A DNA stretch of 64,000 nucleotides from Terriglobia bacterium (GTDB lineage: Bacteria > Acidobacteriota > Terriglobia > Terriglobales > Acidobacteriaceae): the NCBI GenBank assembly GCA_963724105.1, contig CAVRTD010000002.1, positions 29,650 through 93,649 on the forward strand. The letters run 5' to 3'. The first letter of the stretch is position 1, and each line of letters starts with the position of its first letter. This document shows positions 1 through 64,000 of the stretch, piece after piece. The notes beneath the pieces are model-generated. The model saw only the letters and a list, made by a program, of their open reading frames with translations. It was not told the origin of the DNA and ran no database searches. The translations under genes were made by a program, and so were the position numbers.

Positions 1-497
1 TGCAAAAGAACGCAGCTAATAGCGCCTTGGTTAGGGCAGCTCGCGTGAGTGCCAGCCGGAATCGTGTGCAATGGTTGTGCCCACACCTTGCTGCTATCCA
101 GAGAGCTTTGCCATGTCGCACTGCCGAAGGGCAGCGGTTCGGGCGCGAACTCGTTGGGGCTGGTAACAGGGCTCAGGAAGTGAGTCATGATCTGATCAGA
201 ATGGCCTGGTACGCCGTTAAAGAGAGTGGCCTGTGGCTGGCTGCCATTGACCGTCCAGGAAACGCCTGTGCCTGTTGGAAGGCAGACATAGCGTTGAGTA
301 CCTACAGCGTGACCTATCAGGAATAGAGAGTTGCCTGACGGCGGCGTGATGCTGGCCGGCGTAATCGGCTCCGCGGTGCTTTGCGCTGCTGCTGTCCGTA
401 CGATGCCGAACGCGAACGCAAGAAGCAGGAGCCCAGCCGCCAGCATGAGCCGGATCTTCCCGTCGTCTCCAGGATGTTGATCCAGGTGGTAGCTCAT
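1..497 (-). CDS. secreted hypothetical protein, C-terminus lies outside the window (possibly DUF3455-like)
   Basis: ATG at 497 is preceded by GGAGAAAAATACAA (RBS). My translation is MSYHLDQHPGDDGKIRLMLAAGLLLLAFAFGIVRTAAAQSTAEPITP...GTQRYVCLPTGTGVSWTVNG..., with a signal-peptide-like N-terminus. It stays open to position 1. It is missing from the ORF track because it runs off the edge. The family call is from memory of the GxQxYxC-type motif only. Confidence 0.5.
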   Translation of the reverse strand, partial: MSYHLDQHPGDDGKIRLMLAAGLLLLAFAFGIVRTAAAQSTAEPITPASITPPSGNSLFLIGHAVGTQRYVCLPTGTGVSWTVNGSQPQATLFNGVPGHSDQIMTHFLSPVTSPNEFAPEPLPFGSATWQSSLDSSKVWAQPLHTIPAGTHASCPNQGAISCVLL

Positions 498-585
498 TTG
501 TATTTTTCTCCATTTCAGTGCGAGGTGGAATGTTGCTTTCCACCTCGCGGTTGGGTTTTGTTGGAATGAGAATGAAAGCATCCTG

Positions 586-1167
586 CTATTTGCGGTCTGC
601 GTCTTCGGTTTGTGGAATGCCGGCAGCGAACCAAACGCCACCAACGTTGCGGATCAGCAGCACTGGGGTGTCGCAGTTAGCCGGCGGAGCAGGAGCAAGG
701 AAATCGTCGATCCTGAAATCTCCATTGGCTTCAAGGGCGACGCCAGGCAGAGTCGTGCTATGGGCAGTCGCGGTCGCGGCCGGACCGCAAAAAAGTGTCG
801 CGTGGACGCTCTGGCCGGCGTTGGTTCCAATACCATTGCCGGATGCCAACAGCAAGCCGCGTCCTGCGACCTTAATATGCCCGTCAGCGCCTATCGCGGC
901 CTCGAGGCTTGCGATTCTCCAGGGCGCGCCGGGGGGCACACCCCGCACGACGTTAAGGTTGACTGTTCCATTGGCAGCGACGCCGGTAACAGTAATGACC
1001 CCGATGCCGCCTTTGAATTTCAGCACCGGCGCCGCAAAATTATCAGGGCTGTTTTGTGCGGAGGCGACACCACTGACCGCGAGAGCAAGGATGGTTACCG
1101 CCAACCCACGGAATATGTTGCTCACTGCCTTGCTGTTAGGACGTGTTGCGTTGTAATGATTAATCAC
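586..1167 (-). CDS. secreted hypothetical protein
   Basis: 193-aa ORF with an N-terminal signal peptide (LAVTILALAVSGVASAQN). The Gly/Ala/Val-rich mature part has two Cys. The overlapping plus-strand ORFs (518-1156, 610-1197) look like GC-driven shadows. Confidence 0.55.
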   Translation of the reverse strand: MINHYNATRPNSKAVSNIFRGLAVTILALAVSGVASAQNSPDNFAAPVLKFKGGIGVITVTGVAANGTVNLNVVRGVPPGAPWRIASLEAAIGADGHIKVAGRGLLLASGNGIGTNAGQSVHATLFCGPAATATAHSTTLPGVALEANGDFRIDDFLAPAPPANCDTPVLLIRNVGGVWFAAGIPQTEDADRK

Positions 1168-1216
1168 TTTTTTCTCCTTATTTATTTAGCGTTTTGAAAA
1201 GCCAGCTGTGAACAAG

Positions 1217-1420
1217 TCATCCGATCCAGTCCTCCTCATCGTTCAGCGCGTCGTGCAGCATCTTTTGCAAGAGCTGCGGCAATTCCTCAATCGACTGGAA
1301 GGTTGCCGTGCGCCCTGACGCCACATGCTCAACGCGTCCCGGAAGCTGTTCCGCGCGAGCTGTAGCTGAATCGCGAAACTGGATTACGAAGGCGTTTGTG
1401 TGCTGCCGTCCCTTCATCAC
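1217..1420 (-). CDS. small hypothetical protein (67 aa)
   Basis: ORF only; acidic C-terminus; no recognisable motif. Confidence 0.35.
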   Translation of the reverse strand: MMKGRQHTNAFVIQFRDSATARAEQLPGRVEHVASGRTATFQSIEELPQLLQKMLHDALNDEEDWIG

Positions 1421-1640
1421 GATCCCAAAATAGGCGATTCCAAGCAGGGAGTCATAACGTACCGGTGATCTTCAGGTGGTGTTTTGGTGGTGTGGAGCTG
1501 ACTGGAAAGCCCCCAGGACGAGTAGGGCACGTTTAACAGAACATTCATACGGAAAACAATATTTTGCGACCTGCACTCTTTCTGAGTAATCTAGGTATAA
1601 GTATTAGGCCCATCCGAATTCTTCTAGCTCGTGACAAATT

Positions 1641-4382
1641 GTGAACGACATCGCATTTGGACAGTTTCGGCTCGACCTCGGCAACGAGTGCCTGTGGCAA
1701 GGTGCGCGAGCGATATCTCTGCGTCCAAAAGCTTTTGCGGTCCTGAAAATCCTGCTTGAGCATGCCGGGCAGCTTGTCAACAAACAACAGGTGCTGGATG
1801 CAGTATGGCCGGGCACGTTCGTGGGCGATGCGGTTCTCAAAGACAACATCCGGCAGCTAAGAGAGGCGCTGAATGACGATGCCGGCTCTCCCCGTTACAT
1901 AGAAACAGCGCATCGACGTGGTTATCGTTTCATTGCGAAGATTTCTGAACCTAAAGATAGTGCCCTGAGTCCATCATCCTTTGGACTTGAGCTAAAACCC
2001 AGTGCAGGGATTCCAACGCCTCCGCCTGAACTCTCAATGCGTGTACTCGGCCGCGAAGCCGAGTTGGCTAAAATGCGAGCCTTGATGGAGCGGGTTCGCG
2101 CCGGTAAACGTCAAACTGTCTTTATCACTGGAGAAGCCGGGATCGGCAAGACCACGTTGGTCCAAGCCTTTTTGGATTATGCGGCGCAGATTCCAGGAAC
2201 GCTCATTGTGCGAGGGCAGTGCCTGGAGCATTTTGGATCATCGGAAGCGTATCTTCCGGTATTGGATGGTTTTTCCAGGCTATGTCGCTCGTCCGCCGGA
2301 CCTCAAGTCATTGATGTTGTACGACAACAAGCGCCTTCCTGGCTCGCCCATATGTCACCGATAAACCGGCAAGCGGAAAGAGGGGACCTTCAACCGCAGA
2401 TGGTGGGCACAACCCGCGAGCGGATGTTGCGTGAAATGGCGGAAGCAATTGAGAAGCTTGCGGAAAAATCTCCGGTATTGCTGGTTCTTGAAGATCTGCA
2501 CTGGAGCGACTACTCCTCGCTTGACCTTGTTTCCTATTTAGCCAGACGCCAGGATCCCGCGCACCTCATGGTGATTGGTACGTATCGCCCCGTTGATGTG
2601 ATTCTCGCTGGCCATCCTATCAAGAGTGTAAAGCGCGAACTCCAGGCACATCGCTTATGTCACGAGCTCCCGCTTGAGTACCTCACGGAAGAGGATGTTA
2701 CTCAATATCTTGCAGAACGTTTTCCGGGGCAATATCTTCCTAGCCGGTTGCGACGAACAATCTACCGGCGCACTGAGGGCAACCCCCTTTTCATGGTCAA
2801 CCTGGTTCAATACTTAATCGACCAGAAAGTAATAGCGCAAGAGCACGGAGCATGGAGTTTCTGTGTTGAGTGTTCCGAAGTCGAAAAGGGGATTCCCTCC
2901 ACCATAAAAGAGCTAATCGAAAAGCAAGTGGAGCGGTTGAGCGGGGACGAGCGTGCCGTGCTGGAAGCAGCCTCCTCGACTGGAATGGACTTTTCTACCG
3001 TGGCCGTCGCTGCGGGGCTTGATAAGCCGACCGAATGGGTTGAACGGCAGTGTGAGGAACTGGCTCGCCGCCACCAGTTTCTGTCACCTGCATGGCTTGA
3101 TGAACTGCCTGGCGGCATTGTTACTCCCCGGCACAGATTCAACCACGTGCTCTACCGTGAAGTGCCTTACAGCCTGATTCCCGCCATGCGGCGCGCGCAA
3201 ATACACCAGCGAATCGCCGAGCGTGCGGTGGAGATCTACGGAGAGGGCGCCAGCGAAATTGCAGCCGAGCTGGCCATGCATTTCGAGCAGAGCCGCGACT
3301 GGCCCCGCGCACTGCAATACCTTATCGAGGCGGCAGGAACCGCTGCTCATCGGTCTGCCCACCATGAAGCTGCAGAGCTCGCCAGGAGAGGACTGGAGGC
3401 GTTGAAGTCTTTGCCGCGGGATTCCGAGCGAGCGCGCCAGGAAATCACCTTACGCATGCTCCGGAGCACATCACTTATTGCGATCAGCGGTTTTGCCGCG
3501 GCTGAAATTGACAAAATTCGTACCCTCGCTGAAGAGCTACTCTGGATGAAAGAGCCGTCGCCGCAACTATTCAACATGCTCGTGCTGCTGGTGTTGTTTT
3601 ACAAGTTCAGTGGAAAAATGAGCTCTGCGCAAGAAGCCGCGGAACAATTGTTGCAGATAGCCGAAACACTCGGCGATTCTGCCTTGATCATGGAAGCACA
3701 TCGAGCTATGGGCTCGGCCCTGATCGAGCAGAACCACTGCGCCGAGGCACTCCGTCACTTTGATCGTGCGTCCAGCTTGTACGAGGCCAACCGCAATCAT
3801 CCTTACTCGCTGACCGTCGCTCATGACTGCAAAGTGGTCAGTGAATGCTTCGCGGCAAGAGCGTTGTGGGCGCTGGGCGATTCAGATGGTGCACTGAAAC
3901 GAATGCAAAGTGCATCGGCTTTTGCAGCAGAGCTCTCTCACCCTGCAAGCCGCGTATTTGTAGCTCACTTTGCCGTTCAACTTCATCAGATGCGAGGCGA
4001 AGTGGAGCTTGCCCACGAGCGGTCGAAGGAAGTTGTGAAGCTGGCAGACGAGTATGGACTCGATCTATGGCAAGCGCTTGGCAATATCGATCTGGGATGG
4101 GCGGAGGCGGCTACAGGAAACGCGCAATCAGGCATCGATCAGATGCAACGAGGCATAAAGGCCTACATGGCTGCCGGAGCTAAGTTGTGGTGCCCTTACT
4201 TTCTGGCGCTTCTGGCGGATCAACTGGGCAAAACGGGACGAACAGAAGAAGGCCTTAGTGTCGTCGCAGAGGCCTTGGCGCTTACGCGGGAAACGGGAGA
4301 AACGTACGCTCTTTCCGAGTTACATCGGATCAAAAACCATCTGCTAATCAGCGCAAGCAGTCCCTTATCTTCAGCGTGCTGA
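1641..4382 (+). CDS. large transcriptional regulator: OmpR/PhoB-type winged-helix + AAA/NTPase (Walker A) + TPR-like C-terminal region
   Basis: GTG start. The N-terminus FGQFRLDLGNECLWQGARAISLRPKAFAVLKILLEHAGQLVNKQQVLDAVWP is a typical trans_reg_C winged helix. Walker A is GEAGIGKTTL, Walker B-like is VLLVLEDLHWSD. A long helical repeat tail follows. Confidence 0.85.
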   Translation: MNDIAFGQFRLDLGNECLWQGARAISLRPKAFAVLKILLEHAGQLVNKQQVLDAVWPGTFVGDAVLKDNIRQLREALNDDAGSPRYIETAHRRGYRFIAKISEPKDSALSPSSFGLELKPSAGIPTPPPELSMRVLGREAELAKMRALMERVRAGKRQTVFITGEAGIGKTTLVQAFLDYAAQIPGTLIVRGQCLEHFGSSEAYLPVLDGFSRLCRSSAGPQVIDVVRQQAPSWLAHMSPINRQAERGDLQPQMVGTTRERMLREMAEAIEKLAEKSPVLLVLEDLHWSDYSSLDLVSYLARRQDPAHLMVIGTYRPVDVILAGHPIKSVKRELQAHRLCHELPLEYLTEEDVTQYLAERFPGQYLPSRLRRTIYRRTEGNPLFMVNLVQYLIDQKVIAQEHGAWSFCVECSEVEKGIPSTIKELIEKQVERLSGDERAVLEAASSTGMDFSTVAVAAGLDKPTEWVERQCEELARRHQFLSPAWLDELPGGIVTPRHRFNHVLYREVPYSLIPAMRRAQIHQRIAERAVEIYGEGASEIAAELAMHFEQSRDWPRALQYLIEAAGTAAHRSAHHEAAELARRGLEALKSLPRDSERARQEITLRMLRSTSLIAISGFAAAEIDKIRTLAEELLWMKEPSPQLFNMLVLLVLFYKFSGKMSSAQEAAEQLLQIAETLGDSALIMEAHRAMGSALIEQNHCAEALRHFDRASSLYEANRNHPYSLTVAHDCKVVSECFAARALWALGDSDGALKRMQSASAFAAELSHPASRVFVAHFAVQLHQMRGEVELAHERSKEVVKLADEYGLDLWQALGNIDLGWAEAATGNAQSGIDQMQRGIKAYMAAGAKLWCPYFLALLADQLGKTGRTEEGLSVVAEALALTRETGETYALSELHRIKNHLLISASSPLSSAC

Positions 4383-4513
4383 ACGTGCCTGACTGTAGAC
4401 GATTTTGTGCTGTGAAAACCTCCAGTTTCAGCTTAATCAGTGGGTCGAAAAGTTGGCTAAGAATTTGGTGAGCAAACCTGCTCCAGCATCGGGCAATCAA
4501 TAAGTCTGTTCGC

Positions 4514-4568
4514 TGGCATGTTTTCCCTGTTATCCCGCCTGTTATTTCCTGCTCATTCCCTGTTACGA
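4514..4568. repeat. copy A of a ~55-bp intergenic repeat containing three CCTGTTA units
   Basis: TGGCATGTTTTCCCTGTTATCCCGCCTGTTATTTCCTGCTCATTCCCTGTTACGA. By eye it is about 88 percent identical to 12002-12057. Both copies are in the same orientation and lie about 130 nt downstream of the stop of a plus-strand gene. Confidence 0.6.
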
Positions 4569-4640
4569 ACTCCGGCTGGCGGGTCTGAAACGGCCACTGA
4601 CATCTGGTTAGTCAAGACACTTGCTATCCTTACCACGATA

Positions 4641-7632
4641 TCAGTGGACGCGCGGCTCTATAGCAGGCCAGAGTACCGGCGAAACGAACGGCGTTGTGTG
4701 CGGCACTCGGTTTCCGAAGAGCGGTCTGGGCGACAAACGCAGGTTCCTGTCAGAAGCAGGCCTAAATGCGTTCCCCGCTGGTCGTGATGCCACTCCTTTC
4801 CAGGTTCGCGATGCAGTCCCTGCCACATTTCGTGATGCAAAGTTTACAGGTGTCCTGGCGCCAACCGTGGCAAACGGCAGAGGAAAAGGTTCGGGCAAGG
4901 AGGTTAGATCAAGAATCGCAATCTGACTGGCAAGTGAGCCGACAATACCTACCAGAACGTTATCCTTTCCATCGGCAACAAGGGCGTCATAGATGGGGGA
5001 AAATGAAATTGGCATGGCAATGCGGCTGCGCAAAGTTCCGAGCCGCCCATCAAACACATCCATTCCAGATGTTGACGGTTGGAAGAGCAGCGTGCCGTCC
5101 GGGCTCAGCTTCATGCCAAAGACGTAGGAAATGTTCAGGACCTCACGGTCGTTCAGCGTGGTAAAAGACTCGGCGTTCAGGTCGGCGTCATAATCAAAAA
5201 GAGCGGCGGCAAATTGCGTGTTGTTGCTGGAAAGCGCGAGATCCATCAGATCGATGTCGCAGCAAGGTGGGCCAACCGCCGCAATCTCGACCGTGTCCGT
5301 TGCCGTATCTACTGTGTATACCGAGCCGGCATTGTTAAAGTACACGCGCGCGCCGTCAGCGCTGATGGCCGTGCGCAGCAAAGCATCCGTTCGACCCGAA
5401 ACCGGGAGCGATAATGTTGTAGTCGGTGATCTTCTTCGTTGTGGTGTCCAGCTTGAAAAAGCCATGGAATCCGGTCCCGCCCTGATTGGTTAGGGTGTAG
5501 TAAACCATCCCAGCATTGCTGACGGAAACTCCGGCAGGATTGGCGATAACTCCCTGGACAGGAGGGAAAGAACCCGGAAGAGGAAAAGTGTTCACTGTGG
5601 CCGGCGTGTCGGGATTGAGAAGATAAATTGCATTTGCTGCAGCATCTGCAATGGCCAGCTTGCTGCCATCTGGAGAAAGAGCGATGCCCCACAAACGCTG
5701 GCTGGCAGGGATATCGATCGGCGCAAGGAGCCTGCCTTGCGTTTTGGAAAACACCAGCACCTGGGTAGCGCTGGTGAAGTAATACACATCCCGCAAATGG
5801 TCATAAATACCCTGGGCCAATTCTGTGGGGCCGGTATTAAATATCTGTATTGGGGGTAAATAGGAAAAGGCTGCGTTTGCCGTGGTTGTTCCCGAGCTGT
5901 TGCTGACCGTCACCGCGACGCTCGTACCTGCCGTGCCTGGCGGAATGCTAAAAGCAACGGCTTCCAATTGAAATGGCGGAGACGCTAATCCGTATGCACC
6001 GCTATTAAATCCCAGAATAGTTGCGGGTTGGCCGCCCACCGTGATGGTTAAATCCGCCGGAATAGTAGCGCCAGCCACCGGACCCAACCCGTATCCGTAG
6101 ATGATGCCCGTGCCTCCGCCTTCCGCAGTGGACGCGTTCGGCGTGACCTGAACGATCGTGGGACCATAGCTGAAGCCCTCAGGGAGCATCCATGCGCCTC
6201 CGTCATTCATCAGGACCGCAACATCCACTGGGCCGGGCGTTCCAGCTGGGGTGGTCATGGAGAGCAGATTTCCTTTTTGCGTTATGGAAGGTGATAGCTG
6301 TGCTCCGAAGTAAACCGCATTCACAGAGCCGATCGCCGGATTCGGATTACTCAAGGCCACCTTGGTGCCGCCAGCCACGGGACCCAGGGGAACGTCTAAA
6401 TATCCATTGAGGAATTGGGTTCCAACCGTACCTGCATGCATCGCCGCAACATCAAGAAATCCTACCCCTTCTTCCATTGGACCAGCCAGCAGGCCGTTGC
6501 CAACATCTACCAACGCAGGGCCTGTCGCGGGTCCAGTGAGAAAGCCGCCATTAACTGGCTCCAACACAAGGTTAGGCAACCAGCCGGTCTGCTGATGCGT
6601 GTTGACGTTGTAGGCGTAAACAATGCTCGGGGAAGTAACAAAGACCGTGCTGGAATCGGCACTGAAGGTAATCCAGTGGTCTGATGCAGTTTCTCCGCTC
6701 ACAGGAAATTGAGCCAGCACATTAAGAGTGTTCGCGTCAAATAAAAGCAGACTTCCGCCATTGCCACTGTTGAACTGCGGAATGGCAATATATTTTCCAT
6801 CAGGAGAGACGCTCACTCTTACGGGAAAGTTTGAGACCGTCGCAAAGTTATCAGCTCCGGTTGAAGCATCCACCGAACAGAGGGTGCTATCGCTATCCGC
6901 GCTTCCCAGAATAATCTTCTTGCGATCCGCGCTGCGGGTAAACCCAGCGATGTTCTCCAGCCCCGCACAGACAATGGTCGCTGGCAGTCCCCCGAAACTA
7001 GCGGTGAAAGGAGTCTCATAGATGGTGCTGGAGTTGTCTGCAGGGTTCCATACGATAAAAGCAGCGGAGCCATCCACGTTCGCAATTCCTCCGGCTGACC
7101 CAAGAAGAGCTAACCGGCCATCGCTGAGAACCAGTGCGATGGATCCCTGGAAACCAAAGGCGCCAATTTGTGAGGCCAAGAAACGTCCAGTTACAGTCAT
7201 GGCCACCGGATCAATGGTATAGACATCGCCGATGAGGGTTCCAACATAGATTTTTGTATGATCAGGCGTGTCGTCCATGCCAAACGCACCCGGGATGTCC
7301 AGAGTGGCAATTCTGGTTCGAGTGGTAGGGTCCAGCACCATCACGTGATTGCCGGTTGGATCGCTGACAAAGAGCCGGTTCGTGAGCGGGCTGTAGACAC
7401 TCCATTGCCGGTTAATAAAACCAAAATACTCTGTCACCGCATCTGTGCGCACGTACTTGGTTCGCGAAAGAGCGAAAGGCGCTGCACTTGAACCACCCCC
7501 ACCACCGCCACCGTTTCCAGGGCCACCAACGTTCCCTCCGCCGCCGCACCCCGCCAGTCCGGCTAGAACAACAAGAATACCGAGGAACCGCAGGGTACGC
7601 AGTCCAACATTCGACGATGAGTCCATGGTCAA
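4641..7632 (-). pseudogene. lipoprotein with beta-propeller-type repeats and IPT/TIG-like segment; reading frame broken near 5356-5410 (pseudogene or assembly indel)
   Basis: The 758-aa ORF (5356-7632) starts with a lipobox (LAGLAGCGGGG). It carries repeated S(P)DG..hy motifs and ends ...DYNIIAPGFGSNGCFAAHGHQR*. The -1-shifted ORF (4641-5465) continues with the same repeat type (TDALLRTAISADGARVYFNNAGSVYTVDTATDTV...). The 3' end near 4641 is uncertain because the last ~80 aa look non-protein-like. Confidence 0.55.
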
Positions 7633-7868
7633 GGGAACCAGTTTCCTTTATCAGTGAGAGTATGGGTTTGCAAGTATAAGAGATAGATAGTCCCATTGTC
7701 ACTACCAGTTTTCACGTAGATTTAAGAATTATCTACCCTCAGAGTGGCTATTAGTTCTGTCACAACTAAATACCGATTTTAGAAAGCCATAAGCATAGAA
7801 TTTATGGTTCCTAAGTAGTCTGGCGATATGCTATTTTTATAGAACCCCGATAATAGGATTGTCTAAAG

Positions 7869-10800
7869 GTGAGGTGTGCATTGCGTCGCATTGCGCTGGT
7901 GATCGTGGTTTGTCTGTCGATTGGATTCAAAGGTGGCGCTTTTGCACAAACCTTCAATAGTCCTCCGCTGTTACCTACGGCCTTTGATCCTGTGGCTGTT
8001 GCTACAGGTGACTTCAATCATGACGGCAATCCGGACCTGATTTATGTAGATGGAGCAGGCCAGACTCAGCACACTTTACATGTTCTCTTAGGGCGCGGGA
8101 ATGGCACGTTTTCACACGGACAAGACGTTCTTTTGCCGACAGGGATTTGTATATTCGCCTGCACGATCAATGTGGCCGATGTTTCAGCGGACGGGCTGCC
8201 CGACCTGATTATGGGGGGAAACATTGAGCTTACCGGTGAGGTTGCCGTGCTTGTGGGAAAAGCTGACGGCACTTTTCAAACGCCTATCATTTCCACGCTT
8301 CCGCCCAGCACACAGGGCTTTCCTTCTTTCGGTGGTGTAATTGCCGTCGCAGATTTCAATGGAGACGGCGCTCCTGATTTGGCAATGGGTGATCCTTCCA
8401 ACAGTGCAATCCATATCCTGTCCGGAGATAAGGCTGGTCATTTTACAGAAGCAGCCATCTTGCCCGATGACACCCGGTCCGGTGACCTTCACGCGATTGA
8501 TCTCAATCACGATGGTCATCTTGATCTTGTAGCACTCGGCAGCGCTTCTACTGGTGGGTTCGATGTCTTTTTCGGCAATGGCGATGGCACATTCCAATTT
8601 CGTGTCTTGCACGAACTGGGAGCCGGATTCAAGGGCTTTCTGGTGGATGCCGATGGCGACGGCCAGCCTGACATCCTGGCCCAGTTGAACACAACAGGAA
8701 CAGTCACCCAAATCATTTTTCTAAAGGGAAACCCTGACGGTACTTTTGCTCCGGCTCTTGCCATCGGCCAGCTTCCTGGCCAGCTTTCAGACAATATTGG
8801 GTTAGTTAGTATAGGTGACTTCAGTGGCGACGGTATTCTAGACCTGGAAGTAACCAACAAGACTGGTATTGGAATACTTCTTGGCCGGCCTGGTTTAACC
8901 TTTGGGCCCATGATTACGTCGCTTTCCGGAGGCACTTCGAATCCCTTTATAAACGCACAAGCGCAGGCTGACTTTAATAAGGATGGCCATCTGGATCTGG
9001 CCATGCCTTCCGAGGGCGGAATCGTGTTGCTGATGGGCAAAGGGGACGGTAGTTTCCAGAGCGGAGCCCAGGTTTACGACGTGGGTAGTCCCGTCACAAC
9101 GATTGCTGTCGCGGACTTTAACGGTGACAAACTTCCCGACATTGCTGTGGCCATTTCTGCGGCGATCCCACGTCTTCTGTTCGGCCAGGCGGATGGCACC
9201 TTTGTTCTGGAACCGGATCCTAATGCTACCCATGGCTCGGGCCCCGAGACCCTGGAGGTCGGCGATTTCAACGGAGACGGCAATGCCGATCTTTCTCTTG
9301 GTATCCCTTTCGGGCCCCATACCGTTTCATTCGGTGATGGACATGGAGGTTTCTCGGCGCCGCTGATCGTTCCAACCGGCGCTCCTGATATTGCTGACTT
9401 CAATGGTGACGGGCACAGTGACATGGCCATCATCAATGTTTCCGCCAACTGTTTTCCTGGTTGTCAGTTCACCGTTTCACTCGGCCAAGCCAACAAAACT
9501 TTTGTCACGAAGTCCACTACAATCCTGGGAATTACTGATGCCATTCTCACCGCTATTGGCGATCTCAATGGAGATGGCTTACCCGATGTAGTGCTGACCG
9601 GTGACGGCACTCTCCAGGTGTGGCTGGGCAAAGGCGACGGAACTTTCACGCTAGGCAGCTCGCTTAACATAGCCACCTTCAACGCAGGCAGCTTCGGCGT
9701 CAGTACCACGGCCGCTGCCACGGGCGCTGCCGTGGTGGATCTGGATGGCGACGGCAAGAAAGATCTTGTGTTGATGCCCGTAGTAGACCTTGCAAATCAA
9801 TTCTTTGTTCCGCCGCAGGCCCTGATGGTTTTGTACGGTCAAGGCGATGGCACATTTGAACCACCTGTTCTTGTTCCACTTTCCCACTACTACACCCAGA
9901 TTACGATTGCCGACGTGAACCAGGACCAACGGCCCGATCTGATCTTGAACGATGGCCTTGGAATCGCGGTGATTCTGAATCGGGGAAATCGGACCTTCGA
10001 AGAAGAAAGCCGCTATGTGGCCGGAACTTCCATCGCCGGGCTTACCGCTGTGGATGTGAACGGTGACGGCTTCCCCGACCTGGTTGTAGCAAATCCCGGC
10101 GGCACCACCGTTGCCGTCTTGCTAAACAATCCGACAGGCATTCCGCCTGGTGGCATTCACCCGCTTGCCTCTCTCAGTATCACGCCGGAACCTTCGGATT
10201 TCGCCGCTGCCTTCACTGCTACCGCCAGTGTTTCCGCCCCGAATTTGACCTCGCCTGCGCCGACGGGAAATGTCGACTTCATATTGGACGGAAGCCTTGC
10301 TGCAACTATCCCGCTTTCTTCTGGAACAGCCAGCTTTAGCTTCGCAAGCCCGCTTACGCCTGGGCTGCACCAGGTATTCGCAACCTATAACGGAGACTCC
10401 GTTTATGCGATGGCCTCCGTCAACCGGCCACACACGGTCAATCGGCAAGTCTTTGCCACAACAACCGCTCTAACGGCGACTCCATCAGTTGCTCTGGCCA
10501 GCCAAACCGTTCACTTGGAGGCCAACGTTTCTGCCGCCGGCGGCGCTACAGTGTGCCCCCCGATTATTGGGAATATTTGCTCCTGGGGCGTGGTGACATT
10601 CGTGGAAGGCACACAAACCTTGCACACTCAGTCTGCTGACGAAAACGGAAGAGCAGTCTTTGACACGGCATTGCTCTCCCCAGGCATACACTCGCTGTCA
10701 GCCATCTATCATGGATTTTCCAACGCCGCGCAGATCTTCCCGCAAAGCACTTCGGCCCCTGTCACAGTTACCGTCAACACTTTGCCCACGGCCACCACAG

Positions 10801-11876
10801 CGTCAGTATCGAGTAGCTCCACCACAGCGGGAACGGTTGTCACCATCAGCGCATCGGTTTCTTCCACTTCGGGAACACCGTTCGGCGGCGTAACGTTCTT
10901 TGCCGGCAATGTACCGTTAGGAACCGCGTCACTCCACGCTGATGGCACTGCCAGTTTCAGTACGGCCTCGTTGAGCACCGGAACACACACACTTTCGGCG
11001 AGCTTCAACGCCAATGCCACATTCGCTGGCAGCAGTTCCTCTGTTCCGGTAACACTTGTGGTAAATGCACCTTCTGCCACCGCCATACCAACTTTTGCGG
11101 CGCTCTCCACCAGTGTTCATCCTGAGAACGGAACCATGTCTTTTGTGGTCACCATGGCGGCTAACCATGGTTCACCGCAATCCACTGTGGTCTTTCTTGA
11201 CGGAGGCGTCATCCTGGGAAAGGCCATGACCGATTCGGCAGGCATTGCCACTCTCAACATTCCATTGCCCGGAAACGGCACTCACGATTTCCGCGCCAGT
11301 TTTAGCGGCGACTCCCAATTTGCACCCAGCGTTACTCCTGAGGCCCAGGAACTATGGCCAGACTCCGGACCAAACTTTTCTGTGGCCGTAAACCCTGTAA
11401 TCATCAAATTCAATGGCGAGAGTGCTGAAGGAGAAGTCTCCGTCACGGCCGCGAGCGCACTTCAGGATCCAATTCAACTCACTTGTGTCTCCGGACTTCC
11501 TGCCGGTTACTCCTGCAATTTTGAACCATCATCGTTGTCCCAGGGCGGCCTTTCACGTTTTTCCATTCGTCCTGCCACCATGAGTGGCAACGCCCTGCCG
11601 GATAATTCAGCATCGCAAAAGCGCAGTTTCAATTCGCTGCTGCGTGGCCTTGCTTTCGTCGTGGTCCCTCTGGTCGGCATCTTTGCCCTGCCTCGCCGAC
11701 GCATACCCGCACTCCTGGCTCTGCTGTGCTGCATAGGTTTGGGCGTACTCTGGGGATGTGGCGGCAGAGGGTTGCAGGCGGACAAGGCAGAAGTAGTCAC
11801 GATTCAGGCTATAGCCGGGAACGCCCAATCACGCTCGGTTCACTCGACTCAGTTGATTCTCATGGTTCCAAAATAG
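7869..11876 (+). CDS. giant FG-GAP/VCBS-repeat plus Ig-like-domain surface protein
   Basis: 1335 aa with a signal peptide. There are many (D)FN(G/H)DG.PDL repeats (FG-GAP/VCBS type) in the first ~750 aa. Serial Ig-like modules follow (..TATASVS.., ..ATYNGDS.., ..ASFSGDS..), then a C-terminal hydrophobic anchor with RRR. Confidence 0.85.
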   Translation: MRCALRRIALVIVVCLSIGFKGGAFAQTFNSPPLLPTAFDPVAVATGDFNHDGNPDLIYVDGAGQTQHTLHVLLGRGNGTFSHGQDVLLPTGICIFACTINVADVSADGLPDLIMGGNIELTGEVAVLVGKADGTFQTPIISTLPPSTQGFPSFGGVIAVADFNGDGAPDLAMGDPSNSAIHILSGDKAGHFTEAAILPDDTRSGDLHAIDLNHDGHLDLVALGSASTGGFDVFFGNGDGTFQFRVLHELGAGFKGFLVDADGDGQPDILAQLNTTGTVTQIIFLKGNPDGTFAPALAIGQLPGQLSDNIGLVSIGDFSGDGILDLEVTNKTGIGILLGRPGLTFGPMITSLSGGTSNPFINAQAQADFNKDGHLDLAMPSEGGIVLLMGKGDGSFQSGAQVYDVGSPVTTIAVADFNGDKLPDIAVAISAAIPRLLFGQADGTFVLEPDPNATHGSGPETLEVGDFNGDGNADLSLGIPFGPHTVSFGDGHGGFSAPLIVPTGAPDIADFNGDGHSDMAIINVSANCFPGCQFTVSLGQANKTFVTKSTTILGITDAILTAIGDLNGDGLPDVVLTGDGTLQVWLGKGDGTFTLGSSLNIATFNAGSFGVSTTAAATGAAVVDLDGDGKKDLVLMPVVDLANQFFVPPQALMVLYGQGDGTFEPPVLVPLSHYYTQITIADVNQDQRPDLILNDGLGIAVILNRGNRTFEEESRYVAGTSIAGLTAVDVNGDGFPDLVVANPGGTTVAVLLNNPTGIPPGGIHPLASLSITPEPSDFAAAFTATASVSAPNLTSPAPTGNVDFILDGSLAATIPLSSGTASFSFASPLTPGLHQVFATYNGDSVYAMASVNRPHTVNRQVFATTTALTATPSVALASQTVHLEANVSAAGGATVCPPIIGNICSWGVVTFVEGTQTLHTQSADENGRAVFDTALLSPGIHSLSAIYHGFSNAAQIFPQSTSAPVTVTVNTLPTATTASVSSSSTTAGTVVTISASVSSTSGTPFGGVTFFAGNVPLGTASLHADGTASFSTASLSTGTHTLSASFNANATFAGSSSSVPVTLVVNAPSATAIPTFAALSTSVHPENGTMSFVVTMAANHGSPQSTVVFLDGGVILGKAMTDSAGIATLNIPLPGNGTHDFRASFSGDSQFAPSVTPEAQELWPDSGPNFSVAVNPVIIKFNGESAEGEVSVTAASALQDPIQLTCVSGLPAGYSCNFEPSSLSQGGLSRFSIRPATMSGNALPDNSASQKRSFNSLLRGLAFVVVPLVGIFALPRRRIPALLALLCCIGLGVLWGCGGRGLQADKAEVVTIQAIAGNAQSRSVHSTQLILMVPK

Positions 11877-12001
11877 CAGCCTCGCATTCGGCTCCTTCTG
11901 TGAACGCTGTTGGAATCAGGGCAGATCATAATTCTGGCGAAACGCAGCTAGCAGAGCGAGTGCCGGGCAGCCTGATCCAGTCTCCAGGCTGCACAGTTCC
12001 G

Positions 12002-12057
12002 TGGCATGTTTTCCCGGTTATCTCTCCTGTTACTTCCCTGCTCAGTCCCTGTTACGA
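12002..12057. repeat. copy B of the ~55-bp CCTGTTA-containing intergenic repeat
   Basis: TGGCATGTTTTCCCGGTTATCTCTCCTGTTACTTCCCTGCTCAGTCCCTGTTACGA; see copy A at 4514-4568. Weaker similarity continues ~25 nt further (..AGAAAC..CACT.AC..). Confidence 0.6.
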
Positions 12058-12257
12058 TTTCAGGCCAGAAACCACTTACTCCAGCGTTTATGGGGGATAG
12101 GCACATCAGAACCACTCAACCGCCAAATTCCCCGTTAACCGGAATTTTCGAACAGAGATCAGTTCGCGGGTGACTACATCCACCGCCAGACAGTCTGCAG
12201 CATGACCATGTGACCTGGCGCGGACTTCCGTAACCCAATCAGGGCGGGCCATACAAC

Positions 12258-14576
12258 TCACTGCGGGCCTGCCGGGAGATGCTCGGTCAAATACCGCGTC
12301 AACAAGTGATACAGGTGCACGGTCGTGCCCGGGCCTTCATAGATGCCGTGAGTGCGATCGGGATAGGTCATGAAGTCGAAAGGTTTCCCGAGCGCGATGA
12401 GCTTGTTCACCAGCAGTTCCGTCCCCTGGTAGTGAACATTGTCGTCCCCGGAGCCGTGCACAATCAGCAGATGGCCCTTTAATCCTGCCGCGAAATTGAT
12501 CGCCGAACCCTGCTTGTAGCCGTCGACGTTGTCCTGGGGCAGCCCCATGTAACGCTCCTGGTAGATTGAGTCGTATAGGCGCTGGTCGGGCACCGGCGCC
12601 ACCGCCATGCCGACTTTATAGAGATCGGGCGAACGAAATATCAGGTTGAGAGTGTTGGTGCCGCCGCCGCTCCAGCCCCAGACGGCAACGCGATCCAGAT
12701 CGACGAACGCGTCCATTTTGCCGAGCGAACGAAGAGCCTGTGCTTGCTGCCTGGACGAGAGAACGCCGACATTGCCATAGATGGCCTTGCGCCATGCACG
12801 GCCGCGTGGCGCGGGAGTGCCGGAATTGTCGAAGCTGACCACGAGGTATCCGAGGGAAGCGATGTAGCGGTGGAAGAGCGTGCCGTTGCCGCCCCAGCGG
12901 TCGACCGTAGTTTGCGACGCTGGTTCGCCGTAGATATTCACCAGGACCGGGTATTTCTTCGAAGGATCAAAGTTGGGCGGCTTGATCATCCAGCCGTCCA
13001 CCATTACACCGTCGCCCGCATCCGCCTTGAAGAACTCCGCTGGCGGTGTGAGGAACTGCGCGATCTTTTTCCTGGATTCGGTGCTGTCGCCGCTCATACG
13101 TACGAGCTTGTGATTTGGCAGAGACACAAGTTCGCGCAGCCCAGGATCATTGATGCTGGAGAAATTGTGAAAGGCGTACTTCCCGTCGGGCGAAATGGTG
13201 TAACTATTGGCGCCGACGAAGCCGCCCGGAGTGACGCGCACCGGATCAGCCGAGCCATCGAGGGGTGAGCGATAGAGGTAGCGTTGAGTCGCGTTATCGG
13301 GAGACGCAATGAAATAGAGCACTCCTCCCTTTTCATCGACGCCCTCAATTCCAGCGGTATCCATGGCCCCGCGTGTAACCAGCGTTTCATGGCCGCTGCG
13401 ATCAATGGCCCACACGTGCATCCAGCCATCCTTTTCACTGACGGCGAGGAACTGGCGGCCCTCATGAATCGGCCGCGCTTCCGGCAGCCCCCCAAAGCCG
13501 ATGGTGATGAAGGCATCGTCGTGATCGCGCCACATCTGGTGGACAGCACCCGAGCTGGCGTCGGCCAGGAGATAATTGTCGGTGTTCTGTAGCCGATTGA
13601 GTTGCTGGATCAGAAGCGTATTGGCATCGGCCCACTGCATGCGCGCGATGTAGATCTGGCGCGGATCGCCAGGGACATCCATCCATTTCACGCTTCCCTT
13701 GCCATCGGCATTTACTACGCCGGCGCGTACGGCTGAATTTGTGGTCCCTGCCAGCGGATAAGGAACCTGCATCTCCACCGGATATGGGCCGGGCTGCGGA
13801 TATGGAATGTCCGTGACCACTTCGCGTTCTTTGCCGAGATAGTACATGAGCGCGAAGTCCCCGACCTTGTGCAGGTCAAATTGCCAGAACGCGATTCGCT
13901 TCCCGTCAGGGCTCCAGCGAAAACAGTCGTGCAAGTCCAACTCTTCCTCGTTCACCCAGTCAGAGCCGCCATTGATGATCAGATCGGAGCCGTCGTGGGT
14001 GATGCGTTGGATCTCTCCGCTCGCGAGGTCTTCAACGTATATGTCATTGTTCTTAACGTAAGCTGCCTTGGTCGCCTCGGGATTGAATTTGGCATACATC
14101 AGGCTGGCCTCTGCTGCATCTCCCCCCAGCTTCTTGAGCTTGCCGGTCGTGCGGTCAAACAACCAGTAGTCTCCGCGAGAATTGGTGCGCCATACACGGT
14201 GAGTATTCGAGAAAATCAGGACGCGCTGGTTGTCCTTTGACCAACTCAATCCCGCAATCTGTAGCGCCTCTTTCGCGCCTTCAGGCGTGACCTGCGCGGC
14301 CGTGATCAGGACCTCGCGGTTCTTGCCCGTCGCGGTGTCGTACTTTACCAGGTCACGTCCGTGGCCGCCGGCCGCTGGTTCCATCGCAATATAGGATTGC
14401 CCATCATCGAACCAGCGCGGTGGAGGCGAGGGACGCTCGCTGAATTCACCAGTGAAGATGCGGGTGATCGTGTCCTTTGGCGTTTCCTGCGCCGGTGCAG
14501 GTTGCTGCGCGGACGACACGGCAGACAACACCAGGATTGAAATAAACCCTAAGTAACGAAGGACACGCTGGTTCAT
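12258..14576 (-). CDS. dipeptidyl-peptidase IV-type (S9B) serine peptidase
   Basis: 772 aa with a signal peptide and a DPPIV N-terminal propeller-like region (GDYWLFDRTTGKLKKL). The catalytic nucleophile motif is GWSGGG, with downstream GSGDDNVH and DRTHGI (Asp/His of the triad). Confidence 0.9.
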   Translation of the reverse strand: MNQRVLRYLGFISILVLSAVSSAQQPAPAQETPKDTITRIFTGEFSERPSPPPRWFDDGQSYIAMEPAAGGHGRDLVKYDTATGKNREVLITAAQVTPEGAKEALQIAGLSWSKDNQRVLIFSNTHRVWRTNSRGDYWLFDRTTGKLKKLGGDAAEASLMYAKFNPEATKAAYVKNNDIYVEDLASGEIQRITHDGSDLIINGGSDWVNEEELDLHDCFRWSPDGKRIAFWQFDLHKVGDFALMYYLGKEREVVTDIPYPQPGPYPVEMQVPYPLAGTTNSAVRAGVVNADGKGSVKWMDVPGDPRQIYIARMQWADANTLLIQQLNRLQNTDNYLLADASSGAVHQMWRDHDDAFITIGFGGLPEARPIHEGRQFLAVSEKDGWMHVWAIDRSGHETLVTRGAMDTAGIEGVDEKGGVLYFIASPDNATQRYLYRSPLDGSADPVRVTPGGFVGANSYTISPDGKYAFHNFSSINDPGLRELVSLPNHKLVRMSGDSTESRKKIAQFLTPPAEFFKADAGDGVMVDGWMIKPPNFDPSKKYPVLVNIYGEPASQTTVDRWGGNGTLFHRYIASLGYLVVSFDNSGTPAPRGRAWRKAIYGNVGVLSSRQQAQALRSLGKMDAFVDLDRVAVWGWSGGGTNTLNLIFRSPDLYKVGMAVAPVPDQRLYDSIYQERYMGLPQDNVDGYKQGSAINFAAGLKGHLLIVHGSGDDNVHYQGTELLVNKLIALGKPFDFMTYPDRTHGIYEGPGTTVHLYHLLTRYLTEHLPAGPQ

Positions 14577-14811
14577 GAGATTCTCCTAATGAATTGAAAG
14601 GAGCGATGGTACGGGAGAGGAAGGGAGAATGCAATTTCTTAACCCCCGTCGAGAAACCCCGTCTTCATCCAAAGGTTCAAGACGATGCGGCCCGGGAGAG
14701 TGTCTGACGGCTCCACGTGTCCTCGGCGACAATCCTCATTCAACAAAAGCTCAGGAGGGACAGAACAAGCCGAGTTGGATGCTAGGACGAAATCATAAAT
14801 TTTGAATCTAT

Positions 14812-14831
14812 GGGATTACAGATATAATCTT
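14812..14831. promoter_or_regulatory. palindromic operator GGGATTA-N6-TAATCTT immediately upstream of the TetR-family gene
   Basis: GGGATTACAGATATAATCTT ends 8 nt before the ATG at 14839. A second copy with the same half-sites and spacing is at 15429-15448. Confidence 0.5.
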
Positions 14832-14838
14832 AAGAATC

Positions 14839-15414
14839 ATGCGTTATGGCCCCGATCACAAATCCAAAACCCGTCAGCGTATCGTAAAGAGCGCTTCCAG
14901 ACAATTTCGTGCCCAGGGGTTGGGTGGCCCCGGAGTCGCGCGTATTATGCGTGCCTCGGGCCTCACGGTGGGAGGATTTTATAAGCATTTTCGCACCAGG
15001 GACGACCTCGTTACCGAAGCCGTTGAAGAGAGCCTGCGCGATCTACGAGAACGGCTCCTTGGACCGGCCATGCATCTGCCCCCTGGAGATGCGTGGAAGC
15101 AGATCATTGCCAATTATTTATCCATCGAGCATTGCGAGCATGCTGATGTCGGCTGTCCGCTCGCCGCGCTTGCGCCTGAGATTTCCCGCACGAAACCGTC
15201 TGTCAAAAAGCGGATCGCGGGAATGTTGAAGCAGCACCGCGACGAAATCATGCCCTTTGTTCCTGGAAACAATGCCGCGGAGAAACAGAAAAACTTTATT
15301 GTGACTATGTCCACGATGGCCGGCGCAATTGCTTTTGCGCGTACCATGCAAGAGCCTGGGGACAAGCAGAGAATTCTTAATACAGTGCGAGATCACCTGT
15401 TGACCAGTTTGTAA
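14839..15414 (+). CDS. TetR-family transcriptional regulator
   Basis: The N-terminal HTH KTRQRIVKSASRQFRAQGLGGPGVARIMRASGLTVGGFYKHFRTRDDL is the classical TetR_N signature. Confidence 0.9.
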   Translation: MRYGPDHKSKTRQRIVKSASRQFRAQGLGGPGVARIMRASGLTVGGFYKHFRTRDDLVTEAVEESLRDLRERLLGPAMHLPPGDAWKQIIANYLSIEHCEHADVGCPLAALAPEISRTKPSVKKRIAGMLKQHRDEIMPFVPGNNAAEKQKNFIVTMSTMAGAIAFARTMQEPGDKQRILNTVRDHLLTSL

Positions 15415-15428
15415 TTTTTTTCGCACAT

Positions 15429-15448
15429 GGGATTATGACAATAATCTT
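15429..15448. promoter_or_regulatory. second copy of the GGGATTA-N6-TAATCTT operator, upstream of the membrane-protein gene
   Basis: GGGATTATGACAATAATCTT lies 40 nt upstream of the ATG at 15488. Confidence 0.5.
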
Positions 15449-15487
15449 ATTGCCTAACGCCTTCTAATTTCTAATAAGGAGTCCAAA

Positions 15488-16012
15488 ATGTCACCGCAAA
15501 TTATCTTCCTACTGCATCTTCTTCTGGGTTACGTTGCGTGCATGCTTTTTGTGAGCGTCTACGTACTGCCCAAACTCAAGTCGATGGATCGCATTGAGGC
15601 ACATCGCATCATCGCAACTATTCACAGCTTCCGCTTCTTCGGCCTGGTCTTTATCCTCCCGGGCGTGGTCGGCCCGAATCTCCCAGCAGGCTTCGCGATA
15701 TCCGCCGCTTATGGCGACTTTGCAACTGGAATTTTAGCCATCATCGCCCTTCTCACCGTAAGAATCCGCCCAGCTTTTTGGCTGTTCGTCGTCGCCTTCA
15801 ATCTAGTGGGGACGGTGGACCTTATACTCGCCTATTATCACGCCGTCCGGCTCGGACTTCCTGCGCTGGCGGGGCAACTGGGCGCCGCCTACGTGATCCC
15901 AATAATCTACGTTCCCTTTCTGATGATCACGCACATCGTCGCATTCTATTTACTGATGCGGCCTCATCCTAAAGCGGCTCGGGCCCTTGTCCAGGATGTG
16001 GTCGCATCTTAA
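15488..16012 (+). CDS. integral membrane protein of unknown function (probable TetR target)
   Basis: 174 aa with 4-5 hydrophobic helices. RBS AAGGAG is upstream. The gene is preceded by the operator copy. Confidence 0.6.
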   Translation: MSPQIIFLLHLLLGYVACMLFVSVYVLPKLKSMDRIEAHRIIATIHSFRFFGLVFILPGVVGPNLPAGFAISAAYGDFATGILAIIALLTVRIRPAFWLFVVAFNLVGTVDLILAYYHAVRLGLPALAGQLGAAYVIPIIYVPFLMITHIVAFYLLMRPHPKAARALVQDVVAS

Positions 16013-16047
16013 GATCGGATTCTCTGCATCACGAAGGGAGATTTCGA

Positions 16048-16398
16048 ATGTCAGATCCGGCGGATTTCTTAAAACGTGTTTACGACCTTTTCAACGCTCG
16101 TGATATGGAGACAGTACTCGCAGCCATGCACGAGGATGTCATTTGGGCCAACGGCTTTGAAGGCGGCCATGTCCACGGACGTAGCGGAGTGCGCAGCTAC
16201 TGGACACATCAGTGGGCGACGATCAACCCGCACGTCGAACCGCTCGCGTTTGCCTGCGGCCCCGAAGGAGAGGTGGTTGTGGAAGTCCATCAAGTCGTGC
16301 GTGACCTCAAAGGGAATCTTCTGGCGGACCAGATGGTCGGTCATGTGTTTCGAATTGAAAATGGCTTGATCAAGCGCTTTGATATCCGCGACGTATAG
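16048..16398 (+). CDS. SnoaL/NTF2-like small protein
   Basis: 116 aa. The pattern VYDLFNARDMETVLAAMHEDVIW...G...H.R..V..YW is typical of the SnoaL-like/ketosteroid-isomerase-like fold. Family-level call only. Confidence 0.65.
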   Translation: MSDPADFLKRVYDLFNARDMETVLAAMHEDVIWANGFEGGHVHGRSGVRSYWTHQWATINPHVEPLAFACGPEGEVVVEVHQVVRDLKGNLLADQMVGHVFRIENGLIKRFDIRDV

Positions 16399-16555
16399 TT
16401 CCCCGCTCCGCGCCATGAACGCAGATAAAAACGGCAATTATTAGAAGATACACATTTGACTGCGCCGGTTCGATGGCGGCTTCGCACAGGTATAGAATGT
16501 GAGTCAATTTGAGGCCGGCTCCACATCGCGATACTTGATTGACGGAGGCTGAAAG

Positions 16556-17995
16556 ATGACAGGCAGCAAGCCAAAGCAGATTCTTGCTCGCATACGCTCT
16601 AGAGCCACAAGGGTTTCGGCGCTATCCATTGTAGGATCCGCATTGCTTGGGCTGATGGTTCCGATTTTTGCTGCGGGACAGACAACTCAGCCATCAGCTA
16701 ACTTCGGTAGCATCCCCAGCGGAACGGCAAGCAAAGAAGTTCTGCATCTCACCCTTCGCGATGCTATCACCATGGCGCTACGCTACAACCTTGGCCAGAT
16801 TGAAAGCGGAGAGAATGCACGCATAGCGCGCGGGCAGCGGCTTCGCGCAATGAGCGCGCTTCTACCGCAGATAAGCGCAGGGGCTGCGGAAAACGTGGAG
16901 CAATTCAGCGCATCCACACTGGGCATCAAGATTCCTCAAGTCCCTGCCGTAATAGGGCCGTTTAGCTTCTCGACTGCACAGGCGAACGCCAGTCTAAACC
17001 TCTTCAATTTCGAATCGATACAACGCTTCCTTGCTGCCCGCAACAACGAGCAAGCTGTTCAGCTTACATACAATGACACGCTCGACGTCATCACGCTGAT
17101 CGTGGGCAATGCTTACCTCGAGGTGATTCAGGCGAAATCACGCATTGAGGCGGAACAAGCGCAGGTAAAAAATGCGCAGGCGCTCTATGACCAGGCCGTG
17201 GACCAGCTTCAGTCCGGCACGAGCACGAAAATTGATGAAACCCGCAGCGGCGTGCAACTGCATACAGAGCAGTACAACATGAGCATTGCGGAGAACAACT
17301 TTGCAATCGCGAAGCTAAACCTCTCGCGTGCTATTGGCCTGCCGCTCGGTCAGGCTTTCGACCTTGCCGATCAACTGCCGTACGCGGACATGAATCCACA
17401 GACCGTCGAAGATGCTCTGAACACTGCTTATAAGACTCGCAGCGATTTCCGGGCCGCTCTCAGTGTAGTAAAGTCCGCCCAGCAGCAGCTTTCTGCAACT
17501 CGCGGAGAGCGTTACCCGGTGCTGGCGGCCAACGGTGACTACGGCGTGCAAGGCCCCAATCCTGGCACCCTCCATGGCGCCTTTACTTTTCAAGCAGGAG
17601 TGAGCGTTCCAATTTTCACCAGCGGACGAATCAAGGGCGATATAGCCGAAGCTGAGGCAGCGCTTCGCCAACGCCGGGCGGAAGCTGAGAACCTGCGCGG
17701 GCAGATCGACTATGACGTTCGCACCGCATTTCTGAATCTGCAGGCAGCCCGGCAGCGGGTAACGGTCGCGAAAGAGAATGTGGATCTCGCTAATGAAAAT
17801 CTCTCTCGCTCGCAGGAGCGCTTCGCCGCCGGCGTGACAGACAGTGTGGAAGTCGTGCAGGCTCAGCAGGCATTAGCAAGCGCGAATGATCAATATATTT
17901 CGGGCCTCTACAGCCACAATTTGTCAAAACTACAGCTTGCCCGGGCATTGGGCGTGGCGCGAACCAATTACAACCAGTATCTCGTTGTGCAGTAA
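16556..17995 (+). CDS. TolC-family outer-membrane efflux protein
   Basis: 479 aa with a signal peptide. It has two OEP-type repeats (LTLRDAITMALRYN..., ...LNTAYKTRSDFRAA...). It is first in the operon with the HlyD and MFS genes. Confidence 0.85.
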   Translation: MTGSKPKQILARIRSRATRVSALSIVGSALLGLMVPIFAAGQTTQPSANFGSIPSGTASKEVLHLTLRDAITMALRYNLGQIESGENARIARGQRLRAMSALLPQISAGAAENVEQFSASTLGIKIPQVPAVIGPFSFSTAQANASLNLFNFESIQRFLAARNNEQAVQLTYNDTLDVITLIVGNAYLEVIQAKSRIEAEQAQVKNAQALYDQAVDQLQSGTSTKIDETRSGVQLHTEQYNMSIAENNFAIAKLNLSRAIGLPLGQAFDLADQLPYADMNPQTVEDALNTAYKTRSDFRAALSVVKSAQQQLSATRGERYPVLAANGDYGVQGPNPGTLHGAFTFQAGVSVPIFTSGRIKGDIAEAEAALRQRRAEAENLRGQIDYDVRTAFLNLQAARQRVTVAKENVDLANENLSRSQERFAAGVTDSVEVVQAQQALASANDQYISGLYSHNLSKLQLARALGVARTNYNQYLVVQ

Positions 17996-18015
17996 CCAAT
18001 AAAGGGAGTATTGCA

Positions 18016-19263
18016 ATGGCGACTCAACCTCATCCTGACGTAGAAAAGCCCGAAGACGCGGACGACAAAAGTGGGGTATCAAGGCGCGATACCGTCAGGC
18101 GATCGCGCTTCAAGTTCCGCCGTATTTATCTCATTCCGCTTGCATTGCTGTTGATCATTGGGGCTGTTTTCTTATGGTTTTATTTTGCAAGCTACGAATC
18201 TACAGATGATGGGCAAGTGGATGTGCACCTCTATCCTGTGAGCTCACGCGACTCTGGCTACGTCATTAAAGTAAACGTCAATGACAATCAGTATGTGCAG
18301 CAGGGGACCGTGCTCGTCGAGATCGATCCTAAGGATTATGAGGTTGCCGTTGCAAAAGCACGCGCGGACCTGGCGAATGCGGAAGCGACCGCAAAGTCTC
18401 TTAATATTAATGTTCCCATAGCATCTGTAAATACCTCGAGCCAACTGCGATCGGCAGCATCCGATGTGAGCAATACCACCGCAGGCATTATTACTGCTCA
18501 GAAGCAGCTCGCCGCTGCGCAAGCCCAGGTGGAACAGGCTGAGGCCAATGACGTAAAAGCCCAGGATGACTTGAAACGGTACAAAAGGCTGGTAGACAAG
18601 CAAAACGTTTCTGAGCAGATCTATGACCAGGCAGTGGCCGCAGCGAAGGCCAGCACCGCCAATGTGTCTGCAGCCAGGGCCAATGAAGCGGCAGCGGAGC
18701 AGGCAGTCCAACAGGCGAAAGACCGGCTCGCGCAGGCTGAAGCGAACCATCGGTCTGCGGAAACTGGCCCCCAGCAAGTGGCTTCAACAAACGCCCGCGC
18801 CCTCGCTGCCGTGGCGGATGTCCAGCAGAAGCGCGCCGCTCTGGAACAGGCAGAGCTTAATCTGCTGTACACAAAAATTCTCGCGCCAGTCAACGGTGTG
18901 GTGAACAAGAGCGTCGTGGTCGGGTTGAACGTGCAGCCCGGCCAGCAGTTATTGACCGTCGTTCCGCTGGACGAGGTCTGGATCACTGCCAATTTCAAAG
19001 AAACACAGCTCAGGCATATGAAAGTTGGACAAAAGGCAAAAATCTATGTGGATTCAACAGGCACGACCCTGCGTGGACACGTTGACAGCATTGCCGGCGC
19101 AACGGGTCCTACATTCAGCTTGCTTCCACCGGAGAATGCCACCGGAAACTTCGTGAAAATTGTTCAGCGGGTTCCGGTAAAGATTGTTCTTGAGCCTGGA
19201 GAAAACAGTGACCATCGGCTGCGGCCAGGAATGAACGTTGTGCCCAGAGTAGAACTGCGATGA
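18016..19263 (+). CDS. HlyD/EmrA-type membrane fusion protein
   Basis: 415 aa with an N-terminal TM and the lipoyl-like motif GTVLVEIDPKDYEVAVAKARADLANAEA. A long coiled coil follows, then ..LNLLYTKILAPVNGVV... Confidence 0.9.
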   Translation: MATQPHPDVEKPEDADDKSGVSRRDTVRRSRFKFRRIYLIPLALLLIIGAVFLWFYFASYESTDDGQVDVHLYPVSSRDSGYVIKVNVNDNQYVQQGTVLVEIDPKDYEVAVAKARADLANAEATAKSLNINVPIASVNTSSQLRSAASDVSNTTAGIITAQKQLAAAQAQVEQAEANDVKAQDDLKRYKRLVDKQNVSEQIYDQAVAAAKASTANVSAARANEAAAEQAVQQAKDRLAQAEANHRSAETGPQQVASTNARALAAVADVQQKRAALEQAELNLLYTKILAPVNGVVNKSVVVGLNVQPGQQLLTVVPLDEVWITANFKETQLRHMKVGQKAKIYVDSTGTTLRGHVDSIAGATGPTFSLLPPENATGNFVKIVQRVPVKIVLEPGENSDHRLRPGMNVVPRVELR

Positions 19264-20855
19264 GTTCAGCTGCCCTCACACTTGACCAGGACGTTTGGAA
19301 GCCAAAGTTCAACCCCTGGCTCATTGCTGTTGTTGTCGCGCTGGGGGCGTTCATGGAGGTGCTTGATACCAGCATCGCCAATGTTGCATTGCCGTATATG
19401 GCAGGAAGCCTGGCGGCAAGCAATGATCAAAGCACCTGGGTCCTGACTTCTTATCTCGTCTCTAACGCCATCGTCCTTCCGATCAGCGGCTGGCTCGCGG
19501 TGAGATTTGGACGTAAGCGGTTTTTCATGAGCTGCCTCGCCGTCTTCACGGTGAGCTCGTTGCTATGCGGTGTTGCTCCCAACCTTGGTTTTCTTCTGCT
19601 CTTCCGAGTTCTGCAAGGAGCAGGCGGAGGTGGTCTGCAGCCCATGGCGCAAGCCATCCTGGCGGATACGTTCCCCCCACATCAACGAGGATTGGCATTT
19701 GCCCTTTACGGAATAACTGCTGTCATGGCTCCCACGATCGGCCCCACTCTGGGCGGATGGATCACATTCAACTACTCCTGGCGCTGGATCTTCTATATCA
19801 ATGTTCCCGTCGGCATCATGACATGGCTTCTCGTTCGGCGCTTCGTTGAAGACCCCCCATATTTAGCGCGGCTCAAAAGAGCAGGCATCAAATTGGACTA
19901 TATCGGCATTGCTCTTCTGGCAATCGGGATTGGTGCGTTGCAAATTCTATTGGACAAAGGTCAGGAAGAGGATTGGTTCGGCTCGAACTTCATCACCACT
20001 TTGGTCATTGTGTCAGGCGCGTGCCTGATCTCGCTGGTGATCTGGGAGTGGTTTCACAAAGCGCCCATTATCGATGTTCACTTGTTCAAGTCTTTCAATT
20101 TTGCCAGCGCGAACGTGATGATGTTCATGCTTGGAGTTTTGTTGTTCAGCAGCCTGGTTCTGATGCCACAGTTCCTGCAAACGCTCCTTGGGTACACTTC
20201 AGAGCTTGCTGGCCTGGCTCTTTCGGCCGGAGGGCTCATCTTGCTCTTCGAAATGCCGCTCATAGGACAGCTGTCAAGGAAAATTCACGCGCGCCGGCTG
20301 ATCGCCTTTGGCTGGCTGGCATTGTCTGTGGCCATGTTTTATTCCACGCGTCGAATCGACCTGCAGATGAGTTTCACTGCGGCCACGTGGCTGCGCATAG
20401 CTCAGGTAATCGGATTGGGGTTCTTGTTTGTACCCATCAATCTCGCCGCCTATGTGGGAATTGCGCCAGAGAAGAATAATGCAGTCGCCGGCCTCGTAAA
20501 CTTCATGCGGAACATGGGCAGCAGTGTCGGAACTTCGCTGGTGACCACGGTGATTGCGCGCCGGTCTCAATTCCATCAAGGAAGACTCGCGGAGCAAACC
20601 AGGATTGACAATCCAAATTTTGCCAATACGGTGCAAGGTCTGACGCAGCACTTCGCGAATGGCGGGTTGAGTAGACATGAGGCGTCTGCCACCGCCTTTG
20701 CCAGTATTTATCGGTCCATTCAGGCGCAGGCGGCTAGTCTGGCCTACATCGATACGTTCAAGGTTCTTGGCGTTTGCGCCGCAGTGATGTTCTGCGTGTC
20801 ATTCTTTCTTAAGAAAAATGATCTCGGCGGCGGTGGTGGTACGATTGCGGAATGA
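19260..20855 (+). CDS. DHA2 (EmrB/QacA-type) 14-TMS MFS efflux transporter
   Basis: 531 aa. Motifs LDTSIANVALPYM and GWLAVRFGRKRFF (MFS motif A). The start overlaps the HlyD stop (ATGA). Confidence 0.9.
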   Translation: MSSAALTLDQDVWKPKFNPWLIAVVVALGAFMEVLDTSIANVALPYMAGSLAASNDQSTWVLTSYLVSNAIVLPISGWLAVRFGRKRFFMSCLAVFTVSSLLCGVAPNLGFLLLFRVLQGAGGGGLQPMAQAILADTFPPHQRGLAFALYGITAVMAPTIGPTLGGWITFNYSWRWIFYINVPVGIMTWLLVRRFVEDPPYLARLKRAGIKLDYIGIALLAIGIGALQILLDKGQEEDWFGSNFITTLVIVSGACLISLVIWEWFHKAPIIDVHLFKSFNFASANVMMFMLGVLLFSSLVLMPQFLQTLLGYTSELAGLALSAGGLILLFEMPLIGQLSRKIHARRLIAFGWLALSVAMFYSTRRIDLQMSFTAATWLRIAQVIGLGFLFVPINLAAYVGIAPEKNNAVAGLVNFMRNMGSSVGTSLVTTVIARRSQFHQGRLAEQTRIDNPNFANTVQGLTQHFANGGLSRHEASATAFASIYRSIQAQAASLAYIDTFKVLGVCAAVMFCVSFFLKKNDLGGGGGTIAE

Positions 20856-20894
20856 CCTGCTTATCGCTTAATCCAGAGGCTCAGAAAAGGCAGC

Positions 20895-21530
20895 ATGAGT
20901 ATGATCAAAATCATCACCATTGAACGGGAATACGGATGCGGAGGAGGCGAGATCGCCCAACTGGTGGCGAAGCGCCTTGGCTGGAAGCTTTGGGACCAGG
21001 CGTTGACCGAGGAAATCGCGCGGCTGGCCAAGTGTCCCACGACGATAGTCGAAAATCGAGAGGAACGGACCGATCCTCTCTACTATAGGCTTTTCAAATC
21101 TTTTCTCCGTGGAAGCTATGAGGGCAGCCTCAATGCGCCCAAACTTAACCTTGTAGACAGCGAGACGATTCTCGCTACTACCCGCCGGGTGGTGGAAAAC
21201 GCTGCCACGCATGGAAATGGCGTCATCGTCGGTAGAGGTTCGCAGCAGTTTCTCAAGGACCGGCCAGATATATTGCGCGTCTTCCTGTATGCGCCAAGAG
21301 AAAACAAAATCCGTCGCTTAGTGGCCCGCGGCAAAACCGAGAAGGAAGCGGAAGAACTGATCGATACGGTCGACAACGAGCGCGCCGATTTCATTAAGAA
21401 ATACTTCGACGTGGAATGGCCTGATCGCGCAATCTACCACGCCATGATCAACACCAGCTGCGGAGATGAGGCTACGATGCGCATGATCCTGAACTTTATG
21501 GACGCCTATGCCCCGTGCGCGATTGCATAA
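20895..21530 (+). CDS. cytidylate kinase-like family protein
   Basis: 211 aa. IITIEREYGCGGGEIAQLVAKRLGWKLWD is the characteristic N-terminus of the cytidylate-kinase-like (Cytidylate_kin2) family. Confidence 0.7.
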   Translation: MSMIKIITIEREYGCGGGEIAQLVAKRLGWKLWDQALTEEIARLAKCPTTIVENREERTDPLYYRLFKSFLRGSYEGSLNAPKLNLVDSETILATTRRVVENAATHGNGVIVGRGSQQFLKDRPDILRVFLYAPRENKIRRLVARGKTEKEAEELIDTVDNERADFIKKYFDVEWPDRAIYHAMINTSCGDEATMRMILNFMDAYAPCAIA

Positions 21531-21779
21531 GTTTACTTTTACATCCTCATTCCCTCGCAAAGGATCGTTTCAGACCAAAACAACGTCACAATCGGCGCAT
21601 CTGGCCGTCCACTCAACGTCTTCCGCAGGGATCTCAGATACCGCTTAAGGACCTAAGCCATTCGGAACGCCCGCAGGCAGCTCAGGGCGAACACAATCAT
21701 ATTTTTAGCAAACTCGGCCAACCAGCACTGGTTTTTAACACATCATAGCTTCCGGTCATTGCTTCCGGGAGTGTAGCCC

Positions 21780-23198
21780 ATGAACAGGCGAAGCATATCG
21801 TTTCTTGTGGTGATAGCCAGTATTGGTGTGATGACCTCATGCCAGGGGCTGGGCTCCAACGCCGCCCCTCAACCCTTGCCAACTCCCGCTGGTAGCATTA
21901 CATCGGTAAATCACATCATCATCATGGTGCAGGAAAACCGTTCCTTTGACTCTTATTTTGGCAACATGACGGCCTTCCGCCAGCAAAGTAACCCGCCGAT
22001 TCCGATCAACAGCAGCGACGGGAAGATCAACGATTTAAGCAATGCCGTTGGCTTTGTAAACCACAACGGCGCCGGGAACATGAACATTGCGCCATTTCGC
22101 GCCGGTTCCGTGTGCACCGAGAATTTGAGTCCGGACTGGGAAGAGCATCACTTGCAGATCAACCATGCGAACCCGGCGGCTGCTTCGCCCACGAACGCAC
22201 CCATGGATGGGTTCGCGGCGGTGGCTTTCGATGAGGGTACGGCCTTTGCCACTCACGGTATTTTTCTGGTTGACCAGACCGGACGCAGGGCCATGGGCTT
22301 CTTTGATGAAACACAGCTCAATTACTACTATTTCATGGCTGCGAATTTTGGCATGAGTGACAACTTACATTCCCCGCTGCCGGCCAATACAACTCCCAAT
22401 CGTATGTTTCTACACGGCGCCACGTCACAGGGCTTTGCTCATATACCCTCGCGTCTTCTCACATCCAAGACGATTTGGCAGGAACTTGATGAAAAAGGCA
22501 TCTCCTGGAAGATCTACGTAACCGATTTCAGCAGAAGCTTTAAGACTTACCTATCATTCTTTACCTACATCAATCAGCCCGGAGTGCAAGCGAAGATTGT
22601 GCCGCTCTCAGAATATTTCACCGATCTCCAGGCAGGAACGCTGCCTTCAGTATCAATGATTGAGGCCGGTTATTTCAGCGGGCTAGATGAGCACACCAGC
22701 AACATCAATCCCACCGCGGGCGTCGCAAGCCCCATCAACGTACAAGCAGGCGCGGCCCAGGTGGCTTCAATTCTTACCCCGCTGCTGACCAGCACTTCCT
22801 GGAAAGATACTGTTTTTCTATTTTCTTTTGACGAAGGAGGCGGAGCTTTTGACCATGCTCCACCCGTCCCAGTGCCCAACCCAGACGGCATTCCGCCCCA
22901 GGACTTGATTGCCGGCAAAGACGTTGCGGGCGATTTCACCATGACAGGTGTTCGGGTCCCCAACATGATCGTTTCGCCGTTTTCCAAGAAGAACTTTGTT
23001 TCGCACACGCCAATGGACTATTCCGCGTTCTTGAAATTCATTGAAACACGGTTCGGGCTGTCCGCGCTCAATGCGCGTGACGCCTCTATGCCGGATATGA
23101 CGGAATTTTTTGATTTCACCAATGGCGGGCCGTGGGCTGCGCCTCCAACCCCGCCAGCCCAACGCCGTAATGGCGTTTGCAATTTCGCAGCAGAATAG
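21780..23198 (+). CDS. secreted phosphoesterase-family protein (phospholipase C / acid phosphatase type)
   Basis: 472 aa with a signal/lipobox-like N-terminus. HIIIMVQENRSFDSYFG is the hallmark of the phosphoesterase family (PF04185-type). Confidence 0.8.
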   Translation: MNRRSISFLVVIASIGVMTSCQGLGSNAAPQPLPTPAGSITSVNHIIIMVQENRSFDSYFGNMTAFRQQSNPPIPINSSDGKINDLSNAVGFVNHNGAGNMNIAPFRAGSVCTENLSPDWEEHHLQINHANPAAASPTNAPMDGFAAVAFDEGTAFATHGIFLVDQTGRRAMGFFDETQLNYYYFMAANFGMSDNLHSPLPANTTPNRMFLHGATSQGFAHIPSRLLTSKTIWQELDEKGISWKIYVTDFSRSFKTYLSFFTYINQPGVQAKIVPLSEYFTDLQAGTLPSVSMIEAGYFSGLDEHTSNINPTAGVASPINVQAGAAQVASILTPLLTSTSWKDTVFLFSFDEGGGAFDHAPPVPVPNPDGIPPQDLIAGKDVAGDFTMTGVRVPNMIVSPFSKKNFVSHTPMDYSAFLKFIETRFGLSALNARDASMPDMTEFFDFTNGGPWAAPPTPPAQRRNGVCNFAAE

Positions 23199-23227
23199 CC
23201 CTGAGCCAATGGCTGCATAGCTAGGGC

Positions 23228-24662
23228 TCAGTCTGGGTCCATGACCCCAGTGTCATATTGTGTGATTGGCTTCATGGGCATAGGCGGGTGGTCTTTATCG
23301 CGCCAGAATGTAGTGAAGCACTCCCCTTCTTCACGAGGTTCCCACTTGGTGTTGTCGGCAAATGTGATGCTTGCCGGATAGAAAATCCATCCCTGAATGG
23401 TTTCACTCTTAAACAACCAGTCCTCGCGCTCGAAGGAGACTTCAGCTCCCGCGGCAAGCTCTTTGTCGGAGGCCGCCTGAAATGGAACTGGATAAACATA
23501 GCCGGGAATCGTAAATGCCTCTGAGGCAAGCCGGAACGCCCGGATGGTTTTTGTACCGCTGTTCCTTACGGTCAGGCGGAACTTGCCATTGCGTTTTTGC
23601 CAGAAGTCGCCCTCCAGAAATTCAAGCGGGCAGGGGCGCGGACGGGGACGGATCGTATAGGTCGTCATCATGCCCGCCTCCATGTGATCGGAGACCTGGC
23701 AGTGAAACAGCCATGTACCGGGATTGTCCGCCAGCATATCCACGCTGACCATGCTGGCCGGCAGCAGCTCTATTACATCTGTCCTGGTGCCTTCTCAGAC
23801 GAACCGTTTTACCGTGCCAATGCGGCGTGTGCAGGTCGCGCTCATTGCCCATGGCCATAAGGTGCCAGCGTACGCGCTGGCCATCGCGCATAACCAACCC
23901 TTGCAAGTTGCCGAAAATCAATCCATTGATCGCATGCATCAGCCCGGCTTCCTTCTTGTCCATTTCATCGAAGATCATGAACGCCGCCACGAACTCCTGA
24001 TCAACGTCTTTTGGGGTTGCGTCCGGGTGAGCATGCCCTGCGCGACTAATAATGATGGGACCAAGCAGCCCGCGATTGGTCTCCAGGCCTTCCTCTACAT
24101 GCGGGTGATACCACCACACAACCGAGTCGCCATCCTCCGGGCTGGGACCGCTGTCTTGATCTGCGTGCCACGTGTAGACCCAACTCTTCCCTGGGGGAAC
24201 AATCGCACCCCGGCGCTGCGGAAGGTAGTGCGCGCCCTCACTGTCCTTATCGTAGCGGAGACCATGTGGATGCAGGTTGTGCGGGAGTTTTGACCGGTTC
24301 AGGAAATGGACTTTGATCGTGTCGCCTACCTCAGCCCGGATTACAGGCCCAAGAATACCCAGCCACAAAGGCTGCGGCTTGACGACGTTAAAGTTCTCAT
24401 CCGTGTATTCGATGAAGCGTGTCTTTTCCCAACGGGTATGGCCGGCATAAAGAGGAGGAATCGGTGCACCATCGAGCAGGTCGCGCCCCGTGGGTGCGTA
24501 ATCCCACATCACTTCTTCGGCCGCGATGTAATAGTGCCGCACCTTTGGTGCGACAGGCCGTTTTGCCTGCTTCCCGGTGGCTGCCTTTAAGAGAGCGGGC
24601 ACGGCAAGCAGAAATGACAAAAACGTGCGCCGTGTCAGGTGGTTTTTGCTTTGCATTGGCAT
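23228..24662 (-). pseudogene. ceruloplasmin-like multicopper oxidase with extra C-terminal domain; frame broken near 23780-23810
   Basis: The upstream ORF has HPHGLRYD, WWYHPHV and HTPHWHGKTV, then runs into nonsense. In the other frame the sequence continues GTRTDVIELLPASMVSVDMLADNPGTWLFHCQVSDHMEAGMMTTYTI, the type-1 Cu motif. I re-translated the junction by hand: frame 2 is closed by TGA (23795-23797), directly upstream of its open stretch beginning EGTRTD. Confidence 0.6.
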
Positions 24663-25060
24663 GTCTTCTCAACGTCGTGGCAAGAAATAATTCATGAGGG
24701 TTAGTTTCGAATCCTATCACCTTGTTTCGGTGATTATAACTAGGAGGAGCCTAAATTCGCAGTTACGCTCACGTCTCTTCAGGTTGGGCAAAAGAGGCAC
24801 GTTGCCGCCACTCTCGAACCGACCACCGCATACGGTCTTGCAGATTAGAGAATTCTTCTCTGCGCTTTTTATCGATCAGGCACATGACGCCTTCAGGTAC
24901 TCTGACTTTCTTCGTGCACGGTCAGGTTTCAGGTTGCGCTTTTCGCGCGAATATAAGAACCTTGTGTGTTGATACCGGAGGACTGGCCGTCCTCTGGGGT
25001 CTTGCTCAGCGTGAACGTTGCTTCCGGACGCTGTTCCGCCACTCGGGCGAAAAAGGATCC

Positions 25061-27451
25061 ATGATCCAGCCATCTGAGAATGAGAAAGTCACGCCCCATG
25101 CGATCGGAAAGTACATCGCGCAAATCACGATTGTCTTTGTAGCGTTTTTCATCGCCGGCAAAATCGGCCAGGCCACCACCAACATCAGGAGCGGGAATAT
25201 CGGGCCGGTTTGGCCTGCCTACGGGATCGCGCTTGCCGCGGTTTTGCTATGCGGCTATCGGGTTTGGCTCGGGATCGCCGCCGGCGCATTTCTTATCGCC
25301 TTTTTGAGTCCGGTTCCTCTCATCGCCGCCGTGGGGCAGGCGGCCGGATCAACGCTGGCCGCGTTGACGGGTGCTTACCTCCTTCATCGTATCTCCAGGT
25401 TTCAGCCTTCTTTCTCACGCTTGCGGGATGCGCTGGGGATGATTGTATTCGGTGCGTTTGGCAGCGCCGTGGTGAGTGCCTCCATCGGAGTTTCAGTTTT
25501 ATACGCGACTCACGTGCAAGCCTATTCCGGACTTGGTCATGCCTGGCTGATCTATTGGTTTGGAGACAGCACGGGAGGGTTGTTGATAACCCCTCTCGTA
25601 TTGACGTTCCTCGGCCTGCTGAAGATTCGTCCTTCGGTACGAGCCGCGGAATTTGGCGCGCTTCTATTCCTTCTCACGATGACATCACTGCTCATCTTTT
25701 CCGACCACTCTCTGCTGCCGGTAAAACTCCATGTTATGGCTTTCGCAGTGCTTCCATTCGTGATCTGGGCAGCCATACGCTTTGGCATGAGCGGCGCCGC
25801 GCTCGCAACTTTCATCGTTGCTGCCATCGCAACAGTAGAGACCGGCTACGGCGCCGGGCCTTTTGCGCAGAACACCCCATTCACCAACGCAGTACTGCTG
25901 GATGTTTTCTTTGCGGTGATTTCGGTATCGGGAATGATATTGGCAGCCGTCATCGCGGAACGGGAACAGGCCCAGAGGGAACGCGAGAAAGTTGTTCGTG
26001 AACAGGCTGGCATGGAGGCCCGCCTTCGCCTGGCCGCCATTATGGAATCATCCGACGACGCGATCATCGGAACGGACACGGCCGGAACAATTACGAATTG
26101 GAACAAAGGTGCGGAGCAGCTTTACGGCTATTCCGCGGATGAGGTAATCGGGGCGCTGATTTCCATCCTTATACCACCCGGGCGCGGCGGCGTTTGTGCC
26201 AAGATCATGAACGAGGTGAGGCTGGGAACCTCGGTCAAACACCACCAGACGGTGCGACGGAAAAAAGATGGCACGCTTGTTGAAGTTTCACTCACTGGTT
26301 CGCCAATACTCACCATGGACGGCCAGGTTGTAGGACTATCAGCCATAGAACGCGACATTACGGAAAGCAAGCGCCAGGAGACCATCCTGCGCGACAGTGA
26401 AGAGCGCTTTCGCATGGCAGCGCACGCCGGAAAAATGTTTGCTTATGAGTGGGATGCCGCTACCGACGTAATTGTGCGCTCGGAAGAATCTACCAAGGTT
26501 CTCGGCATCGATGAATCTGTGCCCCTTACCGGTGGGCAAGCGCTGGGCAGGGTCCACCCAGACGACCGGGAAAGACTTCTGGCCGCCATTGCCGCGTTGG
26601 CTCCTGAGAAGCCTCATCTTCAGATCAGTTATCGCATCATGCGTCCGGACGATACCGAGATTTGGGTGGAGAGAAACAGTCTTGCGCATTTTGACGCACA
26701 AGGCAAAGTTCTGCGGATCGTGGGCATGATAGCGGACATCACGGAACGCAAACGGGCAGAAGTGGCCCTCTCCAACGCCAGGCTCAAGTTGGTTGAAGCT
26801 CAGGAACTGGAACGCAGGCGGATTGCCAGAGAGCTTCACGACGACATCGGTCAACGCCTCGCGCTGCTGACCGTTGAACTGGATCTCCTGCGGAAGAATG
26901 CCCCCGATTTGGCGGACGCAGTCCGATCCGGCTTGGGCGAGGTACGAGAGCAGGCCGCCGAGATCGCGGCTGATATCCAGTCTTTGTCGCATGAGTTGCA
27001 CTCTGCAAGAGTGGAGTATCTGGGAATCGCCCCCGCTATGCAGGGTTTCTGCCGTGGATTCGGAGAGAAACAAGGGGTAGAGGTTGATTTCAAGGCACAC
27101 GATTTGCCGGGATCATTGTCGCCGGAAGTTTCCCTTTGCCTCTTCCGCGTCCTGCAGGAATCCCTCCATAACTCGGTCAAACACAGCGGAGCGGAAAGCT
27201 TCAAAGTGCGGCTGTGGGGAACGCCGAATGACATTTACCTCACGGTCAGCGATTCAGGCGCGGGCTTCGACAGTGAAGCCGCCAAAGAGAGTCGCGGCAT
27301 TGGGCTCATCAGCATGGAGGAGCGGTTGCGATTGGTGAACGGAATGTTTTCCATCGAATCGCACCCCAACCGCGGCACCACGATCCACGCGCGCGTGCCC
27401 CTCTCTTCCGGACGCGATTCCACCTCTGATTCAATGTCCGCTACCGGCTAG
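25061..27451 (+). CDS. MASE1 - PAS - PAS - HisKA_3/HATPase sensor histidine kinase
   Basis: The likely start is MIQPSENEK (RBS AAAGGA). The track ORF start at 24884 is probably an upstream extension. There are about 8 TM helices (MASE1-like), then two PAS segments (..IIGTDTAGTITNWNKGAEQLYGY.., ..RMAAHAGKMFAYEWD..). The H-box is ELHDDIGQRLALL. The G-box region is DSGAGF...GIGLISMEERL. Confidence 0.85.
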   Translation: MIQPSENEKVTPHAIGKYIAQITIVFVAFFIAGKIGQATTNIRSGNIGPVWPAYGIALAAVLLCGYRVWLGIAAGAFLIAFLSPVPLIAAVGQAAGSTLAALTGAYLLHRISRFQPSFSRLRDALGMIVFGAFGSAVVSASIGVSVLYATHVQAYSGLGHAWLIYWFGDSTGGLLITPLVLTFLGLLKIRPSVRAAEFGALLFLLTMTSLLIFSDHSLLPVKLHVMAFAVLPFVIWAAIRFGMSGAALATFIVAAIATVETGYGAGPFAQNTPFTNAVLLDVFFAVISVSGMILAAVIAEREQAQREREKVVREQAGMEARLRLAAIMESSDDAIIGTDTAGTITNWNKGAEQLYGYSADEVIGALISILIPPGRGGVCAKIMNEVRLGTSVKHHQTVRRKKDGTLVEVSLTGSPILTMDGQVVGLSAIERDITESKRQETILRDSEERFRMAAHAGKMFAYEWDAATDVIVRSEESTKVLGIDESVPLTGGQALGRVHPDDRERLLAAIAALAPEKPHLQISYRIMRPDDTEIWVERNSLAHFDAQGKVLRIVGMIADITERKRAEVALSNARLKLVEAQELERRRIARELHDDIGQRLALLTVELDLLRKNAPDLADAVRSGLGEVREQAAEIAADIQSLSHELHSARVEYLGIAPAMQGFCRGFGEKQGVEVDFKAHDLPGSLSPEVSLCLFRVLQESLHNSVKHSGAESFKVRLWGTPNDIYLTVSDSGAGFDSEAAKESRGIGLISMEERLRLVNGMFSIESHPNRGTTIHARVPLSSGRDSTSDSMSATG

Positions 27452-27909
27452 ACACCAAAAGCCCCAGGACGAATCTGCCCTTCTACTGCGCTGACAAACT
27501 GCCCGCCTTCACGCACTGCTTCCAAGGCAGGTAGCAACTCGCCTTCCGCGCGTGACTTGATAAGGTAACCCTGTCCGCCCAGGCTTAGTGCGGCTTCAAC
27601 GATTTCGGCCGAGTATTCCTGGGTCAGGAAGATTATTTTGCATTCGGCGTGAAGCGCCAGAATACGGCGCGCCGCGGCGATTCCGTTCAGACCTGGGAGC
27701 CCAATGTCCATTAGGATCACGTCCGGCGCCAGTTCCTTGGCTTTCTGAACTGCATCCAGTCCATCAGAAACTTCCCCAACCACCTGGAAATCCGTTCTCT
27801 TTTGCAGCATCGAACAGATACACTGCAGAAACGGCGCGTAATCCTCCACCACCAGAACCCGAGTCAACAACATACCTCCATCGCCCGCAATATGAGAGGT
27901 CTGAACCAT
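27448..27909 (-). CDS. stand-alone receiver-domain response regulator
   Basis: VLVVEDYAPFL...DVILMDIGLPGLNG...IIFLTQ is a CheY-like REC domain with no output domain. It is convergent with the kinase and overlaps it by 4 nt. The start could be the internal MLLTRV (27873). Confidence 0.8.
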   Translation of the reverse strand: MVQTSHIAGDGGMLLTRVLVVEDYAPFLQCICSMLQKRTDFQVVGEVSDGLDAVQKAKELAPDVILMDIGLPGLNGIAAARRILALHAECKIIFLTQEYSAEIVEAALSLGGQGYLIKSRAEGELLPALEAVREGGQFVSAVEGQIRPGAFGV

Positions 27910-28084
27910 AAACCTGGAGTGATCATAAATGAAGATGGGTTCCTAAAAGCCCCAAAACTTCATGTTTTATCTGCCTTAGGAAATCACCAACGCTCACAGC
28001 TGCTTCCATTTTTTGCCGGCACTCGCGCAGGGCGGCATTCGCATCCTCGTTTGGGCCACCTCATAAAGAAAGTGACACATTCAT

Positions 28085-28099
28085 TGACTTACTAAGTCA
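28085..28099. promoter_or_regulatory. perfect 15-bp palindrome TGACTTA-C-TAAGTCA upstream of the NHLP precursor/export operon
   Basis: Seen directly in the sequence, ~175 nt upstream of the ATG at 28274 in a 364-bp intergenic region. Function is not established. Confidence 0.3.
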
Positions 28100-28273
28100 G
28101 TAATTCAATGGAGTTTTTCAGTTGTTCCCGCCCCGGGCAAGCAGCAATCTATCTATGCAACTGGAACACAGCGGGCCGAAGCAATCTCGGCGCGACGACC
28201 AGTTCTCATTTTCGATTGGCCTCCGCATTGCGGTTCATGCGGGATGAACAAACTCAGAAGGAGATTCGGCAAG

Positions 28274-28555
28274 ATGAGCCATCACGACCCTCAATTTCAA
28301 TCGGCTATTCGCCAGGTACTCCGGCGATCCGCCATAGATCAGGATTTTCGCCAGTTGGCGCTGAAAGATAGCACGGCGGCTTTCGCTAAATTTGGCATCG
28401 TTCCGCCTGCGGACGTCACGGTGGATTTCATTGACAACTTCGGGAAGCCGAGGAAGACCATTGTGCTCCCTGACCCAGTGGCACAGGTAGAGGAACTAAC
28501 AGACGAGGACTTAGAGGAAGTAGCCGGGGGATGTGTCCTGGCAAGCACCATCTAG
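28274..28555 (+). CDS. NHLP/Nif11-type RiPP precursor peptide: 86-aa leader ending VAGG, 7-aa core CVLASTI
   Basis: Start chosen at MSHHDPQF (RBS GAAGGAG 8 nt upstream). The leader reads ...AIDQDFRQLALKDSTAAFAKFGIVPPADVTVDFIDNFGKPRKTIVLPDPVAQVEELTDEDLEEVAGG|CVLASTI. It has the nitrile-hydratase-like leader layout with a classical double-Gly cleavage motif. The NHLM-type export genes follow directly. Confidence 0.8.
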   Translation: MSHHDPQFQSAIRQVLRRSAIDQDFRQLALKDSTAAFAKFGIVPPADVTVDFIDNFGKPRKTIVLPDPVAQVEELTDEDLEEVAGGCVLASTI

Positions 28556-28650
28556 TTCATACGATGAATTCATGAGTCGGAGTGCAGAAGTGCTTCTGCA
28601 AGCTGAGAGCTGCTTCTGCACATTCGAACAAAAAATGGCGCGGGACAGAA

Positions 28651-30330
28651 ATGCGTGAAGCAAATAATACCGGAACTATCGGGGCCAACAGATTCGGCCC
28701 GGCAACATTCATTCCTCGGTTGAAGGGTATCTGCACCATAGCGTTCTTCGCACTGATTCTGGCCCCTCTGGGCATTTCGCCTATGCTCGTAGCGCAGACG
28801 CAGAAGGACGAAACCCGCGTTGCCATGCCGGGCCTGGCCAAACCCGTAACGCTGGCGGATGCTTTGCGGGCCACATTGGAATATCATCCTACCCTTCTCA
28901 TACAGCGCCAGGAAGTTACCGTTGCGCAAGCGCAACGGCAAGTGGCGAGCAGCCAGTTTGACTCAACGTTTGGCAGCAATTTCGGCCAGCAAAGTGTAAC
29001 CACGCCGCTTTCCAGGCTTGAGCAAAGCCAGCTGCCTACCGGGATACAGGGAGCAGAGACCAACCAGAATCTGACTGCCTACGGACTCAATATCACAAAG
29101 CAGTTCCGGGACGGAATCTCCATTAATACATTCACCAACATCAATAGGAATATTGACAATCTGACAAATACGTCCGGTCTAAATACTTCACAGACTGGCG
29201 TCCAGTTGGTTTTTCCCTTGCTACAGGGCAGAGGTAGAAATGTTGTCGCTGCTAAAGAGCGAGCGGCGGCAATGGAGGTAGGTTCACGCCAGCTCGATGT
29301 GCGCAGCTTTGCAGAAGACTTGTTGGCGAAGACGGCCGTTAGCTACTGGAATCTGGTCGCTGCCCATGAAAATTTATCCGTCGCCATGGATTCGGAAGGC
29401 CGCAGCAAGGTGCTGCTCGAAACGGTGAACGCATTAATAGAGGCCGACCAGCGTCCTCGTATCGATATGTATGAGGTTAAGGCAACGCTGGCATCACGCA
29501 TCGCTGACCGCATAGCAGCGCAACAGGCGCTGGGACAGGCACGGAAGCAATTGGCGCTGGATATGGGCTTGCCCTCCACTGAGATTCTGACCGTTGGCGA
29601 TCCAGAGGATGATTTCCCCACGGTTAGTAGCGCCATCAAGTCTATTGATGGAGAAGTACTCCAGCAATATATAGACATTGCCCTTCAGAATCGTCCTGAT
29701 GCTATTGCTGCTAAGGAGCGCATCACCCAGGCCAAAGTGCTTTTGTACTCGGCGCAACGCCTCACCAAACCCCAGATCAACTTCCAATTCAGCAGTGGCT
29801 ATACGCAGCTGGCGGAAGGCGGAGCATTCAGTAACTTCCTTGGCTCCTGGTTCTCCACGCTGCACCGCCCTGATATGCAGACAGGCCTGGTCTTCCAGTT
29901 CTCGCGAGGCAACAATCTCGCCCAGGGCCAGAAATTGGAGGCGCAGGCCAAAAGCAGAGAAGCTGAGCTGCAGCTCTCACAACTGCATCGGATAATCACC
30001 GGCAGCGTGGCCATTGCCGCCGAGAGCGTGCAGGATTCCGTTCTTCGGCTGCAGAATCTCCGCGAAGCAGTGGCCGCGTTCGTTAGCACCGTGGAGGGAC
30101 TGCGGGAAAAATACAGGCTCGGTGAAGCTTCGCTCACGGAATTAACGACTGTTGAAGATCGCTTGAATGCCGTGCGTTCAAGCTACGTTCAAGCTGAATT
30201 GGACTATGCGGTTGCTCTTGCCAATCTTCGGCTCGCTACCGGCACATTGCTGCGGAGTACCGATCCACTCGGTGCTGATGCAAGCGTTTTTTCAACATTG
30301 CCTGACGCAGGCCTGGAGACAAAACGCTAA
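28651..30330 (+). CDS. TolC-like outer-membrane factor of the peptide export system
   Basis: The OEP-type repeats begin LADALRATLEYHPTLL. The signal-like segment is ICTIAFFALILAPLGISPMLVAQ. Start set at MREANN (28651); the track start at 28582 is possible. Confidence 0.8.
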   Translation: MREANNTGTIGANRFGPATFIPRLKGICTIAFFALILAPLGISPMLVAQTQKDETRVAMPGLAKPVTLADALRATLEYHPTLLIQRQEVTVAQAQRQVASSQFDSTFGSNFGQQSVTTPLSRLEQSQLPTGIQGAETNQNLTAYGLNITKQFRDGISINTFTNINRNIDNLTNTSGLNTSQTGVQLVFPLLQGRGRNVVAAKERAAAMEVGSRQLDVRSFAEDLLAKTAVSYWNLVAAHENLSVAMDSEGRSKVLLETVNALIEADQRPRIDMYEVKATLASRIADRIAAQQALGQARKQLALDMGLPSTEILTVGDPEDDFPTVSSAIKSIDGEVLQQYIDIALQNRPDAIAAKERITQAKVLLYSAQRLTKPQINFQFSSGYTQLAEGGAFSNFLGSWFSTLHRPDMQTGLVFQFSRGNNLAQGQKLEAQAKSREAELQLSQLHRIITGSVAIAAESVQDSVLRLQNLREAVAAFVSTVEGLREKYRLGEASLTELTTVEDRLNAVRSSYVQAELDYAVALANLRLATGTLLRSTDPLGADASVFSTLPDAGLETKR

Positions 30331-30343
30331 TGGAGGTAGAAGC

Positions 30344-31591
30344 ATGAATATTTTTCGAAAAGTCTCTCTTGACAGGCTTTCATCGCCTGAGCAACTCGAT
30401 GAGCTAATGCACGTGACTAGCCTGCACGGCTGGCTGGCGCTTATGGCGCTGTTATTGCTCGTGATATCTGGAGTGATATGGGGGTTCGAAGGCAGCATTC
30501 CCACCACGGTTTCCGGCGAGGGCGCCATCGTTCGCCAGGGTGGAATCATGAATGTCGTAACTCGAGGGTCAGGACTTCTACTTGAACTCAATGTGCACGT
30601 CGGCGACAGGGTAGCCGCCAATCAGGTCGTGGCTCGCGTTGGACAGCCCGCCATGGTTGAGAAGCTCCAACTCACACGCCAAATGCTGGATAGAGCCAGG
30701 CTTGAGCGCGGAGAATCTCTCGCGCTCCATTCCAATCAGGCGCGTTTGCGGGTGGAAGCCGTGGACCGCCAGCGCCAGAACGATGAACGCCAGATCAAAG
30801 ACCTGCAAGAGCAGGCAAAACTAGCAGCTGAACAAGTCAAGATCACCGATGAATTGTTGACCCGGGGACTGGTCACGCGACAACAAACCATTACAGCGCG
30901 ACAGAACCTCAAGACCATCGAGGGGCAGATTGCGGCCCAGCAGGCAGATATCAAGCAACTGGAGGCGCAACGGTCTGAATTTGCCTCCAAGCCGGGAGAA
31001 ACCGATACGGAAGTACGGAGCCGCATTACCGAACTTGAACACAATCTCATTGAGATGGAAAAAGATCTGGAGCTCAATAGCAGTGTTGTGAGCCCTTACG
31101 CCGGTGAAGTGATCGAACTCAAAGCTTATCCTGGAAGCACGGTTGCGGCGGAAACGCCGGTGCTGAGTATCCAGCCGGAAAATGACAACCTGGAAGTACT
31201 GGCTTACGTGCCGTCATTGCGCGCCAAAGAAATCCGGACACAAATGGAGGCGCAGGTTTCTCCTTCAATTTTCAATCGCGAGGAATACGGTTTCATTCGC
31301 GGGCAGATTGTTCATGCGGCTGATTTTCCATCCACCAAAGCCGCGTTGATGCGGAACTTTGAAAATGAGGCTTTAGTTAGTTCTCTGACTGCCGGTGGAC
31401 CCGTAACTGAAATTACCGTGCGCATGACTCGCGATCCGAAAGCTCCCAGCGGGTTTCGCTGGTCTTCCTCGCAGGGACCGCCGCTACGCCTTTCTGGCGG
31501 GACCTTGTGCACCCTTCAGGTTGTAACGATGAGGCAAAGGCCCATCGCCTTGCTGTTGCCTTTTCTCAAATCCAAGCTGGGAGTTGACTAA
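30344..31591 (+). CDS. HlyD-family secretion protein (NHLM bacteriocin-system type)
   Basis: Start MNIFRKVSLDRLSSPEQLDELM with RBS GGAGG. This N-terminal motif, one TM, a coiled coil and the C-terminal beta-barrel are typical of bacteriocin-export HlyD proteins. Confidence 0.85.
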   Translation: MNIFRKVSLDRLSSPEQLDELMHVTSLHGWLALMALLLLVISGVIWGFEGSIPTTVSGEGAIVRQGGIMNVVTRGSGLLLELNVHVGDRVAANQVVARVGQPAMVEKLQLTRQMLDRARLERGESLALHSNQARLRVEAVDRQRQNDERQIKDLQEQAKLAAEQVKITDELLTRGLVTRQQTITARQNLKTIEGQIAAQQADIKQLEAQRSEFASKPGETDTEVRSRITELEHNLIEMEKDLELNSSVVSPYAGEVIELKAYPGSTVAAETPVLSIQPENDNLEVLAYVPSLRAKEIRTQMEAQVSPSIFNREEYGFIRGQIVHAADFPSTKAALMRNFENEALVSSLTAGGPVTEITVRMTRDPKAPSGFRWSSSQGPPLRLSGGTLCTLQVVTMRQRPIALLLPFLKSKLGVD

Positions 31592-33910
31592 GTGCCTGCC
31601 TTATTCAACGAGTCTTTCTCCGTGCGCAACATCCTTCAGTCGGGGAAAGTGCGGCTGCAGGCATTCAGGCACAAGGTTATTCCGCGTCAATCGGCGAACT
31701 TGCCGGAACCTGAGCCGGGGCAGGCTCCGGCCTCTACTTTCGCAAATACAGCCTTTAAGACCAGCCGCAAGAAAACTCCTACTGTCTTGCAAATGGAGGC
31801 GGTGGAATGCGGAGCCGCGGCGCTCGCCATCATTCTTGGATACTTCGGCCGCTTTGTCCCACTGGAGGAATTGAGAATTAGCTGTGGTGTTTCCCGCGAC
31901 GGCAGCAAGGCTAGCAATGTGGTAAAAGCAGCGCGCACCTATGGACTCGCCGCAAAGGGTTACAAAAAAGAACCGCAGGAATTGCGTGATGTTCCCCTGC
32001 CTGCAATCATCTTCTGGAATTTCAATCATTTTCTTGTACTCGAAGGGTTTGGCAAAAAGAAAATCTACCTGAATGATCCGGGATGCGGCCCCCGAACCGT
32101 GAGCTACCAGGAATTTGACGAAGCATTCACCGGAGTAGTTCTGGCCTTTGAAAAGACGCCTGCGTTCGAGCCTGAGGGACGCAAAGCAAATATCTTCAAA
32201 TTCCTGAAGAGCCGCCTTCCGGGTAGCCGTCTCGCTCTCGCCTATATCATTGTGAGCACTCTGGCGCTGGCCGTGCCCAATTTAGTCATTCCAATTTTTT
32301 CCAAGATATACGTCGATAACTTGCTGATTGGTGAGATGAAGAGCTGGCTGGCGCCGCTCGTCACAATCATGGTACTGGTGGCCCTGCTGAAGGGAACACT
32401 TACGTATTTGCAGCAAAAAGCGCTGCTCCGTCTGGAGATGAAATTATCGCTTGGCGCTTCGGGAAAGTTCTTCTGGCACGTGCTTCGTCTGCCCATGGAT
32501 TTTTTTTCCCAGCGGATGAGCGGCGAAATTTCCCAGCGCGTGGACATCAATGACCAGGTGGCCATTTTGCTTTCCGGTGACGTGGCCACCAACATGGTGA
32601 ACATTTTGCTGATCGGCTTTTATGCTGCACTGATGTTGCGCTATGACGCGGGCCTCACTTTCATCGGCATTGCCATCTCGCTGTTGAATTTAGCTGCTCT
32701 TCGTTACGTCTCTCGCAAAAGAGTGGATAGCAATCGCAAACTGCTGATGGACCAGGGCAGGATGATGGGAACCGCCATGATGGGACTACAGAGCATTGAC
32801 ACCCTCAAAGCAACCGGTGGCGAAGCACACTTTTTTGCCCGCTGGGCCGGGTACCAGGCAAAGGTGGTCAATGGACAGCAGGAGTTAGGTGTCTCATCAG
32901 TATGGCTCTCCGCCGTCCCTCCCTTTTTGACCGCGCTCAATTTCACCGCCGTTCTGGCCATTGGATCCGTTCGAGTGATGAACGGAGTTCTGACTGCTGG
33001 CATGCTGATCGCTTTCCAGAGCTTGATGGGTAGTTTTATTGATCCGGTGAACAAGCTGGTCGATCTTGGCAGCAAACTGCAGGATGCGCACGGCAGCATG
33101 CTGAGACTTGATGACGTTGCTAACTATCAGGCAGATCCGCAGGTCCCGGCGACAGTGAACGCATCCCCGGAGCCGGAAGAAGTTCAGCGCCTGGCCGGAT
33201 ACCTTGAGCTGCGCGGAATAACCTTCGGATACAGCCGGCTTGATCCTCCACTGCTCAAGAACTTTGACATCAGCATTAAGCCCGGTCAAAGAGTGGCCCT
33301 GGTTGGCGGCTCTGGAAGCGGAAAGTCCACAATCGCCAAGATCGCTGCCGGCCTGTATATCCCGTGGGAAGGGGAAATCCTGTTTGACGGTAGAGCGCGC
33401 AACACGCTTCCCAGAACTGTGCTGGCCAATTCCATTGCTGTTGTTGATCAGGACATCTTCTTATTTGAAGGGACACTGCGAGACAACCTCTCCATGTGGG
33501 ATAACACGATCGAAGAGGAATCATTGGTTACCGCGGCCAAAGATGCCTGCATCCATGATGAGATTACCCGTCGTCCTGAGGGATATGACTCCATTGCGAT
33601 GGAAGGGGGAAAGAATTTCTCAGGTGGGCAGCGGCAAAGATTGGAGATTGCCCGGGCGCTGGCTTCTGATCCCAGGATCCTGATTCTGGACGAGGCCACC
33701 AGTGTTTTAGATTCAGAAACTGAAAAAATTATCGATGATCATTTGCGCCGGCGCGGCTGCACTTGCCTGATCGTTGCTCATCGCCTCAGCACTATCCGTG
33801 ATTGCGATGAAATCATCGTTCTCCAACGTGGGCAAGTTGTCCAGCGGGGCACCCACGACGAACTGGTTAAGGCCGGCGGGGCCTATTCCGAACTGATTAA
33901 GGCGGCTTGA
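31592..33910 (+). CDS. C39-peptidase-domain ABC transporter (double-glycine leader cleavage/export)
   Basis: The C39 motif is [21 protein letters not shown] (catalytic Cys), followed by ..NHFLVLEG... A 6-TM domain follows. Walker A is GGSGSGKST, the signature is FSGGQRQR and Walker B is [12 protein letters not shown] start right after the HlyD stop. Confidence 0.9.
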
Positions 33911-33912
33911 TT

Positions 33913-36819
33913 ATGGCGAGCGTATCTACCCACACAACAAACGGAAATGGGCGACCGCAGCATGCAGTCCGGGACCGGCACTTCCCTATCCATGACAGTC
34001 GAAAAATCTGGATCGTAACCCGCGGCAAAATTGATGTATTTCTTCAAATCGTCGATGAAGACCACCGGGCAGGTGCCCGGTTCCATGTGATGCGCGCGGA
34101 AGAAGGGCAGGCAATTCTTGGTATCGACCTGAGTGAGAGGCCATACGTCAACTTGATCGCGTGCCCGCATCCCAACTCAGAGTTCTCATGCCGGGCCTTG
34201 GGAGATGTTTTCAATCCGCATCAGGTTGAGAACAATGCACAAGCTTTGGGCCTGCTGGAACAATGGATTGCCAGTCTCTACATAGCGGCGGAAGAAGAGA
34301 TGGTTCCCCGGAACTCGGTGGTCCTGCATCCCGGTGAAACACTTCCCATCACTGACCAGGTCGCGATTGTGCCCGGCGAGCAGCTCGTCTGGGGCAGGCA
34401 TTTAAAAGGTGAATCGCAGTTCCTCGGTCACGATATTGTGGTTGGAGATGGAGAACCCTTCCCCATTTCCAAACAAGGCAGAGGCTGGCTACTGGCGGCC
34501 AAAAACAGCATTCTGGAAGGCCTGGACTTCGCTACGGTGATGCAGGAAGATCCAGGATGGCGCTGGCTGCGAAAATTCCACTCCGCTGCCTTGACCTGTC
34601 TCCTCGTCAACCGCGAACGCCGTGATTCCACGAAGCGACAAGGAATCATAAAACAACAGCAGTCAGACGCCGCATTGATACACAGAAGCCTTCTGGGCCT
34701 GGCCTCTCCTCTGAATAAAGAGGTTGCAGAACGTGCGGGAAATGCCGGCGCCGCGAGCGATCCTTTGCTGCTGGCGTGCCAGAAAATTGGATCTGAGATT
34801 GGAGTAGATTTTCAGAGCGCATCGGGCGACTCACAGGATGGCGATCAGGCGCACGCGGTTGAGATCATTGCCAAGGCAGCCAGTGTTCGTCATCGCCGAG
34901 TGCTCCTGCGCTCCAACTGGTGGCACCAGGAAAATGGCCCTCTGCTGGGGTTTGTACGCGCAACAAGCCGCCCTGTGGCCTTGCTGCCTCGGCGCGGAGG
35001 GTATCAAGCTTACGATCCGGTTGCAGGCACTTCTACACGAATCAAAGATGCATCATGGCTGGAGCCGTTTGGGTACAGCTTTTATCGCCCTTTCCCGCTC
35101 AAAAAATTAGGCAGCCGTGATCTGCTTCTCTTTGCATTCCGAAGCGTGAAAACCGACTTCATGATGATTGTCCTCATGGGAATTGCAGGGGGCCTCGCCA
35201 GCCTTGTCGTGCCGGTTGTAACCGGACTTATCTTTGATTCCGTAATTCCCGGCGCAGACCGTGGGGAGCTGTTTCATCTGACCGGATTTCTGCTGGTAGC
35301 AGCTTTGGCAACGGCACTGTTCTCCCTGGTGCGCAGTTTCGCCGTAATTCGCATGGAAGGCCGCATTGATTCGGTAGCCCAGCCGGCCATGTGGGACCGC
35401 GTGCTCCGTCTCCCAGTTCCCTTCTTTCGCAATTACAGTGCCGGCGATCTTGCCGTAAGAAGTCTGGCGGTCAATCAGATTCGACAGGTCCTTACCAACT
35501 CGACTCTGTCGTCGATTCTTTCCGGCATCTTCTCGGTATTCAGCTTTGCTTTGCTCTTCTATTACAGCTGGAAACTTGCATTATTTGCGACTGCTCTGGT
35601 TGGAGTAGGAGTGGCCGTGTCTATGGTCTGCGCTTATTTGCAACTCCGTTCCCTGCGCCAGATGACACGCATGCGCGGAAAGCTCACCTCAATGGTGCTG
35701 CAATTCATCAATGGCGTAGCCAAGTTCCGGATCTCAGGATCTGAAAAGAGAGCTTTTGCAGCGTGGTCTACGGTGTTCGCAAATCAGAAACGGCTCTATT
35801 TAAACGGACGACGCGCCAGCAATGCCCTGGCAGTATTTCAGTCGGCGTTTCCCATTCTCGCCTTCGCCGTGATTTTCGTGGTAACTTCCGGGAAGGTTGG
35901 CCAATCGACGGATTCTACTCTCTCTACGGGAGCGTTCCTGGCTTTCCTGGTGGCCTTCACGCAACTCCTGAGTTCCACCATGCAGTTGAGTTCGTCTGTG
36001 AGCTCGATTCTGAACGTGGTACCGCTCTACGAGCGAGCGCTGCCAATCCTTCAAACATTGCCAGAGGTGGATGAAAACCAGACCAGCCCGGGTGAGTTAA
36101 AAGGCGGTATTGAGGTAACAAACGTCAGCTTCCGCTATACACCGGACGGACCGCCAACCCTGCACGATGTTTCCTTCAGCATAAAGCCTGGTGAATTCGT
36201 AGCATTTACCGGACCTTCCGGTAGCGGGAAATCCACTTTAGTGCGGCTCCTGCTCGGATTTGAGACGCCGGAATCAGGAACTATTTCCTACGATGGCCAG
36301 GATGTAACCGGTGTTGATATTCAGGCTGTACGCCAGCAAATTGGAGTGGTAATGCAAAGCGGCAGGCTAACCTCCGGCAGCATTCTGGAAAATATCATCG
36401 GCTCGTCACATCTCACTGTGGACCATGCGTGGGCGGCCGCGCGTCTTGCGGGCCTGGATCGCGATATACAAGCCATGCCGATGGGAATGCACACAATGGT
36501 CAGCGACGGAGGTGGCGGTTTTTCCGGAGGCCAGCGCCAGCGTTTGATGATTGCTCGCGCTGTCGCCAGAAAACCTAGAATTCTCTTTTTCGATGAAGCC
36601 ACCAGCGCTCTCGACAATCAGACCCAGGCTATCGTCAGCAATAGTCTGGAAACACTGCAGGCCACTCGTGTAGTCATCGCACACCGTTTAAGCACCATTA
36701 TGAACGCAGACCGGATTTTTGTTTTTGACCGCGGCGGTATCGTGCAATCCGGGAAATACCACGAACTGGCGGAGCAGCCAGGCCTGTTTCGCGATTTAGT
36801 TCGGAGGCAGGTGGCTTAA
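33913..36819 (+). CDS. second ABC transporter ATP-binding/permease protein with ~400-aa N-terminal extension (NHLM ABC2-like)
   Basis: Walker A GPSGSGKST, signature FSGGQRQR, Walker B ILFFDEATS. The N-terminal extension contains a beta-roll-like segment (KIWIVTRGKIDVFLQIVDEDHRAGARFHVMRAEEGQAILGI). A later segment resembles a non-catalytic C39-like domain. Domain calls for the extension are inference. Confidence 0.85.
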   Translation: MASVSTHTTNGNGRPQHAVRDRHFPIHDSRKIWIVTRGKIDVFLQIVDEDHRAGARFHVMRAEEGQAILGIDLSERPYVNLIACPHPNSEFSCRALGDVFNPHQVENNAQALGLLEQWIASLYIAAEEEMVPRNSVVLHPGETLPITDQVAIVPGEQLVWGRHLKGESQFLGHDIVVGDGEPFPISKQGRGWLLAAKNSILEGLDFATVMQEDPGWRWLRKFHSAALTCLLVNRERRDSTKRQGIIKQQQSDAALIHRSLLGLASPLNKEVAERAGNAGAASDPLLLACQKIGSEIGVDFQSASGDSQDGDQAHAVEIIAKAASVRHRRVLLRSNWWHQENGPLLGFVRATSRPVALLPRRGGYQAYDPVAGTSTRIKDASWLEPFGYSFYRPFPLKKLGSRDLLLFAFRSVKTDFMMIVLMGIAGGLASLVVPVVTGLIFDSVIPGADRGELFHLTGFLLVAALATALFSLVRSFAVIRMEGRIDSVAQPAMWDRVLRLPVPFFRNYSAGDLAVRSLAVNQIRQVLTNSTLSSILSGIFSVFSFALLFYYSWKLALFATALVGVGVAVSMVCAYLQLRSLRQMTRMRGKLTSMVLQFINGVAKFRISGSEKRAFAAWSTVFANQKRLYLNGRRASNALAVFQSAFPILAFAVIFVVTSGKVGQSTDSTLSTGAFLAFLVAFTQLLSSTMQLSSSVSSILNVVPLYERALPILQTLPEVDENQTSPGELKGGIEVTNVSFRYTPDGPPTLHDVSFSIKPGEFVAFTGPSGSGKSTLVRLLLGFETPESGTISYDGQDVTGVDIQAVRQQIGVVMQSGRLTSGSILENIIGSSHLTVDHAWAAARLAGLDRDIQAMPMGMHTMVSDGGGGFSGGQRQRLMIARAVARKPRILFFDEATSALDNQTQAIVSNSLETLQATRVVIAHRLSTIMNADRIFVFDRGGIVQSGKYHELAEQPGLFRDLVRRQVA

Positions 36820-37991
36820 TGGATAACCTACTGAAGTTTCGCGCCGAAGTACTAAACTCTTGCGGAGCCAGCAGTTCAGAAACCCAGGAACTCCTTGCCT
36901 ATAGTGATAACCGCTTTGACCACGCAGGGCTGGCGGAGATCGTGTTTCCTCTTGCTGATGAACCTTTTGTGAAATCCTGGAAAGCCTATGGAGAAGAGGT
37001 TACAGCAGCGGGCACTTTCTCAATCCTTGCGAAATACCTCGTCCAGTTACGGTTTCCCATCAGGACAGGCATGAGTCAGGATCCTGATTATCTTGCGGCT
37101 ACCACCAGAGGCACAGGCTTTGCAACGGATGGGCCCCTGGGTCTTCCACTGATCGCACCAGAGAAATGCCACGTTGTCCTGCACCCGACTCCGGCCGGCC
37201 ACATACCATTGTTGATTGCTGAAGAGCGCATGGACTTCGTATTGCTGGTACAGGCACTTGCCAGGCGCAACGAACCGACTCCTATTCCGGCTTCCATGGG
37301 CGCCTGCATGGTCAGCGGCTACAACAACTGGGATCGAGTCTTCCAGGTTGTCCAGAAAGATGGAGCGGCACGATCCCTGAATCCTTCCGATTATCAGGAT
37401 CGTTTTATCATTCTTAGCAAAGGCTACTATAGCGGGGTGGAGCCTGCCGCTATGTCTCTCCAGGAACGCGAGTGGCGTGAACTATCCTTGATCATTCGGC
37501 GAGAACATGAGTCAACGCACTACTTTACGCGGCGGGTATTCTCCTCCATGCGTAATAATTTGCTCGACGAAATCCTCGCTGATTATTGTGGGGTTGTTAC
37601 AGCTACAGGCCGCTTCCTTCCAGACTGGATGCTCCGCTTCTTTGGCCTGGAACATTTTCCGCACTATCGTTCAGGCGCAAGGCTGGAGAACTATAAGGGT
37701 AAACCGGCGCTTTCCGCTGGCGCTTTTTTGGTTTTGCAAAAGCTCGTCAAGCAGGCGATTGACAACCTGGGCGCCATGAATGCCCCGATAGCAAAGAGTG
37801 ACTGGCAAAGCTCTCCATTCCCGCTGCTTGGGTTGCTGGCCTTGTCCAGGTTCACGCTGGAGGAGCTGGCTTCCGGCGACGCGCCCGATCTAATACAGGC
37901 TGAACTCTTGCGCCTGGAAACTGCCGGCATCGGCTCGCGTCGATCCATCAACTACGATCCACACACAACATCATTAGGCCAGGCTGGGTGA
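36819..37991 (+). CDS. unknown protein with HExxH motif, translationally coupled to the ABC2 gene
   Basis: 390 aa. The ATG shares a base with the upstream TAA (TAATG). The sequence REHESTHYFTRRVFSSMRNNLLDEILADY contains HESTH plus a downstream Glu, compatible with a gluzincin-like site. There is no signal peptide or TM. Confidence 0.5.
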   Translation: MDNLLKFRAEVLNSCGASSSETQELLAYSDNRFDHAGLAEIVFPLADEPFVKSWKAYGEEVTAAGTFSILAKYLVQLRFPIRTGMSQDPDYLAATTRGTGFATDGPLGLPLIAPEKCHVVLHPTPAGHIPLLIAEERMDFVLLVQALARRNEPTPIPASMGACMVSGYNNWDRVFQVVQKDGAARSLNPSDYQDRFIILSKGYYSGVEPAAMSLQEREWRELSLIIRREHESTHYFTRRVFSSMRNNLLDEILADYCGVVTATGRFLPDWMLRFFGLEHFPHYRSGARLENYKGKPALSAGAFLVLQKLVKQAIDNLGAMNAPIAKSDWQSSPFPLLGLLALSRFTLEELASGDAPDLIQAELLRLETAGIGSRRSINYDPHTTSLGQAG

Positions 37992-38010
37992 CACACGAAA
38001 GGACAATGTT

Positions 38011-38550
38011 ATGAGAAAAATTTTTTACATCATGGGTATTTTGGAAGACAGTGATATGGATTGGCTTGCCGCACATGGAACGGCGAAGTTTTTGGAGCCG
38101 GGCACTGTGCTGGTGCGTGAAGGTGAGCCCATCGACTCCGTTTACATTCTGCTTGATGGCCATCTATCTGTCATTAGCCAGCGTCTGGACCGGGAAATCG
38201 CGTCTCTTTCTTGCGGAGAAATGCTCGGGGAGATCTCATTTGTCGATTCCCGTCCCCCCTCGGCATCAGTGGTAGCTGGTCGGGAATCCTATGTGCTGGC
38301 TTTGTCACGCGATGTTTTGACTACTAAGTTAGGAGATGATTCAGGTTTTGCAGCCCGCTTTTATCGCGCGGTAGCTACGCTGCTGGCAGATCGCCTGCGC
38401 ACGACTGTGGGCCAATTGGGTTATGACATGCAAAAGCAGACAGCAGACAGTGATTATCTGGACGATGACTGGATGGAAAACATCTCATTCGCAGCGGCCC
38501 GGTTTGATCAGTTGCTCAAGAAATTCGGTTTAGGCCAGCCAGCGGCATAG
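38011..38550 (+). CDS. cyclic-nucleotide-binding domain protein without DNA-binding domain
   Basis: LEPGTVLVREGEPIDSVYILLDGHLSVI...GEMLGEISFVDSRPPSASVVA is a canonical cNMP-binding (CAP_ED) motif. At 179 aa it has no HTH tail. Confidence 0.85.
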   Translation: MRKIFYIMGILEDSDMDWLAAHGTAKFLEPGTVLVREGEPIDSVYILLDGHLSVISQRLDREIASLSCGEMLGEISFVDSRPPSASVVAGRESYVLALSRDVLTTKLGDDSGFAARFYRAVATLLADRLRTTVGQLGYDMQKQTADSDYLDDDWMENISFAAARFDQLLKKFGLGQPAA

Positions 38551-38569
38551 CACACGCGAGCGCGGTGTG
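38551..38569 (+). terminator. GC-rich hairpin directly after the last plus-strand gene (weak terminator candidate, no U-tract)
   Basis: CACACGCG-AG-CGCGGTGTG starts 1 nt after the TAG at 38548-38550, in the 92-bp convergent gap. Confidence 0.3.
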
Positions 38570-38642
38570 ACATCCAAATGGCACTGGAGAATTCGCTGAG
38601 ATTCTGAGGGTGGACTCGATGTGGAATAAATGCGGGGAGCAA

Positions 38643-39872
38643 CTAGCCGAGGATGGCAGGCAGCGCGCTGGCAGGTCTGTCTGGTAAATCGAAACCTGTT
38701 GAAATAGGCATGGAAGGACCTAAGTAGCGCAACGTAAGCACGGTTATATCGTCAGACTGAGGGGCGCCAGCTGAGAACTCACGAATAGACTTCAGAAGTC
38801 CTGCGACCACTTCTTCCAACGGCAAGGTACTCGTTTCCTCTAAAAGAGTCTGCAGGCGCTCACCTGAAAATTCATTCTCTTCCGTGTCAAAAGCTTCCGT
38901 GACGCCATCTGTATAAAGAAAGAGACCCTCGCCCGGTTTTAAGCAGAGCTTTTCTGTAGGGTATGTTGCACCCTCCAAAACTCCTAGGACCGGCCCTCCA
39001 TCGCCGCTGGTAAGTTGGGCATGGCCGGCGAAGAAGCGATAGGGCATACTGTGACCGCCTACGCTGAATTCCAGCTCTCCGGAAACGGTGTTCAGAACTC
39101 CATAGAACATCGTGACGAACATTGCGGGCACATTTTCTCTGCACAACAGCTCATTTACGATGCTCAGGCAATCACCCGGGGAAGAAGATCGACCTGCCGT
39201 GGCGCGCATCAGGGCCCGGGTCGCAGTCATGAACAGGCCTGCCGGGACGCCTTTGCCGGCAACGTCGCCAATCACAAAGCCAATTCTTTCCGCATCGATT
39301 GGAAAGTAGTCATAGAAGTCGCCACCGACCATGCGGGCTGTGATCATCTCCGCGCAAAGCTCCAGGCCGGATCCTTTCATTCCTGGTTGCGAAATCTGTG
39401 GCAGCATTGCGTGCTGAATTCGAGATGCCAGATCAAGCTCACACTCCACCGCCATCAGCTGCTTGTGTGTTCTCGCGGCCTCTTTGATCCGCTGCAGTTC
39501 CCGCACGGTTTTTTGAAGGGTAGATTCGACATCAGTGAAATCAATGGGCTTGGTCAAAAAATCAAAAGCACCGCGGTTCATCGCGGCGCGGATATTCTTG
39601 AGATCGCCATAGGCGGAAACCACAATTGTCTTGAGGGAGCGCGGCATTTCAGTCAAATGCGATAGCAGCGTCAAGCCATCCATCTCCGGCATATTCAGGT
39701 CGCTGAGAACAATTTCAATAGAAGGGTCTTCCCGCAGGGCTTCTACGGCGTTGCGCCCGTTGCTGGCAAAGCGGAACTCAAACTCTTTGCTTTCAATCTG
39801 CCGCCGAAACTTTCTCCTGACAAGAACTTCCAGGTCAGTTTCATCGTCCACAACAAGTATTCGAACTGGCAT
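38643..39872 (-). CDS. response regulator with PP2C/SpoIIE-type phosphatase output
   Basis: Start [11 protein letters not shown] (RBS AGGAG; the ATG lies 1 nt after the upstream TGA). REC motifs are present (..[12 protein letters not shown]..). The PP2C part reads GGDFYDYF...[17 protein letters not shown]...DGVTEA...DDITVL. Confidence 0.85.
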
Positions 39873-39873
39873 C

Positions 39874-41430
39874 TCAACTCCTGGGTAGGCGTATAACAAA
39901 CTCGGCGAATTCACCATCGGTGGAGTTCAACAACAATTGTCCCCGGTGGCCGCGGGTCACAATGTCATGGCTGATGGAGAGCCCCAACCCCGTTCCCGAT
40001 CCTGCAGGCTTGGTAGTAAAGAACGGCTCAAAAATCTTTTCCCGAATGGATTGCGGTATCCCATTGCCGTTGTCGCGCAATACGATTTCCACTGACTTTT
40101 CCAGGTTTCGCGTGCTCACCCGAATCCTGGGAGTGAACTGGGCGCAACTTTTCTTCTTTTCCAGAACAGCCTGATAGGCATTCATTGCCAGGTTCAGGAC
40201 AACCCGGCCAAGGTCCGTGGGACGGCAGAGCAGTTTGCTGAGCGTGACATCGTAGTCAGTCTCAAGCACGACCTCGCTATTCGACCCGCCGCCTGTCGCG
40301 GTGGCGCGGGCAAAGTTAAGGTAGCGCGCAATCACCTCGTTGATATCGGCAAGCTCCGCTTCACCAGCGCCTGAGTTGCAGTGCAGCAACATGCCATTCA
40401 CAATCTCGTTTGCCCGTGCGCCGTGTTCTCTTATCTTTTGCAAGTCCTCGGTTAAATCGGCGAGATGCTCTCGAATCGCTGGCGCCGAGGGACCCAGCTC
40501 TCGATCTATTTCCTGGACGGTATCTGCCGCCGTGATTGCGAAATTGATGACAAAATTAAGAGGATTTTTGATCTCATGAGCTACCCCTGCAGTAACTTCT
40601 CCCAGTGATGCCAGGTGTTGCTGAACCAGGATCTGGCGGCGGTACCTCTGTTTATCCAGCGCCGAGGAGATACGCGCCCGCAGCAACACGGATTCAAAAG
40701 GCTTCTGGAAGTAATCTTCTGCGCCCATGGAAATGCACCTCACTACGCTTTCCATGTCGTTGAGCGCAGAAATTACAATAATGGGCAGGTCTGGCTTTGC
40801 GGATTTCAGGTGTTTCAATACCTCATATCCGTTAATGCCGGGCATAAGTATATCCAGCAGGACCAGGTCGTATGCATTTTTACTGGCAAGATCAATGGCC
40901 TCAGCTCCATCGGCTGCCACGGAAACGCGGTACTTAAGCCGCTGAAGCATGCGCGCCAGCACATCACGATTCGCCGAGTCATCATCGACCACCAGCAAAT
41001 GACCGAGTGAATCAGACATCTCCGCCTTGGCGGCTGCAGGGCTCGCCACCACGGGGCCATTCAGGGAGCCTGTTTGCACAAATCTCGTAAGTTTTCCGGT
41101 GGCTTGCAGCAGTCGTTGCACATCGGCGAATTGAGGGGAAGATTTGTCCAGCGGTCGCGAAATCAAAGACTCGTAGATTTTCTCCAGTCGTGGCTTGAGA
41201 TTCTCACGCAAGTCCGAGACCCGCTGCTCTGTCGCATCTTTCTCAGAAGATGGAAGCGACAGCTCTATCTGGTTCAGAATATCTTTGCCCAAGACAGCAA
41301 TCTGCTCGAAATAGATCACGTCATCGCTCGCGCCGGCTTCCAGTGCATCTTCAATCAGCAACTGGCTGTAACCGAGAAGATGGTTCACCGGCGTGCGGAG
41401 ATCGTGTCGTAGTAGCTGCGTTTGTAACAT
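39874..41430 (-). CDS. hybrid histidine kinase: N-terminal extra H-box segment - REC - HisKA - HATPase
   Basis: The N-terminus [19 protein letters not shown] looks like a DHp H-box. REC is [14 protein letters not shown]...[13 protein letters not shown]. The second H-box is [12 protein letters not shown]. The ATPase part is DNGNGI...GTGLGLSI. Confidence 0.85.
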
Positions 41431-41497
41431 TGTCCTGTCGGGATTAAAAACTTATTGGAATCAAGAGCAAGAAAAAGACCGGCGCTTGGGAGACCGG

Positions 41498-41875
41498 CTA
41501 GACCTGGCTCTTGGCGGCAAGAAGCCTGTCCATCTTTTCCAACAGTCGAGGTAGTTCGATTGGCTTGGTATCGTAATCGTCGCAACCGGACTGCAACGCA
41601 CGTTGCCGGTCGCTTTCCATAGCGTGCGCCGTAAGCGCGATAATGGGAATGGAGTTTACCAGCGGATTCCCTTTAATCGCAGACGCTGCCTCCCATCCGC
41701 TCATCTTAGGCAGGCTCATATCCATCAGAATGAGGTCGGGTTTGGCAGTCTGCGCCATGGCGACTCCTTCCACGCCGTCGATGGCTATTTGAACCTCAAA
41801 GCCTTTGCGCAGCAGGCGCCGCGATAACATGTCGCGATTCATCTCGTCATCTTCAACAATCAGTATGTTGGGCAT
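41498..41875 (-). CDS. CheY-like single-domain response regulator
   Basis: MPNILIVEDDEMNRDML...LILMDMSLPKMSGWE...IIALTAHAM; 125 aa. Confidence 0.9.
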   Translation of the reverse strand: MPNILIVEDDEMNRDMLSRRLLRKGFEVQIAIDGVEGVAMAQTAKPDLILMDMSLPKMSGWEAASAIKGNPLVNSIPIIALTAHAMESDRQRALQSGCDDYDTKPIELPRLLEKMDRLLAAKSQV

Positions 41876-41901
41876 TGGGATTCCTCACAGTCTTTGTTTC
41901 A

Positions 41902-44900
41902 TTAAATTACAGGCACTGCAGCTGGGATATCGGCAGGCCTGTTCATCGAACGTGCCAGCACAGCGATCAGTTCCTTCCGGGAGACGGGCTTGAGCAGATA
42001 GTCGTTCGCTCCCATGGAGAAAGCAAAGTTTTTGTCGTCAACAATGGACATCATGATGACAGGAATGGATGAGAGAGCAGGATCGTTTTTCAGTTCGCGC
42101 AGAAGCGACCAGCCATCCATGCCAGGCATGATTACGTCCAGCGTAACGGCGGACGGTTTAAGCTCGCGGGCTTTCCGCAGCCCTTCCTCGCCAGTGTACG
42201 CCGACTCCAGGCGAAGTCCCGCGCGGGAAAGATAACGACTGATCAGGTCATGCATGACCGGATCATCGTCCACCACGAGCACAGTTTGTTCGTAATTTTC
42301 AAATGTTACGTCTGGTTCCATTTCCGCCAACTCCTTTTTGTATTGAGATACCGCAGCCGGCAACTTCACGTGGAAAGCACTTCCCTCGCCCGGCCGGCTA
42401 TTCACGACGATGTCACCACCCATCATTTGGCAGAACTGCCGGCTAATGGCCAATCCAAGACCGGTCCCGCCGTACTTCCGGGTAACAGAAGAATCAGCCT
42501 GCTGAAAGGGTACAAATAACTTGCTTAGCTGTTCCGGCGTCATGCCAATGCCGGTATCACGGACGGTAAAGCACACCCAATCTCGCCCATCCACGCTGTA
42601 TTTGTTTGCGCCGATGGTAAGGACCCCATTGAAAGTGAATTTGGCCGCGTTGCTGGCCAGATTCAGCAGCACCTGCCGCACCTTGGTGACATCCGCCTCC
42701 ACGCTTCCAATCCCTGCGGGAATCTCCATCTGCACGGCGTTCCCGTTCTTGCCGATAAGAGGAGCGGCCACGGCGAGCACTTCTCTTAAAAGGGTTTCCA
42801 CCGAAAAAACCTCAAGGTACAGCTCCATCCGCCCTGATTCGATTTTTGCAATGTCAAGAATGGAATTGATCAGGCTTAGCAAATGCTTCCCCGCATGATG
42901 GATCTTTTCCAGGTCAGAAACGAACGCCGTTGCATCCGTTTCTTCCGCTTCCTCTTTCAACATCTCGCTGTATCCGATGATGGCATTCAGCGGTGTACGC
43001 AATTCATGGCTCATGCGCGCTATGAATTCACTCTTGGCCCGATTCGCCTGTTCCGCCGCGGTTTTTTCGGCGCTCTTCCTTTCGCGTTCCTGTATCTCAG
43101 CTGAGAGCTGTGAAAGTAAGCGCGTATTTCCGATCGCCAGGCTACTTTCATTGGCAACCGCCTGCAGCAAACGCAGGTCTGACGATGTGTATGGATGGTC
43201 GAATCGTTTTGGCCCCAGGCTGATGATCCCAATGAGATTGGCGGCGCTCATCAGCGGCAGCAGCAATTGCGCATGCAAAGTCTTGAGGGCTTCCTGTTCT
43301 TCCATTGGCAGCGTATGCACGGTTGAACCAGGATCGTCAAAATAAATGAGCATCGGTCCGCCATTTTCCGAGAGCAGCTCAAACACTTTGCTTTGCTCCT
43401 CCAGGTGCAGCATCGTCGCGGATGCGTGGCCTGTCCAGTGCTCCAGACAGTAGCGATTTTGTTTTTCCAGAAGCACCGCCACATAGGAAATACCCAGAGC
43501 AGACGTAAGATGAGCACTCACCGCATCCAGCAATGCCTTTGTCTCGCGAAAAGTCCCTGCCGTATCCAGAAACGTAGCCAGGGTCTGCTCCGATCCATAG
43601 TCTTCTGGAAAAAAGCGGCGATCCATCCATGAATTGGCCTTTTGCAGGACCGGTGACTGCAACACAATGAGCAGGACCATCCCGCCGATTAAGCTCTGCA
43701 ACTGCACAGCCTTTGAGAAATAGAGAAGAGATGCCAGCAAGAGACAGACCGTGGCGATTTTAAGTGTCGAGATGCTCCGCTGATCAAGGGCATATTTAAG
43801 GCTTTGGCGAACCAGCCCGCGGACTTCCGGCGAGCGATGAACCACAATGACATAGGCCAGCGTGCAGGGAAAAAGCACCAGCGAACATAACGCGGTGGCC
43901 GCAAATGACCAGGGAACTGCCTGAAATGCAGATTTGCCGCGAACCAAAGCGATGACAATCCACAAACACGCAGGCCCAAGACTGGCCAGTGTGCCGAGCC
44001 ATATCAGCTTAAGCCTGCGATACTCATCGCTCCCGCGTGGGACCTGCAGCAGTTTCAGCAGCAGGGTAATGAAACAAACGGCAATTGCTGTGGCGGTTAG
44101 ATACTGAATGCTGTGCTGAAGTTCAGGATAACCAAGCCTTACCGTCCGCATTCTTGCGAAATTGGTTTCCTCCGCCGCAACCGCAATTGCGTCTGCTGCC
44201 ACGTTGACGGCGATGGGAACAATCAATATCCACTTAAGCCAGGGAATCCGTCTATTCCATCCAGCAGGACGAGGGAAATAAATTCCAAACAGCAATAGCC
44301 AGATGCCGAATGATTCCGGCACTACGCTTTCATAGATGAATGCCGGAACACGCAATCCGGTTTCCCATCCTGGCTGCACGGCAAGCAGAGAGAAACTTAA
44401 CAAGAGTGCGAGCAACAGCCACGCAAGAGGATCATACGAGCGCTCAAATGTCACCCAGAATCCCAGGAACAAGCAGAACGCGGGCAGCACGATCTGCGTA
44501 ACAATCAGAATTGTAAGAGTGTCTGACTTGGGCGGCGCCGGGCGCTTGGGTTGCAGAGTAATTTCAAAATGTGAGAGCGTCCTGTCTGCGTGTTGTACTT
44601 GCACTTTCAGGTGATCGCCGGGATTCAAGTGCTCCACGGAGCCATGCAGGATTGAATCGCTATAGAAGCGCTTTCCATCGATTTCTGTCAGCGTGTCGCC
44701 GGGGCGCAAACCGGCGCTCTTGCTTTCCGGCAGAGCGTAAGTAATCGTCTGCTTTTGGTCATAGATGAATGGCTCGCGAGCGCGCGAAGTAGCATAACGA
44801 ATCTCATTTACGATGTGCAGCACATAGAACCACTGGAAGCCGGCTGTTACAACCAGCATCAGGGCCAAAAGACAGTAACGCACTATACGTGCGTGTGATT

Positions 44901-44958
44901 TCAAAAACATCAAACGACGGTCCATGAGATCCATTGAATCGGAATCAAGCGTGTTCAC
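41902..44958 (-). CDS. large hybrid sensor kinase: PDZ-like - multi-TM - GAF-like - HisKA - HATPase - REC
   Basis: The PDZ-like segment is [41 protein letters not shown]. About 10 hydrophobic helices follow. The H-box is [19 protein letters not shown]. The ATPase part is DTGIGM...[11 protein letters not shown] is [13 protein letters not shown]...[13 protein letters not shown]. Confidence 0.85.
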
Positions 44959-46700
44959 GGTCGTTCCTGCCTTGTATCCAACTCAGCAAGTTGCGACGGG
45001 CTTGTTGCAAAAGAACTTCCATCGGCGTTCAACCGCGGAGGAAATGCGCGCAGCTCTCTCTGGAAATAGCGGCTGTACCGCTCGCGGAATGGTGCAGGGC
45101 GGTCTGAAGCTTTTTCTTCCAGCAGCGACGGCAAAACATCGTCAACAAAATACATTTCGGCCTGGCGGTTCCCTTTTATTCCGACCAACCCGCGCGGCGT
45201 GCAGGAAAAAAAATCCTTCAACCGCTGAAAAGCACGCTCTGAGACATTAATCTTGTTGGCCGCGCCTGACATCACCATGCGCGATGCGAAATTAACAGCA
45301 TCACCCCACACATCAAAAGCAAATTTGCTTGTTCCAACCACGCCCGCGATTACAGAACCTGTGTGAATGCCAATTCTCATGGACCAGCCGGGATGGGGCC
45401 GGCTCTGCTGAGCGGCCATCACATACTGCAGCATTTCTATCGAAGCCAGCAGCGCGTCAACCGGGTGAGATGGCGTGCGCTCGGGGAGACCAGACAGAAA
45501 AATGTAGCTGTCGCCCACCGTTTTCAGCTTCTCCAGGCCGTAACGATCAACGATGGTGTCGAAAGCCGTGAAATATTCGTTTAACAGTGTAACCAGTTCA
45601 TCGGCCGTAAGTTTTTCCGTGGACGACGTGAAACTCACAAAGTCGGTGAAAATGATGGTGACATCCTCGAAATAGGTTGGCGAGACCGAACCGCGAAGCT
45701 GGAGTTCCTCGCACACCTTCCTGGGAAGAATACTCAAGAGCAGCTTCTCGGTGGTTTGTCTCTCGGCCTCAAGTTGAAGCAGGGCAGCTTTTAGCTGCTC
45801 AGTTTGTTCTCTTTCGAGATCACGTGACTGTTTACGGTCCAGCAGAGCGCGCACACGAGTGCGAAGAAGTGTGGCGTTAAAAGGCTTCAGAACGTAATCG
45901 TCCGCTCCTGTTTCGATGCAGGCGACAACTTTCTCGGTGTCGTCGACACCTGAAATCATGATAATGGGTATGTCTTTTGCAGGCTGGCCAGACTTTGCTG
46001 CCCGAAGAACTTCGAACCCGCTGGCTCCCGGCATCACCAGATCAAGAAGGACCAGATCGATGCGCCTCTTGTCGATCATTTGCAGAACTTCATGGCCATT
46101 CACCGCGAATATTACATCGTACTTGTCGCGGCGAAGTATGCGCGCGAGCAAATCGCGGTTTGCCTCGTCGTCATCAGCAACCAGTACAACCTGTTTTTCA
46201 CCTGCAATGGAAAGCCGCGCGTCGTCAGGAGTAAGTAAACCCGGCACAAGCCGCGGAGCTTCCGCCACTGGAGCGATGATCTGCTCAAACAACTTCAAAA
46301 ACTGGTGGACGGTGAATTCAAGTTCCAGAAGATCTTCGATCATGCCGGGATCCGCGTGGCCGCGCACCATAACTTGAATTTGCCTGATTCTTTCCTGAGT
46401 CTCTTTAGCGCGCAACAAAAGCCTCTGCCCTTGTGAGGGATCGCCGTCAACTCGCTGTCCGGAGCGGCCGGGTGCGGTCATCTGAAGGTCTTGCAGCAAT
46501 GACACTGCCTCCGCCTTTAGCTGGTCTAAAGGTCCGGCCAGCCCAGCCTCGCCTGCCGCTTGTCCAATTTCCATCTTCAGCAACTCACAACTGGTGACTA
46601 TATGGTTGACGCAGTCTCGAAGTTTAAGTTGGGCATCACCAGATAAGGCTGTCGATTCAGCCGGCAAGCCTGATTTCGAAGATGTGGAGGTGAAGTTCAT
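44955..46700 (-). CDS. response regulator with class III adenylate/guanylate cyclase output
   Basis: REC is [15 protein letters not shown]...[14 protein letters not shown]. The cyclase part is [16 protein letters not shown]...KTVGDSYIF...[16 protein letters not shown]...[13 protein letters not shown]. The stop overlaps the next gene start by 4 nt, and the ATG lies 2 nt after the lanC stop. Confidence 0.85.
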
Positions 46701-46702
46701 TT

Positions 46703-47992
46703 TTACTCCCAGGAAAGTACAGAAGGTAGTAATTCCGGTTTCGCCGCCCTAAGGAGTTGATAACCGATGCCCGCGAGGCCCTTGTGAAATGTAAGAGGGG
46801 TATTGTCATTGCTGCGACCGAATCCGTAGCGCCCCCTGGTGATGGCGCGGCGCGCAACGGAGTTTGCCAACAGGACGGCCTGTTGCTTATGGCGCTCGAT
46901 TCCAAGTTTGCGCGCAGCCTCAAGAAAAAATTCGACACGTCCCAAAGTCCCACAGCACGGAAAATCGATATGGCTCAGCGTGCCAGACTTAGCTGCTGCT
47001 CGAAGGCATCGGTCAATATCCGCGCTGACCTCCGCCTGATCGAGACAAGAGCTATTGAGCCTGCCAAGGCCAATTCCTGGAGCGCCATTGCACCAGCTAT
47101 TCCAGCATTGATAGCCGCCCTGCTCCCGGGGCAGCAGTAGATGCGGCCAATTCCCTTCATCCTCACAGTAAAGGCTGTTCTCATAAGCCAGGGCTTCCGC
47201 TGCAGCATCCCGAAAGCTTGACTCTCCCGTAATCTCAAAGAGCCGGCAGAGAGCTTGAATTATTCCCGCAGCGCCATGCGCGTATCCGGTTTGGCACTTG
47301 CCTGGTGAAGTTTCCCATGCCCTCAGACCAGACGAGGTAGTAATGCGGGCGCGGAGCAGATGTTTACCCCATAGGGCTGCCTGTTCGATCATCCACGGTT
47401 CGGGAGCAAGACTATGAAGTGATGCACAAACTAATGCGCAGCCAGCGGATCCTCCCATCAGATCGACTCCACGCGCATTAACGATTCTCTGGTGAGGAAA
47501 ACGGCGTGCAATTCGGATTGCGGCTGAAAGCAACTCCTCATCGCCCATAAACGTGGCGATTCGCGCAAGGGAGTAGATGATCGAAAATGATCCCGTTCCG
47601 GCGCCTACGCCATCCCGCGCAAGCCAATCATCAACCTGTGTCGACGAAAGAGTGCGCAGCGGCTGCACTACGGCGCAAACCAGTGACCGGTACTCAGTTT
47701 TTTCAGAGATGTGGTCTAAAGCGGCAAGAAACAAACAAATTCCGTATGTTCCACCATACAAGTCGTGGCCAGAGAACTCTCGTCCACCGGACCAAGGATC
47801 ATGTTGCAGACGCCCTGTCCACGGAGCTATTCCACCCTCCGCAAAACTGGGCGATTGGGACACGATCGCACCAATGGCTGCGGCTTCATCAAGCAGCAAG
47901 CAATGAGCCCGACTAGCTTCTTCCTGATGGACTTCTGACGCGAACTCATTACTGTCGCGTTTATGAGTAGGCAACTCGATGATAGTTTTCAT
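46703..47992 (-). CDS. lanC: LanC-type lanthionine cyclase with Cys-Cys-Gly zinc motif
   Basis: Start at MKTIIELP (47992); the track ORF is extended upstream. Motifs are GYAHGAAGI, NSWCNGAPGIGL and FPCCGTLGRVEF, the last at the position of the usual CHG. Repeated GxxG helices are also present (GGTYGICLFL, GLAGIGYQLL). Confidence 0.85.
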   Translation of the reverse strand: MKTIIELPTHKRDSNEFASEVHQEEASRAHCLLLDEAAAIGAIVSQSPSFAEGGIAPWTGRLQHDPWSGGREFSGHDLYGGTYGICLFLAALDHISEKTEYRSLVCAVVQPLRTLSSTQVDDWLARDGVGAGTGSFSIIYSLARIATFMGDEELLSAAIRIARRFPHQRIVNARGVDLMGGSAGCALVCASLHSLAPEPWMIEQAALWGKHLLRARITTSSGLRAWETSPGKCQTGYAHGAAGIIQALCRLFEITGESSFRDAAAEALAYENSLYCEDEGNWPHLLLPREQGGYQCWNSWCNGAPGIGLGRLNSSCLDQAEVSADIDRCLRAAAKSGTLSHIDFPCCGTLGRVEFFLEAARKLGIERHKQQAVLLANSVARRAITRGRYGFGRSNDNTPLTFHKGLAGIGYQLLRAAKPELLPSVLSWE

Positions 47993-48020
47993 AAGGACAG
48001 ATCCGCAAAAAAATCTGCGA

Positions 48021-49382
48021 TCACATCCGAGATTCAGTTTGGCCAGGTTTCCAGAAAGACACTTTCGGCCTCCACCTGGCGTCGGAGCCCGATGGTAGGC
48101 TCTTTGATTCGAAAATGTCACTTCCGCTTCGAAGGAGAATCGATGCAAGCCTTGTAGTCTCCTGAGAGATGGCTGGATCGATTGGCGCACCATCCGTCAA
48201 GTCAGACCAAAACGCACTTTTTTTGCGTAGATCTACATTCAACACAAAAAGGTATGCGGCCGAAGCCAAAACAAGGTGGTGATGGAACCCTTTCCATGAC
48301 CGTCCCTGGTAGCAGCCCAGATCCAGATCACGTTCAAGACAGCCCTGGTACTGCTCCTGATACGAACGATGCCGGCTCAACCGGAGGCACATGGTTTCAG
48401 TTGGCCGTTTGTGGAAACGCGCGAGGTAACAACGATAAGGTTGTGCCTGCCCGTCGGGCCAATCGACAACAAACCAGAGTCTTTGGAGGCTGCTACTTAT
48501 CCCATGTAGACCGGAATCCAGGAAGACCTCGCGAATTGCAAGCCGCGTTTGCCGTGAAGTACCTTCACGCGTAGCCCAGGAGCAGCGCGACCATTCTGCG
48601 GCCCCGATTTTTTGCATGATTTTTTCCAGCGTGTATGGATGCGGCTGCAGGCTCGAATTCCATTCAGGCGTGTTGGACTGAAAATCCCAGGCAATATTCG
48701 TTTTTGGATCCACTTCCAGAAAGAATTCCATTCCAGCGTGCAATAAGGCTGAACGAAAATCGGCGTCGTTGCCGTAAGCAGCATCGCCTACCAGCGGCTT
48801 GGGATGGAGCCCGTCACCGGTCACTTCCCGCAATAGTGCTAGCACAAGGGATGACCGTGAGGGAAAACATGCATCCTTGGGGACCCCGGACCGCGACAGT
48901 CTCGATGACTCGGCAGCCCAGTCTGGCGGGAGATACAGCCGTGCAGCAAGCGGCGCCGCGAACGATCCATCACTGGCCAGTATCTCCACGCTGATCTGGC
49001 AACGGGACTTCTTGCCATCCGCGCCACATCGCTGGTTTGATACGCCGACAGATTCATTCCCCTGCTTTGTCCATGCTCTCTCATTCACCACCCAGCGATC
49101 GACCGGTTCAATAGTGGGAATGATTGCTCTACGTATGCGCGTCCAAACCTGTTGATCGTCCCATGGGCTGTTTGCAATCGTCTGATGCAGGCTCTGGGAG
49201 TCTACTTGCAGCCGCTCGGCAAGAGGACGAATGAATTTTCTTCTTCCGGGCAGCAGCAGGCCTTCAATGTATCTGGCGGTGGCGACCCGCCGCTCCTGCC
49301 TGCCGATGCTTTCCAGCAGCGTGGAGAGATAGCGAGTCAGGTAGGGAATATTTTCTTTATATGTTGCCAGTTCCCACTTCAT
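48021..49382 (-). mobile_element. IS701-family-like DDE transposase gene, apparently degenerate, no terminal inverted repeats found
   Basis: Start MKWELATYKEN with RBS GGAGG. The sequence WVVNERAWTKQGNESVGVSNQRCGADGKKSRCQISV...ARLYLPPDWA...VGDAAYGNDADFR...GCYQGRSWKGFHHHLVLASAAYLF follows the IS701 DDE_5 layout. The first catalytic position reads N-E-R where I expect D-D-T (motif recalled from memory). Confidence 0.65.
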
Positions 49383-49452
49383 AAATTCACGACCTCCCCT
49401 TCCGACCCACATCATGGTTCCCGAATTTCCGCGGTCTGGGCGAACATAGCGT

Positions 49453-50535
49453 CTAAGCAGACGCCTTCCACAAGATCGGCGACCGCATTGCGAACTCTAA
49501 AACCTCATCCATCGACTGATCCTGAATGGGAACGGGAAGCGCCGAATGGCGCAGCCACAGGAGACGCCATGTTCCGGGATACCATTGGCGCAACCTCTCG
49601 ACCCCGCGCCACAACAGTCGCGAGAGGTACACCTCTTCAGGGTTGTTCAATCCAATCCGATTGGCAGTCATGTGAATGTGGCTTGACGTAATGGGCCAGT
49701 GGGCTTGCCGGGAAAGACCGCTGATCTCAGCAGCCAGGCCCCGGCTAATATTCACCAGGCTGGACGGCTCACAATTTTTGCTGGCACACACGGACTCAAG
49801 CTCTGCGATTACTAATTCTGTAATCTGCTTTTCCTGCCGCGAAAACACAAGATCAGCCTCCCGAATACAAGGCTCCAGCGAATCACCCCATGCCTCTGAG
49901 GCATACGCGGCGAGCCGGACAAAATCTTCTTCGTCACCCGCCAGTCCCCAGGCAAGTTGGAGGGCCAGACGCATCATCGCGGAGTTAATCCAGTCACGAC
50001 GGGAATTGCCGCGTTCATCCAGCATTTTCAGGATAGCCAGACTGGAGATGCAAAAAAGATCAATCGAGGCGCCGATATGGTCTGCGCCTCCATAGCGATT
50101 GATTTCAAACACAGGGGTAAACTGCCGCCATGAATTGTCCGCGTAGACACGACTAACGTCCGCTCGTGCTGCCGGATCAGTGGTTGCAATCGCCCGGTTC
50201 GTAGCCAGGATCTGGTCCTGAGCAACCGGCGCTTTAGAAGGATACTTGTCAAAAAAACCGGCAGCGCGCTTTTGTAGAACTTCCTCCGCGCGTCCACTGG
50301 TATTTTCATCTTTCAATCGCCAGCGCAAACGGAGATGAGGGCCTCCAAGCGAGTACCGGACAAAATAAAACCGGTCGATCACTCCCAGGCTAGCCAGTTC
50401 GAGCATGAGCGGCCACGCCAGTTCCCGCAACATTCTGTCGCGATCGGCATGATAGAACACGTGGTATGCGCGCCAGCGCAGCAATGAATCTGGGCACGTG
50501 CCACCATTAGATTGACCTATAAGTTGCGTTGCCAT
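49453..50535 (-). CDS. stand-alone LanB C-terminal (SpaB_C / thiopeptide-type) elimination-domain protein
   Basis: LLRWRAYHVFYHADRDRMLRELAWPLM...IDRFYFVRYSLGGPHLRLRWRL and the C-terminal SSHIHMTANRIGLNNPEEVYLSRLLW match the Lant_dehydr_C / TIGR03891-type pattern (W..Y...; FF.RY..GPHLRLR; H.h.NR). Confidence 0.8.
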   Translation of the reverse strand: MATQLIGQSNGGTCPDSLLRWRAYHVFYHADRDRMLRELAWPLMLELASLGVIDRFYFVRYSLGGPHLRLRWRLKDENTSGRAEEVLQKRAAGFFDKYPSKAPVAQDQILATNRAIATTDPAARADVSRVYADNSWRQFTPVFEINRYGGADHIGASIDLFCISSLAILKMLDERGNSRRDWINSAMMRLALQLAWGLAGDEEDFVRLAAYASEAWGDSLEPCIREADLVFSRQEKQITELVIAELESVCASKNCEPSSLVNISRGLAAEISGLSRQAHWPITSSHIHMTANRIGLNNPEEVYLSRLLWRGVERLRQWYPGTWRLLWLRHSALPVPIQDQSMDEVLEFAMRSPILWKASA

Positions 50536-51395
50536 GCGTAGAGAATAATTGGGATTTCTTGTAATACGATTTGCCCCAATTGCAGCAGAGTGAAGTGGTT
50601 GATCGAGCGCAGGAGACCGAACCCCTGAGCGAGAGAAGACTTTGATTGCGAGACGATCAGGAGAACCAGTCCGTCCACGTCCACCGAGAGGTCAGTTTCT
50701 TCATTCCATATTTCGGAAAAGAATTTCTGATTTGCCCGCGAGACGGCTTTTTGCAGCCATTCGCTTGACATCTCTGGCCGTTCCTTGATGCTTTGCTCCA
50801 GCCCGAACAGAAGACTTCCAGCATGGAAGCGCCAGTAGTCCGCGGGCGGAATTTTTTGCCTTTTCAATGATCGATCAACCGCTGCCAGCCAGCGAACCGC
50901 TGCTCGTGAGACGTTGCCGCCAGCTTGCTCCAAGGCCCAGAAACATACCTGGTCGATGCGCTCCCAGAGTTCATCTGCCGCAGCAACGCCGGCATTGAGC
51001 AGAAAGGGATAGCCATTGTGTTCATGCTCAAAAATCTGAAAGGAGTTGTTCAGGGCTGAACCTGGCTCTCGATCAGCCAGATTCATCGTCCTGCCCCTGC
51101 ACCCGCCGTGCCGTTCAGACACTTCCTGAGCGCTAAGTTGTGCGTGGCTTGGATAACGGGTAATAAATTTCTGAATATTGTCCTGGAGATAGGTCTTAAC
51201 GCAGTCTCCTCCGGCGGTTGTGGTGGTGAAGATGCCGAAGACGTGCGGGCTCCGCGCGTCATACGGGCAAAACCAGAGCCGCTGCAGCAATCCCTGCCGA
51301 CGGACATCGTGCGCCCACGCGTTGAGTCCGTGTTGCAGGAGGCGCTGCTGGTCCTCCATTCCCCAATAATAGATATTAAATCCGATATTCGTCAT
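50517..51395 (-). CDS. divergent SpaB_C-like paralogue (start uncertain)
   Basis: NIGFNIYYWGMEDQQRLLQHGLNAWAH...LQRLWFCPYDARSPHVFGIF and the C-terminal LLRSINHFTLLQLGQIVLQEIPIILYAW are collinear with the SpaB_C pattern. The canonical GPHLRLR and H..NR residues are replaced. Candidate starts are at 51395, 51419 or 51359. Confidence 0.5.
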   Translation of the reverse strand: MTNIGFNIYYWGMEDQQRLLQHGLNAWAHDVRRQGLLQRLWFCPYDARSPHVFGIFTTTTAGGDCVKTYLQDNIQKFITRYPSHAQLSAQEVSERHGGCRGRTMNLADREPGSALNNSFQIFEHEHNGYPFLLNAGVAAADELWERIDQVCFWALEQAGGNVSRAAVRWLAAVDRSLKRQKIPPADYWRFHAGSLLFGLEQSIKERPEMSSEWLQKAVSRANQKFFSEIWNEETDLSVDVDGLVLLIVSQSKSSLAQGFGLLRSINHFTLLQLGQIVLQEIPIILYAWQRNL

Positions 51396-52077
51396 AGATG
51401 CCGGGGCCGCTCGACTCATAATCGATCGCAATAGTCTCAAAACGAAAGAAGCTGCGGATAACACGATCGTAGAAAGGCATTCTTCGCTCTTCTTCCATGA
51501 CCATGCATAACTCTTCAAAGAAGGCAACGTTGGGCTGGCGAATCGAAAGAAAAAGACTACGGAGCGTCGAATAAAAAACGGCTGGACCGTGGGGCGTCTC
51601 GCAAAGAGGGGTGCGGTCCGTAAGCATCGCCTGCACGCGGCTGATGTGGCTATGCATTTCTTCCCATTTGCGCTGATTGCGCGCCACGCGAGCCTGGTTA
51701 ATACACAGGTCGGGACACTGCAGGGCGAATGGAATCAGGAATTCATATTCCTCTGCGGCCATGGCGACGGCCCTGTGTGCCCATTTCATCGACTCGCTTG
51801 CGCTCGCGAAATCTCCTGCTCGGTAGTGGTATAGGCCAAGAGTCTTGTAGTAAGACTGGTCAAGCACAACTCGAACCGAATTGGGTATGTCGACAGCTTC
51901 CAGAGCGCCACCGGCTTTCTGCAGAATGTTTCCGGCTTCCTTTATTTTGTGCGAACGAAGAAGCGGCATCGCGCTGTTGATCAGGCGCAAGATGTGGCAG
52001 TGACGTTTATATTCCCCAACCCATGCGAGCCCGGCATCACCGGTGCGCTCGATAAATTCAATCAGGATATCTGCCAT
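51376..52077 (-). CDS. unknown helical-repeat protein, paralogue 2 of a tandem pair
   Basis: 233 aa. It shares blocks with 52138-52809: YHYRAGDFASASESMKWAHRAV vs YFYSVGNFQQARESMNQAHDAV; QARVARNQRKWEEM vs QARIARNQRRWPEM; FYDRVIRSFFRFETIAIDYES vs LFDQFVRRMLRFQEIGIEYQS. No TM or signal peptide. Confidence 0.6.
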   Translation of the reverse strand: MADILIEFIERTGDAGLAWVGEYKRHCHILRLINSAMPLLRSHKIKEAGNILQKAGGALEAVDIPNSVRVVLDQSYYKTLGLYHYRAGDFASASESMKWAHRAVAMAAEEYEFLIPFALQCPDLCINQARVARNQRKWEEMHSHISRVQAMLTDRTPLCETPHGPAVFYSTLRSLFLSIRQPNVAFFEELCMVMEEERRMPFYDRVIRSFFRFETIAIDYESSGPGIYDEYRI

Positions 52078-52137
52078 CTCTTTAGCTCAACTGTTGCTCA
52101 AGAATTGACTGGTTTCTGCCTTGGTGGAATTTCACTA

Positions 52138-52809
52138 TCAAGATTGATATTCGATGCCAATTTCCTGGAATCGCAGCATGCGCCGGACAAATTGGTCGAA
52201 GAGGCGGCTTCGTTCTTCCTGGTCTACTATTTTGGCGGCTACACTGGATTCTTCAGTCGTCATGTCGCCGATCTGCGCAAAAAAACTACGAAACGCGGAA
52301 AAATATATTTTTTGACCATTGATTTTTTCGCACAAAGGAACATGGTCCAGCATCATTCCCTGTGCCTGCGCGACGAACGTATTCATTTCAGGCCAGCGGC
52401 GCTGGTTGCGCGCGATTCGCGCCTGATGAAGACAGAATTCCTGACAGTGCACCGCCAGCATGATCAACCAGTCCGCACTGCTGATGGCTCTTTTCACGGC
52501 GTCATGCGCCTGGTTCATTGATTCGCGGGCCTGCTGAAAGTTGCCCACGGAATAGAAGTAATAGCCGGCAACGCCGTGGTGCCAACGGTAGAGCACTGCG
52601 CTCACAGAATCTTGTTCGCCTCTCATCGCGGACAGATGATGCGCAAATTCCCGCAGCACTCTTCCCCCTTCTTCAATCTCGCCCTTGCGCATCAGAGCCA
52701 GCGCGCGATCGCTGAGTGCAACGGCAGGCAAGTGCCGGCGATAGGCGGCAGCCCAATCCTGGCCAGCGCTGCCAGTACGCTCGGCAAAATGAAGCCAATC
52801 ACATGCCAC
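52138..52809 (-). CDS. unknown helical-repeat protein, paralogue 1 of a tandem pair
   Basis: 223 aa; see the paralogue at 51376-52077. It is the first gene after the precursor-gene terminator. Confidence 0.6.
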   Translation of the reverse strand: MACDWLHFAERTGSAGQDWAAAYRRHLPAVALSDRALALMRKGEIEEGGRVLREFAHHLSAMRGEQDSVSAVLYRWHHGVAGYYFYSVGNFQQARESMNQAHDAVKRAISSADWLIMLAVHCQEFCLHQARIARNQRRWPEMNTFVAQAQGMMLDHVPLCEKINGQKIYFSAFRSFFAQIGDMTTEESSVAAKIVDQEERSRLFDQFVRRMLRFQEIGIEYQS

Positions 52810-52886
52810 GATTCAATTCCTCAATTCCCGCTGGATTCACGGTAGTCACTTTTTGACATCAACAGGTCCATTGGATAGATAAAAGC

Positions 52887-52920
52887 CTCTGGGACAGACA
52901 TCAAACCGCCTGTCCCAGAG
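52887..52920 (-). terminator. intrinsic terminator/attenuator hairpin after precursor gene A1
   Basis: CTCTGGGACAG (52887-52897) pairs perfectly with CTGTCCCAGAG (52910-52920), giving an 11-bp stem and a 12-nt loop. On the minus-strand RNA the hairpin begins 35 nt after the TGA and is followed by GCUUUUAUCUAU. Confidence 0.55.
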
Positions 52921-52954
52921 AAAACAAACAACTTGCAGCCTGGCGAACGAGATA

Positions 52955-53110
52955 TCAGCCAGAGCAGACGTTAGCGGAGCAGGATGCGATCGGGCAAGGT
53001 TCAAGAACGCCGCCGGAAACATCTTCCAGCGCCTGATCGGACAGTGGTTCAATCTCAACATCTTGTTTTTTTTCTGGAATTGCATTTGGATTGGTAGCTT
53101 TGTCAGACAT
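52955..53110 (-). CDS. lanA: lanthipeptide-type precursor A1 (51 aa), not in the ORF track
   Basis: Hand translation: MSDKATNPNAIPEKKQDVEIEPLSDQALEDVSGG|VLEPCPIASCSANVCSG*. RBS AAAGGAAAAAAC precedes the ATG. The leader is double-Gly type and the core has 3 Cys and 3 Ser. The 79-aa track ORF 52846-53085 is the wrong frame. Confidence 0.8.
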   Translation of the reverse strand: MSDKATNPNAIPEKKQDVEIEPLSDQALEDVSGGVLEPCPIASCSANVCSG

Positions 53111-53171
53111 GTTTTTTCCTTTCTATTGGATTTACTGTTGGTGGAGTCAATTTTTGCTTTGCGACAGGGCT

Positions 53172-53238
53172 CTCTTCTGAAGCCGGTTTAACTGGTACCA
53201 ACCGGTTCTTTGGGCCAGTCGAGTTGATCTCAGAAGAG
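53172..53238 (-). other. nested RNA stem-loop structure in the spacer between precursor genes A2 and A1
   Basis: The outer 9-bp stem is CTCTTCTGA (53172-80) / TCAGAAGAG (53230-38). The inner 6-bp stem is CCGGTT (53183-88) / AACCGG (53200-05). No U-tract follows on the minus strand. Confidence 0.4.
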
Positions 53239-53295
53239 CATGGCCCGTGTGAACCTCGGTGCAACCCAGCTATAGCCTGGATTGAAGCGATCCGG

Positions 53296-53451
53296 CTACG
53301 CTAGGTCGCCAGAGCAAACATTTGCGGAACATGAAGCGATGGGGCAGCCACCGGAAGCATCTTCGAGCGACTGGTCGGAAAGTGGTTCGATCTGAACGTC
53401 ATCCTGTTTCTTTTCGGGGACTACATTTGGTTTATTGGGAGTGTTAGCCAT
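53296..53451 (-). CDS. lanA: lanthipeptide-type precursor A2 (51 aa), not in the ORF track
   Basis: Hand translation: MANTPNKPNVVPEKKQDDVQIEPLSDQSLEDASGG|CPIASCSANVCSGDLA*. RBS AAAGGAACAACCATC precedes the ATG. It shares the CPIASCSANVCSG core block with A1. Confidence 0.8.
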   Translation of the reverse strand: MANTPNKPNVVPEKKQDDVQIEPLSDQSLEDASGGCPIASCSANVCSGDLA

Positions 53452-53642
53452 GATGGTTGTTCCTTTCGGTTTGTGTTTTTTGAATTCGGCCTTGCGGCCG
53501 TTGCTGCCGTTAGACGCCCACCACAGGTAAACGCCTAATCTCTTAAAAATTCTGGAAACTCAATGGAGAGGCCTGCCTTTAGCGTCACAAAAGTGAACGA
53601 CATGATTGGGCTCTGGTTCTTATAGCGTTCAACCCGGGCACT

Positions 53643-56399
53643 CTACCTTGTTGCGGCTTGCTCATCGCGTTGACGTAACCGAGATGACTCCCGGCTGGAA
53701 AACACATCGAGCGAAAACATGGCGCGCTCATCCACAGGCGATTGCAATGCAACCGCATCAACCAGCAATTCAACCGCCCACCTTTGCCCTTTGGAATCTC
53801 TGGGCATCATCTCCGGTTCGGGCAATGTTTCCACCAGCACAAGGGACCCTTCGGCTGCGAGCGCGATGGAGTGCAGGATCGAGATGAACAATGGTGAGCT
53901 CAGGTCCAGATATTGCGGCTTGTGGTATTTTCCCCGCGGGAAAGAATTAAGCTTCTCAGCCACAAACAAACGGGTTGGAATCTCGAACTTCCGGAGGAAA
54001 CGATGCAGCCGCTCAAACGCCTCTGGGCTCCCAGGGTCTTCCAGAATGCGCCGCAGATCTAGAGCTGGAACACTCCAACTCTTGCGCATAAGCACTACAT
54101 TTCCGATGCGCGTCCGCTCGCGGACGGTGATGCCATCGACCTCTCGCTGTAAGCGTTCGGGATAGAGGGGAATCGTATCTGTTGGTCCGAACGCACACAA
54201 AAACTTCACCAGAGTTGGCAGGTAAGTGGAGCCAGCAAGGCCGATATAAGACGCCAGGTAGCGCTGTCCACTGCGATCCTGCAGCCTGGGCCATCCATCT
54301 TCACCCACTGTAACAAACAGCTCTGCCAAAGAAAGGCGCCGTTCGGGCGCTATATCCATATGGGTTGCCGGCAGCACCAGGACTTTTGGGGTTTGTGGCG
54401 CATGCACGTTGAGCGTGTCACCACTCACGCAATGAATGTCCAATATCTGCAAGCATTCGTCGTTATCCAAAATTACCGCTCGCCGCGCTAACCCGTCAGC
54501 ATACTGATGGCGGAGCGGAGCCGGCATCAACGGAGTGTAACGGCTGGACATCCGGCCCGTTCCTTCTTTCAACCGGTTGAGCACCCACAGAGAACCATCC
54601 GCTGTAGCCGGTTGGAGAAAAAGGCAGCCGCCTCCCTGGTACTTCTTGAATGCGTCAGGTATCTCGTCCAGGAGAAGGTTAAAACGGCTTATCGAGATTG
54701 TGCGGCCCTGCGCATCATCCATCCAACAATTGCGCAAAGATTCGCGGGCAGCAGTGCGTACCGATAGCAAATGATCCAGCACATCCAGACCCAGCGGATT
54801 CCAGGTTGAATGCTGCTCCTCAGTGGACCTGATCGCGGACTCATGAGAAACGTATTCCTGGAACAAATCCCGCACAGCGTCAAACGCACTGAGAAGATCC
54901 AGCCTGCAGTGCTTCCCTTTACTTTTTTCGAGAACAGAGCCAACGCTGAATAGAAGATCAAGGCGGCGGTCAAACAAGCGTGAGTATCGTAAAAGTGGCT
55001 CTGCGCTCCGTTGGGCCTGTTCCATGGCCGTCCTTCCAACACTCACGACTGGAAGACCCTTATCGGATTTGGGAGAACACCAAACATCCTGATAAATATC
55101 GTGCCCGGGAATATGCGACGCCGTTTTCGTATTGGTCGGGAGTTGAGCAATACGAGTGGCGCTGAACACCATTTCGTCCATCGTTTGCTGCATGCGCAAG
55201 AGCGTTTGTCCCGGTTCATTTGCGGAAAAAAGATTTCCTTCCAGAAGCACTAACCGCTCCAGAAGTTCAATGAAGTTTTGCAGCGCCGGGTCATGCGGCA
55301 ACAGCTGGAGCTTTTGCAGGACCATTTTCTCAAGGTGCCCTTCATCGGCGCTCCAGGGCAACGCCAGATACAGAAACCCCAAATCAATCAGACTGTCTAT
55401 TTCTTCTTTGATCGACTCGGAATGCGCATCCATTTCATCTTCGATCAGCTTAAGTAGCTCAACATAATTGAGCGGACCGCTAGCCAGAAGTGATTGCAGG
55501 CGCTGGACGAGAGGCCCCTGAAGCCTGGCGCGAACAAGTGACTCGCGGTAGTAACGGATCTCCTTGGTATCTTCGTCCACTCGATACTGCCCGGGACGGC
55601 GGTGAAGAGTCCGTCCGTCCTCGAGTTTCGAAACTGAATCGTTAATCGCTACCGAAAGCGTGCGCCGCCACGGTTCATAAAGACATAACGCATCGGTACA
55701 CCGGTCAAGAATGTGTCTACGTACGCGCACTAGAGAATGCTGATCCCATTCACCAGGCAACAATCTCAAAGGCTCCGAGCCGCCTTCCACGCGACACAAC
55801 CCGACCGGAGTGAAAGTCGAGAATGGAGACAGTTTGAGAGAAGCCCGGCTGGCGTAACGCAATACTGTCGCGGCCAGGCGTTTTTCCCGGCGACCATAAT
55901 CTTCCGGCGCTTTCACTTTCAAACGGCCGGACTCGCTGGCCACTGTATTGCTTGCCACTGCCAGCCCGCAGCGGAACATGGGATTATCAATCAGCCCAGC
56001 GACACAGTGATACTGCCTTGTTGTTTCATCTCCGTGGGCTTTTACAAACTCTTGCTTTTGATGAGCGAGGTTCTCTTCCAGCTCAATCACTTGTTCCGCC
56101 AGCGCCGGAGCGGCTTGTTTTATGAGCATCCAAACCAGCTTCGTGCGATAGCGGGTTAGTGGACGTCCATTAAAGCAATCACGCTTGACTTCCAGGAGAG
56201 CGTGTCGTTTCTCGGTCGGAGCATTATGAATAGCCGCGTGAAGCTGTTCAACAAGTTCATTACGAGCGTTGGATAAATTAGCTTCGAGCTTTGCTATCGC
56301 ATTCAGAATATCGCCCAACCGGCTGGAAAAATCCTCCATTGTGCTGGCGGGGAGTCCGCTCAATCGGGCTATAAGTAGGGCTGAATTGCTCGTCGTCAC
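53643..56399 (-). CDS. lanB: LanB-type dehydratase, N-terminal (glutamylation) part only, no fused elimination domain
   Basis: 918 aa. MTTSNSALLIARLSGLPAST..., KRDCFNGRPL and LKLSPFSTFTPVGLCRV follow the Lant_dehydr_N pattern. The protein ends without a SpaB_C-like region. Confidence 0.85.
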   Translation of the reverse strand: MTTSNSALLIARLSGLPASTMEDFSSRLGDILNAIAKLEANLSNARNELVEQLHAAIHNAPTEKRHALLEVKRDCFNGRPLTRYRTKLVWMLIKQAAPALAEQVIELEENLAHQKQEFVKAHGDETTRQYHCVAGLIDNPMFRCGLAVASNTVASESGRLKVKAPEDYGRREKRLAATVLRYASRASLKLSPFSTFTPVGLCRVEGGSEPLRLLPGEWDQHSLVRVRRHILDRCTDALCLYEPWRRTLSVAINDSVSKLEDGRTLHRRPGQYRVDEDTKEIRYYRESLVRARLQGPLVQRLQSLLASGPLNYVELLKLIEDEMDAHSESIKEEIDSLIDLGFLYLALPWSADEGHLEKMVLQKLQLLPHDPALQNFIELLERLVLLEGNLFSANEPGQTLLRMQQTMDEMVFSATRIAQLPTNTKTASHIPGHDIYQDVWCSPKSDKGLPVVSVGRTAMEQAQRSAEPLLRYSRLFDRRLDLLFSVGSVLEKSKGKHCRLDLLSAFDAVRDLFQEYVSHESAIRSTEEQHSTWNPLGLDVLDHLLSVRTAARESLRNCWMDDAQGRTISISRFNLLLDEIPDAFKKYQGGGCLFLQPATADGSLWVLNRLKEGTGRMSSRYTPLMPAPLRHQYADGLARRAVILDNDECLQILDIHCVSGDTLNVHAPQTPKVLVLPATHMDIAPERRLSLAELFVTVGEDGWPRLQDRSGQRYLASYIGLAGSTYLPTLVKFLCAFGPTDTIPLYPERLQREVDGITVRERTRIGNVVLMRKSWSVPALDLRRILEDPGSPEAFERLHRFLRKFEIPTRLFVAEKLNSFPRGKYHKPQYLDLSSPLFISILHSIALAAEGSLVLVETLPEPEMMPRDSKGQRWAVELLVDAVALQSPVDERAMFSLDVFSSRESSRLRQRDEQAATR

Positions 56400-56615
56400 A
56401 GAACTGCTCCAGAAACTGCGTTATTGAGCTTTACCTTCAGGGCTGTGTCGAGAACTTCCACATGATGCCGGCAGCTCACGAAATCTCGCAAAGTGGAAGC
56501 GGACGTGCGCGGCCGGCACAAATGCAGTCGATTCAAACAGGCAAAATTGGATGGAGAAATCGTTTCAGGAATTGGTTAAATCTCGCGCCAGGCAATGGCG
56601 GTGATCAAGCGCAGC

Positions 56616-56765
56616 TCACCCTAAGTCTGGAGGCCCACACAAGGGTGAACCAGTTTCAGTACCGCCTGAAACTTCCTCAAGAGCGGCGTCGGAAAGGGGT
56701 TCGATTTCAGCGTCTTTCCGGCTCTGAATTGACTTGCCAGGCTGTTTTTTTTCCTCGTTTGGCAT
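56616..56765 (-). CDS. lanA: third precursor A3 (49 aa) with the same leader box, different core
   Basis: MPNEEKKQPGKSIQSRKDAEIEPLSDAALEEVSGG|TETGSPLCGPPDLG*. Start at the internal ATG 56765 of track ORF 56616-56810, with RBS GAAGGGA upstream. Confidence 0.7.
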   Translation of the reverse strand: MPNEEKKQPGKSIQSRKDAEIEPLSDAALEEVSGGTETGSPLCGPPDLG

Positions 56766-56831
56766 TTTTTTATCCCTTCGTAATAGATTTATGGGGCCTT
56801 GTGGTCGCAAATGAAACGCTCGTTGATGGAC

Positions 56832-57854
56832 TTACACCCGCGCAAGCTCCTGCGCAGGCACAAGACTATGATCTTCTACCGCTTTAATCAGAAGATGGTG
56901 CACATAGGCCTCATGCAGAGGTGTTACCCCAAATTGATTCGCCATTCCGTGCAACATCTTGAACAGAGGCGGAAAGTTCACGTTCGTAGTGAACGGATCA
57001 ATCTGATGTTCGCCGGAGCCGGCAAAAGATTGCGTATAAGCTGACAATGCCGCAAAGGTCCGCAACCACGGCTCTACTTCCTGGGCGCCGCTGTTGCGCG
57101 CCCACTCTTCATCACTGAGCTGCGCCAGCTTTGTTCTGGCAGTGCTGGAACCGGCTTGGGCATCAAAATGTGCACGAATCTCCAACTCTTTGCTGGATTC
57201 GGAAATGAAAAACCGCAAAAGCCAATCGCGATGAAAGGCAAGATATTCTGTCGCGCTGGTTCGATCACCAAGGCCAGAAGCACCCAGAGCCGAGATCAGG
57301 CTTTTTGCCAACAGAGATTGCTTGCTGCCATCCGAAAGCTCGCCCTGCTCATCTACGGCGGTGAGGAACACGCCAGTTGTTGCCGCAAGGCAACGACAGG
57401 CAAGGGCGACAAAATTTTCGTCTTCGAGCCAGGGTGACGCAGGAAGCGACACGTAGCTGCGTCCATAGGTTGTGGCGAGAAAGTTACGATCGGCGAAATC
57501 AGAATCTACTTTGTCTTCAGCGTCAATGGGTGGGGCCTTGGGATTACTTACACGAGGATCAGCCGCCAGGTAAGTGCGCGCTTTCTCGATCCACTTTTCT
57601 ACGTGGCTGTGCAGCAAAGGCCTCAGTGAATCCACCACAGCCCGCTCACCGTGAAGCCGAATCTTGAGGTGCTCCCCACCACGCGCGTAACGCATAATCC
57701 AAAGCCAACAATCCCCATCTGGCCGGACGCCCTGCATGTCACGCCAGAACGGCACAATCCCTTGCTGCAACAGGTTGTCCACCAGGCCGCTGGCATAAAT
57801 ATTTGCGGTTAAGATTGGATCTGCCGAATTGAGTGAATTAAGCATGTCCTTCAC
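56832..57854 (-). CDS. third SpaB_C-like (LanB C-terminal-type) paralogue
   Basis: ILTANIYASGLVDNLLQQGIVPFW...CWLWIMRYARGGEHLKIRLHG and the C-terminal LFKMLHGMANQFGVTPLHEAYVHHLL are collinear with the SpaB_C pattern. Confidence 0.65.
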   Translation of the reverse strand: MKDMLNSLNSADPILTANIYASGLVDNLLQQGIVPFWRDMQGVRPDGDCWLWIMRYARGGEHLKIRLHGERAVVDSLRPLLHSHVEKWIEKARTYLAADPRVSNPKAPPIDAEDKVDSDFADRNFLATTYGRSYVSLPASPWLEDENFVALACRCLAATTGVFLTAVDEQGELSDGSKQSLLAKSLISALGASGLGDRTSATEYLAFHRDWLLRFFISESSKELEIRAHFDAQAGSSTARTKLAQLSDEEWARNSGAQEVEPWLRTFAALSAYTQSFAGSGEHQIDPFTTNVNFPPLFKMLHGMANQFGVTPLHEAYVHHLLIKAVEDHSLVPAQELARV

Positions 57855-57932
57855 TTCCTATGGATGGTGGAACTGCTCTACTCTGAACGCCCCGCGGATC
57901 AAACCAGCGACTTGTTACGAGCAAAGCGGAAA

Positions 57933-58472
57933 TCAGGCCACGGAAACGTTTTGAAAATGTTGCTCAGGCGCGGGCAAGGGAACGTACCCACCGAGATCGA
58001 CAACGACGGAACTGCGAACGACTTCAATCGATAGAACCAGCCGATGCTGATTACGGTGACTCTCAACAACGCCTTCAATCCCATCAAAAGGGCCACCAGT
58101 AATCCGCACTCTGGAACCAATCTCTGCATACTCGCACGGTTGCATCTGGTATCCAGACTTGACAGCTGATTGAATTGCGCTGATTTCGTGGTCAGGGATG
58201 ATAGCTGGAGATTTAGCAGTACCGAGAATACGTATGACGCCTGGGGTCAACAGGATGGGACCGCTACCCATAGCCTTGATGCGACAAAATACATATCCGG
58301 CAAATAATGGAAGCTGTATTTCCTTCCATCGATCAGACCAGCGCCTGCGTACAACATAAGAAGGAGCAAATGTCTCGTAATTCTTTTCCGACAGGAGTCG
58401 CGCAGCAGTGAATTCATGCTGGTACCGTACGTAGATCGCACACCATGCGCTGTCATACTGGCTGAGGTCCAT
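57933..58472 (-). CDS. specialised NusG paralogue (RfaH/LoaP/UpxY-like antiterminator), first gene of the operon
   Basis: Start MDLSQYDSAW with a strong RBS GAAGGAG. The NGN-like N-terminus is WCAIYVRYQHEFTAARLLSEKNYETFAP. The KOW motif is IGSRVRITGGPFDGIEGVVES. Confidence 0.8.
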   Translation of the reverse strand: MDLSQYDSAWCAIYVRYQHEFTAARLLSEKNYETFAPSYVVRRRWSDRWKEIQLPLFAGYVFCRIKAMGSGPILLTPGVIRILGTAKSPAIIPDHEISAIQSAVKSGYQMQPCEYAEIGSRVRITGGPFDGIEGVVESHRNQHRLVLSIEVVRSSVVVDLGGYVPLPAPEQHFQNVSVA

Positions 58473-58921
58473 ACCGTCTCCTTCGGTCAACGTGAGTTTG
58501 CCGATACAGATGAATCGCACACTCTTCACCTCAAGCGGATGGAAAACAGCAGGACGTAATCTTTGTATAGAGGTGTGAGGGAGCCACCGGTTGCGGCAAG
58601 GCAGGCTGCCGCCATTTTGAGTCCCAACTTCTTACTCATTCACTAACCCTTACCGGGCCAGTCACAGTGAGAATTAGCAATGCCATTGCCAAAGCATGCG
58701 TTCTATGAAGAACCGTGCTTTCCATTGTGCATTTTGATTCACAATGATTATGTTTGTGATGGTGATTCCCACTTTGAAATTATGGATCCGCTGCTCGTTC
58801 CGCTTTTAGTTGGAGTTCAACGACTATCATTTCCATTCTGGTTGACGATTGCTGCGGTGCCGGACAGGAACAACCGTAAAGGTGGCAAATTTAATTTTGT
58901 CCGACTTATCCTCAGCCAGGC

Positions 58922-58957
58922 ACGACTAAGGTGTCCGCCAGCGGAAAAATATGTCCA
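58922..58957. promoter_or_regulatory. tandem palindromes TGTCC-N6-GGA(A/C)A spaced 20 bp apart, in the long region upstream of the NusG-led operon
   Basis: TGTCCGCCAGCGGAAA (58922-58937) and TGTCCAGCGGTGGACA (58942-58957). The 3' part GTCCAGCGGTGGACACCTTT is repeated exactly at 63739-63758. Confidence 0.4.
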
Positions 58958-59068
58958 GCGGTGGACACCTTTCGGCGGCAATCGTGAGAGAAAGACCTTT
59001 GAATGGAAGCCGCCCGGGGTAAGATCGCATTAGAAGCTGCCGGTGGAGCGCGGTCCCGTGTAAAAGAA

Positions 59069-60331
59069 CTATTGGATGGGGGTTGACGGCGTGAATTTTG
59101 GAACCATAATCACGATGTCATATCCAAAAATAAGCCGCTCCAGCTCTTCATCAACTGGGCCAAGCGCTTTAAATCTCCGGCGAAGGCCGCGAAGATCGTA
59201 GAGAGTCCAGCCTTCCGGCAATCGATGGTCCACCAGCGGCTTAATGAAAGAAACCGCAGAACTTGTATCCTGTACCAGATCAAAATTCTCCAGTTGCGGT
59301 GGCTGGCCGGGCGCACCAAAACTGATCTCTGCTCCCTTCACTCCAATGATGTTGATATGAAGAGAGGTGGAATGATGGCCTTCTGCCAATTCAGCCACAA
59401 AATTGCCCAGATCGTCGTTATGTAGAGGATTAATCCCCTTATAAAGGTGGGCGGAGCCAAACTTGAGCAAGACTTTGGCGGGTTTTCCCTCAGCCCGCGT
59501 CTGGTCATCATAATAACGGGCGAACAACGCCTTCATCATTAGCGCCCGCTGAAGGTTGGAATCATAAGCTTCACCCTGCAGATATTTGTGGTAGATATCG
59601 CGGCTTTCGATGAAGGCATTCAGAATGGCTTGCGAAGCCGGATTCCCTTCCCGAGCCACCGAGTTCTTAAGTTCCAGAATCTCGCTGTCCGGCACAGACA
59701 GCATAAAAATATCGTTCACTTTCCCCGAAGCCACGGTCCGCGCATAGGCTTGATCATTTTCGCGGAACATCTGGCGTATTTTGGCAGCCGCCGCCTTGCC
59801 GGGATGAGAATTCAAGAGGCTCTGTAGCAAAAACCTGGACTCTCCGTAAAACTCCTGATCAAGCCCCCATATATGGAATTTTTCATTTTCCGCAGTATGG
59901 CTGCAATGGGCCAACAGATCTGTTTCCTCCTGAAGACGATAGAATGGGAGGGCGTCTGGAAATTCTTTCTGAAACTCAGCAACCTGGTGGCGTGAATCCG
60001 TGGAGCGGGCCCACTTCTCTAATTGGCCGGCCATCATTGGGCCGGTTTCAATTGCCATGGAATGAAACCCTTGCGGAACGGCAAGGTCACATATTGCAGA
60101 AGAGAACTCGGGGGTTTCCGCATTGCCGTGTTGTTCACCGATGAGCACAAACTGGGCGGAGGCAATGGCCTTGCGCAGAACCTCAGCTCCTGCGCCAGAT
60201 AAATGCCCATCCTTCAGGTTGAGATCATAGCGGTTCTCAAGAAGTTGTTTTCCGAGTTGTTCCTGCGCCAACATACATCCAAGGCCGGCAATTCCTAGAA
60301 ATACCACAGCCGCCAGTTTGGTGATCACCAA
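59069..60331 (-). CDS. secreted Tiki/ChaN/erythromycin-esterase-superfamily-like protein
   Basis: 420 aa with a signal peptide (AAVVFLGIAGLGCMLAQ). FVLIGEQHGNAETPEFSSAICDLAVPQGFHSMAIETG resembles the GE.H(G)..E...Gf...E N-terminal signature of that superfamily (recalled from memory). The gene follows lanKC by 80 nt. Confidence 0.45.
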   Translation of the reverse strand: MVITKLAAVVFLGIAGLGCMLAQEQLGKQLLENRYDLNLKDGHLSGAGAEVLRKAIASAQFVLIGEQHGNAETPEFSSAICDLAVPQGFHSMAIETGPMMAGQLEKWARSTDSRHQVAEFQKEFPDALPFYRLQEETDLLAHCSHTAENEKFHIWGLDQEFYGESRFLLQSLLNSHPGKAAAAKIRQMFRENDQAYARTVASGKVNDIFMLSVPDSEILELKNSVAREGNPASQAILNAFIESRDIYHKYLQGEAYDSNLQRALMMKALFARYYDDQTRAEGKPAKVLLKFGSAHLYKGINPLHNDDLGNFVAELAEGHHSTSLHINIIGVKGAEISFGAPGQPPQLENFDLVQDTSSAVSFIKPLVDHRLPEGWTLYDLRGLRRRFKALGPVDEELERLIFGYDIVIMVPKFTPSTPIQ

Positions 60332-60411
60332 TATCGTCCTCAGTTCGCAAGATAGCCAGTTCAGCGGGGATAACGGCCACCCTGGTCATCTCGAAAGGCA
60401 CGAAGCCCAGA

Positions 60412-63111
60412 TCAGGATCCGACGTGCATTGCAACCAGCGCCTGTTCTTCTTCCGAGAATAAAGTACCATCTCTTGCAAACAAGGAGTCAAGCATAAAAT
60501 CGTTTTGCTGATTTCCAAGCAGGCGGTTAAGAAATAGAGCAATGCCTGCGCTTCCTGTACCGAAATCACATGACAGCCTGAATAGTGAATTTCCGGGAAA
60601 TGCGATTCCCTTCCGTTCCACACGGAAATTCATTATTCCCTCTGCAAGTCTGGCAGCACTTTCCCGATACCGGGAGTGTGCGGTCAGGTCGTGCATGTCG
60701 AGAAGAAACTCGCCGATGCCTGCCAGGCCAGTGAATCGTCCTGCAAAAACCGCGTATTTCCGGTCGGTATCCAGATAGATCTTATCCAAAACCTGTTCAT
60801 AGCAGGATTCACCGAGCAGTCGGTAGTAGCGCGCCGTTGCAATCCCGATTCCAGCACTCCCGTGCTGCCAGTATGGATAGACCGGCGACGTTGATCCGGT
60901 TGACATGGGCCACGTAAGTCCCGCATCTTTATTTTGCAATCCGAAACTCAGATCAAAGTCCAAAGCACGCCGCCCAACATAAAGAAAGCGCTCATTCTTT
61001 GTTGCGAGATAGAGGTAGAGCAGGAACAGAGCAATGCCGGAAGATCCGCGGGCAAGGCCGAGAGGCGCACCTTCGCGTTCACCCCAGTAGCAGCCGCGTC
61101 CGTCTTCTTTACACTGCTCGACAAGGTGATTCCCGGCTTGCACGGCGTGCGCAAGGTAAACTCTGTCGTTCGTAGCCATCCAGAAACGCAGGTCTGCCAT
61201 CCCCCACCCGGAAACGCCATGGAAGAGATCGCAAGCATCAAAAGCCAGGGGATGTGTATGGACCTGGCGCATTGCAGTCTCTGCTTCTGCCTGCAACCCC
61301 ATTTCAAGCAGACTCCATGCAATTCCAGCGAGCCCGATATACAGACCTGGAGCATATGTCCCATGCGTCAAACGCTTGTTGCTGATCCACTGCAGAACAC
61401 GGGAGGGCACGCCTCCTGTGATTTTGTGCCATGCATAAGCCACACCACATGCCCCAAAAGCGAGGCTGAGCGGGTTGGTAGCAAAGAGCCTGGCATCGGC
61501 CGGAAACAGCCTATCTTCGCGTTCATACGTTACCGTACTCTTCCAGTGGTCGACGATGCGCTCCAACACGCAAGGGTAGTTCTCCCGCCTGAGTTCATGC
61601 ACGGGCTCCACTTCGACGCTGGAATCTTCATCCATCAGGCAACCGAGACGGGCGGGTGTTGTAGGCTGACCTGGATCATGATTCATCAATCCAATAATCA
61701 TGCTTGTGATTGATCTGGGCAGTCGAGAATCCTTGCGTATCGATTCCATCAGCTCACGAATCGCTTCTCTTTTAAGTTGAATGAGGCCATTCCAGGGAAA
61801 AAGGTAGGCAAACAGGACCGCTCCAAGCGAATAGTAATCACTTTCAATGTCGGCAGGCATACCCTGGAGTCGATTCGGCGAGACGAATCCAGGAGTAAAA
61901 AGATTGGTGGGACGATCAATCTCTTTCTGGTAAGCACCTTCGAAGTCGATAAGCTTCAGGGAAGTGCCGCCGGCCAATACCATCACATTATTCGCGGAGA
62001 GATCCGCGAAGACGATGCCACGGCTATGCAATACTTCGATCATCCGGATGAGATTCAGAGAGATTTCAACAAAGGTCCGCTGCCATTCGACATAGTCTGT
62101 CTGCAAAGGCCTGGTGCGGAGCAAAATATTGTGCGCCGCGGAGTAACGGCCCAGTACCATTCCGTCAATGTATTCTTCAACTAGGAACCAATGCTCCCAA
62201 TCCTGGAAGAGATCCACGGGTTGCGGGGCTATTCCTGTATCGGCGATGACTGTGAGCAGGCGGTGTTCCTTCTTGAGCAGTTCCACCGCATCGTAACCGT
62301 CAAACGATTCATTCACGAACGGCCGGGCTTCCTTGATCACGACGGGCTGCCGGGTGAGATGGTCAAACGCCTTATACACGCCTCCGGCATTGGAAAAATC
62401 AATTACACTTTCGATCGTATAACGCCCTTGCTTAAGAGTTGGGCTGGCTTCGTTGTTGTCCGCTGGCTCGTCTGGAGCCAGTGGACCACATACCCAGTCC
62501 GGCGTAATGGGATACGGAAGCCTCTGATCGGGGACTGAACTCCCGTCAGGGGTGATAAGAACGGGAACACTCTCGCCTTTTACATTCAGCTTCTCACGGA
62601 GGCGCATTCCACCGTATCGATAGAAAACAACGCCACTATCTTTATAACGGCGATCTGAGAGAATGTAGGGCCCCTGGAATCCCTTAAGTTCTTGACGCAG
62701 GGATTCAATCAGTTCCAGAAAGCAATGGTCATTTTGAGGGTAGATGGTAATGAATTTGGAAGATCCCCCTCGAGGGAAGTTTTTGCCGTTCACAAGCTGC
62801 AATACCCGCAGATCCAGGGAAAATTTAAACGTGGTGTCCTGACGCTGGAGGAGCAGTGCGCTCACGCGATCCAGCACTTCACGCGCATTTGCCAGCGAGC
62901 TGGAAACATGTATCTTCCAACCCTGGTATGGACAGAGATTTTGTTGTGAGGAGCAAACAAACCAGAGCTGTTGCCGGCGAATCTCCCATCCCCCTGACAA
63001 CCGAGACGAGACTAGGTCATAAAAATCCTTAGTGCGCGGCACATAGTAGTCAAATGTTTCGTCATAATCGCTTTGCACCAGGCTATAAAGCCCATATGCT
63101 CTGGTTCGCAT
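60412..63111 (-). CDS. lanKC: class III lanthipeptide synthetase (lyase - kinase - Zn-ligand-less cyclase)
   Basis: The lyase motifs are QGWKIHVSS and SKFITIYP. The kinase motifs are GGVYKAF..VVIKEA, FADLSANNVMV and KLIDFEGAY. The C-terminal LanC-like repeats (GSSGIALFL, YWQHGSAGIGIA, CDFGTGSAGIALFL) lack the WC and CH zinc ligands. The probable start is MRTRAYG (63111, RBS GAAGGGA); the track gives a TTG at 63132. Confidence 0.85.
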   Translation of the reverse strand: MRTRAYGLYSLVQSDYDETFDYYVPRTKDFYDLVSSRLSGGWEIRRQQLWFVCSSQQNLCPYQGWKIHVSSSLANAREVLDRVSALLLQRQDTTFKFSLDLRVLQLVNGKNFPRGGSSKFITIYPQNDHCFLELIESLRQELKGFQGPYILSDRRYKDSGVVFYRYGGMRLREKLNVKGESVPVLITPDGSSVPDQRLPYPITPDWVCGPLAPDEPADNNEASPTLKQGRYTIESVIDFSNAGGVYKAFDHLTRQPVVIKEARPFVNESFDGYDAVELLKKEHRLLTVIADTGIAPQPVDLFQDWEHWFLVEEYIDGMVLGRYSAAHNILLRTRPLQTDYVEWQRTFVEISLNLIRMIEVLHSRGIVFADLSANNVMVLAGGTSLKLIDFEGAYQKEIDRPTNLFTPGFVSPNRLQGMPADIESDYYSLGAVLFAYLFPWNGLIQLKREAIRELMESIRKDSRLPRSITSMIIGLMNHDPGQPTTPARLGCLMDEDSSVEVEPVHELRRENYPCVLERIVDHWKSTVTYEREDRLFPADARLFATNPLSLAFGACGVAYAWHKITGGVPSRVLQWISNKRLTHGTYAPGLYIGLAGIAWSLLEMGLQAEAETAMRQVHTHPLAFDACDLFHGVSGWGMADLRFWMATNDRVYLAHAVQAGNHLVEQCKEDGRGCYWGEREGAPLGLARGSSGIALFLLYLYLATKNERFLYVGRRALDFDLSFGLQNKDAGLTWPMSTGSTSPVYPYWQHGSAGIGIATARYYRLLGESCYEQVLDKIYLDTDRKYAVFAGRFTGLAGIGEFLLDMHDLTAHSRYRESAARLAEGIMNFRVERKGIAFPGNSLFRLSCDFGTGSAGIALFLNRLLGNQQNDFMLDSLFARDGTLFSEEEQALVAMHVGS

Positions 63112-63226
63112 ACATAATCCCTTCGTGCTCAATACTTGTAGCGAATCCTAAATACAATTTTGCGGCCGGCGATCTGGCGCCGAATATTCAACCTTGCTCC
63201 TGTTTTTCATTTCCAATTCCTGCAAA

Positions 63227-63263
63227 CCGTTCCGAACGATTGCCAGCAAGAGGTTCAGAACGG
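63227..63263 (-). terminator. imperfect hairpin after the class III precursor gene (attenuator candidate)
   Basis: CCGTTC-c-GAAC ... GTTC-a-GAACGG gives 10 paired bases with one mismatch pair and a 15-nt loop. On the minus-strand RNA it starts 15 nt after the TAA and is followed by UUUGCAGG. Confidence 0.4.
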
Positions 63264-63277
63264 TCGCTAGAATCGAT

Positions 63278-63418
63278 TTACTCATGATGAAGTGGACTGG
63301 CCTCTTCTGCTTGTACCGTAGGACAAATGCCGCTCGCTGTACTCATCAACATCTCTTCTCCAGCTATAACGTCCGGGGCCCATGTGGTCAACTTTTGCAG
63401 CGCAAGGATGTTACCCAT
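63278..63418 (-). CDS. class III lanthipeptide precursor (46 aa), not in the ORF track
   Basis: Hand translation: MGNILALQKLTTWAPDVIAGEEMLMSTASGICPTVQAEEASPLHHE*. A strong RBS AGGAGAAAAATCT precedes the ATG. ILALQKL matches the class III leader ILxLQ box. STASGIC is a Ser-x-x-Ser-x-x-Cys unit. Confidence 0.75.
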   Translation of the reverse strand: MGNILALQKLTTWAPDVIAGEEMLMSTASGICPTVQAEEASPLHHE

Positions 63419-63716
63419 AGATTTTTCTCCTGATTTGAGATGCGTGAAAATGCTTTGCAGCCTACTTTTTCTGCTATGGCCAGGAGATATGCAAGAAAAT
63501 AGCCATTCTTATCGATGCAGGCATGGAGGTAGCTCAAACTACAACCGGAAATAATCATCACCCGCTGGTTACGATGCTTCAGAACCGCTCTTATCGCGCG
63601 GCAGCAGTTGGATAAAACTCGCTTCGTTCAAGCTGTTCCGTTTCGGAAAATTGCCGCAAATTTTACGAAAAGAAAAATTACCGCGAGCGTTTATTGCAGG
63701 AGGAAAGCGTTACCTC

Positions 63717-63753
63717 TGTCCGCAGGTGGACAACCAGCGTCCAGCGGTGGACA
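63717..63753. promoter_or_regulatory. tandem palindromes TGTCC-N6-GGACA / CGTCC-N6-GGACA spaced 21 bp apart, upstream of the class III precursor operon
   Basis: TGTCCGCAGGTGGACA (63717-63732) and CGTCCAGCGGTGGACA (63738-63753), about 300 nt upstream of the ATG at 63418. The layout matches 58922-58957. Confidence 0.4.
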
Positions 63754-64000
63754 CCTTTTGCCGGGCGATTTACGGTTTTTCCAGTGGACGAACAGCATTA
63801 TTCCACGGCATATTAGAGCCCGTGCACTTAAGCGAACTTCGGATCGGATGGCCTAATTGTTTTGCTGGGATAAATTGTTCAAGACTTCACAGAGTTTCAT
63901 ATCGGTAAATTTCATAAGTTACGTGGTTCTGAATTGGCCAGACAAGTGCATCATTCATGGTTTTCTGCATTCATGCATTGCGGGGCAGCCGAGCCAGTAC

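What the first reader, a model, noticed from the sequence alone, without database searches (positions are those of the whole stretch)
28274..63418. One export machine, four double-Gly leaders, three precursor families: a 35-kb converging RiPP island
The only peptide exporter or leader peptidase visible is the NHLM-type set (TolC-like, HlyD, C39-ABC, second ABC) at 28651-36819. The NHLP leader end (VEELTDEDLEEVAGG) and the small-precursor leader ends (IEPLSDQALEDVSGG and variants) share an acidic L(S/T)D..LE(E/D)(V/A)(A/S)GG box. All four could therefore be C39 substrates. No LanP- or LanT-type gene accompanies the class I-like genes.

The two gene strings converge at 38550/38643. The physical grouping suggests a functional unit larger than any single annotated cluster type. 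Double-Gly leaders on LanB-dependent precursors are also atypical, since class I leaders usually carry an FNLD-type box and are cut by LanP.
Basis: inference. Interest (0 to 1): 0.7.

Follow-up and report, generated by a model that had tools for sequence, protein, structure and literature searches.

The report
Shared peptide exporter beside lanthipeptide genes
An uncultured soil Acidobacterium keeps one leader-cutting peptide exporter, a signalling module and a hybrid lanthipeptide pathway together as a conserved gene neighbourhood, so the exporter probably serves several peptide types; the parts are known but this combination has not been described.

Summary
Exactly four ORFs in the window carry the L(S/T)D..LE.(V/A)(A/S)GG leader box, against none in shuffles. 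The NHLM export set scores above its curated cut-offs, its C39 domain has an intact catalytic triad, and its closest solved relative is the promiscuous protease LahT150.

- A second lineage, about 70 % nucleotide identity, keeps the exporter, signalling block and split-LanB cassette in the same convergent order.
- A third lineage has the same parts collinear.
- At least 16 of 48 loci of this LanB family (Acidobacteriota, Gemmatimonadota) have an NHLM-type ABC pair within 10 kb, in several arrangements. None of 21 outgroup loci does.
- Every family member inspected has the same double-Gly leader.

Three corrections apply.
- The class III LanKC end (60.4-63.4 kb) is not part of the conserved unit, and its precursor has no GG leader.
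- Double-Gly leaders on LanB substrates are already documented in Gram-negative bacteria.
- DUF7005 in the exporter operon has an invariant HExxH motif, so C39 may not be the only peptidase.

Extra findings are a ProcM-like CCG cyclase, three elimination-domain paralogues, a cyclase/cNMP link and a conserved transposase-like gene.

Verdict: a new variant of known kinds, of moderate interest.

The parts
28274..28555 (+). NHLP-type long-leader precursor; leader ends VEELTDEDLEEVAGG, core CVLASTI
   Evidence: TIGR03793 E 3.3e-10 (39.7 bits, below cut-off 50.9) and NHase_alpha similarity. Leader box. Homologues sit beside the exporter in L009, L018 and L076.
28651..30330 (+). TolC-like outer-membrane channel
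   Evidence: TIGR01844 E 6e-21. Conserved in L008, L009, L076 and many family loci.
30344..31591 (+). NHLM-system HlyD-type membrane fusion protein
   Evidence: TIGR03794, 313 bits against cut-off 156.
31592..33910 (+). ABC1: C39 peptidase / permease / ATPase (PCAT), the leader-cleaving exporter subunit
   Evidence: TIGR03796, 1105 bits against 853. Peptidase_C39 at residues 62-190. Best PDB match LahT150 6mpz, E 8e-48. Cys (ECG), His (NHF) and Asp (NDP) align with PCAT1.
33907..36819 (+). ABC2: second permease/ATPase subunit, with a 284-residue N-terminal extension of unknown fold
   Evidence: TIGR03797, 930 bits against 709. The N-terminal extension has no Pfam hit and no similarity to the cNMP protein.
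36819..37991 (+). DUF7005 protein with invariant HExxH plus downstream D/E; candidate metallohydrolase
   Evidence: PF22541, 414 bits. H230, E231, H234, D250, E251 and D255 are invariant in 35 homologues. AF2 pLDDT 90. No PDB fold match.
38011..38550 (+). cNMP-binding 'bacteriocin-type transport-associated' protein
   Evidence: PF00027 E 3e-16. TIGR03896 partial, 140 bits. Follows ABC2 or DUF7005 in most exporter-bearing family loci.
38643..39917 (-). Receiver-PP2C (SpoIIE) phosphatase
   Evidence: Present in L009 but missing in L008, so it is a variable part of the signalling block.
39874..41430 (-). Receiver-histidine kinase
   Evidence: Orthologues in L008 (shortened) and L009.
41498..41875 (-). 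Stand-alone receiver
   Evidence: 83 % identical (tblastn) in L008.
41902..44958 (-). PDZ-GAF hybrid sensor histidine kinase
   Evidence: Overlaps the cyclase gene by 4 bp. Orthologues in L006, L008 and L009.
44955..46700 (-). Receiver-class III nucleotidyl cyclase
   Evidence: PF00211 E 2e-48. Starts 2 bp after LanC ends. Orthologues next to LanC in L006/L008 (71 %) and next to TolC in L076 (54 %).
46703..47992 (-). Stand-alone LanC-type cyclase with ProcM-like CCG zinc motif
   Evidence: PF05147, 173 bits. Best NCBIfam match is the LanM C-terminal domain. Best PDB match is the LicM2 cyclase domain, with CCG where LicM2 has CHG. CCG in 29 of 29 family loci.
48021..49415 (-). IS701-family transposase-like gene, conserved in place
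   Evidence: NF033540, 249 bits. Same site in L006/L007/L008. dN 0.15, below its neighbours, with saturated pS. No terminal inverted repeats.
49453..50535 (-). Lant_dehydr_C protein (most likely the glutamate-elimination partner of the split LanB)
   Evidence: PF14028, 114 bits. Present in nearly every family locus. 150 top representatives are stand-alone proteins.
50517..51527 (-). Divergent Lant_dehydr_C-like paralogue
   Evidence: Weak PF14028/TbtD hits. Conserved in most family loci.
51376..52077 (-). Unknown 233-aa protein, paralogue of the next gene
   Evidence: No family hit. Orthologue in L006 at 63 %.
52138..52809 (-). Unknown 223-aa protein, family-specific
   Evidence: Only a sub-threshold TPR hit. 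Conserved after the precursors in most family loci.
52886..52921 (-). 15-bp stem-loop followed by a T-rich tract, directly after the last precursor gene (attenuator-like)
   Evidence: The same stem sequence occupies the equivalent site in L006 (z = -3.7).
52955..53110 (-). Small GG-leader precursor A1; core VLEPCPIASCSANVCSG
   Evidence: Orthologues in L006.
53296..53451 (-). Small GG-leader precursor A2; core CPIASCSANVCSGDLA
   Evidence: Orthologues in L006.
53643..56399 (-). Split LanB, glutamylation (N-terminal) part only
   Evidence: PF04738, 82 bits, with no PF14028. About 50 homologues by protein search and 48 family loci surveyed.
56616..56765 (-). Small GG-leader precursor B; core TETGSPLCGPPDLG
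   Evidence: Orthologue in L006 at the same position.
56832..57854 (-). Second Lant_dehydr_C paralogue, upstream of LanB
   Evidence: PF14028, 44.5 bits. Conserved next to LanB_N in most close family loci.
57933..58529 (-). NusG-family (UpxY/LoaP-like) transcription antiterminator
   Evidence: NF033644, 110 bits against cut-off 100. A NusG paralogue also lies near the cassette in L002, L006 and L010.
59069..60331 (-). Unknown 420-aa protein with a hydrophobic N-terminus, conserved at the edge of the unit
   Evidence: 67 % orthologue in L006. No family hit. AF2 model poor.
60412..63132 (-). Class III LanKC synthetase: adjacent but NOT part of the conserved unit
   Evidence: NF038151, 753 bits against cut-off 575. 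Absent from L006/L007.
63278..63418 (-). Putative class III precursor (leader ILALQKL, core STASGIC; no GG leader)
   Evidence: ORF. Weak lanthi_III_a hit, E 0.05. The motif reading rests on general knowledge of class III leaders.

Best explanation
Window 28.3-60.3 kb is a conserved three-module neighbourhood of an uncultured Acidobacterium (Candidatus Angelobacter-like).

Module 1 is an NHLM-type tripartite exporter: TolC, HlyD, C39-ABC1 and ABC2. It comes with a DUF7005 protein, a cNMP-binding protein and an NHLP precursor.

Module 2 is a phosphorelay that ends in a receiver-nucleotidyl cyclase.

Module 3 is a hybrid lanthipeptide cassette. It holds a split LanB glutamylation enzyme, a stand-alone elimination-domain protein plus two further paralogues, a stand-alone cyclase with a ProcM-like CCG zinc site, two unknown paralogues, and three small precursors. 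A NusG-family antiterminator is encoded at its head.

Proposed mechanism:
1. The small precursors are dehydrated by LanB_N and the elimination protein, then cyclised by the CCG cyclase.
2. Like the NHLP peptide, they dock through the last ~13 leader residues (L-12, L-7, V/A-4, GG) onto the C39 domain of ABC1.
3. ABC1 cuts after GG and exports the cores through HlyD and TolC.

Shown: gene identities, an intact catalytic triad, the shared leader box and the conserved neighbourhood. Inferred: the actual cleavage and export, the chemistry of the products, and control of export by a cyclic nucleotide made by the adjacent cyclase and sensed by the cNMP-binding protein.

The class III LanKC cluster at 60.4-63.4 kb is a separate neighbour.
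For: Gene identities.

Leaders:
- Four leader boxes in the window and none in shuffles.
- Small precursors carrying the (I/V)E(P)L(S/T)D..LE.(V/A)(A/S)GG leader directly after LanB_N were found in most of the 48 family loci across two phyla; the loci without a match are mostly short or truncated contigs.

C39 domain:
- Cys, His and Asp are present, and the best solved relative is LahT150 (E 8e-48).
- LahT150 cleaves Nif11-type, NHLP-type and short leaders through the C-terminal 13 leader residues (PMC6363468).

Synteny:
- The L006+L008 composite (one population) has the same convergent order.
- L076+L010 (same contig) has cyclase, exporter, DUF7005, cNMP protein, NHLP precursor, an rSAM module and the LanC-LanB cassette collinear.
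- L004 has ABC1/ABC2 (51 % and 45 % identical) directly after the cassette.
- 16 of 48 family loci against 0 of 21 outgroup loci carry NHLM-type ABCs within 10 kb (Fisher p 0.0015; p about 5e-17 against a generous random-placement background). Upstream/same-strand and downstream/opposite-strand layouts both occur.
- Matching contig lengths suggest three more co-located LanB/ABC1 pairs.

Signalling:
- LanC, the cyclase and the kinase genes are separated by 2 bp or overlap by 4 bp.
- The cyclase is next to the unit in three architectures.
- A cNMP protein follows ABC2 in most exporter-bearing loci.
- A C39-ABC fused to a cNMP_binding domain exists (P0291).
- HetC is a PCAT that needs its cNMP-type domain (PMC10986499).
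Against: - No biochemical evidence exists; all of this is comparative.
- 18 of 29 family loci with full 10-kb flanks show no exporter within 10 kb. Two of these, L010 and very probably L002, have one at 12-19 kb. Adjacency is therefore frequent but not obligatory, and export in trans by another PCAT cannot be excluded.
- In the window the two modules are separate, convergent transcription units 17 kb apart.
- The one gene fusion (Lant_dehydr_C to C39-ABC in L004) is a singleton and may be an assembly artefact.
- The NHLP hit is below the curated cut-off.
- HetC's cNMP-type domain bound ppGpp and not cAMP in vitro, so the ligand here is uncertain.
- The cyclase is seen next to the unit only in the Angelobacter-like lineages, not in most Thermoanaerobaculia loci.
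- The ABC2 N-terminal extension is not detectably a cNMP domain.
Confidence: 0.65

Rival explanations
1. The clusters are independent and simply lie in a biosynthetic hot-spot. The NHLM exporter serves only its own NHLP peptide, and the small GG-leader lanthipeptide precursors are processed by another PCAT encoded elsewhere in the genome.
For: - The exporter and the lanthipeptide genes are separate convergent units 17 kb apart.
- Many family loci show no exporter within 10 kb.
- NHLM sets and DUF7005 are widespread and mostly unrelated to this LanB family.
- A class III cluster also lies adjacent without being conserved, so unrelated RiPP clusters do accumulate here.
Against: - 16 of 48 family loci against 0 of 21 outgroup loci have the NHLM pair within 10 kb, in several rearranged layouts across two phyla.
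- The whole arrangement is retained between lineages whose synonymous sites are saturated.
- No other C39 protease was found in the window or in most family loci.
Confidence: 0.2
2. The whole 35-kb stretch, including the class III LanKC system, is one co-regulated island whose products all leave through the NHLM exporter.
For: All genes from LanKC down to the receiver-phosphatase lie on one strand with mostly short gaps.
Against: - LanKC and its precursor are absent from the otherwise syntenic L006/L007 lineage, where an ABC ATPase, a phosphoesterase and an FG-GAP gene lie upstream of unk420 instead.
- The class III precursor has no GG motif at its leader end.
- MacB/FtsX transporter genes flank the class III genes just outside the window.
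Confidence: 0.05
3. The cassette does not make lanthipeptides. The extra Lant_dehydr_C paralogues act as pyridine-synthase-like [4+2] cyclases on Ser/Cys-rich cores, giving pyritide- or thiopeptide-like products. The double-Gly leader and exporter still serve for release.
For: - There are three Lant_dehydr_C-type proteins per cluster.
- They give weak hits to the TbtD/PbtD pyridine synthase model (53, 19.5 and 19.6 bits).
- Many family cores are Ser/Cys-rich (SCCSCSxCS).
- Extra elimination-domain homologues in class I clusters are noted as homologous to the [4+2] enzyme (PMC7268733).
Against: - The scores are far below the 325-bit cut-off of the pyridine synthase model.
- No YcaO or azole-forming genes appear in the window or the inspected loci.
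- A LanC cyclase with an intact Cys-rich zinc site accompanies the cassette in 29 family loci, and the cores have Cys positioned for thioether formation.
Confidence: 0.1

Closest known systems
NHLP/Nif11 bacteriocin export system (TIGR03794 / TIGR03796 / TIGR03797; Haft et al. 2010) and its characterised protease domain LahT150
   Same: It has the same three-gene core above the curated cut-offs and an NHLP-type precursor next to it. Its C39 domain is closest to LahT150. One exporter faces several precursors with diverse cores.
   Different: The described partners are TOMM and LanM (class II) enzymes. Here the recurrent partner is a split-LanB (class I-type) cassette with short leaders. The operon also carries TolC, DUF7005 and a cNMP-binding protein, and sits next to a receiver-cyclase phosphorelay.
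Gram-negative class I lanthipeptides with double-Gly leaders (pinensin with split LanB; Ped15.1/2, thalassomonasins, viridisins)
   Same: LanB-type dehydration plus a separate LanC, multiple precursors per cluster, a Gly-Gly leader end, and C39 proteases often encoded in-cluster. Split LanB is known from pinensin.
   Different: - The leader box is different: the Bacteroidetes leaders carry LxLxKx5L, whereas here it is an acidic EIEPLSD..LE.V.GG box like NHLP/Nif11 leader ends.
- The exporter is the two-ABC NHLM type (57-82 % identity among family loci). The Bacteroidota-type outgroup loci carry ABC transporters only 24-31 % identical.
- The cyclase has CCG and not CHG.
- There are two extra elimination-domain paralogues and two unknown conserved proteins.
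- The phyla are different.
ProcM-type (prochlorosin) class II systems
   Same: A CCG three-cysteine zinc motif in the cyclase, leader ends of the NHLP/Nif11 style, several precursors with diverse cores, and TolC/HlyD/C39-ABC genes nearby.
   Different: There is no LanM dehydratase domain: the TIGR03897 match covers only the C-terminal cyclase part and is below cut-off. Dehydration is by a split LanB. The small precursors have short leaders, not full Nif11/NHLP domains.
HetC of Nostoc, a PCAT with an N-terminal cNMP-type domain
   Same: A peptidase-containing ABC exporter functionally tied to a cNMP-binding module.
   Different: Here the cNMP module is a separate small protein and a nucleotidyl cyclase is encoded nearby. 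HetC's domain bound ppGpp and not cAMP, and HetC has no membrane-fusion partner nearby.

Membership tests
NHLM/NHLP bacteriocin export system | HlyD-type (TIGR03794), peptidase-ABC (TIGR03796) and second ABC (TIGR03797) all above curated cut-offs and adjacent | tested here: met
   313 against 156, 1105 against 853, and 930 against 709 bits. The genes are contiguous at 30344-36819.
NHLM/NHLP bacteriocin export system | Catalytically competent C39 domain (Cys, His, Asp), not a C39-like domain | tested here: met
   Cys in QMEAVECG, His in NFNHF and Asp in LNDPG align with PCAT1 and LahT150.
NHLM/NHLP bacteriocin export system | NHLP or Nif11 family precursor (TIGR03793 / TIGR03798) associated | tested here: inconclusive
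   TIGR03793 E 3.3e-10 but 39.7 bits, below the 50.9 cut-off, plus NHase_alpha similarity. Homologues sit beside the exporter in L009 and L076.
NHLM/NHLP bacteriocin export system | Exporter actually cleaves and exports the neighbouring GG-leader peptides | not testable with these tools
   Needs an in vitro protease assay or genetics.
Class I lanthipeptide (LanB/LanC) pathway | LanB glutamylation domain (PF04738) | tested here: met
   81.9 bits against cut-off 28 on the 918-aa protein at 53643-56399.
Class I lanthipeptide (LanB/LanC) pathway | Glutamate-elimination domain (PF14028), fused or split | tested here: met
   Present on separate polypeptides: 113.6 bits (49453-50535) and 44.5 bits (56832-57854), plus a weak third paralogue. 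It is a split LanB, as in pinensin.
Class I lanthipeptide (LanB/LanC) pathway | Stand-alone LanC cyclase with zinc ligands | tested here: met
   PF05147, 172.6 bits. The WCxG and GxAHG motifs are present. The third ligand motif is CCG and not the classic CHG, so it is a variant.
Class I lanthipeptide (LanB/LanC) pathway | Precursor with FNLD-type leader box and LanP (S8) cleavage | tested here: not met
   The leaders carry the EIEPLSD..LE.V.GG box. No S8 protease is in the cluster. This feature is also absent from known Gram-negative class I systems, so it defines only the classical subgroup.
Class I lanthipeptide (LanB/LanC) pathway | Cores with Ser/Thr and Cys; thioether rings in the product; Glu-tRNA dependence | not testable with these tools
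   The cores do contain Ser/Thr and Cys (CPIASCSANVCSG; TETGSPLCGPPDLG). Rings and cofactor use need chemistry.
Class II (LanM / ProcM-like) lanthipeptide synthetase | Single polypeptide with an N-terminal LanM dehydratase domain plus a C-terminal cyclase | tested here: not met
   TIGR03897 matches only model positions 532-932 (275 bits, below cut-off 304) on a 429-aa protein. There is no LanM dehydratase domain in the window.
Class III lanthipeptide (LanKC) | RamC_N lyase, kinase and LanC-like domains; NF038151 above cut-off; adjacent precursor | tested here: met
   753 bits against cut-off 575, with all three domains. A 46-aa ORF upstream gives a weak lanthi_III_a hit (E 0.05). This applies only to 60412-63418, which is not part of the conserved unit.
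Thiopeptide / pyritide pathway | Pyridine synthase (NF045556) above cut-off; YcaO/azole enzymes for thiopeptides | tested here: not met
   The best score is 53 bits against a cut-off of 325. No YcaO is present in the window or the inspected loci.

The most novel reading that the evidence does not exclude
In Acidobacteriota a single NHLM-type PCAT acts as a signal-gated export hub for chemically different RiPPs. A phosphorelay drives a receiver-cyclase, and the cyclic nucleotide is read by the small cNMP-binding protein that travels with the exporter. This opens or closes leader cleavage and export for both NHLP-type peptides and the products of a hybrid pathway (class I split dehydratase, ProcM-like CCG cyclase, two extra elimination-domain paralogues of new function). 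DUF7005 would be a new HExxH peptidase that trims or recycles leaders.
Probability: 0.2. Interest if true: 0.7.

Novelty: new variant of a known kind. Interest (0 to 1): 0.45.

Why it matters
The result defines a widespread RiPP family in two poorly explored soil phyla, with about 50 protein homologues, 48 genomic loci, and 193 representative clusters at E ≤ 1e-30 for the elimination protein. I found no publication describing it. The family mixes features normally used to separate lanthipeptide classes: class I dehydration, a class II ProcM-type cyclase site, and NHLP-style leader ends with an NHLM exporter. Cluster-calling tools that cut at single cluster types will split a unit that evolution keeps together.

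Practically, the C39 domain is a close LahT150 relative. It could remove the leaders from all four precursors in heterologous production.

The recurrent cyclase and cNMP-binding pair next to the exporter gives a concrete, testable handle on how peptidase-containing ABC exporters are regulated. That question has so far been addressed experimentally mainly for HetC.

Tried and rejected
- **Rosetta-stone fusion.** L004 encodes Lant_dehydr_C and C39-ABC in one 1119-aa ORF. No second example appeared among 120 ABC1 homologues or 150 representatives of the elimination protein. I treat it as a singleton and a possible assembly artefact, and use it only as an adjacency case.
- **Island inversion.** I suspected the island was inverted between the window and L006 because a phosphoesterase flanks both. 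The two are only 28 % identical, so they are paralogues, and I dropped the idea.
- **ABC2 N-terminal extension as a hidden cNMP domain.** It has no Pfam hit and no similarity to the neighbouring cNMP protein.
- **DUF7005 fold.** The AF2 model is confident (pLDDT 90) but Foldseek found no PDB match below E = 2. The peptidase idea rests only on the invariant HExxH...E pattern.
- **unk420 as a secreted protease.** There is only a faint EreA hit (E 0.098), and the single-sequence AF2 model was unusable (pLDDT 46), so no fold search was run.
- **Curated models for the small precursors.** None of the three hits any NCBIfam model, even at E = 10.
- **Rfam scan of the whole window.** No family reached its gathering score.
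- **Terminator at the convergence point 38550/38643.** None was found by the consensus scan.
- **dN/dS as a test of co-inheritance.** Synonymous sites are saturated for every gene (pS 0.67-0.77), so it only shows that all genes, including the transposase-like one, are old and under purifying selection.
- **What follows the signalling block in L009.** The locus ends inside the hybrid kinase and the tools do not allow walking further.

Full report
**Source and map**

The window is part of a 632-kb metagenome contig (ENA ERZ25039542 contig_23199). The named relatives of its LanB come from Candidatus Angelobacter and other Acidobacteriota MAGs. ORF listing and family scans give the following layout.

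Plus strand:
- NHLP-type precursor, 28274-28555
- TolC-like, 28651-30330
- HlyD, 30344-31591
- C39-ABC1, 31592-33910
- ABC2, 33907-36819
- DUF7005, 36819-37991
- cNMP-binding protein, 38011-38550

Minus strand, converging on these:
- receiver-PP2C phosphatase, receiver-kinase, receiver, PDZ-GAF hybrid kinase and receiver-cyclase, 38643-46700
- LanC-like, 46703-47992
- IS701-type transposase-like gene, 48021-49415
- Lant_dehydr_C, 49453-50535
- a divergent paralogue, 50517-51527
- two unknown paralogues, 51376-52809
- two 51-aa precursors, 52955-53110 and 53296-53451
- LanB N-terminal part only, 53643-56399
- a third small precursor, 56616-56765
- another Lant_dehydr_C paralogue, 56832-57854
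- a UpxY/LoaP-like NusG paralogue, 57933-58529
- an unknown protein, 59069-60331
- class III LanKC, 60412-63132
- a 46-aa ORF, 63278-63418

**Checking the observation**

The export set is unambiguous. TIGR03794, TIGR03796 and TIGR03797 score 313, 1105 and 930 bits against cut-offs of 156, 853 and 709. The box L[ST][DE]..L[EDQ].[VAI][ASTG]GG occurs four times in six-frame translation of the window and never in 200 shuffles, and a looser double-Gly pattern finds the same four.

Three details qualify the statement 'only exporter or leader peptidase visible'.
- A generic OEP-HlyD-MFS efflux set and an S9 peptidase lie upstream.
- MacB/FtsX genes start just beyond the window.
- DUF7005 inside the exporter operon has an invariant HExxH motif.

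**Is the C39 domain a plausible processor of all four peptides?**

The domain's catalytic Cys, His and Asp align with those of PCAT1. Its closest solved relative by far is LahT150 (6mpz, E 8e-48). Bobeica et al. showed that LahT150 removes Nif11-type, NHLP-type and short (HalA2, LctA, SunA) leaders, and that recognition lies in the C-terminal 13 leader residues (PMC6363468). All four window leaders present L at -12, L at -7, V or A at -4, and GG within exactly that stretch. This step is inference from a characterised homologue, not a measurement.

The split LanB defines a family of about 50 proteins. A scan of one genome per species returned 66 loci, and 48 loci in total are family members (≥26 % identity, including three fetched earlier). 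They come from Angelobacter, Thermoanaerobaculia, Holophagales, other Acidobacteriota, and Longimicrobium/Gemmatimonadota.

The core cassette is conserved: LanC, Lant_dehydr_C, LanB_N, one to six precursors, the unknown 223-aa protein, a Lant_dehydr_C-like paralogue and Lant_dehydr_C. Small precursors with the leader (I/V)E(P)L(S/T)D..LE.(V/A)(A/S)GG follow LanB_N in most of these loci; the loci without a match are mostly short or truncated contigs.

Sixteen of the 48 loci have NHLM-type ABC1/ABC2 within 10 kb of LanB_N. Where ABC1 was detected in these species-scan loci it is 57-64 % identical to the window's, and it usually comes with HlyD, TolC and the cNMP protein. In seven loci the exporter is upstream on the same strand, in eight downstream on the opposite strand, and in one downstream on the same strand. 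None of 21 outgroup loci has it (Fisher p 0.0015; p about 5e-17 against a generous random-placement background).

Three Angelobacter-like architectures contain the full set.
1. The window, and the L006+L008 composite. These two loci are 99.84 % identical over a 5.6-kb overlap, so they are one population at about 70 % nucleotide identity to the window. They share the window's convergent order including the signalling block.
2. L076+L010, which are the same contig. A receiver-cyclase lies divergent from TolC-HlyD-ABC1-ABC2-DUF7005-cNMP-NHLP, followed by an rSAM module and then LanC-LanB and the rest, all on one strand. L002 has the same order over the part it covers (77 % nucleotide identity).
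3. L004, with ABC1/ABC2 immediately after the cassette.

Because L010, and very probably L002, were scored 'no exporter within 10 kb', the figure of 16 of 48 is a lower bound.

**Limits of the island**

LanKC and its precursor are absent from the otherwise collinear L006/L007 lineage. The 46-aa ORF has a class III-like leader start (weak lanthi_III_a hit) and no GG box. The conserved unit therefore ends at about 60.3 kb, and the class III cluster is a neighbour.

**What kind of lanthipeptide pathway this is**

Dehydration is class I-type and split: PF04738 sits on one protein and PF14028 on others. The cyclase, however, is closest to LanM cyclase domains. It carries CCG where LicM2 has CHG, in 29 of 29 family loci. 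The literature treats CCG as the ProcM-like three-cysteine zinc motif (PMC10783134 and PMC13509491). Two further elimination-domain paralogues and one or two family-specific unknown proteins are conserved. Their weak hits to the thiopeptide pyridine synthase model are far below its cut-off, and no YcaO is present. I therefore keep a lanthipeptide product as the main reading and new chemistry by the paralogues as a minority option.

**Signalling link**

LanC, the receiver-cyclase and the hybrid kinase are separated by 2 bp or overlap by 4 bp. The cyclase stays next to the unit in all three Angelobacter-like architectures where that region is visible, although its position changes. The cNMP-binding protein follows ABC2 or DUF7005 in most exporter-bearing loci. 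A C39-ABC fused to a cNMP_binding domain exists (P0291). HetC is a PCAT that needs its cNMP-type domain, although that domain bound ppGpp in vitro (PMC10986499). Control of export by a cyclic nucleotide is thus a reasonable but unproven inference. It is not supported for most Thermoanaerobaculia loci, which lack a nearby cyclase.

**Comparison with the literature**

Haft et al. linked this export set to NHLP/Nif11 precursors modified by TOMM or LanM enzymes, and the paper does not mention LanB (PMC2887384). Walker et al. reported class I LanAs of Bacteroidetes with GG leaders and in-cluster C39 proteases, split LanB clusters, and extra elimination-domain homologues (PMC7268733). Viridisins are experimentally confirmed LanB/LanC products with double-Gly leaders, and the same paper cites thalassomonasins and Ped15.1/2 (PMC9680876). 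I found no paper describing this Acidobacteriota/Gemmatimonadota family or its pairing with NHLM exporters.

**Verdict**

The central inference is well supported by comparative evidence and by the properties of a close characterised homologue: one NHLM-type C39 exporter serves several double-Gly precursors, within a unit larger than one cluster type. Biochemical proof is lacking. The island is about 3 kb shorter than proposed, and one claimed oddity is already in the literature. This is a new variant of known kinds, of moderate interest.

Noticed in passing
window 48021-49415 (-); L006 17347-18735; L008 17037-18425: An IS701-family transposase-like gene sits between the elimination-domain gene and LanC at the same site in two lineages. 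These lineages have saturated synonymous sites (pS 0.77). Its dN (0.15) is lower than that of the flanking biosynthetic genes (0.22-0.39), and no terminal inverted repeats were found. It is a candidate domesticated transposase inside a RiPP operon.
   Followed up: partly
window 36819-37991 (+): DUF7005 is widespread (more than 1,200 homologues) and lies in the exporter operon in the window and in L008, L009, L012 and L076. It has invariant HExxH plus D250/E251/D255 on two consecutive predicted helices. The AF2 model is confident (pLDDT 90) and has no PDB fold match. It is possibly a new metallopeptidase associated with PCAT exporters.
   Followed up: partly
window 46703-47992 (-): The stand-alone LanC has the ProcM-like CCG zinc motif instead of CHG. 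This is conserved in 29 of 29 family loci, while more distant loci have LCG or CHG. Its best matches are LanM cyclase domains, not NisC-type LanC.
   Followed up: yes
window 52886-52921 (-); L006 ~13810-13846 (+): A 15-bp stem-loop with a T-rich tail lies directly after the last precursor gene. Nearly the same stem sequence occupies the equivalent position in L006 (z = -3.7). It looks like a precursor/enzyme attenuator, and it lies downstream of a NusG-family antiterminator gene.
   Followed up: partly
L020 ~22495(-), L024 ~5909, L028 ~3141, L031 ~6709(-), L039 ~21180(-), L045 ~1750, L047 ~1788, L050 ~5053, L055 ~5183: Many Thermoanaerobaculia/Acidobacteriota loci of the family also encode long-leader precursors (about 70 aa) that look Nif11-like by sequence; this was not tested against TIGR03798. 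Their cores are short, Cys-free and rich in W, P and G (DGWPPS, DDNWPLP, DTAWPPPPTPPTEGG). The modification and function of these peptides are unknown.
   Followed up: no
window 28541-28555; L009 2-121 and 296-607; L018 ~16666(-): NHLP cores next to these exporters contain Cys plus Ser/Thr: CVLASTI, CGASSCGTTNLA, LLPCGASSCGTTNEMV and SDTEVCGAW. The window and L009 cores echo the C-x-x-A-S start of the small-precursor cores (CPIASC...). The NHLP peptides might therefore also be LanB/LanC substrates.
   Followed up: no
window 52955-53110 vs 53296-53451; L006 13629-13790: Precursor A1 (and one L006 orthologue) has 4-5 extra residues (VLEP, EAVAP) between GG and the conserved CP(I/V)ASCSANVCSG core, which A2 lacks. 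This hints at a second N-terminal trimming step after C39 cleavage.
   Followed up: no
window 49453-50535, 50517-51527, 56832-57854, 51376-52077, 52138-52809: Three Lant_dehydr_C-type paralogues and one or two family-specific unknown proteins (223/233 aa) are conserved around the split LanB in most close family members. Only one elimination protein should be needed, so the roles of the others are unexplained.
   Followed up: partly
L076 11913-19258 (same in L077, L078, L002): In one Angelobacter lineage, an NHLP precursor, a 171-aa Cys-rich protein, two radical SAM enzymes (one B12-binding), a TPR protein, an aspartyl protease and a methyltransferase lie between the exporter and the LanC-LanB cassette. 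This looks like a third RiPP module sharing the same exporter.
   Followed up: no
just beyond window 64000 (L001 1-2310); L004 20266-22817: MacB_PCD/FtsX permease genes flank the class III genes just outside the window. A MacB-type gene also follows ABC2 in L004. These are possible immunity or second export functions.
   Followed up: no
window 1641-4382 (+): A large Trans_reg_C-AAA-TPR regulator lies here. Homologues at 23-27 % identity occur within 10 kb of LanB in 13 family loci (e.g. L019, L020, L024, L039, L047, L055). In the window it is 24 kb from the exporter, so a link is unclear.
   Followed up: no
window 12258-14576 (-) and 16556-20855 (+): An S9/DPP-IV family peptidase and an OEP-HlyD-MFS tripartite efflux set lie upstream of the finding. 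No evidence ties them to the RiPP genes.
   Followed up: no
L004 14824-18183 (+): A single 1119-aa ORF joins the Lant_dehydr_C protein, a short HlyD-N-terminus-like linker and the C39-ABC transporter. It is unique to this contig in the databases searched. It could be a real fusion or a lost stop codon.
   Followed up: yes

Follow-up and report, generated by a model that had tools for sequence, protein, structure and literature searches.

A lanthipeptide gene cluster in a Terriglobia bacterium (GenBank assembly GCA_963724105.1, contig CAVRTD010000002.1, positions 29,650 to 93,649) carries five signaling genes directly behind its lanC gene. We refer to this 64,000-nucleotide stretch as the window, and all coordinates below are positions within it. 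The locus raises the question of whether these genes belong to the cluster, and of how regulators with no evident DNA-binding domain might act on it. On balance, we lean toward the view that the five genes constitute a cluster-dedicated, multistep phosphorelay at the downstream end of the operon for lanthipeptide biosynthesis, one that would play a role like that of LanRK through enzymatic outputs.

Lanthipeptide biosynthesis genes

The biosynthetic genes lie on the minus strand. They comprise a LanB-type dehydratase gene with the glutamylation domain (53643..56399; Pfam Lant_dehydr_N, 82 bits), the precursor genes lanA1 (53296..53451; ...LEDASGG / CPIASCSANVCSGDLA) and lanA2 (52955..53110; ...LEDVSGG / VLEPCPIASCSANVCSG), and two genes for Lant_dehydr_C/thiopeptide-type elimination domains (49453-50535 and 50517-51527). 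The product of 49453-50535 matches Pfam Lant_dehydr_C at 113.6 bits, that of 50517-51527 matches it weakly, and the elimination-domain genes (49453..51527) match TIGR03891 at 81 bits. Orthologous lanA-type precursors are present in the related loci L001 and L007. With an NHLP-type precursor described below, the cluster encodes three double-glycine (GG-leader) precursors, and no dedicated LanI/LanFEG immunity genes were recognized in it.

The LanC-type lanthionine cyclase (46703..47992, minus strand; Pfam LANC_like, 172.6 bits) most likely starts at 47992 rather than at the open reading frame start, 48193. Its best NCBIfam match is the C-terminus of LanM (275 bits), its slot is occupied by a full LanM in L007, L008, and L014, and it is apparently derived from a LanM cyclase domain.

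Five signaling genes follow lanC

Read directly from the sequence, the lanC stop codon (TAA, 46705-46703) and the adenylate cyclase ATG at 46700 have 2 nt between them, and the cyclase TGA overlaps the GTG of the hybrid kinase gene HK1 as GTGA (44958-44955). Downstream, a 26-nt spacer containing GAGGA separates the HK1 stop at 41902 from the ATG of a lone receiver (REC) at 41875, a 67-nt spacer lies between the REC stop at 41498 and the ATG of a second kinase, HK2, at 41430, and 1 nt separates the HK2 TGA (39876-39874) from the REC-PP2C ATG at 39872, which is the true start of that gene despite a mechanical open reading frame extending to 39917. The stop-to-start distances from lanC through REC-PP2C (2, -4, 26, 67, and 1 nt) reproduce the two short gaps and the 4-nt overlap reported in the initial annotation. 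We found no terminator-like site between lanC and the five-gene module and no operator-like repeat common to the intergenic regions of the cluster. Tight spacing alone is ordinary operon structure, and it is the conserved synteny described below that lifts the finding above chance.

The first gene of the module (44955..46700, minus strand) encodes a degenerate DHp-like dimerization domain, a receiver (Pfam Response_reg, 95 bits), and a class IIIa adenylate cyclase (Pfam Guanylate_cyc, 165 bits). Alignment with the C1 and C2 domains of AC9 places both metal-binding Asp residues, the Lys/Asp adenine pair, the Asn, and the Arg in this single chain; all six class III catalytic residues are present, and the Lys/Asp pair is of the ATP type. 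The N-terminal domain is homologous to the N-terminus of HK2, and its His has been lost in four of the five lan-linked orthologues.

HK1 (41902..44958, minus strand) is a hybrid sensor kinase consisting of a first transmembrane (TM) helix, a periplasmic PDZ domain, about nine further TM helices, GAF, HisKA, HATPase, and a receiver. Pfam matched GAF, HisKA, HATPase_c, and Response_reg, and it placed PDZ_2 at the borderline (26.8 bits, cut-off 27); a 10-sequence profile searched against PDB sequences confirmed this domain, with the PDZ domains of DegP, DegQ, and RseP as best matches (E = 3.6e-8). Hydropathy indicates 9 to 10 TM segments, with the PDZ domain at residues 48-147 in the first external loop, and the TM block matched no Pfam family. 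HK1 orthologues are 39-80% identical over their full length.

The lone REC (41498..41875, minus strand; Response_reg, 95.5 bits, no other domain) is 59-86% identical across all related loci. HK2 (39874..41430, minus strand; Pfam Response_reg, HisKA, and HATPase_c) begins with a DHp domain (an N-terminal HisKA-like stretch of 25.1 bits), followed by a receiver and then by HisKA and HATPase domains. This DHp has a conserved His with no adjacent ATPase, and its H-box includes a 10-residue motif that is invariant in the orthologues with a complete N-terminus, making it a candidate phosphotransfer domain. Its DHp-receiver half is kept in every lineage; L001, L011, and L014 lack the C-terminal kinase half. 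The last gene (38643..39872, minus strand) encodes a receiver (81 bits) joined to a SpoIIE-type PP2C phosphatase (Pfam SpoIIE, 166.6 bits).

Thus, the five genes encode five receiver domains, correcting the earlier count, and in the translations the acidic pocket, phospho-Asp, Ser/Thr, and Lys are intact in all five. Pfam and profile searches revealed no HTH or other DNA-binding domain in the five proteins or in the receiver at 27448-27909. The initial annotation had claimed as much for the module's regulators, and the domain make-up that it gave (REC-cyclase, PP2C, bare receiver, and a kinase with PDZ, about 10 TM helices, and GAF) was also recovered by Pfam, profile search, and hydropathy. 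No canonical HPt domain is present in the module, and the phosphotransfer route is therefore a guess.

The module is conserved beside LanC or LanM

We found relatives of the module in 11 lineages, all from uncultured metagenome bins. The module is syntenic in at least six divergent lineages, always immediately after LanC or a full LanM, with cyclases that are 45-71% identical. The order IS701-derived gene, LanC or LanM, cyclase, HK1, REC, HK2, with or without PP2C, is seen in the window and L005, L001 to L004, L009, L007, L008, and L014, where cyclase identity is 48-71%, and of all junctions in the block the gap between the Lan enzyme and the cyclase (2-12 nt in six lineages) is the best conserved. 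These results bear out the earlier claim that the signaling genes are attached to the lan genes, for which a lack of synteny in relatives had been named as counterevidence.

The five-gene form is not an invariant unit, since both L001 and L014 lack REC-PP2C and the HK2 kinase half; in L014, an HK1-type sensor block is fused to a PP2C phosphatase. Three loci have the cyclase-HK1-REC core with no visible Lan enzyme, two of them alongside RiPP enzymes of other kinds: L012; L016, where the core lies beside a radical SAM enzyme and MBL-fold proteins; and L026, where it lies beside a B12-radical SAM enzyme on a contig that begins 183 nt upstream of the cyclase and is uninformative on upstream neighbors. 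A hybrid kinase with a REC and a HisKA-REC-cyclase is also common in Acidobacteriota outside RiPP contexts (e.g., L017/L018), so the arrangement is partly a lineage habit. A search with the HK1 sensor returned three loci among 185,579 species genomes, a number that required exact pattern matches and does not establish rarity or co-occurrence frequency.

A transposase-derived gene beside lanC

Between the dehydratase genes and lanC lies a gene derived from an IS701-family transposase (48021..49415, minus strand; full-length NCBIfam IS701 match, 248.6 bits), which the initial annotation had overlooked. It occupies the same position in six lineages, 21-30 nt from lanC or lanM, and overlaps the upstream gene in L007. 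It also co-diverges with its neighbors: its pairwise identities (52-78%) rise and fall with those of HK1, the cyclase, and LanC. None of the five orthologues retains the first catalytic Asp of the DDE triad (N/N/H/A/H instead), two of the five have Asp in place of the Glu, and neither the gene nor the block is bounded by terminal inverted repeats. Given its fixed position, its co-divergence, and the lost Asp, the gene looks domesticated, and it is fixed in the operon and probably catalytically dead. Its product is a candidate DNA-binding output and may be the DNA-binding component absent from the module.

An export operon converges on the module

On the plus strand, an NHLP-type export operon runs toward the module. 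An NHLP-type precursor (28244..28555), with a leader ending in ...EEVAGG and a 7-residue core (CVLASTI), matches TIGR03793 at 39.7 bits, under the cut-off of 50.9 (E = 3.3e-10). This gene is followed by those for a TolC-like outer membrane factor (28582..30330; Pfam OEP, 101 bits), an NHLP-system HlyD adaptor (listed as 30167..31591, with its true start probably near 30344; TIGR03794, 313 bits, cut-off 156), the C39-peptidase ABC exporter ABC1 (31592..33910; TIGR03796, 1105 bits, cut-off 853; Peptidase_C39, 123 bits), the NHLP-type export ABC permease/ATPase ABC2 (33907..36819), a DUF7005 protein (36819..37991; Pfam DUF7005, 414 bits) whose HExxH...DE motif is kept in all orthologues covering that region, and, as the last gene, a 179-aa CRP-like protein with a cyclic-nucleotide-binding (CNB) fold and no HTH (38011..38550). 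The GG precursors could supply a free C-terminus for the PDZ domain, and the C39 exporter could release them.

This operon (TolC-HlyD-C39-ABC-ABC2-DUF7005-CNB) lies near the module in 7 of the 11 lineages, and the contigs of the other four end too soon. Either the operon or its CNB/DUF7005 tail adjoins the module in the window, L001, L010, L008/L025, L014, L026, and L012, the last of which has the operon and the module though the transposase-like gene is absent. The nearest relatives of ABC2 and of the CNB protein (77-84% identical) are the module-linked ones.

ABC2 matches TIGR03797 over residues 285-969 (930 bits versus a cut-off of 709), and its first ~285 residues have no Pfam match even at E = 1. 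An AF2 model of the extension (residues ~25-280) contains two beta-barrels (pLDDT 89.3), and Foldseek matches it best, among PDB entries, to tandem CNB domains in the regulatory subunits of PKA/PKG (probability 0.99, TM-score only 0.14-0.22). The nucleotide-binding-type fold claimed for this extension is thus upheld as tandem CNB-like, albeit with low TM-scores. The extension is common to the whole TIGR03797 family, cyanobacterial members included, and no GE...R[ST]A cassette is conserved in it.

The 179-aa protein matches Pfam cNMP_binding (59 bits), as the initial annotation had proposed for this opposite-strand gene, and matches TIGR03896 in the C-terminal half only (140 bits, cut-off 161); its model (pLDDT 90.8) matches the effector domains of GlxR and CRP. 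Its binding cassette, GEISFVDSRPPSASV, is without the canonical phosphate-clamping Arg. That position is Pro here and in 118 of 220 domains of the CNB family, Ala in 38, and Arg in 16; the protein does have an Arg two residues ahead of the usual site, as is seen in 97 of the 220. L024 carries an orthologous export operon whose CNB protein shows the same motif, with no cyclase within ~10 kb upstream or 7.5 kb downstream of ABC2.

Discussion

Starting from what the sequences show, namely the order of the genes and their domains, catalytic and phospho-acceptor residues that are intact, and synteny that is conserved, we infer a signal, an order of phosphotransfer, and every target. The periplasmic PDZ domain and the 10-TM block of HK1 would sense an extracytoplasmic signal, of which the likeliest would be the free C-terminus of an exported, GG-cleaved cluster peptide, and the cytoplasmic GAF domain may provide a second input. 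HK1 would autophosphorylate at His651 and pass the phosphoryl group to its own receiver, from which it could travel via the ATPase-less DHp at the HK2 N-terminus, in the manner of ChpT or Spo0B, to the lone REC and to the receivers fused to the adenylate cyclase and the PP2C phosphatase. cAMP synthesis would then be switched by phosphorylation of the receiver on the cyclase, and the module would be functionally tied to the convergent export operon. Candidate downstream elements are the CNB-fold proteins of that operon, a distal CRP-type factor, and the putatively DNA-binding transposase-derived protein.

Several known systems share parts of this design. As in LanRK systems (NisRK, SpaRK), the lan cluster houses sensor and regulator genes at the far end of its biosynthetic operon, and these include a membrane kinase that could sense exported peptide. 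Unlike LanRK, the module has no OmpR/LuxR-type DNA-binding response regulator; it combines a hybrid kinase with a further kinase/relay protein, its outputs are three receiver proteins (adenylate cyclase, PP2C, and bare REC), and a PDZ, 10-TM, and GAF block takes the place of the two-TM loop sensor. Receiver-regulated class III adenylate cyclases of the cyanobacterial CyaC type also act in phosphorelays. Our cyclase resembles these in having a receiver immediately before a class III catalytic domain with the Lys/Asp pair and a hybrid kinase alongside, and it differs in its degenerate DHp, its lack of a kinase domain of its own, and its RiPP-operon setting. In RsbK-RsbY of Bacillus cereus and HptB-HsbR of Pseudomonas, a hybrid kinase acts through a REC-PP2C phosphatase on partner switching. 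The two components are likewise co-encoded here, but we found neither a STAS-domain antagonist nor an anti-sigma factor in the window or any related locus, and PP2C is dispensable in two lineages, so the partner switching originally suggested for this locus finds no support.

The plus-strand operon is a member of the NHLP/N11P bacteriocin export system with CAP_ED proteins (Haft et al. 2010, PMC2887384; "group V" of Wang et al. 2011, PMC3140520), with HlyD, C39-ABC, and ABC2 above the curated cut-offs and, as in that system, an ABC2 with an N-terminal CAP_ED-like extension followed by a CAP_ED-only protein. The association of CNB proteins with the exporter has been described (PMC3140520; NCBIfam TIGR03896). 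Here, however, the CNB protein is single-domain, in contrast to the two-domain TIGR03896 form, the DUF7005 (HExxH) and TolC genes belong to the operon, and a cyclase-containing phosphorelay, mentioned in neither PMC2887384 nor PMC3140520, converges on it. Among peptide-exporting ABC transporters, only HetC from Nostoc PCC 7120 has had its CNB domain tested. This N-terminal cNMP-type domain is required for function and bound ppGpp (Kd 59 uM), GTP, and GDP, not cAMP, and no cyclase linked to HetC was reported (PMC10986499). Unlike ABC2, HetC has a C39 peptidase and a single Pfam-detectable cNMP domain.

It is possible, although doubtful, that cAMP from the REC-cyclase is read directly by the 179-aa protein, the tandem CNB-like N-terminus of ABC2, or both, so that export is gated posttranslationally. 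A complete adenylate cyclase and two CNB-fold proteins are encoded in convergent operons, a pairing conserved down to 45% identity; the CNB protein keeps the cassette Gly-Glu and [ST]-A, with the upstream Arg common in its family, and its CRP effector fold and dimer helix with no DNA-binding domain would fit a protein-protein regulator. However, the replaced clamping Arg, the identical motif in the cyclase-less L024 operon, the family-wide ABC2 extension with no conserved cassette and low TM-scores, and the ligands of HetC all argue against such gating. The initially proposed chain from peptide sensing through a cyclic nucleotide to export therefore stands in part: the PDZ domain and the GG precursors favor its peptide-sensing step, while its cAMP-to-exporter link is weakened. 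Alternatively, and with somewhat less probability still, the module may be a self-protection or envelope-stress sensor, in which the PDZ/TM kinase detects peptide-caused damage or misfolded envelope proteins and adjusts immunity or physiology rather than production. The kinship of its PDZ to those of HtrA and RseP, readers of exposed envelope-protein C-termini, the lack of recognized immunity genes, and the sensor-PP2C fusion in L014 are consistent with this; against it, the module is tightly coupled to the Lan cyclase/synthetase gene rather than to transport or immunity genes, and its occurrence with clusters of widely different products (LanBC, LanM, radical SAM) favors generic production or export control over product-specific damage sensing, though neither point is decisive.

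That the block is an accidental neighbor or mobile cargo, with an active IS701 transposase having moved lanC/lanM and the signaling genes together and no functional tie between the module and the peptide pathway, is very improbable and largely refuted. The full-length transposase profile match would fit such movement, as would the block's occurrence in no fewer than three settings that differ upstream or downstream, but in contrast to IS701-family insertion sequences, the gene has lost its first DDE Asp, lacks terminal repeats, keeps a fixed, tightly spaced operon position, and co-diverges with its neighbors. In addition, we found no GC anomaly, and L012 has the export operon and the module with no transposase-like gene (the L026 contig is uninformative either way). 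In eukaryotes, LanCL enzymes target the dehydroamino acids of kinases, and LanC/LanM might similarly modify the signaling proteins themselves, in which case the block would be a regulatory device complete in itself and would not govern peptide synthesis. We consider this the least credible reading. It would account for the highly conserved LanC/LanM-cyclase junction, the interchangeability of LanC and LanM in their slot, and the co-encoded PP2C and two kinases; however, these are His rather than Ser/Thr kinases, the same operon encodes a LanB and genuine LanA precursors whose cores contain Ser/Thr/Cys, and the module core occurs with no visible Lan enzyme in L012, L016, and, as far as its contig extends, L026.

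We therefore retain, at the strength stated at the outset, the reading of a dedicated phosphorelay with enzymatic outputs. In this soil acidobacterium, a cluster for a modified antimicrobial or signaling peptide would have its DNA-binding regulator replaced by a cAMP-producing enzyme and a phosphatase. The arrangement extends cluster-situated RiPP regulation, and the mechanism that we infer for it would be a putative and unusual route to the control of peptide production or export.

A predicted phosphorelay module directly follows lanC

Five minus-strand signaling genes lie directly 3' of lanC (46703-47992), and the junctions listed for them in the initial annotation were exact when we read the sequence directly. 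The lanC stop is followed after 2 nt by the ATG of a gene encoding a receiver (REC) domain and a class III cyclase (44955-46700), which overlaps, as GTGA, with the gene for a hybrid kinase, HK1 (41902-44958). A gap of 26 nt leads from HK1 to a gene for a lone REC domain (41498-41875) and one of 67 nt from there to a second kinase gene, HK2 (39874-41430), whose stop is 1 nt from the ATG (39872) of a gene for a REC domain with a SpoIIE-type PP2C phosphatase (38643-39872). No terminator-like site was found between lanC and the module. With Pfam and NCBIfam models, HK1 was assigned PDZ (26.8 bits, borderline), GAF, HisKA, HATPase_c, and C-terminal receiver (Response_reg) domains, and HK2 a weak N-terminal HisKA domain (25.1 bits) followed by REC, HisKA, and HATPase_c domains.

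Lantibiotic autoinduction through LanRK is textbook knowledge, and to our knowledge nearly all that is understood about how RiPP and lantibiotic clusters are regulated concerns LanRK-type two-component systems or transcription factors encoded in the cluster. The module shares with LanRK the presence of sensor kinases in the lan cluster but lacks the OmpR- or LuxR-type DNA-binding regulator, and it therefore falls outside the LanRK definition. As had been proposed from the sequence alone, neither the five proteins nor a further receiver protein at 27448-27909 has a DNA-binding domain in Pfam or NCBIfam searches. That receiver (minus strand, 153 aa) is of the NarL type without the GerE/HTH half, and the gene for a MASE1-PAS-PAS-HisKA_3 kinase on the plus strand (24884-27451) converges on its gene with a 4-nt overlap. 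We did not retain the proposal of a partner-switching output: the PP2C phosphatase is present, but phmmer searches of the window and related loci with RsbV and SpoIIAA queries, a low-sensitivity test, gave no STAS hits.

The surrounding genes form a RiPP supercluster

The module ends an almost gap-free gene row on the minus strand (38643-58529), over which GC content was flat in a composition check of the region. At the head of these ~20 kb stands a NusG paralogue (57933-58529), which may act on this long operon as a processive antiterminator of the LoaP kind, followed by an extra Lant_dehydr_C gene (56832-57854), LanB (53643-56399), and two 51-codon precursor genes (53296-53451 and lanA2, 52955-53110), each encoding a ...LED(A/V)SGG leader and a Cys/Ser-rich core. 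A GC-rich 15-bp hairpin with a T-run (52886-52921) lies immediately 3' of lanA2, the place where a leaky terminator commonly separates the structural gene from the enzyme genes in lantibiotic operons. Two Lant_dehydr_C-type genes (49453-51527), an IS701-family transposase-like gene (48021-49415), and lanC lead on to the module. The precursor genes are separated from the elimination-domain genes by those for two paralogous ~230-aa proteins (51376-52077 and 52138-52809), which have no family match beyond a faint TPR match and are kept in two related loci, L001 and L007.

The best match of the window's LanC is the C-terminal cyclase domain of LanM (TIGR03897, 275 bits), and its slot is filled by a full-length LanM (DUF4135 plus LANC_like) in L007 (6809-9997), L008 (6773-9997), and L014 (6761-9997); L007 has a LanB besides. 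These comparisons suggest that the window's protein is a LanM truncated to LanC. A second lanthipeptide synthetase gene, of class III/IV type (RamC_N, Pkinase, and LANC_like), lies at 60412-63132 on the minus strand, and the region is a RiPP supercluster. A RamC/LanL-type gene is near the module in L014 too. Elsewhere on the window's minus strand, multicopper oxidase domains are spread over two overlapping open reading frames (23228-23752 and 23622-24662), which probably reflects a frameshift in the gene or an error in sequencing (23228-24662).

A complete NHLP-type export operon on the plus strand converges on the module. It is headed by an NHLP-like precursor gene (28244-28555) whose product has a leader ending in EEVAGG and the 7-residue core CVLASTI, and which matches TIGR03793 at 39.7 bits (cutoff, 50.9; E = 3.3e-10). 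A TolC-like factor, HlyD (TIGR03794, 313 bits versus a cutoff of 156), the C39-peptidase exporter ABC1 (31592-33910; TIGR03796, 1105 versus 853), and the peptidase-less ABC2 (33907-36819; TIGR03797, 930 versus 709) are also encoded, so that HlyD, C39-ABC, and peptidase-less ABC occur in one operon, as in the NHLP/N11P system, the three-gene exporter defined by Haft et al. (PMC2887384). DUF7005 (36819-37991) always lies between ABC2 and a 179-aa cNMP_binding protein (38011-38550). It has an invariant REHE[SC]xHYF...(D/E)E..ADY motif, combining HExxH with an acidic pair farther downstream, which suggests a zinc metallopeptidase.

Related export operons are preceded by further peptide genes: four GG-leader peptides at L024 (3640-4703, plus strand) with the very short Cys-free cores LPPGRG, SFSNTRNHG, VVHEF, and FNEMQ, and one NHLP precursor at L025 (296-607, plus strand) with the core LLPCGASSCGTTNEMV. 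Such short cores look more like signaling peptides than antibiotics.

The module is linked to RiPP and exporter genes in relatives

Adjacency of lanC and the cyclase gene was a feature that relatives might or might not share. We examined contigs of close cyclase relatives and scanned species genomes for the HK1 sensor, which, short of a full census, yielded about 11 metagenomic lineages, and the order [IS701-like]-[LanC or LanM]-cyclase-HK1-REC-HK2 recurred in six of them. LanC fills the Lan slot in the window and L005 (same species), in L001 to L004 (cyclase 71% identical to that of the window), and in L009 (57%, on a short contig), and LanM fills it in L007 (49%), L008 (48%), and L014 (Candidatus Angelobacter; 62% over REC-cyclase). 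The Lan-cyclase gap is 2 to 3 nt in five of the six lineages and 12 nt in the other. The module ends with REC-PP2C in the window, L007, L008, L009, L010, and L026; REC-PP2C is absent from L001 and L014, where HK2 is reduced to its DHp and REC half. In more distant relatives, the cyclase-HK1-REC core persists with a B12-radical SAM enzyme (L026, cyclase 45%), with a radical SAM enzyme and MBL-fold and TPR proteins (L016, cyclase 45%), and in a member of the Bryobacteraceae (L012, HK1 39%).

An export operon, or its DUF7005/cNMP-binding tail, lies beside the module in 7 of the 11 lineages (the window, L001, L010, L008/L025, L014, L026, and L012), and the contigs of L007, L009, L011, and L016 end too soon to show one. 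In L007, the gene downstream of REC-PP2C (388 aa) looked like a candidate for DUF7005; it has no Pfam match, and L007 was therefore not counted as exporter linked. Two controls set limits to what can be inferred from this linkage. In another Bryobacteraceae genome, a 45%-identical cyclase belongs to a generic dCache-kinase/REC/cyclase operon without RiPP genes. At L024, an ABC2 48% identical to that of the window stands at the head of a full export operon that also encodes DUF7005 and a cNMP-binding protein with the same cassette, and no cyclase is encoded within ~10 kb upstream or 7.5 kb downstream of ABC2. Given these two controls, we conclude that some genomes have the exporter module by itself and that the architecture of the relay is a theme found generally in acidobacteria. 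Judged by gene content among the loci read, its PDZ-kinase clade is consistently linked to RiPP and exporter genes.

Domain features are consistent with a peptide-sensing relay

The presence of a PDZ domain in HK1, borderline in Pfam, was borne out by a ten-orthologue profile of the segment, which matches DegP/DegQ/RseP PDZ domains in the PDB (E = 3.6e-8). Hydropathy places this domain in the first external loop and gives 9 to 10 transmembrane helices, in keeping with the roughly 10 expected; the GAF domain was likewise recovered with Pfam, and no Pfam family matched the transmembrane block. We considered the GAF domain as a cAMP sensor and set this reading aside, as an NKFDE-type motif is absent by eye from the translation. 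In L014, the HK1 sensor has a homologue (33% over ~580 residues) in the N-terminal PDZ/multi-TM region of a GAF-SpoIIE (PP2C) phosphatase (3079-4824, plus strand; open reading frame from 2203), so the same undescribed sensor block appears to serve either a kinase or a phosphatase output. The profile scan for the HK1 sensor returned only three loci in species genomes; since it needs exact peptide patterns, this yield is no measure of rarity. A scan of metagenome contigs gave one uninformative 1.5-kb fragment. Given that three GG-cleaved products are encoded next door and that related export operons encode short cores, it is plausible that the PDZ domain senses a peptide.

The cyclase aligns with both halves (C1/C2) of mammalian AC9. 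Its single chain carries the two metal-binding Asp residues, the adenine-specifying Lys/Asp pair, and the transition-state Asn and Arg (6/6 aligned to AC9), and with all six in one chain, the protein is expected to act as a homodimer with adenylate cyclase activity. Its first ~140 residues and those of HK2 form helical hairpins that are homologous to each other. In HK2, the H-box of this hairpin is invariant in orthologues with a complete N-terminus, with no ATPase domain adjoining, and its His is lost from four of the five lan-linked cyclase orthologues. We infer a candidate phosphotransfer domain in HK2 and a probable dimerization remnant in the cyclase. No HPt domain was found by Pfam, and the N-terminal DHp of HK2 is the candidate equivalent.

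Exporter-operon proteins have cNMP-binding-like folds without a canonical cassette

The initial annotation had described a beta-roll-like N-terminal extension on ABC2 and proposed testing it for cyclic-nucleotide binding. The TIGR03797 match is confined to residues 285-969, and the first ~285 residues have no Pfam match at E = 1. A model of the extension from a 60-sequence alignment (pLDDT 89.3) shows two beta-barrels, each followed by helices, and its best Foldseek matches in the PDB are the tandem cNMP-binding domains of PKA/PKG regulatory subunits (probability 0.99; global TM-score 0.14-0.22). These matches point to a tandem cNMP-binding-like fold for the beta-roll-like extension; no Glu/Arg binding cassette is conserved in the 60-sequence alignment. 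A query with the first 300 residues found nothing, which would have made the extension unique; a full-length query returned 155 relatives with the same extension, and the empty result was therefore a word-index artifact. Of the best 120 of these 155, 94 are of the same length, and all 94 align over the first ~300 residues, Nostoc proteins among them. Judged by these alignments, the extension is not special to the window's locus.

The 179-aa protein matches Pfam cNMP_binding at 59 bits (cutoff, 27.5). Its AlphaFold2 model (pLDDT 90.8) has a CRP/GlxR effector domain and dimer helix without an HTH, with Foldseek matches to GlxR/CRP (E = 2e-10; TM-score 0.6-0.7), and it shows the eight-stranded beta-barrel and hinge/C-helix of a canonical CAP_ED fold. 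The canonical G-E-...-R-[ST]-A phosphate-binding cassette is missing: the protein has GEISFVDSRPPSASV, with Pro in place of the Arg that clamps the cyclic phosphate, and this cassette is invariant in seven orthologues. Among 220 family domains, the Arg position holds Pro in 118, Ala in 38, and Arg in 16, and the cassette Glu is kept in 185. Lacking the Arg cassette, the arrangement falls outside the definition of a canonical cNMP receptor pair. The protein scores 140 bits on TIGR03896, below the cutoff of 161, and covers profile positions 139-317 only; by this match it is a single-domain relative of the two-domain TIGR03896 form, and about half of the nearest family clusters have the short form. 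An earlier paper described the association of CAP_ED domains with exporters in cyanobacteria (PMC3140520), and NCBIfam TIGR03896 encodes it.

A probably domesticated transposase gene is part of the conserved order

The transposase-like gene (IS701 model, 248.6 bits) occupies the same slot, between the dehydratase genes and lanC or lanM, in all six lineages: window 48021-49415 (minus strand), L001 7239-8627, L007 5402-6787, L008 5387-6745, L014 5360-6739, and L009 3-347. It lies 21 to 30 nt from lanC or lanM, intergenic gaps at the gene are 21 to 38 nt, and in L007 it overlaps the upstream gene. Pairwise identities (52 to 78%) vary in step with those of the LanC domain, HK1, and the cyclase, and even the pairing of L008 with L014 is reproduced. 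The first catalytic Asp (D-[DE]-T-G), present in five of five bona fide IS701 transposases, is N, N, H, A, and H in five orthologues, where the catalytic Glu is E, E, D, D, and E; conservation is highest in the N-terminal region of the protein. No inverted-repeat pair was found around 48021-49415 or 38643-49415. This gene is probably, on sequence grounds, a domesticated, inactive transposase, and we speculate that its product supplies DNA binding to a system without HTH proteins. A shared operator was not found in 11 intergenic regions of the cluster, where the single shared 11-mer is compatible with chance. We also considered a mobile-element origin and rejected it, given the absence of flanking inverted repeats and of a compositional anomaly.

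Discussion

Drawing on sequence, models, and about 11 metagenomic lineages, we lean toward the view that the module is a cluster-dedicated multistep phosphorelay in a LanRK-like role, with cAMP synthesis, PP2C, and a lone REC as its predicted outputs, and tied to an NHLP-type exporter. The mechanism put forward in the initial annotation, that cAMP gates export through the proteins with cNMP-binding folds, we regard as doubtful: the cassette lacks its Arg, the identical cassette motif occurs in an operon without a cyclase, the ABC2 extension is common to the whole family, and HetC, the only tested relative, binds ppGpp, not cAMP (PMC10986499). That the module is instead a sensor for envelope stress or immunity strikes us as unlikely.

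More can be built on the phosphorelay reading, at lower odds. A short GG-cleaved lanthionine peptide, either the CVLASTI core of the NHLP precursor or a LanA product, would be exported; the periplasmic PDZ domain of HK1 would read its free C-terminus; the relay would turn on cAMP synthesis; Arg-less cNMP-binding domains on the exporter complex would read cAMP or a related nucleotide and so gate export; and the catalytically dead IS701 transposase, coinherited with the module, would be the DNA-binding arm. Such a closed peptide-signaling loop, running through second messengers and noncanonical domains with no transcription factor, is a long shot. We give very little credence to the module being mobile cargo or an accidental neighbor, and least of all to a LanCL-like action of the Lan enzyme on signaling proteins.

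The one related remark that we found in the literature notes adenylate cyclases, in passing, at complex graspetide loci (PMC8939145). In work on acidobacterial lanthipeptides with adenylate cyclases, on DUF7005, and on IS701 domestication, we found no description of a cyclase/PP2C phosphorelay fused to lanC or lanM, of phosphorelay-exporter coinheritance, or of the domesticated IS701 gene. The finding is a variant of cluster-situated sensory control of RiPPs in which these three features are, as far as we found, not previously described.

A sensory system is here joined to a synthetase gene with predicted enzymatic outputs alone, cAMP synthesis and protein dephosphorylation. We see this arrangement again in lineages diverged to ~45 to 50% protein identity and with three different RiPP chemistries, and where contigs reach far enough, the exporter type beside the module is the same. 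If functional, the system would offer a handle for activating silent acidobacterial RiPP clusters, a candidate source of the nucleotide signal for the long-puzzling CAP_ED domains of NHLP/HetC-type exporters, and a clean bacterial case of a DDE transposase kept as a host gene. Were the second-messenger loop true, RiPP quorum sensing would gain a new class of circuit, and a domesticated DDE transposase would for the first time have an assigned function in a bacterial biosynthetic operon.

Follow-up and report, generated by a model that had tools for sequence, protein, structure and literature searches.

The window, a stretch of 64,000 nucleotides from a Terriglobia bacterium (GCA_963724105.1, CAVRTD010000002.1:29650-93649), carries on its minus strand, from position 58472 to 46703, a gene cluster that runs in the order UpxY-type NusG paralogue, SpaB_C-1, precursor A3, LanB-N, precursors A2 and A1, hairpin, T223, T233, SpaB_C-2, SpaB_C-3, an IS701-like gene and a CCG-type LanC. 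All genes named in a preliminary description were found again on that strand, with positions and order unchanged, and all ORFs of the cluster are intact; the one revision of length concerns SpaB_C-2, whose start at 51395 gives 292 aa, not 336. The features of the cluster and its surroundings are as follows.

59069..60331, minus strand: conserved 420-aa protein upstream of the NusG paralogue, orthologue in the related cluster L018
57933..58472, minus strand: NusG paralogue of the UpxY family, a processive antiterminator that heads the operon (NF033644, PF02357)
56832..57854, minus strand: SpaB_C-1 (340 aa), divergent and glutamyl-lyase-like, putative ancestral partner of LanB-N (PF14028)
56616..56765 (from the ATG), minus strand: precursor A3, leader ...EIEPLSDAALEEVSGG, core TETGSPLCGPPDLG
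53643..56399, minus strand: LanB-N (918 aa), glutamylation-only split LanB resembling TbtB and GodF (PF04738 without PF14028)
53296..53451, minus strand: precursor A2, leader ...QIEPLSDQSLEDASGG, core CPIASCSANVCSGDLA
52955..53110, minus strand: precursor A1, leader ...EIEPLSDQALEDVSGG, core VLEPCPIASCSANVCSG
52886..52921, minus strand: terminator-like hairpin behind the final precursor gene, with a 15-bp stem and then a U-rich tail
52138..52809, minus strand: T223, member of a new family, TPR-like and all-helical, with HCxEFCxH and PLC motifs (AF2 model)
51376..52077, minus strand: T233, paralogue of T223, from a clade always directly before SpaB_C-2 (NJ tree, gene contexts)
50517..51395, minus strand: SpaB_C-2 (292 aa), predicted SpaB_C fold, Arg clamp lost, His kept (hhalign, AF2, Foldseek)
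49453..50535, minus strand: SpaB_C-3 (360 aa), canonical glutamate lyase (PF14028, TIGR03891)
48021..49415, minus strand: IS701-family DDE transposase gene, intact, position conserved (NF033540)
46703..47992, minus strand: stand-alone LanC with a CCG (three-Cys) zinc motif, similar to LanM C-termini (PF05147)
41902..46700, minus strand: genes for a response-regulator/guanylate-cyclase protein and a hybrid histidine kinase, immediately following LanC
28582..37991, plus strand: export block of OEP, HlyD, C39 ABC, partner ABC and DUF7005 (TIGR03796, TIGR03797, Pfam)
31592-33910, plus strand: NHLP-type C39 peptidase ABC (TIGR03796, 1105 bits against a cutoff of 853)
33907-36819, plus strand: partner ABC of the exporter (TIGR03797, 930 bits against a cutoff of 709)

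The NusG paralogue (179 aa according to the gene caller) scored 109.6 bits with the UpxY model NF033644 (NCBIfam, cutoff 100) and 57.7 bits with PF02357 (Pfam), and the related clusters L006 and L018 are likewise headed by such a paralogue. The three GG-leader precursors proposed earlier are real. Across loci their leaders share the motif (E/D)IEPLSDxxLExVxGG, and the core motif C-S-x3-C-S is common to 14 of 14 loci in which SpaB_C-2 occurs together with a detectable precursor; in L037, the sole variant lacking SpaB_C-2, the cores differ. The A3 orthologue in L018 has the core ADQAPTGSPLCTPPDGA. Because no Ser stands upstream of the first Cys of the motif in the window's cores, a simple N-to-C lanthionine topology would leave residues unused. 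The hairpin, also reported before, has a ΔG of −34 kcal/mol (z = −2.9), and L018 carries an equivalent one behind its last precursor gene, with an identical stem (CUGGGACA/UGUCCCAG).

LanB-N matches PF04738 (81.9 bits) and the Pfam search found no C-terminal PF14028 domain, in agreement with its description as an elimination-less LanB. Its nearest solved structures are TbtB (6EC7, E 3.3e-24, alignment reaching residue 881) and, second, GodF (9JHQ, E 1.1e-9). SpaB_C-3 (PF14028, 113.6 bits; TIGR03891, 81.3 bits, NCBIfam) is the only one of the three paralogues with the complete NisB-type catalytic set of two carboxylate-clamp arginines, the ERYGG arginine and a catalytic His: R69/R71 align with NisB R784/R786 and R147 with NisB R826, while H288 lies within an invariant HMTANR motif and is assigned as the catalytic His by position. 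The assignment of a CCG-type LanC was confirmed by PF05147 (172.6 bits, Pfam); its top NCBIfam match is the LanM model TIGR03897 (positions 532-932, 275 bits), and AHG, WCxGAPG and CCG are invariant in all six family members compared.

That the cluster encodes three SpaB_C homologues follows from PF14028 for SpaB_C-3 and SpaB_C-1 (44.5 bits, cutoff 24.4), an hhalign comparison of these two also giving 97.5% over 278 columns. SpaB_C-2 falls under the Pfam cutoff (16.9 bits) and was recognized by other means: profile-profile comparison with SpaB_C-3 (hhalign, 98.6% over the N-terminal 127 columns) and a predicted structure (AF2, pLDDT 84.6) that in Foldseek matches TbtD (E 1e-7, TM 0.63-0.65) as well as PbtD, MadB and NisB, a set that includes LanB elimination domains; on these two grounds we take its homology to SpaB_C as established. 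Orthologues and invariant residues are distinct for each of the three paralogues, and the SpaB_C-2 family is sharply bounded (184 representatives), conserving H51, D46, R48, H96, D108, R263 and H267. The loss of canonical catalytic residues ascribed to SpaB_C-1 and SpaB_C-2 is only partial in the former, which keeps K-x-R and the catalytic His (invariant GEH-x-K64-x-R66 and H302) but not the arginines of ERYGG and NR; in SpaB_C-2 the His alone remains. Lacking the ERYGG arginine that canonical lyases need, SpaB_C-1 may be no lyase. In L012, L014, L016 and L020 its gene lies immediately upstream of LanB-N or overlaps it.

T223 and T233 are paralogues, as had been stated (36% identity, E 5e-53). 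T223 has no family in Pfam or NCBIfam, as expected from the preliminary description, and PDB searches by fold and sequence gave no significant match; its 47 relatives all lack a name. The T223 model is an all-alpha repeat (AF2, pLDDT 93.7), and the proteins conserve H121, C122, E124, H128 and C160. Across loci, a T gene immediately precedes SpaB_C-2, stop and start codons often overlapping (by 20 nt between T233 and SpaB_C-2 in the window). Co-occurrence with SpaB_C, proposed earlier as a test, holds for this pair and breaks down for one T clade, which sits in class III (LanKC) clusters without any SpaB_C, next to MacB/ABC transporters, arguing that T is not purely a partner of SpaB_C-2.

The presumed transposase relic turned out to be a full-length IS701-family ORF (NF033540, 248.6 bits against a cutoff of 150, NCBIfam, whole profile covered) that occupies the identical position in L018 and L019 (78-81% amino acid identity; pN 0.139, pS saturated). 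Being intact, conserved and under purifying selection, it is no relic; a search for terminal inverted repeats found none. The exporter genes lie about 9 kb from the cluster on the opposite strand, while their homologues adjoin SpaB_C-3 or SpaB_C-1 in L025, L037 and L038 and lie within the L006 cluster itself. The two genes downstream of LanC, probably regulators, occur likewise in L018 (71-74% identity). The 420-aa protein, with no match in Pfam or NCBIfam, shares its position with the L018 orthologue (67% identity, dN/dS 0.12). Next to the cluster, at 60.4-63.4 kb, lies a distinct class III system of the LanKC type.

About 20 loci share SpaB_C-1, LanB-N, precursors, T, SpaB_C-2 and SpaB_C-3, most full-length ones also a CCG LanC, and they are accompanied by NHLP-type C39 ABC exporters. 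Their hosts are Acidobacteriota and Gemmatimonadota (Acidobacteriaceae, Thermoanaerobaculia, Longimicrobiaceae). Compared with L018, dN/dS is 0.07-0.16 across every gene. Conservation of every part in two phyla, together with purifying selection, leads us to judge the extra SpaB_C paralogues functional. The cluster itself is real and intact, its predicted product being a small ribosomal peptide with sulfur cross-links, and it is likely a functional member of an uncharacterized cross-phylum family of class-I-type (split-LanB) lanthipeptide-like RiPPs. Searches of Pfam, NCBIfam, the PDB and a literature library turned up no characterized counterpart, in line with the earlier view of the cluster as a candidate for an undescribed pathway. 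Three different SpaB_C copies and a new helical-repeat protein mean that the product may go beyond an ordinary lanthipeptide, so that the chemistry beyond lanthionine first envisaged may still apply.

We consider it probable that the cluster specifies a class-I-type lanthipeptide pathway that depends on tRNA-Glu and includes two additional SpaB_C enzymes, both kept by selection, along with a new family of TPR-like partner proteins. Its steps are drawn from knowledge of the families unless otherwise stated, and the roles of SpaB_C-1, SpaB_C-2 and T from residue patterns and gene order only. Transcription would begin upstream of the NusG paralogue gene, whose product would let RNA polymerase read through the strong hairpin that follows the precursor genes, which would leave precursors in excess over enzymes. 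The TbtB-like LanB-N would glutamylate Ser/Thr side chains of the GG-leader precursors from Glu-tRNA(Glu), and SpaB_C-3 would eliminate glutamate to yield dehydroalanine or dehydrobutyrine. SpaB_C-1, the ancestral, translationally coupled LanB-N partner, could serve as a second lyase with an altered pocket, acting at particular sites or with different stereochemistry; two lyases of differing selectivity within one class I cluster have precedent (PMC9486935, PMC9011353). A T/SpaB_C-2 complex may act upon the conserved C-S-x3-C-S core, SpaB_C-2 performing substrate positioning or a second-step reaction instead of canonical glutamate elimination. LanC would add Cys thiols onto the dehydro residues, the likeliest ring joining Dha(i) to Cys(i+4) inside the motif, and the NHLP-type C39 ABC pair, with HlyD and OEP, would cut the leader behind GG and export the peptide.

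Possible, though rather less probable, is an ordinary class I lanthipeptide for which LanB-N, SpaB_C-3 and LanC suffice, SpaB_C-1, SpaB_C-2 and T being non-catalytic scaffolds, chaperones or immunity/regulatory proteins. The restriction of the full NisB-type set to SpaB_C-3 would fit, as would a generic TPR-like T protein without an enzyme-like structural match that also sits beside MacB/ABC transporters in LanKC clusters. Yet in SpaB_C-1 and SpaB_C-2 alike numerous polar residues are invariant, the aligned catalytic His among them, and both proteins are kept in two phyla at dN/dS of about 0.12-0.15, and T conserves its His/Cys/Glu residues. It is unlikely, if compatible with our preferred pathway, that the T proteins are tailoring enzymes on finished thioether rings, for instance oxidizing them. 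CoiH/LanH, a TPR-like accessory protein from class I clusters that have an additional lyase, provides the precedent, making methyllanthionine sulfoxide (+16 Da) outside the known oxygenase families; T has a conserved H/C/E motif and is found in clusters of class-I-type and of class III alike, which have thioether products in common. However, CoiH as described in the literature has at least 332 residues and differs in its essential D59, N97, R100 and L332 from the roughly 225-aa T, and the close T/SpaB_C-2 coupling better suits a complex.

The two other chemistries raised in the preliminary description are poorly supported. A thiopeptide- or pyritide-like route, in which SpaB_C-2 is a [4+2] aza-cyclase forming pyridine from two dehydroalanines, is improbable. 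TbtD and PbtD are the top structural matches of SpaB_C-2 (E 1e-7 to 8e-6, TM 0.59-0.65), PbtD is its top PDB profile match (E 0.013) and an RGPH motif is common to all three; most cores also carry C-C-S-C-S, like those of thiomuracin and GE2270. SpaB_C-2 was, however, the one paralogue of the three that was modelled, so that the TbtD match may simply mirror the stand-alone SpaB_C fold, and with the TbtD/PbtD equivalog model NF045556 it scores 19.5 bits against a cutoff of 325, below even the canonical lyase SpaB_C-3 (53.3). Moreover, the minimal cores VCSVSGCSN and LCSLWSCSN start directly behind GG without Ser at position 1, a dedicated C39 exporter would remove the leader, LanC is conserved, and a Pfam search of flanking ORFs, covering the large unassigned ones of L006, L012, L013, L014 and L016, revealed neither YcaO nor dehydrogenase. 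Hardly probable at all is a PEARL function, i.e. addition of an amino acid from aminoacyl-tRNA to the precursor C-terminus. LanB-N lacks an elimination domain as PEARLs do, but its nearest solved relatives are glutamyl transferases, most loci couple its translation to that of a SpaB_C protein, a canonical lyase and LanC are present, and the precursor C-termini vary freely in length and sequence, a misfit with C-terminus-directed chemistry. Decay or disruption by the IS element, leaving no product, is very improbable too: a transposase gene does separate SpaB_C-3 from LanC, and L001, a near-identical assembly copy, has a LanC frameshift, but the window's ORFs are intact, the insertion lies within an intergenic spacer (38 nt upstream, 29 nt downstream), and clusters 60-69% identical share the arrangement with every gene under purifying selection.

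The cluster, from an unstudied family in two soil-bacterial phyla, is a good lead for experiments, and parts of it resemble several known systems. Pinensin-type class I clusters (Bacteroidota) likewise combine split LanB, LanC and exporter in a Gram-negative producer; those clusters contain a single SpaB_C protein and are not known to carry the T family. ProcM-type LanM cyclase domains share the three-Cys zinc motif, with several diverse precursors per cluster, but are fused to a LanM dehydratase domain, whereas the window's cyclase stands alone beside a tRNA-dependent split LanB. As in NHLP/Nif11-type export (TIGR03796/TIGR03797 with HlyD), the exporter pair exceeds both equivalog cutoffs and the precursors have GG sites, yet the leaders, at about 35 aa, are short, carry an IEPLSD motif and are not NHLP or Nif11 domains. 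With TbtB-TbtC-TbtD (thiomuracin/GE2270; also pyritide MroB/C/D and goadsporin GodF/G) the cluster shares a LanB-N that only glutamylates, a SpaB_C lyase encoded apart from it and one more free-standing protein of SpaB_C fold; the structural model of SpaB_C-2 comes nearest TbtD/PbtD, although the protein fails their equivalog model. The cluster differs in having three SpaB_C types instead of two, no YcaO/azole genes among the ORFs checked, a conserved LanC, a GG leader with C39 exporter and a TPR-like partner. The coi/SapT class I systems also combine more than one PF14028 protein with differing active sites (anti-GL and syn-GL SptBb/CoiSA(ED)) and an accessory helical-repeat protein, CoiH/LanH. 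There, anti and syn elimination explains two glutamyl lyases, which makes multiple SpaB_C proteins less exotic than first assumed. SpaB_C-1 has RY...GEHLKxR and keeps the His, whereas the syn-GLs show MHK...PGLRVRF, carry Leu/Ala in place of R826 and lack the His; the window's cluster further adds a third SpaB_C paralogue, its T proteins have about 225 aa against more than 332 in CoiH, and its family belongs to Acidobacteriota and Gemmatimonadota, the coi/SapT systems to Actinobacteria.

The split-LanB cluster occupies positions 58472 to 46703 on the minus strand, and every gene listed in the preliminary description was found with the strand, order and span stated there. The genes with family-model scores, together with an export block in the same window, are as follows.

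57933-58472, minus strand: UpxY-family NusG paralogue (NF033644, 109.6 bits, above the cutoff of 100)
56832-57854, minus strand: SpaB_C-1, elimination-domain paralogue (PF14028, 44.5 bits)
53643-56399, minus strand: LanB-N, glutamylation-type LanB of 918 aa with PF04738 alone (81.9 bits), lacking the elimination domain
49453-50535, minus strand: SpaB_C-3, elimination-domain paralogue (PF14028, 113.6 bits; TIGR03891, 81.3 bits)
48021-49415, minus strand: IS701-family transposase (NF033540, 248.6 bits, cutoff 150)
46703-47992, minus strand: LanC (PF05147, 172.6 bits)
28.6-38 kb: export block of OEP, HlyD, NHLP-type C39 ABC, partner ABC and DUF7005 genes

LanB-N provides the Lant_dehydr_N glutamylation enzyme of a split LanB, and among solved structures it is closest to two split-LanB glutamyl transferases, TbtB (E 3.3e-24, with the alignment reaching residue 881, almost end to end) and GodF. 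SpaB_C-3 is an elimination protein with equivalents of NisB R784/R786, R826 and H961, LanC carries the zinc ligands and the catalytic His in a CCG variant, and the precursors A1, A2 and A3 combine a leader with a Ser/Thr- and Cys-containing core. The cluster as a whole probably encodes a class-I-type pathway, with much less certain roles for SpaB_C-1, SpaB_C-2 and the TPR-like T proteins (T223 and T233, of 223 and 233 aa).

Using relatives of the 223-aa protein as bait, we retrieved related loci from genomes and metagenomes, with named MAGs from Acidobacteriaceae, Thermoanaerobaculia and Longimicrobiaceae (Gemmatimonadota). In about 20 of these loci the genes run SpaB_C-1, LanB-N, precursor(s), T (one to three copies), SpaB_C-2, SpaB_C-3, often with LanC added, and each SpaB_C type is closest to its own counterpart in other loci (30-45% identity). 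L018 and L019, which are closest to the window (60-69% protein identity), reproduce its gene order exactly, including a 420-aa gene, the NusG paralogue, the IS701-like gene in the gap between SpaB_C-3 and LanC, a response-regulator/cyclase gene and a hybrid kinase gene. For every gene compared between the window and L018, nonsynonymous divergence is 0.14-0.31, synonymous divergence is saturated and dN/dS is about 0.07-0.16, indicating that none of the paralogues is decaying. All relatives are MAG or metagenome proteins, and a metagenome contig of 632 kb matches the window at 99.7%. LanC is intact in the window and lies in two frames in a near-identical ENA assembly copy (L001, 14614-16109, 99.7% identical), where the split is probably an assembly or sequencing frameshift. 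The pathway had been proposed to be undescribed. Neither a characterised counterpart nor any account of this set of genes, of the T proteins as a family, or of the subfamilies SpaB_C-1 and SpaB_C-2 was found in Pfam, NCBIfam, the PDB or the literature searched, and the papers searched likewise yielded no split-LanB system from Acidobacteriota or Gemmatimonadota and no TPR partner. A megablast of the cluster against plasmids gave no match.

Behind A1, the hairpin noted earlier has a fully paired stem of 15 bp with a U-rich tail behind it, and L018 has a hairpin with identical stem sequence behind its precursors. Its conservation in L018, together with a NusG paralogue that passes the UpxY/LoaP-type cutoff, suggests attenuation with antitermination; an Rfam search of 28-64 kb gave no match. 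Directly upstream of the NusG paralogue lies a gene (59069-60331, minus strand) whose 420-aa product has a hydrophobic N-terminus and matches no family; its orthologue occupies the same place in L018 (67% identity, dN/dS 0.12), and the protein may be part of the system, e.g. in immunity or processing. Directly after LanC, a response-regulator/guanylate-cyclase protein and a PDZ/GAF hybrid histidine kinase are encoded (41902-46700, minus strand); as both hold the same position in L018 (71-74% identity), they are likely to be dedicated regulators.

The three SpaB_C paralogues were compared by profile searches, because single-sequence searches of the PDB were too weak. The canonical lyase set comprises NisB R784/R786 and R826 plus a catalytic His (PMC9486935, PMC9011353). 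Profile alignment places R784/R786 in an HxRLR motif and R826 in ERYGG, which yields the following correspondence.

Residues of the three paralogues at canonical lyase positions
SpaB_C-3: R69 and R71 (R-x-R); R147 at the R826 position; H288 in HMTANR; all invariant
SpaB_C-1: clamp GEH-L-K64-x-R66; Ser in VSLGG at the R826 position; H302 in FKxxHGxANQ
SpaB_C-2: F or other hydrophobic residues at the clamp, after FDARGPH; no Arg at the R826 position; H267 in INHFTLLQLG

In SpaB_C-3, R69/R71 (within GPHLRLR) and R147 (within NRYGG) are aligned to NisB, and H288 is assigned as the catalytic His by its position in the invariant motif. The two divergent paralogues had been described as having lost the canonical residues; this is correct for the Arg clamp of SpaB_C-2, which is gone, but not for the His, which both keep, nor for the clamp of SpaB_C-1, which persists as K-x-R. 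Their membership in the elimination-domain family is evident from Pfam for SpaB_C-1, whereas SpaB_C-2 scores below the Pfam cutoff (16.9 bits) and is recognized by hhalign and by its predicted structure.

SpaB_C-1 is homologous over its full length (hhalign 97.5%) and retains one Arg, a Lys and the His, with two arginines gone; its profile retrieved nothing from the PDB. Its gene overlaps or abuts the LanB-N start codon in most loci. Class I clusters with additional elimination-domain proteins have been on record since 2020, and a 2022 explanation identified such proteins as syn-lyases, so the general theme is already known. The syn-lyase signature (SptBb/CoiSA(ED)) consists of MHK-PPGLRVRF and EPExxLFGGP, with the NisB Tyr replaced by Lys (MHK/LRK), R-x-R retained, Leu or Ala where NisB has R826, and no catalytic His. 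Compared by published alignment blocks, SpaB_C-1 does not fit a syn-glutamyl lyase: its MRYxRxGEHLKxR segment keeps the Tyr and exchanges the first Arg for Lys, the R826 position is Ser, and His302 is present.

SpaB_C-2 starts at 51395 and has 292 aa. Homology by hhalign (98.6%) covers the N-terminal half alone, and the AlphaFold model (pLDDT 84.6) has a complete SpaB_C fold. In Foldseek this model, the only one made among the three paralogues, matches TbtD/PbtD best (E 1e-7 to 8e-6, TM 0.59-0.65), followed by the elimination domains of MadB, MibB and NisB (TM 0.46-0.54), with no stand-alone TbtC-type lyase in the PDB for comparison. An exhaustive profile search of 1.84 billion representatives recovered 184 proteins at E ≤1e-3 and 157 at ≤1e-10, implying a small, sharply bounded family. 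Among 122 members, H51 is invariant and conservation is 90% or more at Y9, Q16, D46, R48, H96, D108, R263 and H267; the H267 motif aligns residue by residue to the catalytic-His motif HMTANRLG. One related locus (L020, 10001-14047, on the contig that also bears L006) has two SpaB_C-2 paralogues, and downstream of them GNAT-like and Asp/Arg-hydroxylase-like proteins that suggest extra tailoring in part of the family.

The 223- and 233-aa proteins are paralogous, as noticed earlier (36% identity), and belong to no Pfam or NCBIfam family. The AlphaFold model of T is all-helical and of TPR type (pLDDT 93.7); Foldseek found generic TPR peptide-binding domains only (best E 0.012), and a T223 profile search of the PDB found no sequence relative. 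C122 and C160 are invariant, and conservation is 90% or higher at H121, E124, H128, R131, R134 and N135 (motifs HCxEFCxHQARIARN and PLC). In its main context the T gene immediately precedes SpaB_C-2, and the stop and start codons frequently overlap. In the T233 clade SpaB_C-2 is always next, and some loci have T ahead of SpaB_C-3 or behind SpaB_C-1. A derived clade, sister to the window T223, occurs in class III clusters (LanKC, ABC, MacB, T) without any SpaB_C. A recurrent acidobacterial class III module of LanKC, ABC, MacB-type FtsX permease and T-family protein was seen in L002, L004, L023, L024 and L028, with precursors ending in ...SCTSSWS(S/Q)CC. The window itself contains a separate class III system at 60412-63418 (minus strand; LanKC NF038151, 753 bits), whose precursor (63278-63418; MGNILALQKL...STASGIC...) has an ILxLQ-type leader and an S-x-x-S-x-x-C motif; this system does not adjoin the split-LanB cluster in L018 or L019.

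All three GG-leader precursors previously recognized are present.

Precursor peptides of the cluster
A1: leader ...EIEPLSDQALEDVSGG, core VLEPCPIASCSANVCSG
A2: leader ...QIEPLSDQSLEDASGG, core CPIASCSANVCSGDLA
A3: leader ...EIEPLSDAALEEVSGG, core TETGSPLCGPPDLG

The leader consensus (E/D)IEPLS(D/E)xxLExVxGG is shared by both phyla. A core motif C-S-x3-C-S-(N/G/P/R) occurs in 14 of the 14 loci having SpaB_C-2 and a detectable precursor, mostly as C-C-S-C-x-x-C-S-N; the shortest cores, e.g. VCSVSGCSN, lie right behind GG, and the precursor C-termini vary freely. Only close relatives keep the A3 type (TGSPLCxPPD). The sole variant without SpaB_C-2, L037 (8599-8874 and 17050-17319), has the same leader followed by T-C-repeat cores (TCTTYTCTTYTCPTYTC). 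Cys-less, Pro-rich cores behind the same leader (DTAWPPPPTPPTEGG, DDGWGTGTPPPPTDGSGGG) are found beside T and SpaB_C pairs in two other loci (L013, 4314-4505; L014, 10732-11043); Pfam gave nothing for the ORFs flanking the T/SpaB_C-1 pair of L013, which are high-GC and probably spurious.

LanC is closest to the cyclase domain at the C-terminus of LanM (TIGR03897 positions 532-932). AHG, WCxGAPG and CCG are invariant in its family, in agreement with the CCG-type assignment made earlier, and the third zinc ligand is Cys, not His, a three-Cys site that we take to be of the ProcM type. The other phyla have LanC upstream of SpaB_C-1 and no transposase gene. The transposase had been called a relic, but the gene is intact (NF033540 profile positions 1-360 of 363) and lacks detectable terminal inverted repeats. 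No other gene of the set is as strongly conserved as this one (78-81% amino acid identity, pN 0.139), which sits at the same place in clusters that are only 60-69% identical; its L018 copy (11985-13373) is saturated at synonymous sites, which argues against recent mobility. Neither a relic nor a recent disruption fits the intact reading frame, conserved position and saturated synonymous sites, and conservation makes a cluster disrupted by the insertion highly improbable. The gene has the look of an ancient insertion that selection has maintained, and it is possibly domesticated. The exporter is of the NHLP type (TIGR03796, 1105.4 vs 853.3 bits; TIGR03797, 930.1 vs 709.4 bits). As its homologues lie directly beside biosynthetic genes in L006, L025, L037 and L038, the window exporter very probably serves the same pathway. 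A DUF7005 protein (36819-37991, plus strand, 414 bits) follows the ABC pair, and the position of its homologue beside exporter and SpaB_C-3 in L038 suggests a role in the export system.

From the observed gene identities, residue patterns, synteny, selection and motifs, we infer the following sequence of steps. LanB-N would place Glu from Glu-tRNA(Glu) on Ser/Thr, and SpaB_C-3 would eliminate the glutamate. SpaB_C-1, which is coupled to LanB-N, may be an additional lyase of altered type, selective for site or stereochemistry; the anti/syn lyase pair of coi/SapT provides a precedent (PMC9486935, PMC9011353). A T/SpaB_C-2 complex could work on C-S-x3-C-S without a glutamate clamp, in substrate positioning or a second step, the CCG LanC would form the thioethers, and the C39 ABC pair would cleave after GG and export the peptide. 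Tentatively, SpaB_C-2 and T, possibly with SpaB_C-1, might catalyse a reaction on C-S-x3-C-S that is neither glutamate elimination nor pyridine formation, e.g. a new cross-link, or a Cys- or thioether-directed change via the retained His base.

It is similarly conceivable that this is an ordinary class I pathway with non-catalytic extras, a reading hard to square with the conserved polar residues. That T tailors thioethers, by analogy with CoiH/LanH, the TPR-like protein making methyllanthionine sulfoxide, seems rather unlikely; it would account for the LanKC-associated T clade, yet CoiH exceeds 332 aa with essential D59, N97, R100 and L332, whereas T has about 225 aa. The preliminary description had raised two further activities. 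That SpaB_C-2 is a TbtD/PbtD-type pyridine synthase is very unlikely: all three paralogues miss the NF045556 equivalog cutoff of 325, and SpaB_C-2 (19.5 bits; SpaB_C-1, 19.6) scores below the canonical lyase SpaB_C-3 (53.3). In the window and minimal cores the residue behind GG is not Ser (in some relatives it is), and these cores are served by their own leader peptidase in the C39 exporter, LanC is conserved, and no azole genes were found, nor a YcaO among the flanking ORFs checked. Least probable of all is LanB-N acting as a peptide aminoacyl-tRNA ligase, given that SpaB_C partners are present and coupled to it, that it resembles TbtB, and that the precursors have variable rather than conserved C-termini.

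If the tentative T/SpaB_C-2 reaction is real, repurposed LanB elimination-fold enzymes would build a new RiPP scaffold. With cores of 14-17 residues and few enzymes, the cluster is a compact system for learning the chemistry of these variants, and it opens the RiPP chemistry of Acidobacteriota and Gemmatimonadota, from which, to our knowledge, almost no natural products have been characterised. LanB elimination-fold proteins have been repurposed twice before, as [4+2] pyridine synthases and as syn-lyases. Here, two further conserved variants appear, one with K-x-R and His and the other with His alone and constant coupling to a new TPR-like protein. Both are linked to a stand-alone ProcM-like cyclase and to a Cys-Ser core motif that is very short and strictly conserved. 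Should the extra enzymes be merely site- or stereo-selective lyases, the anti/syn lyase concept would reach beyond Actinobacteria.
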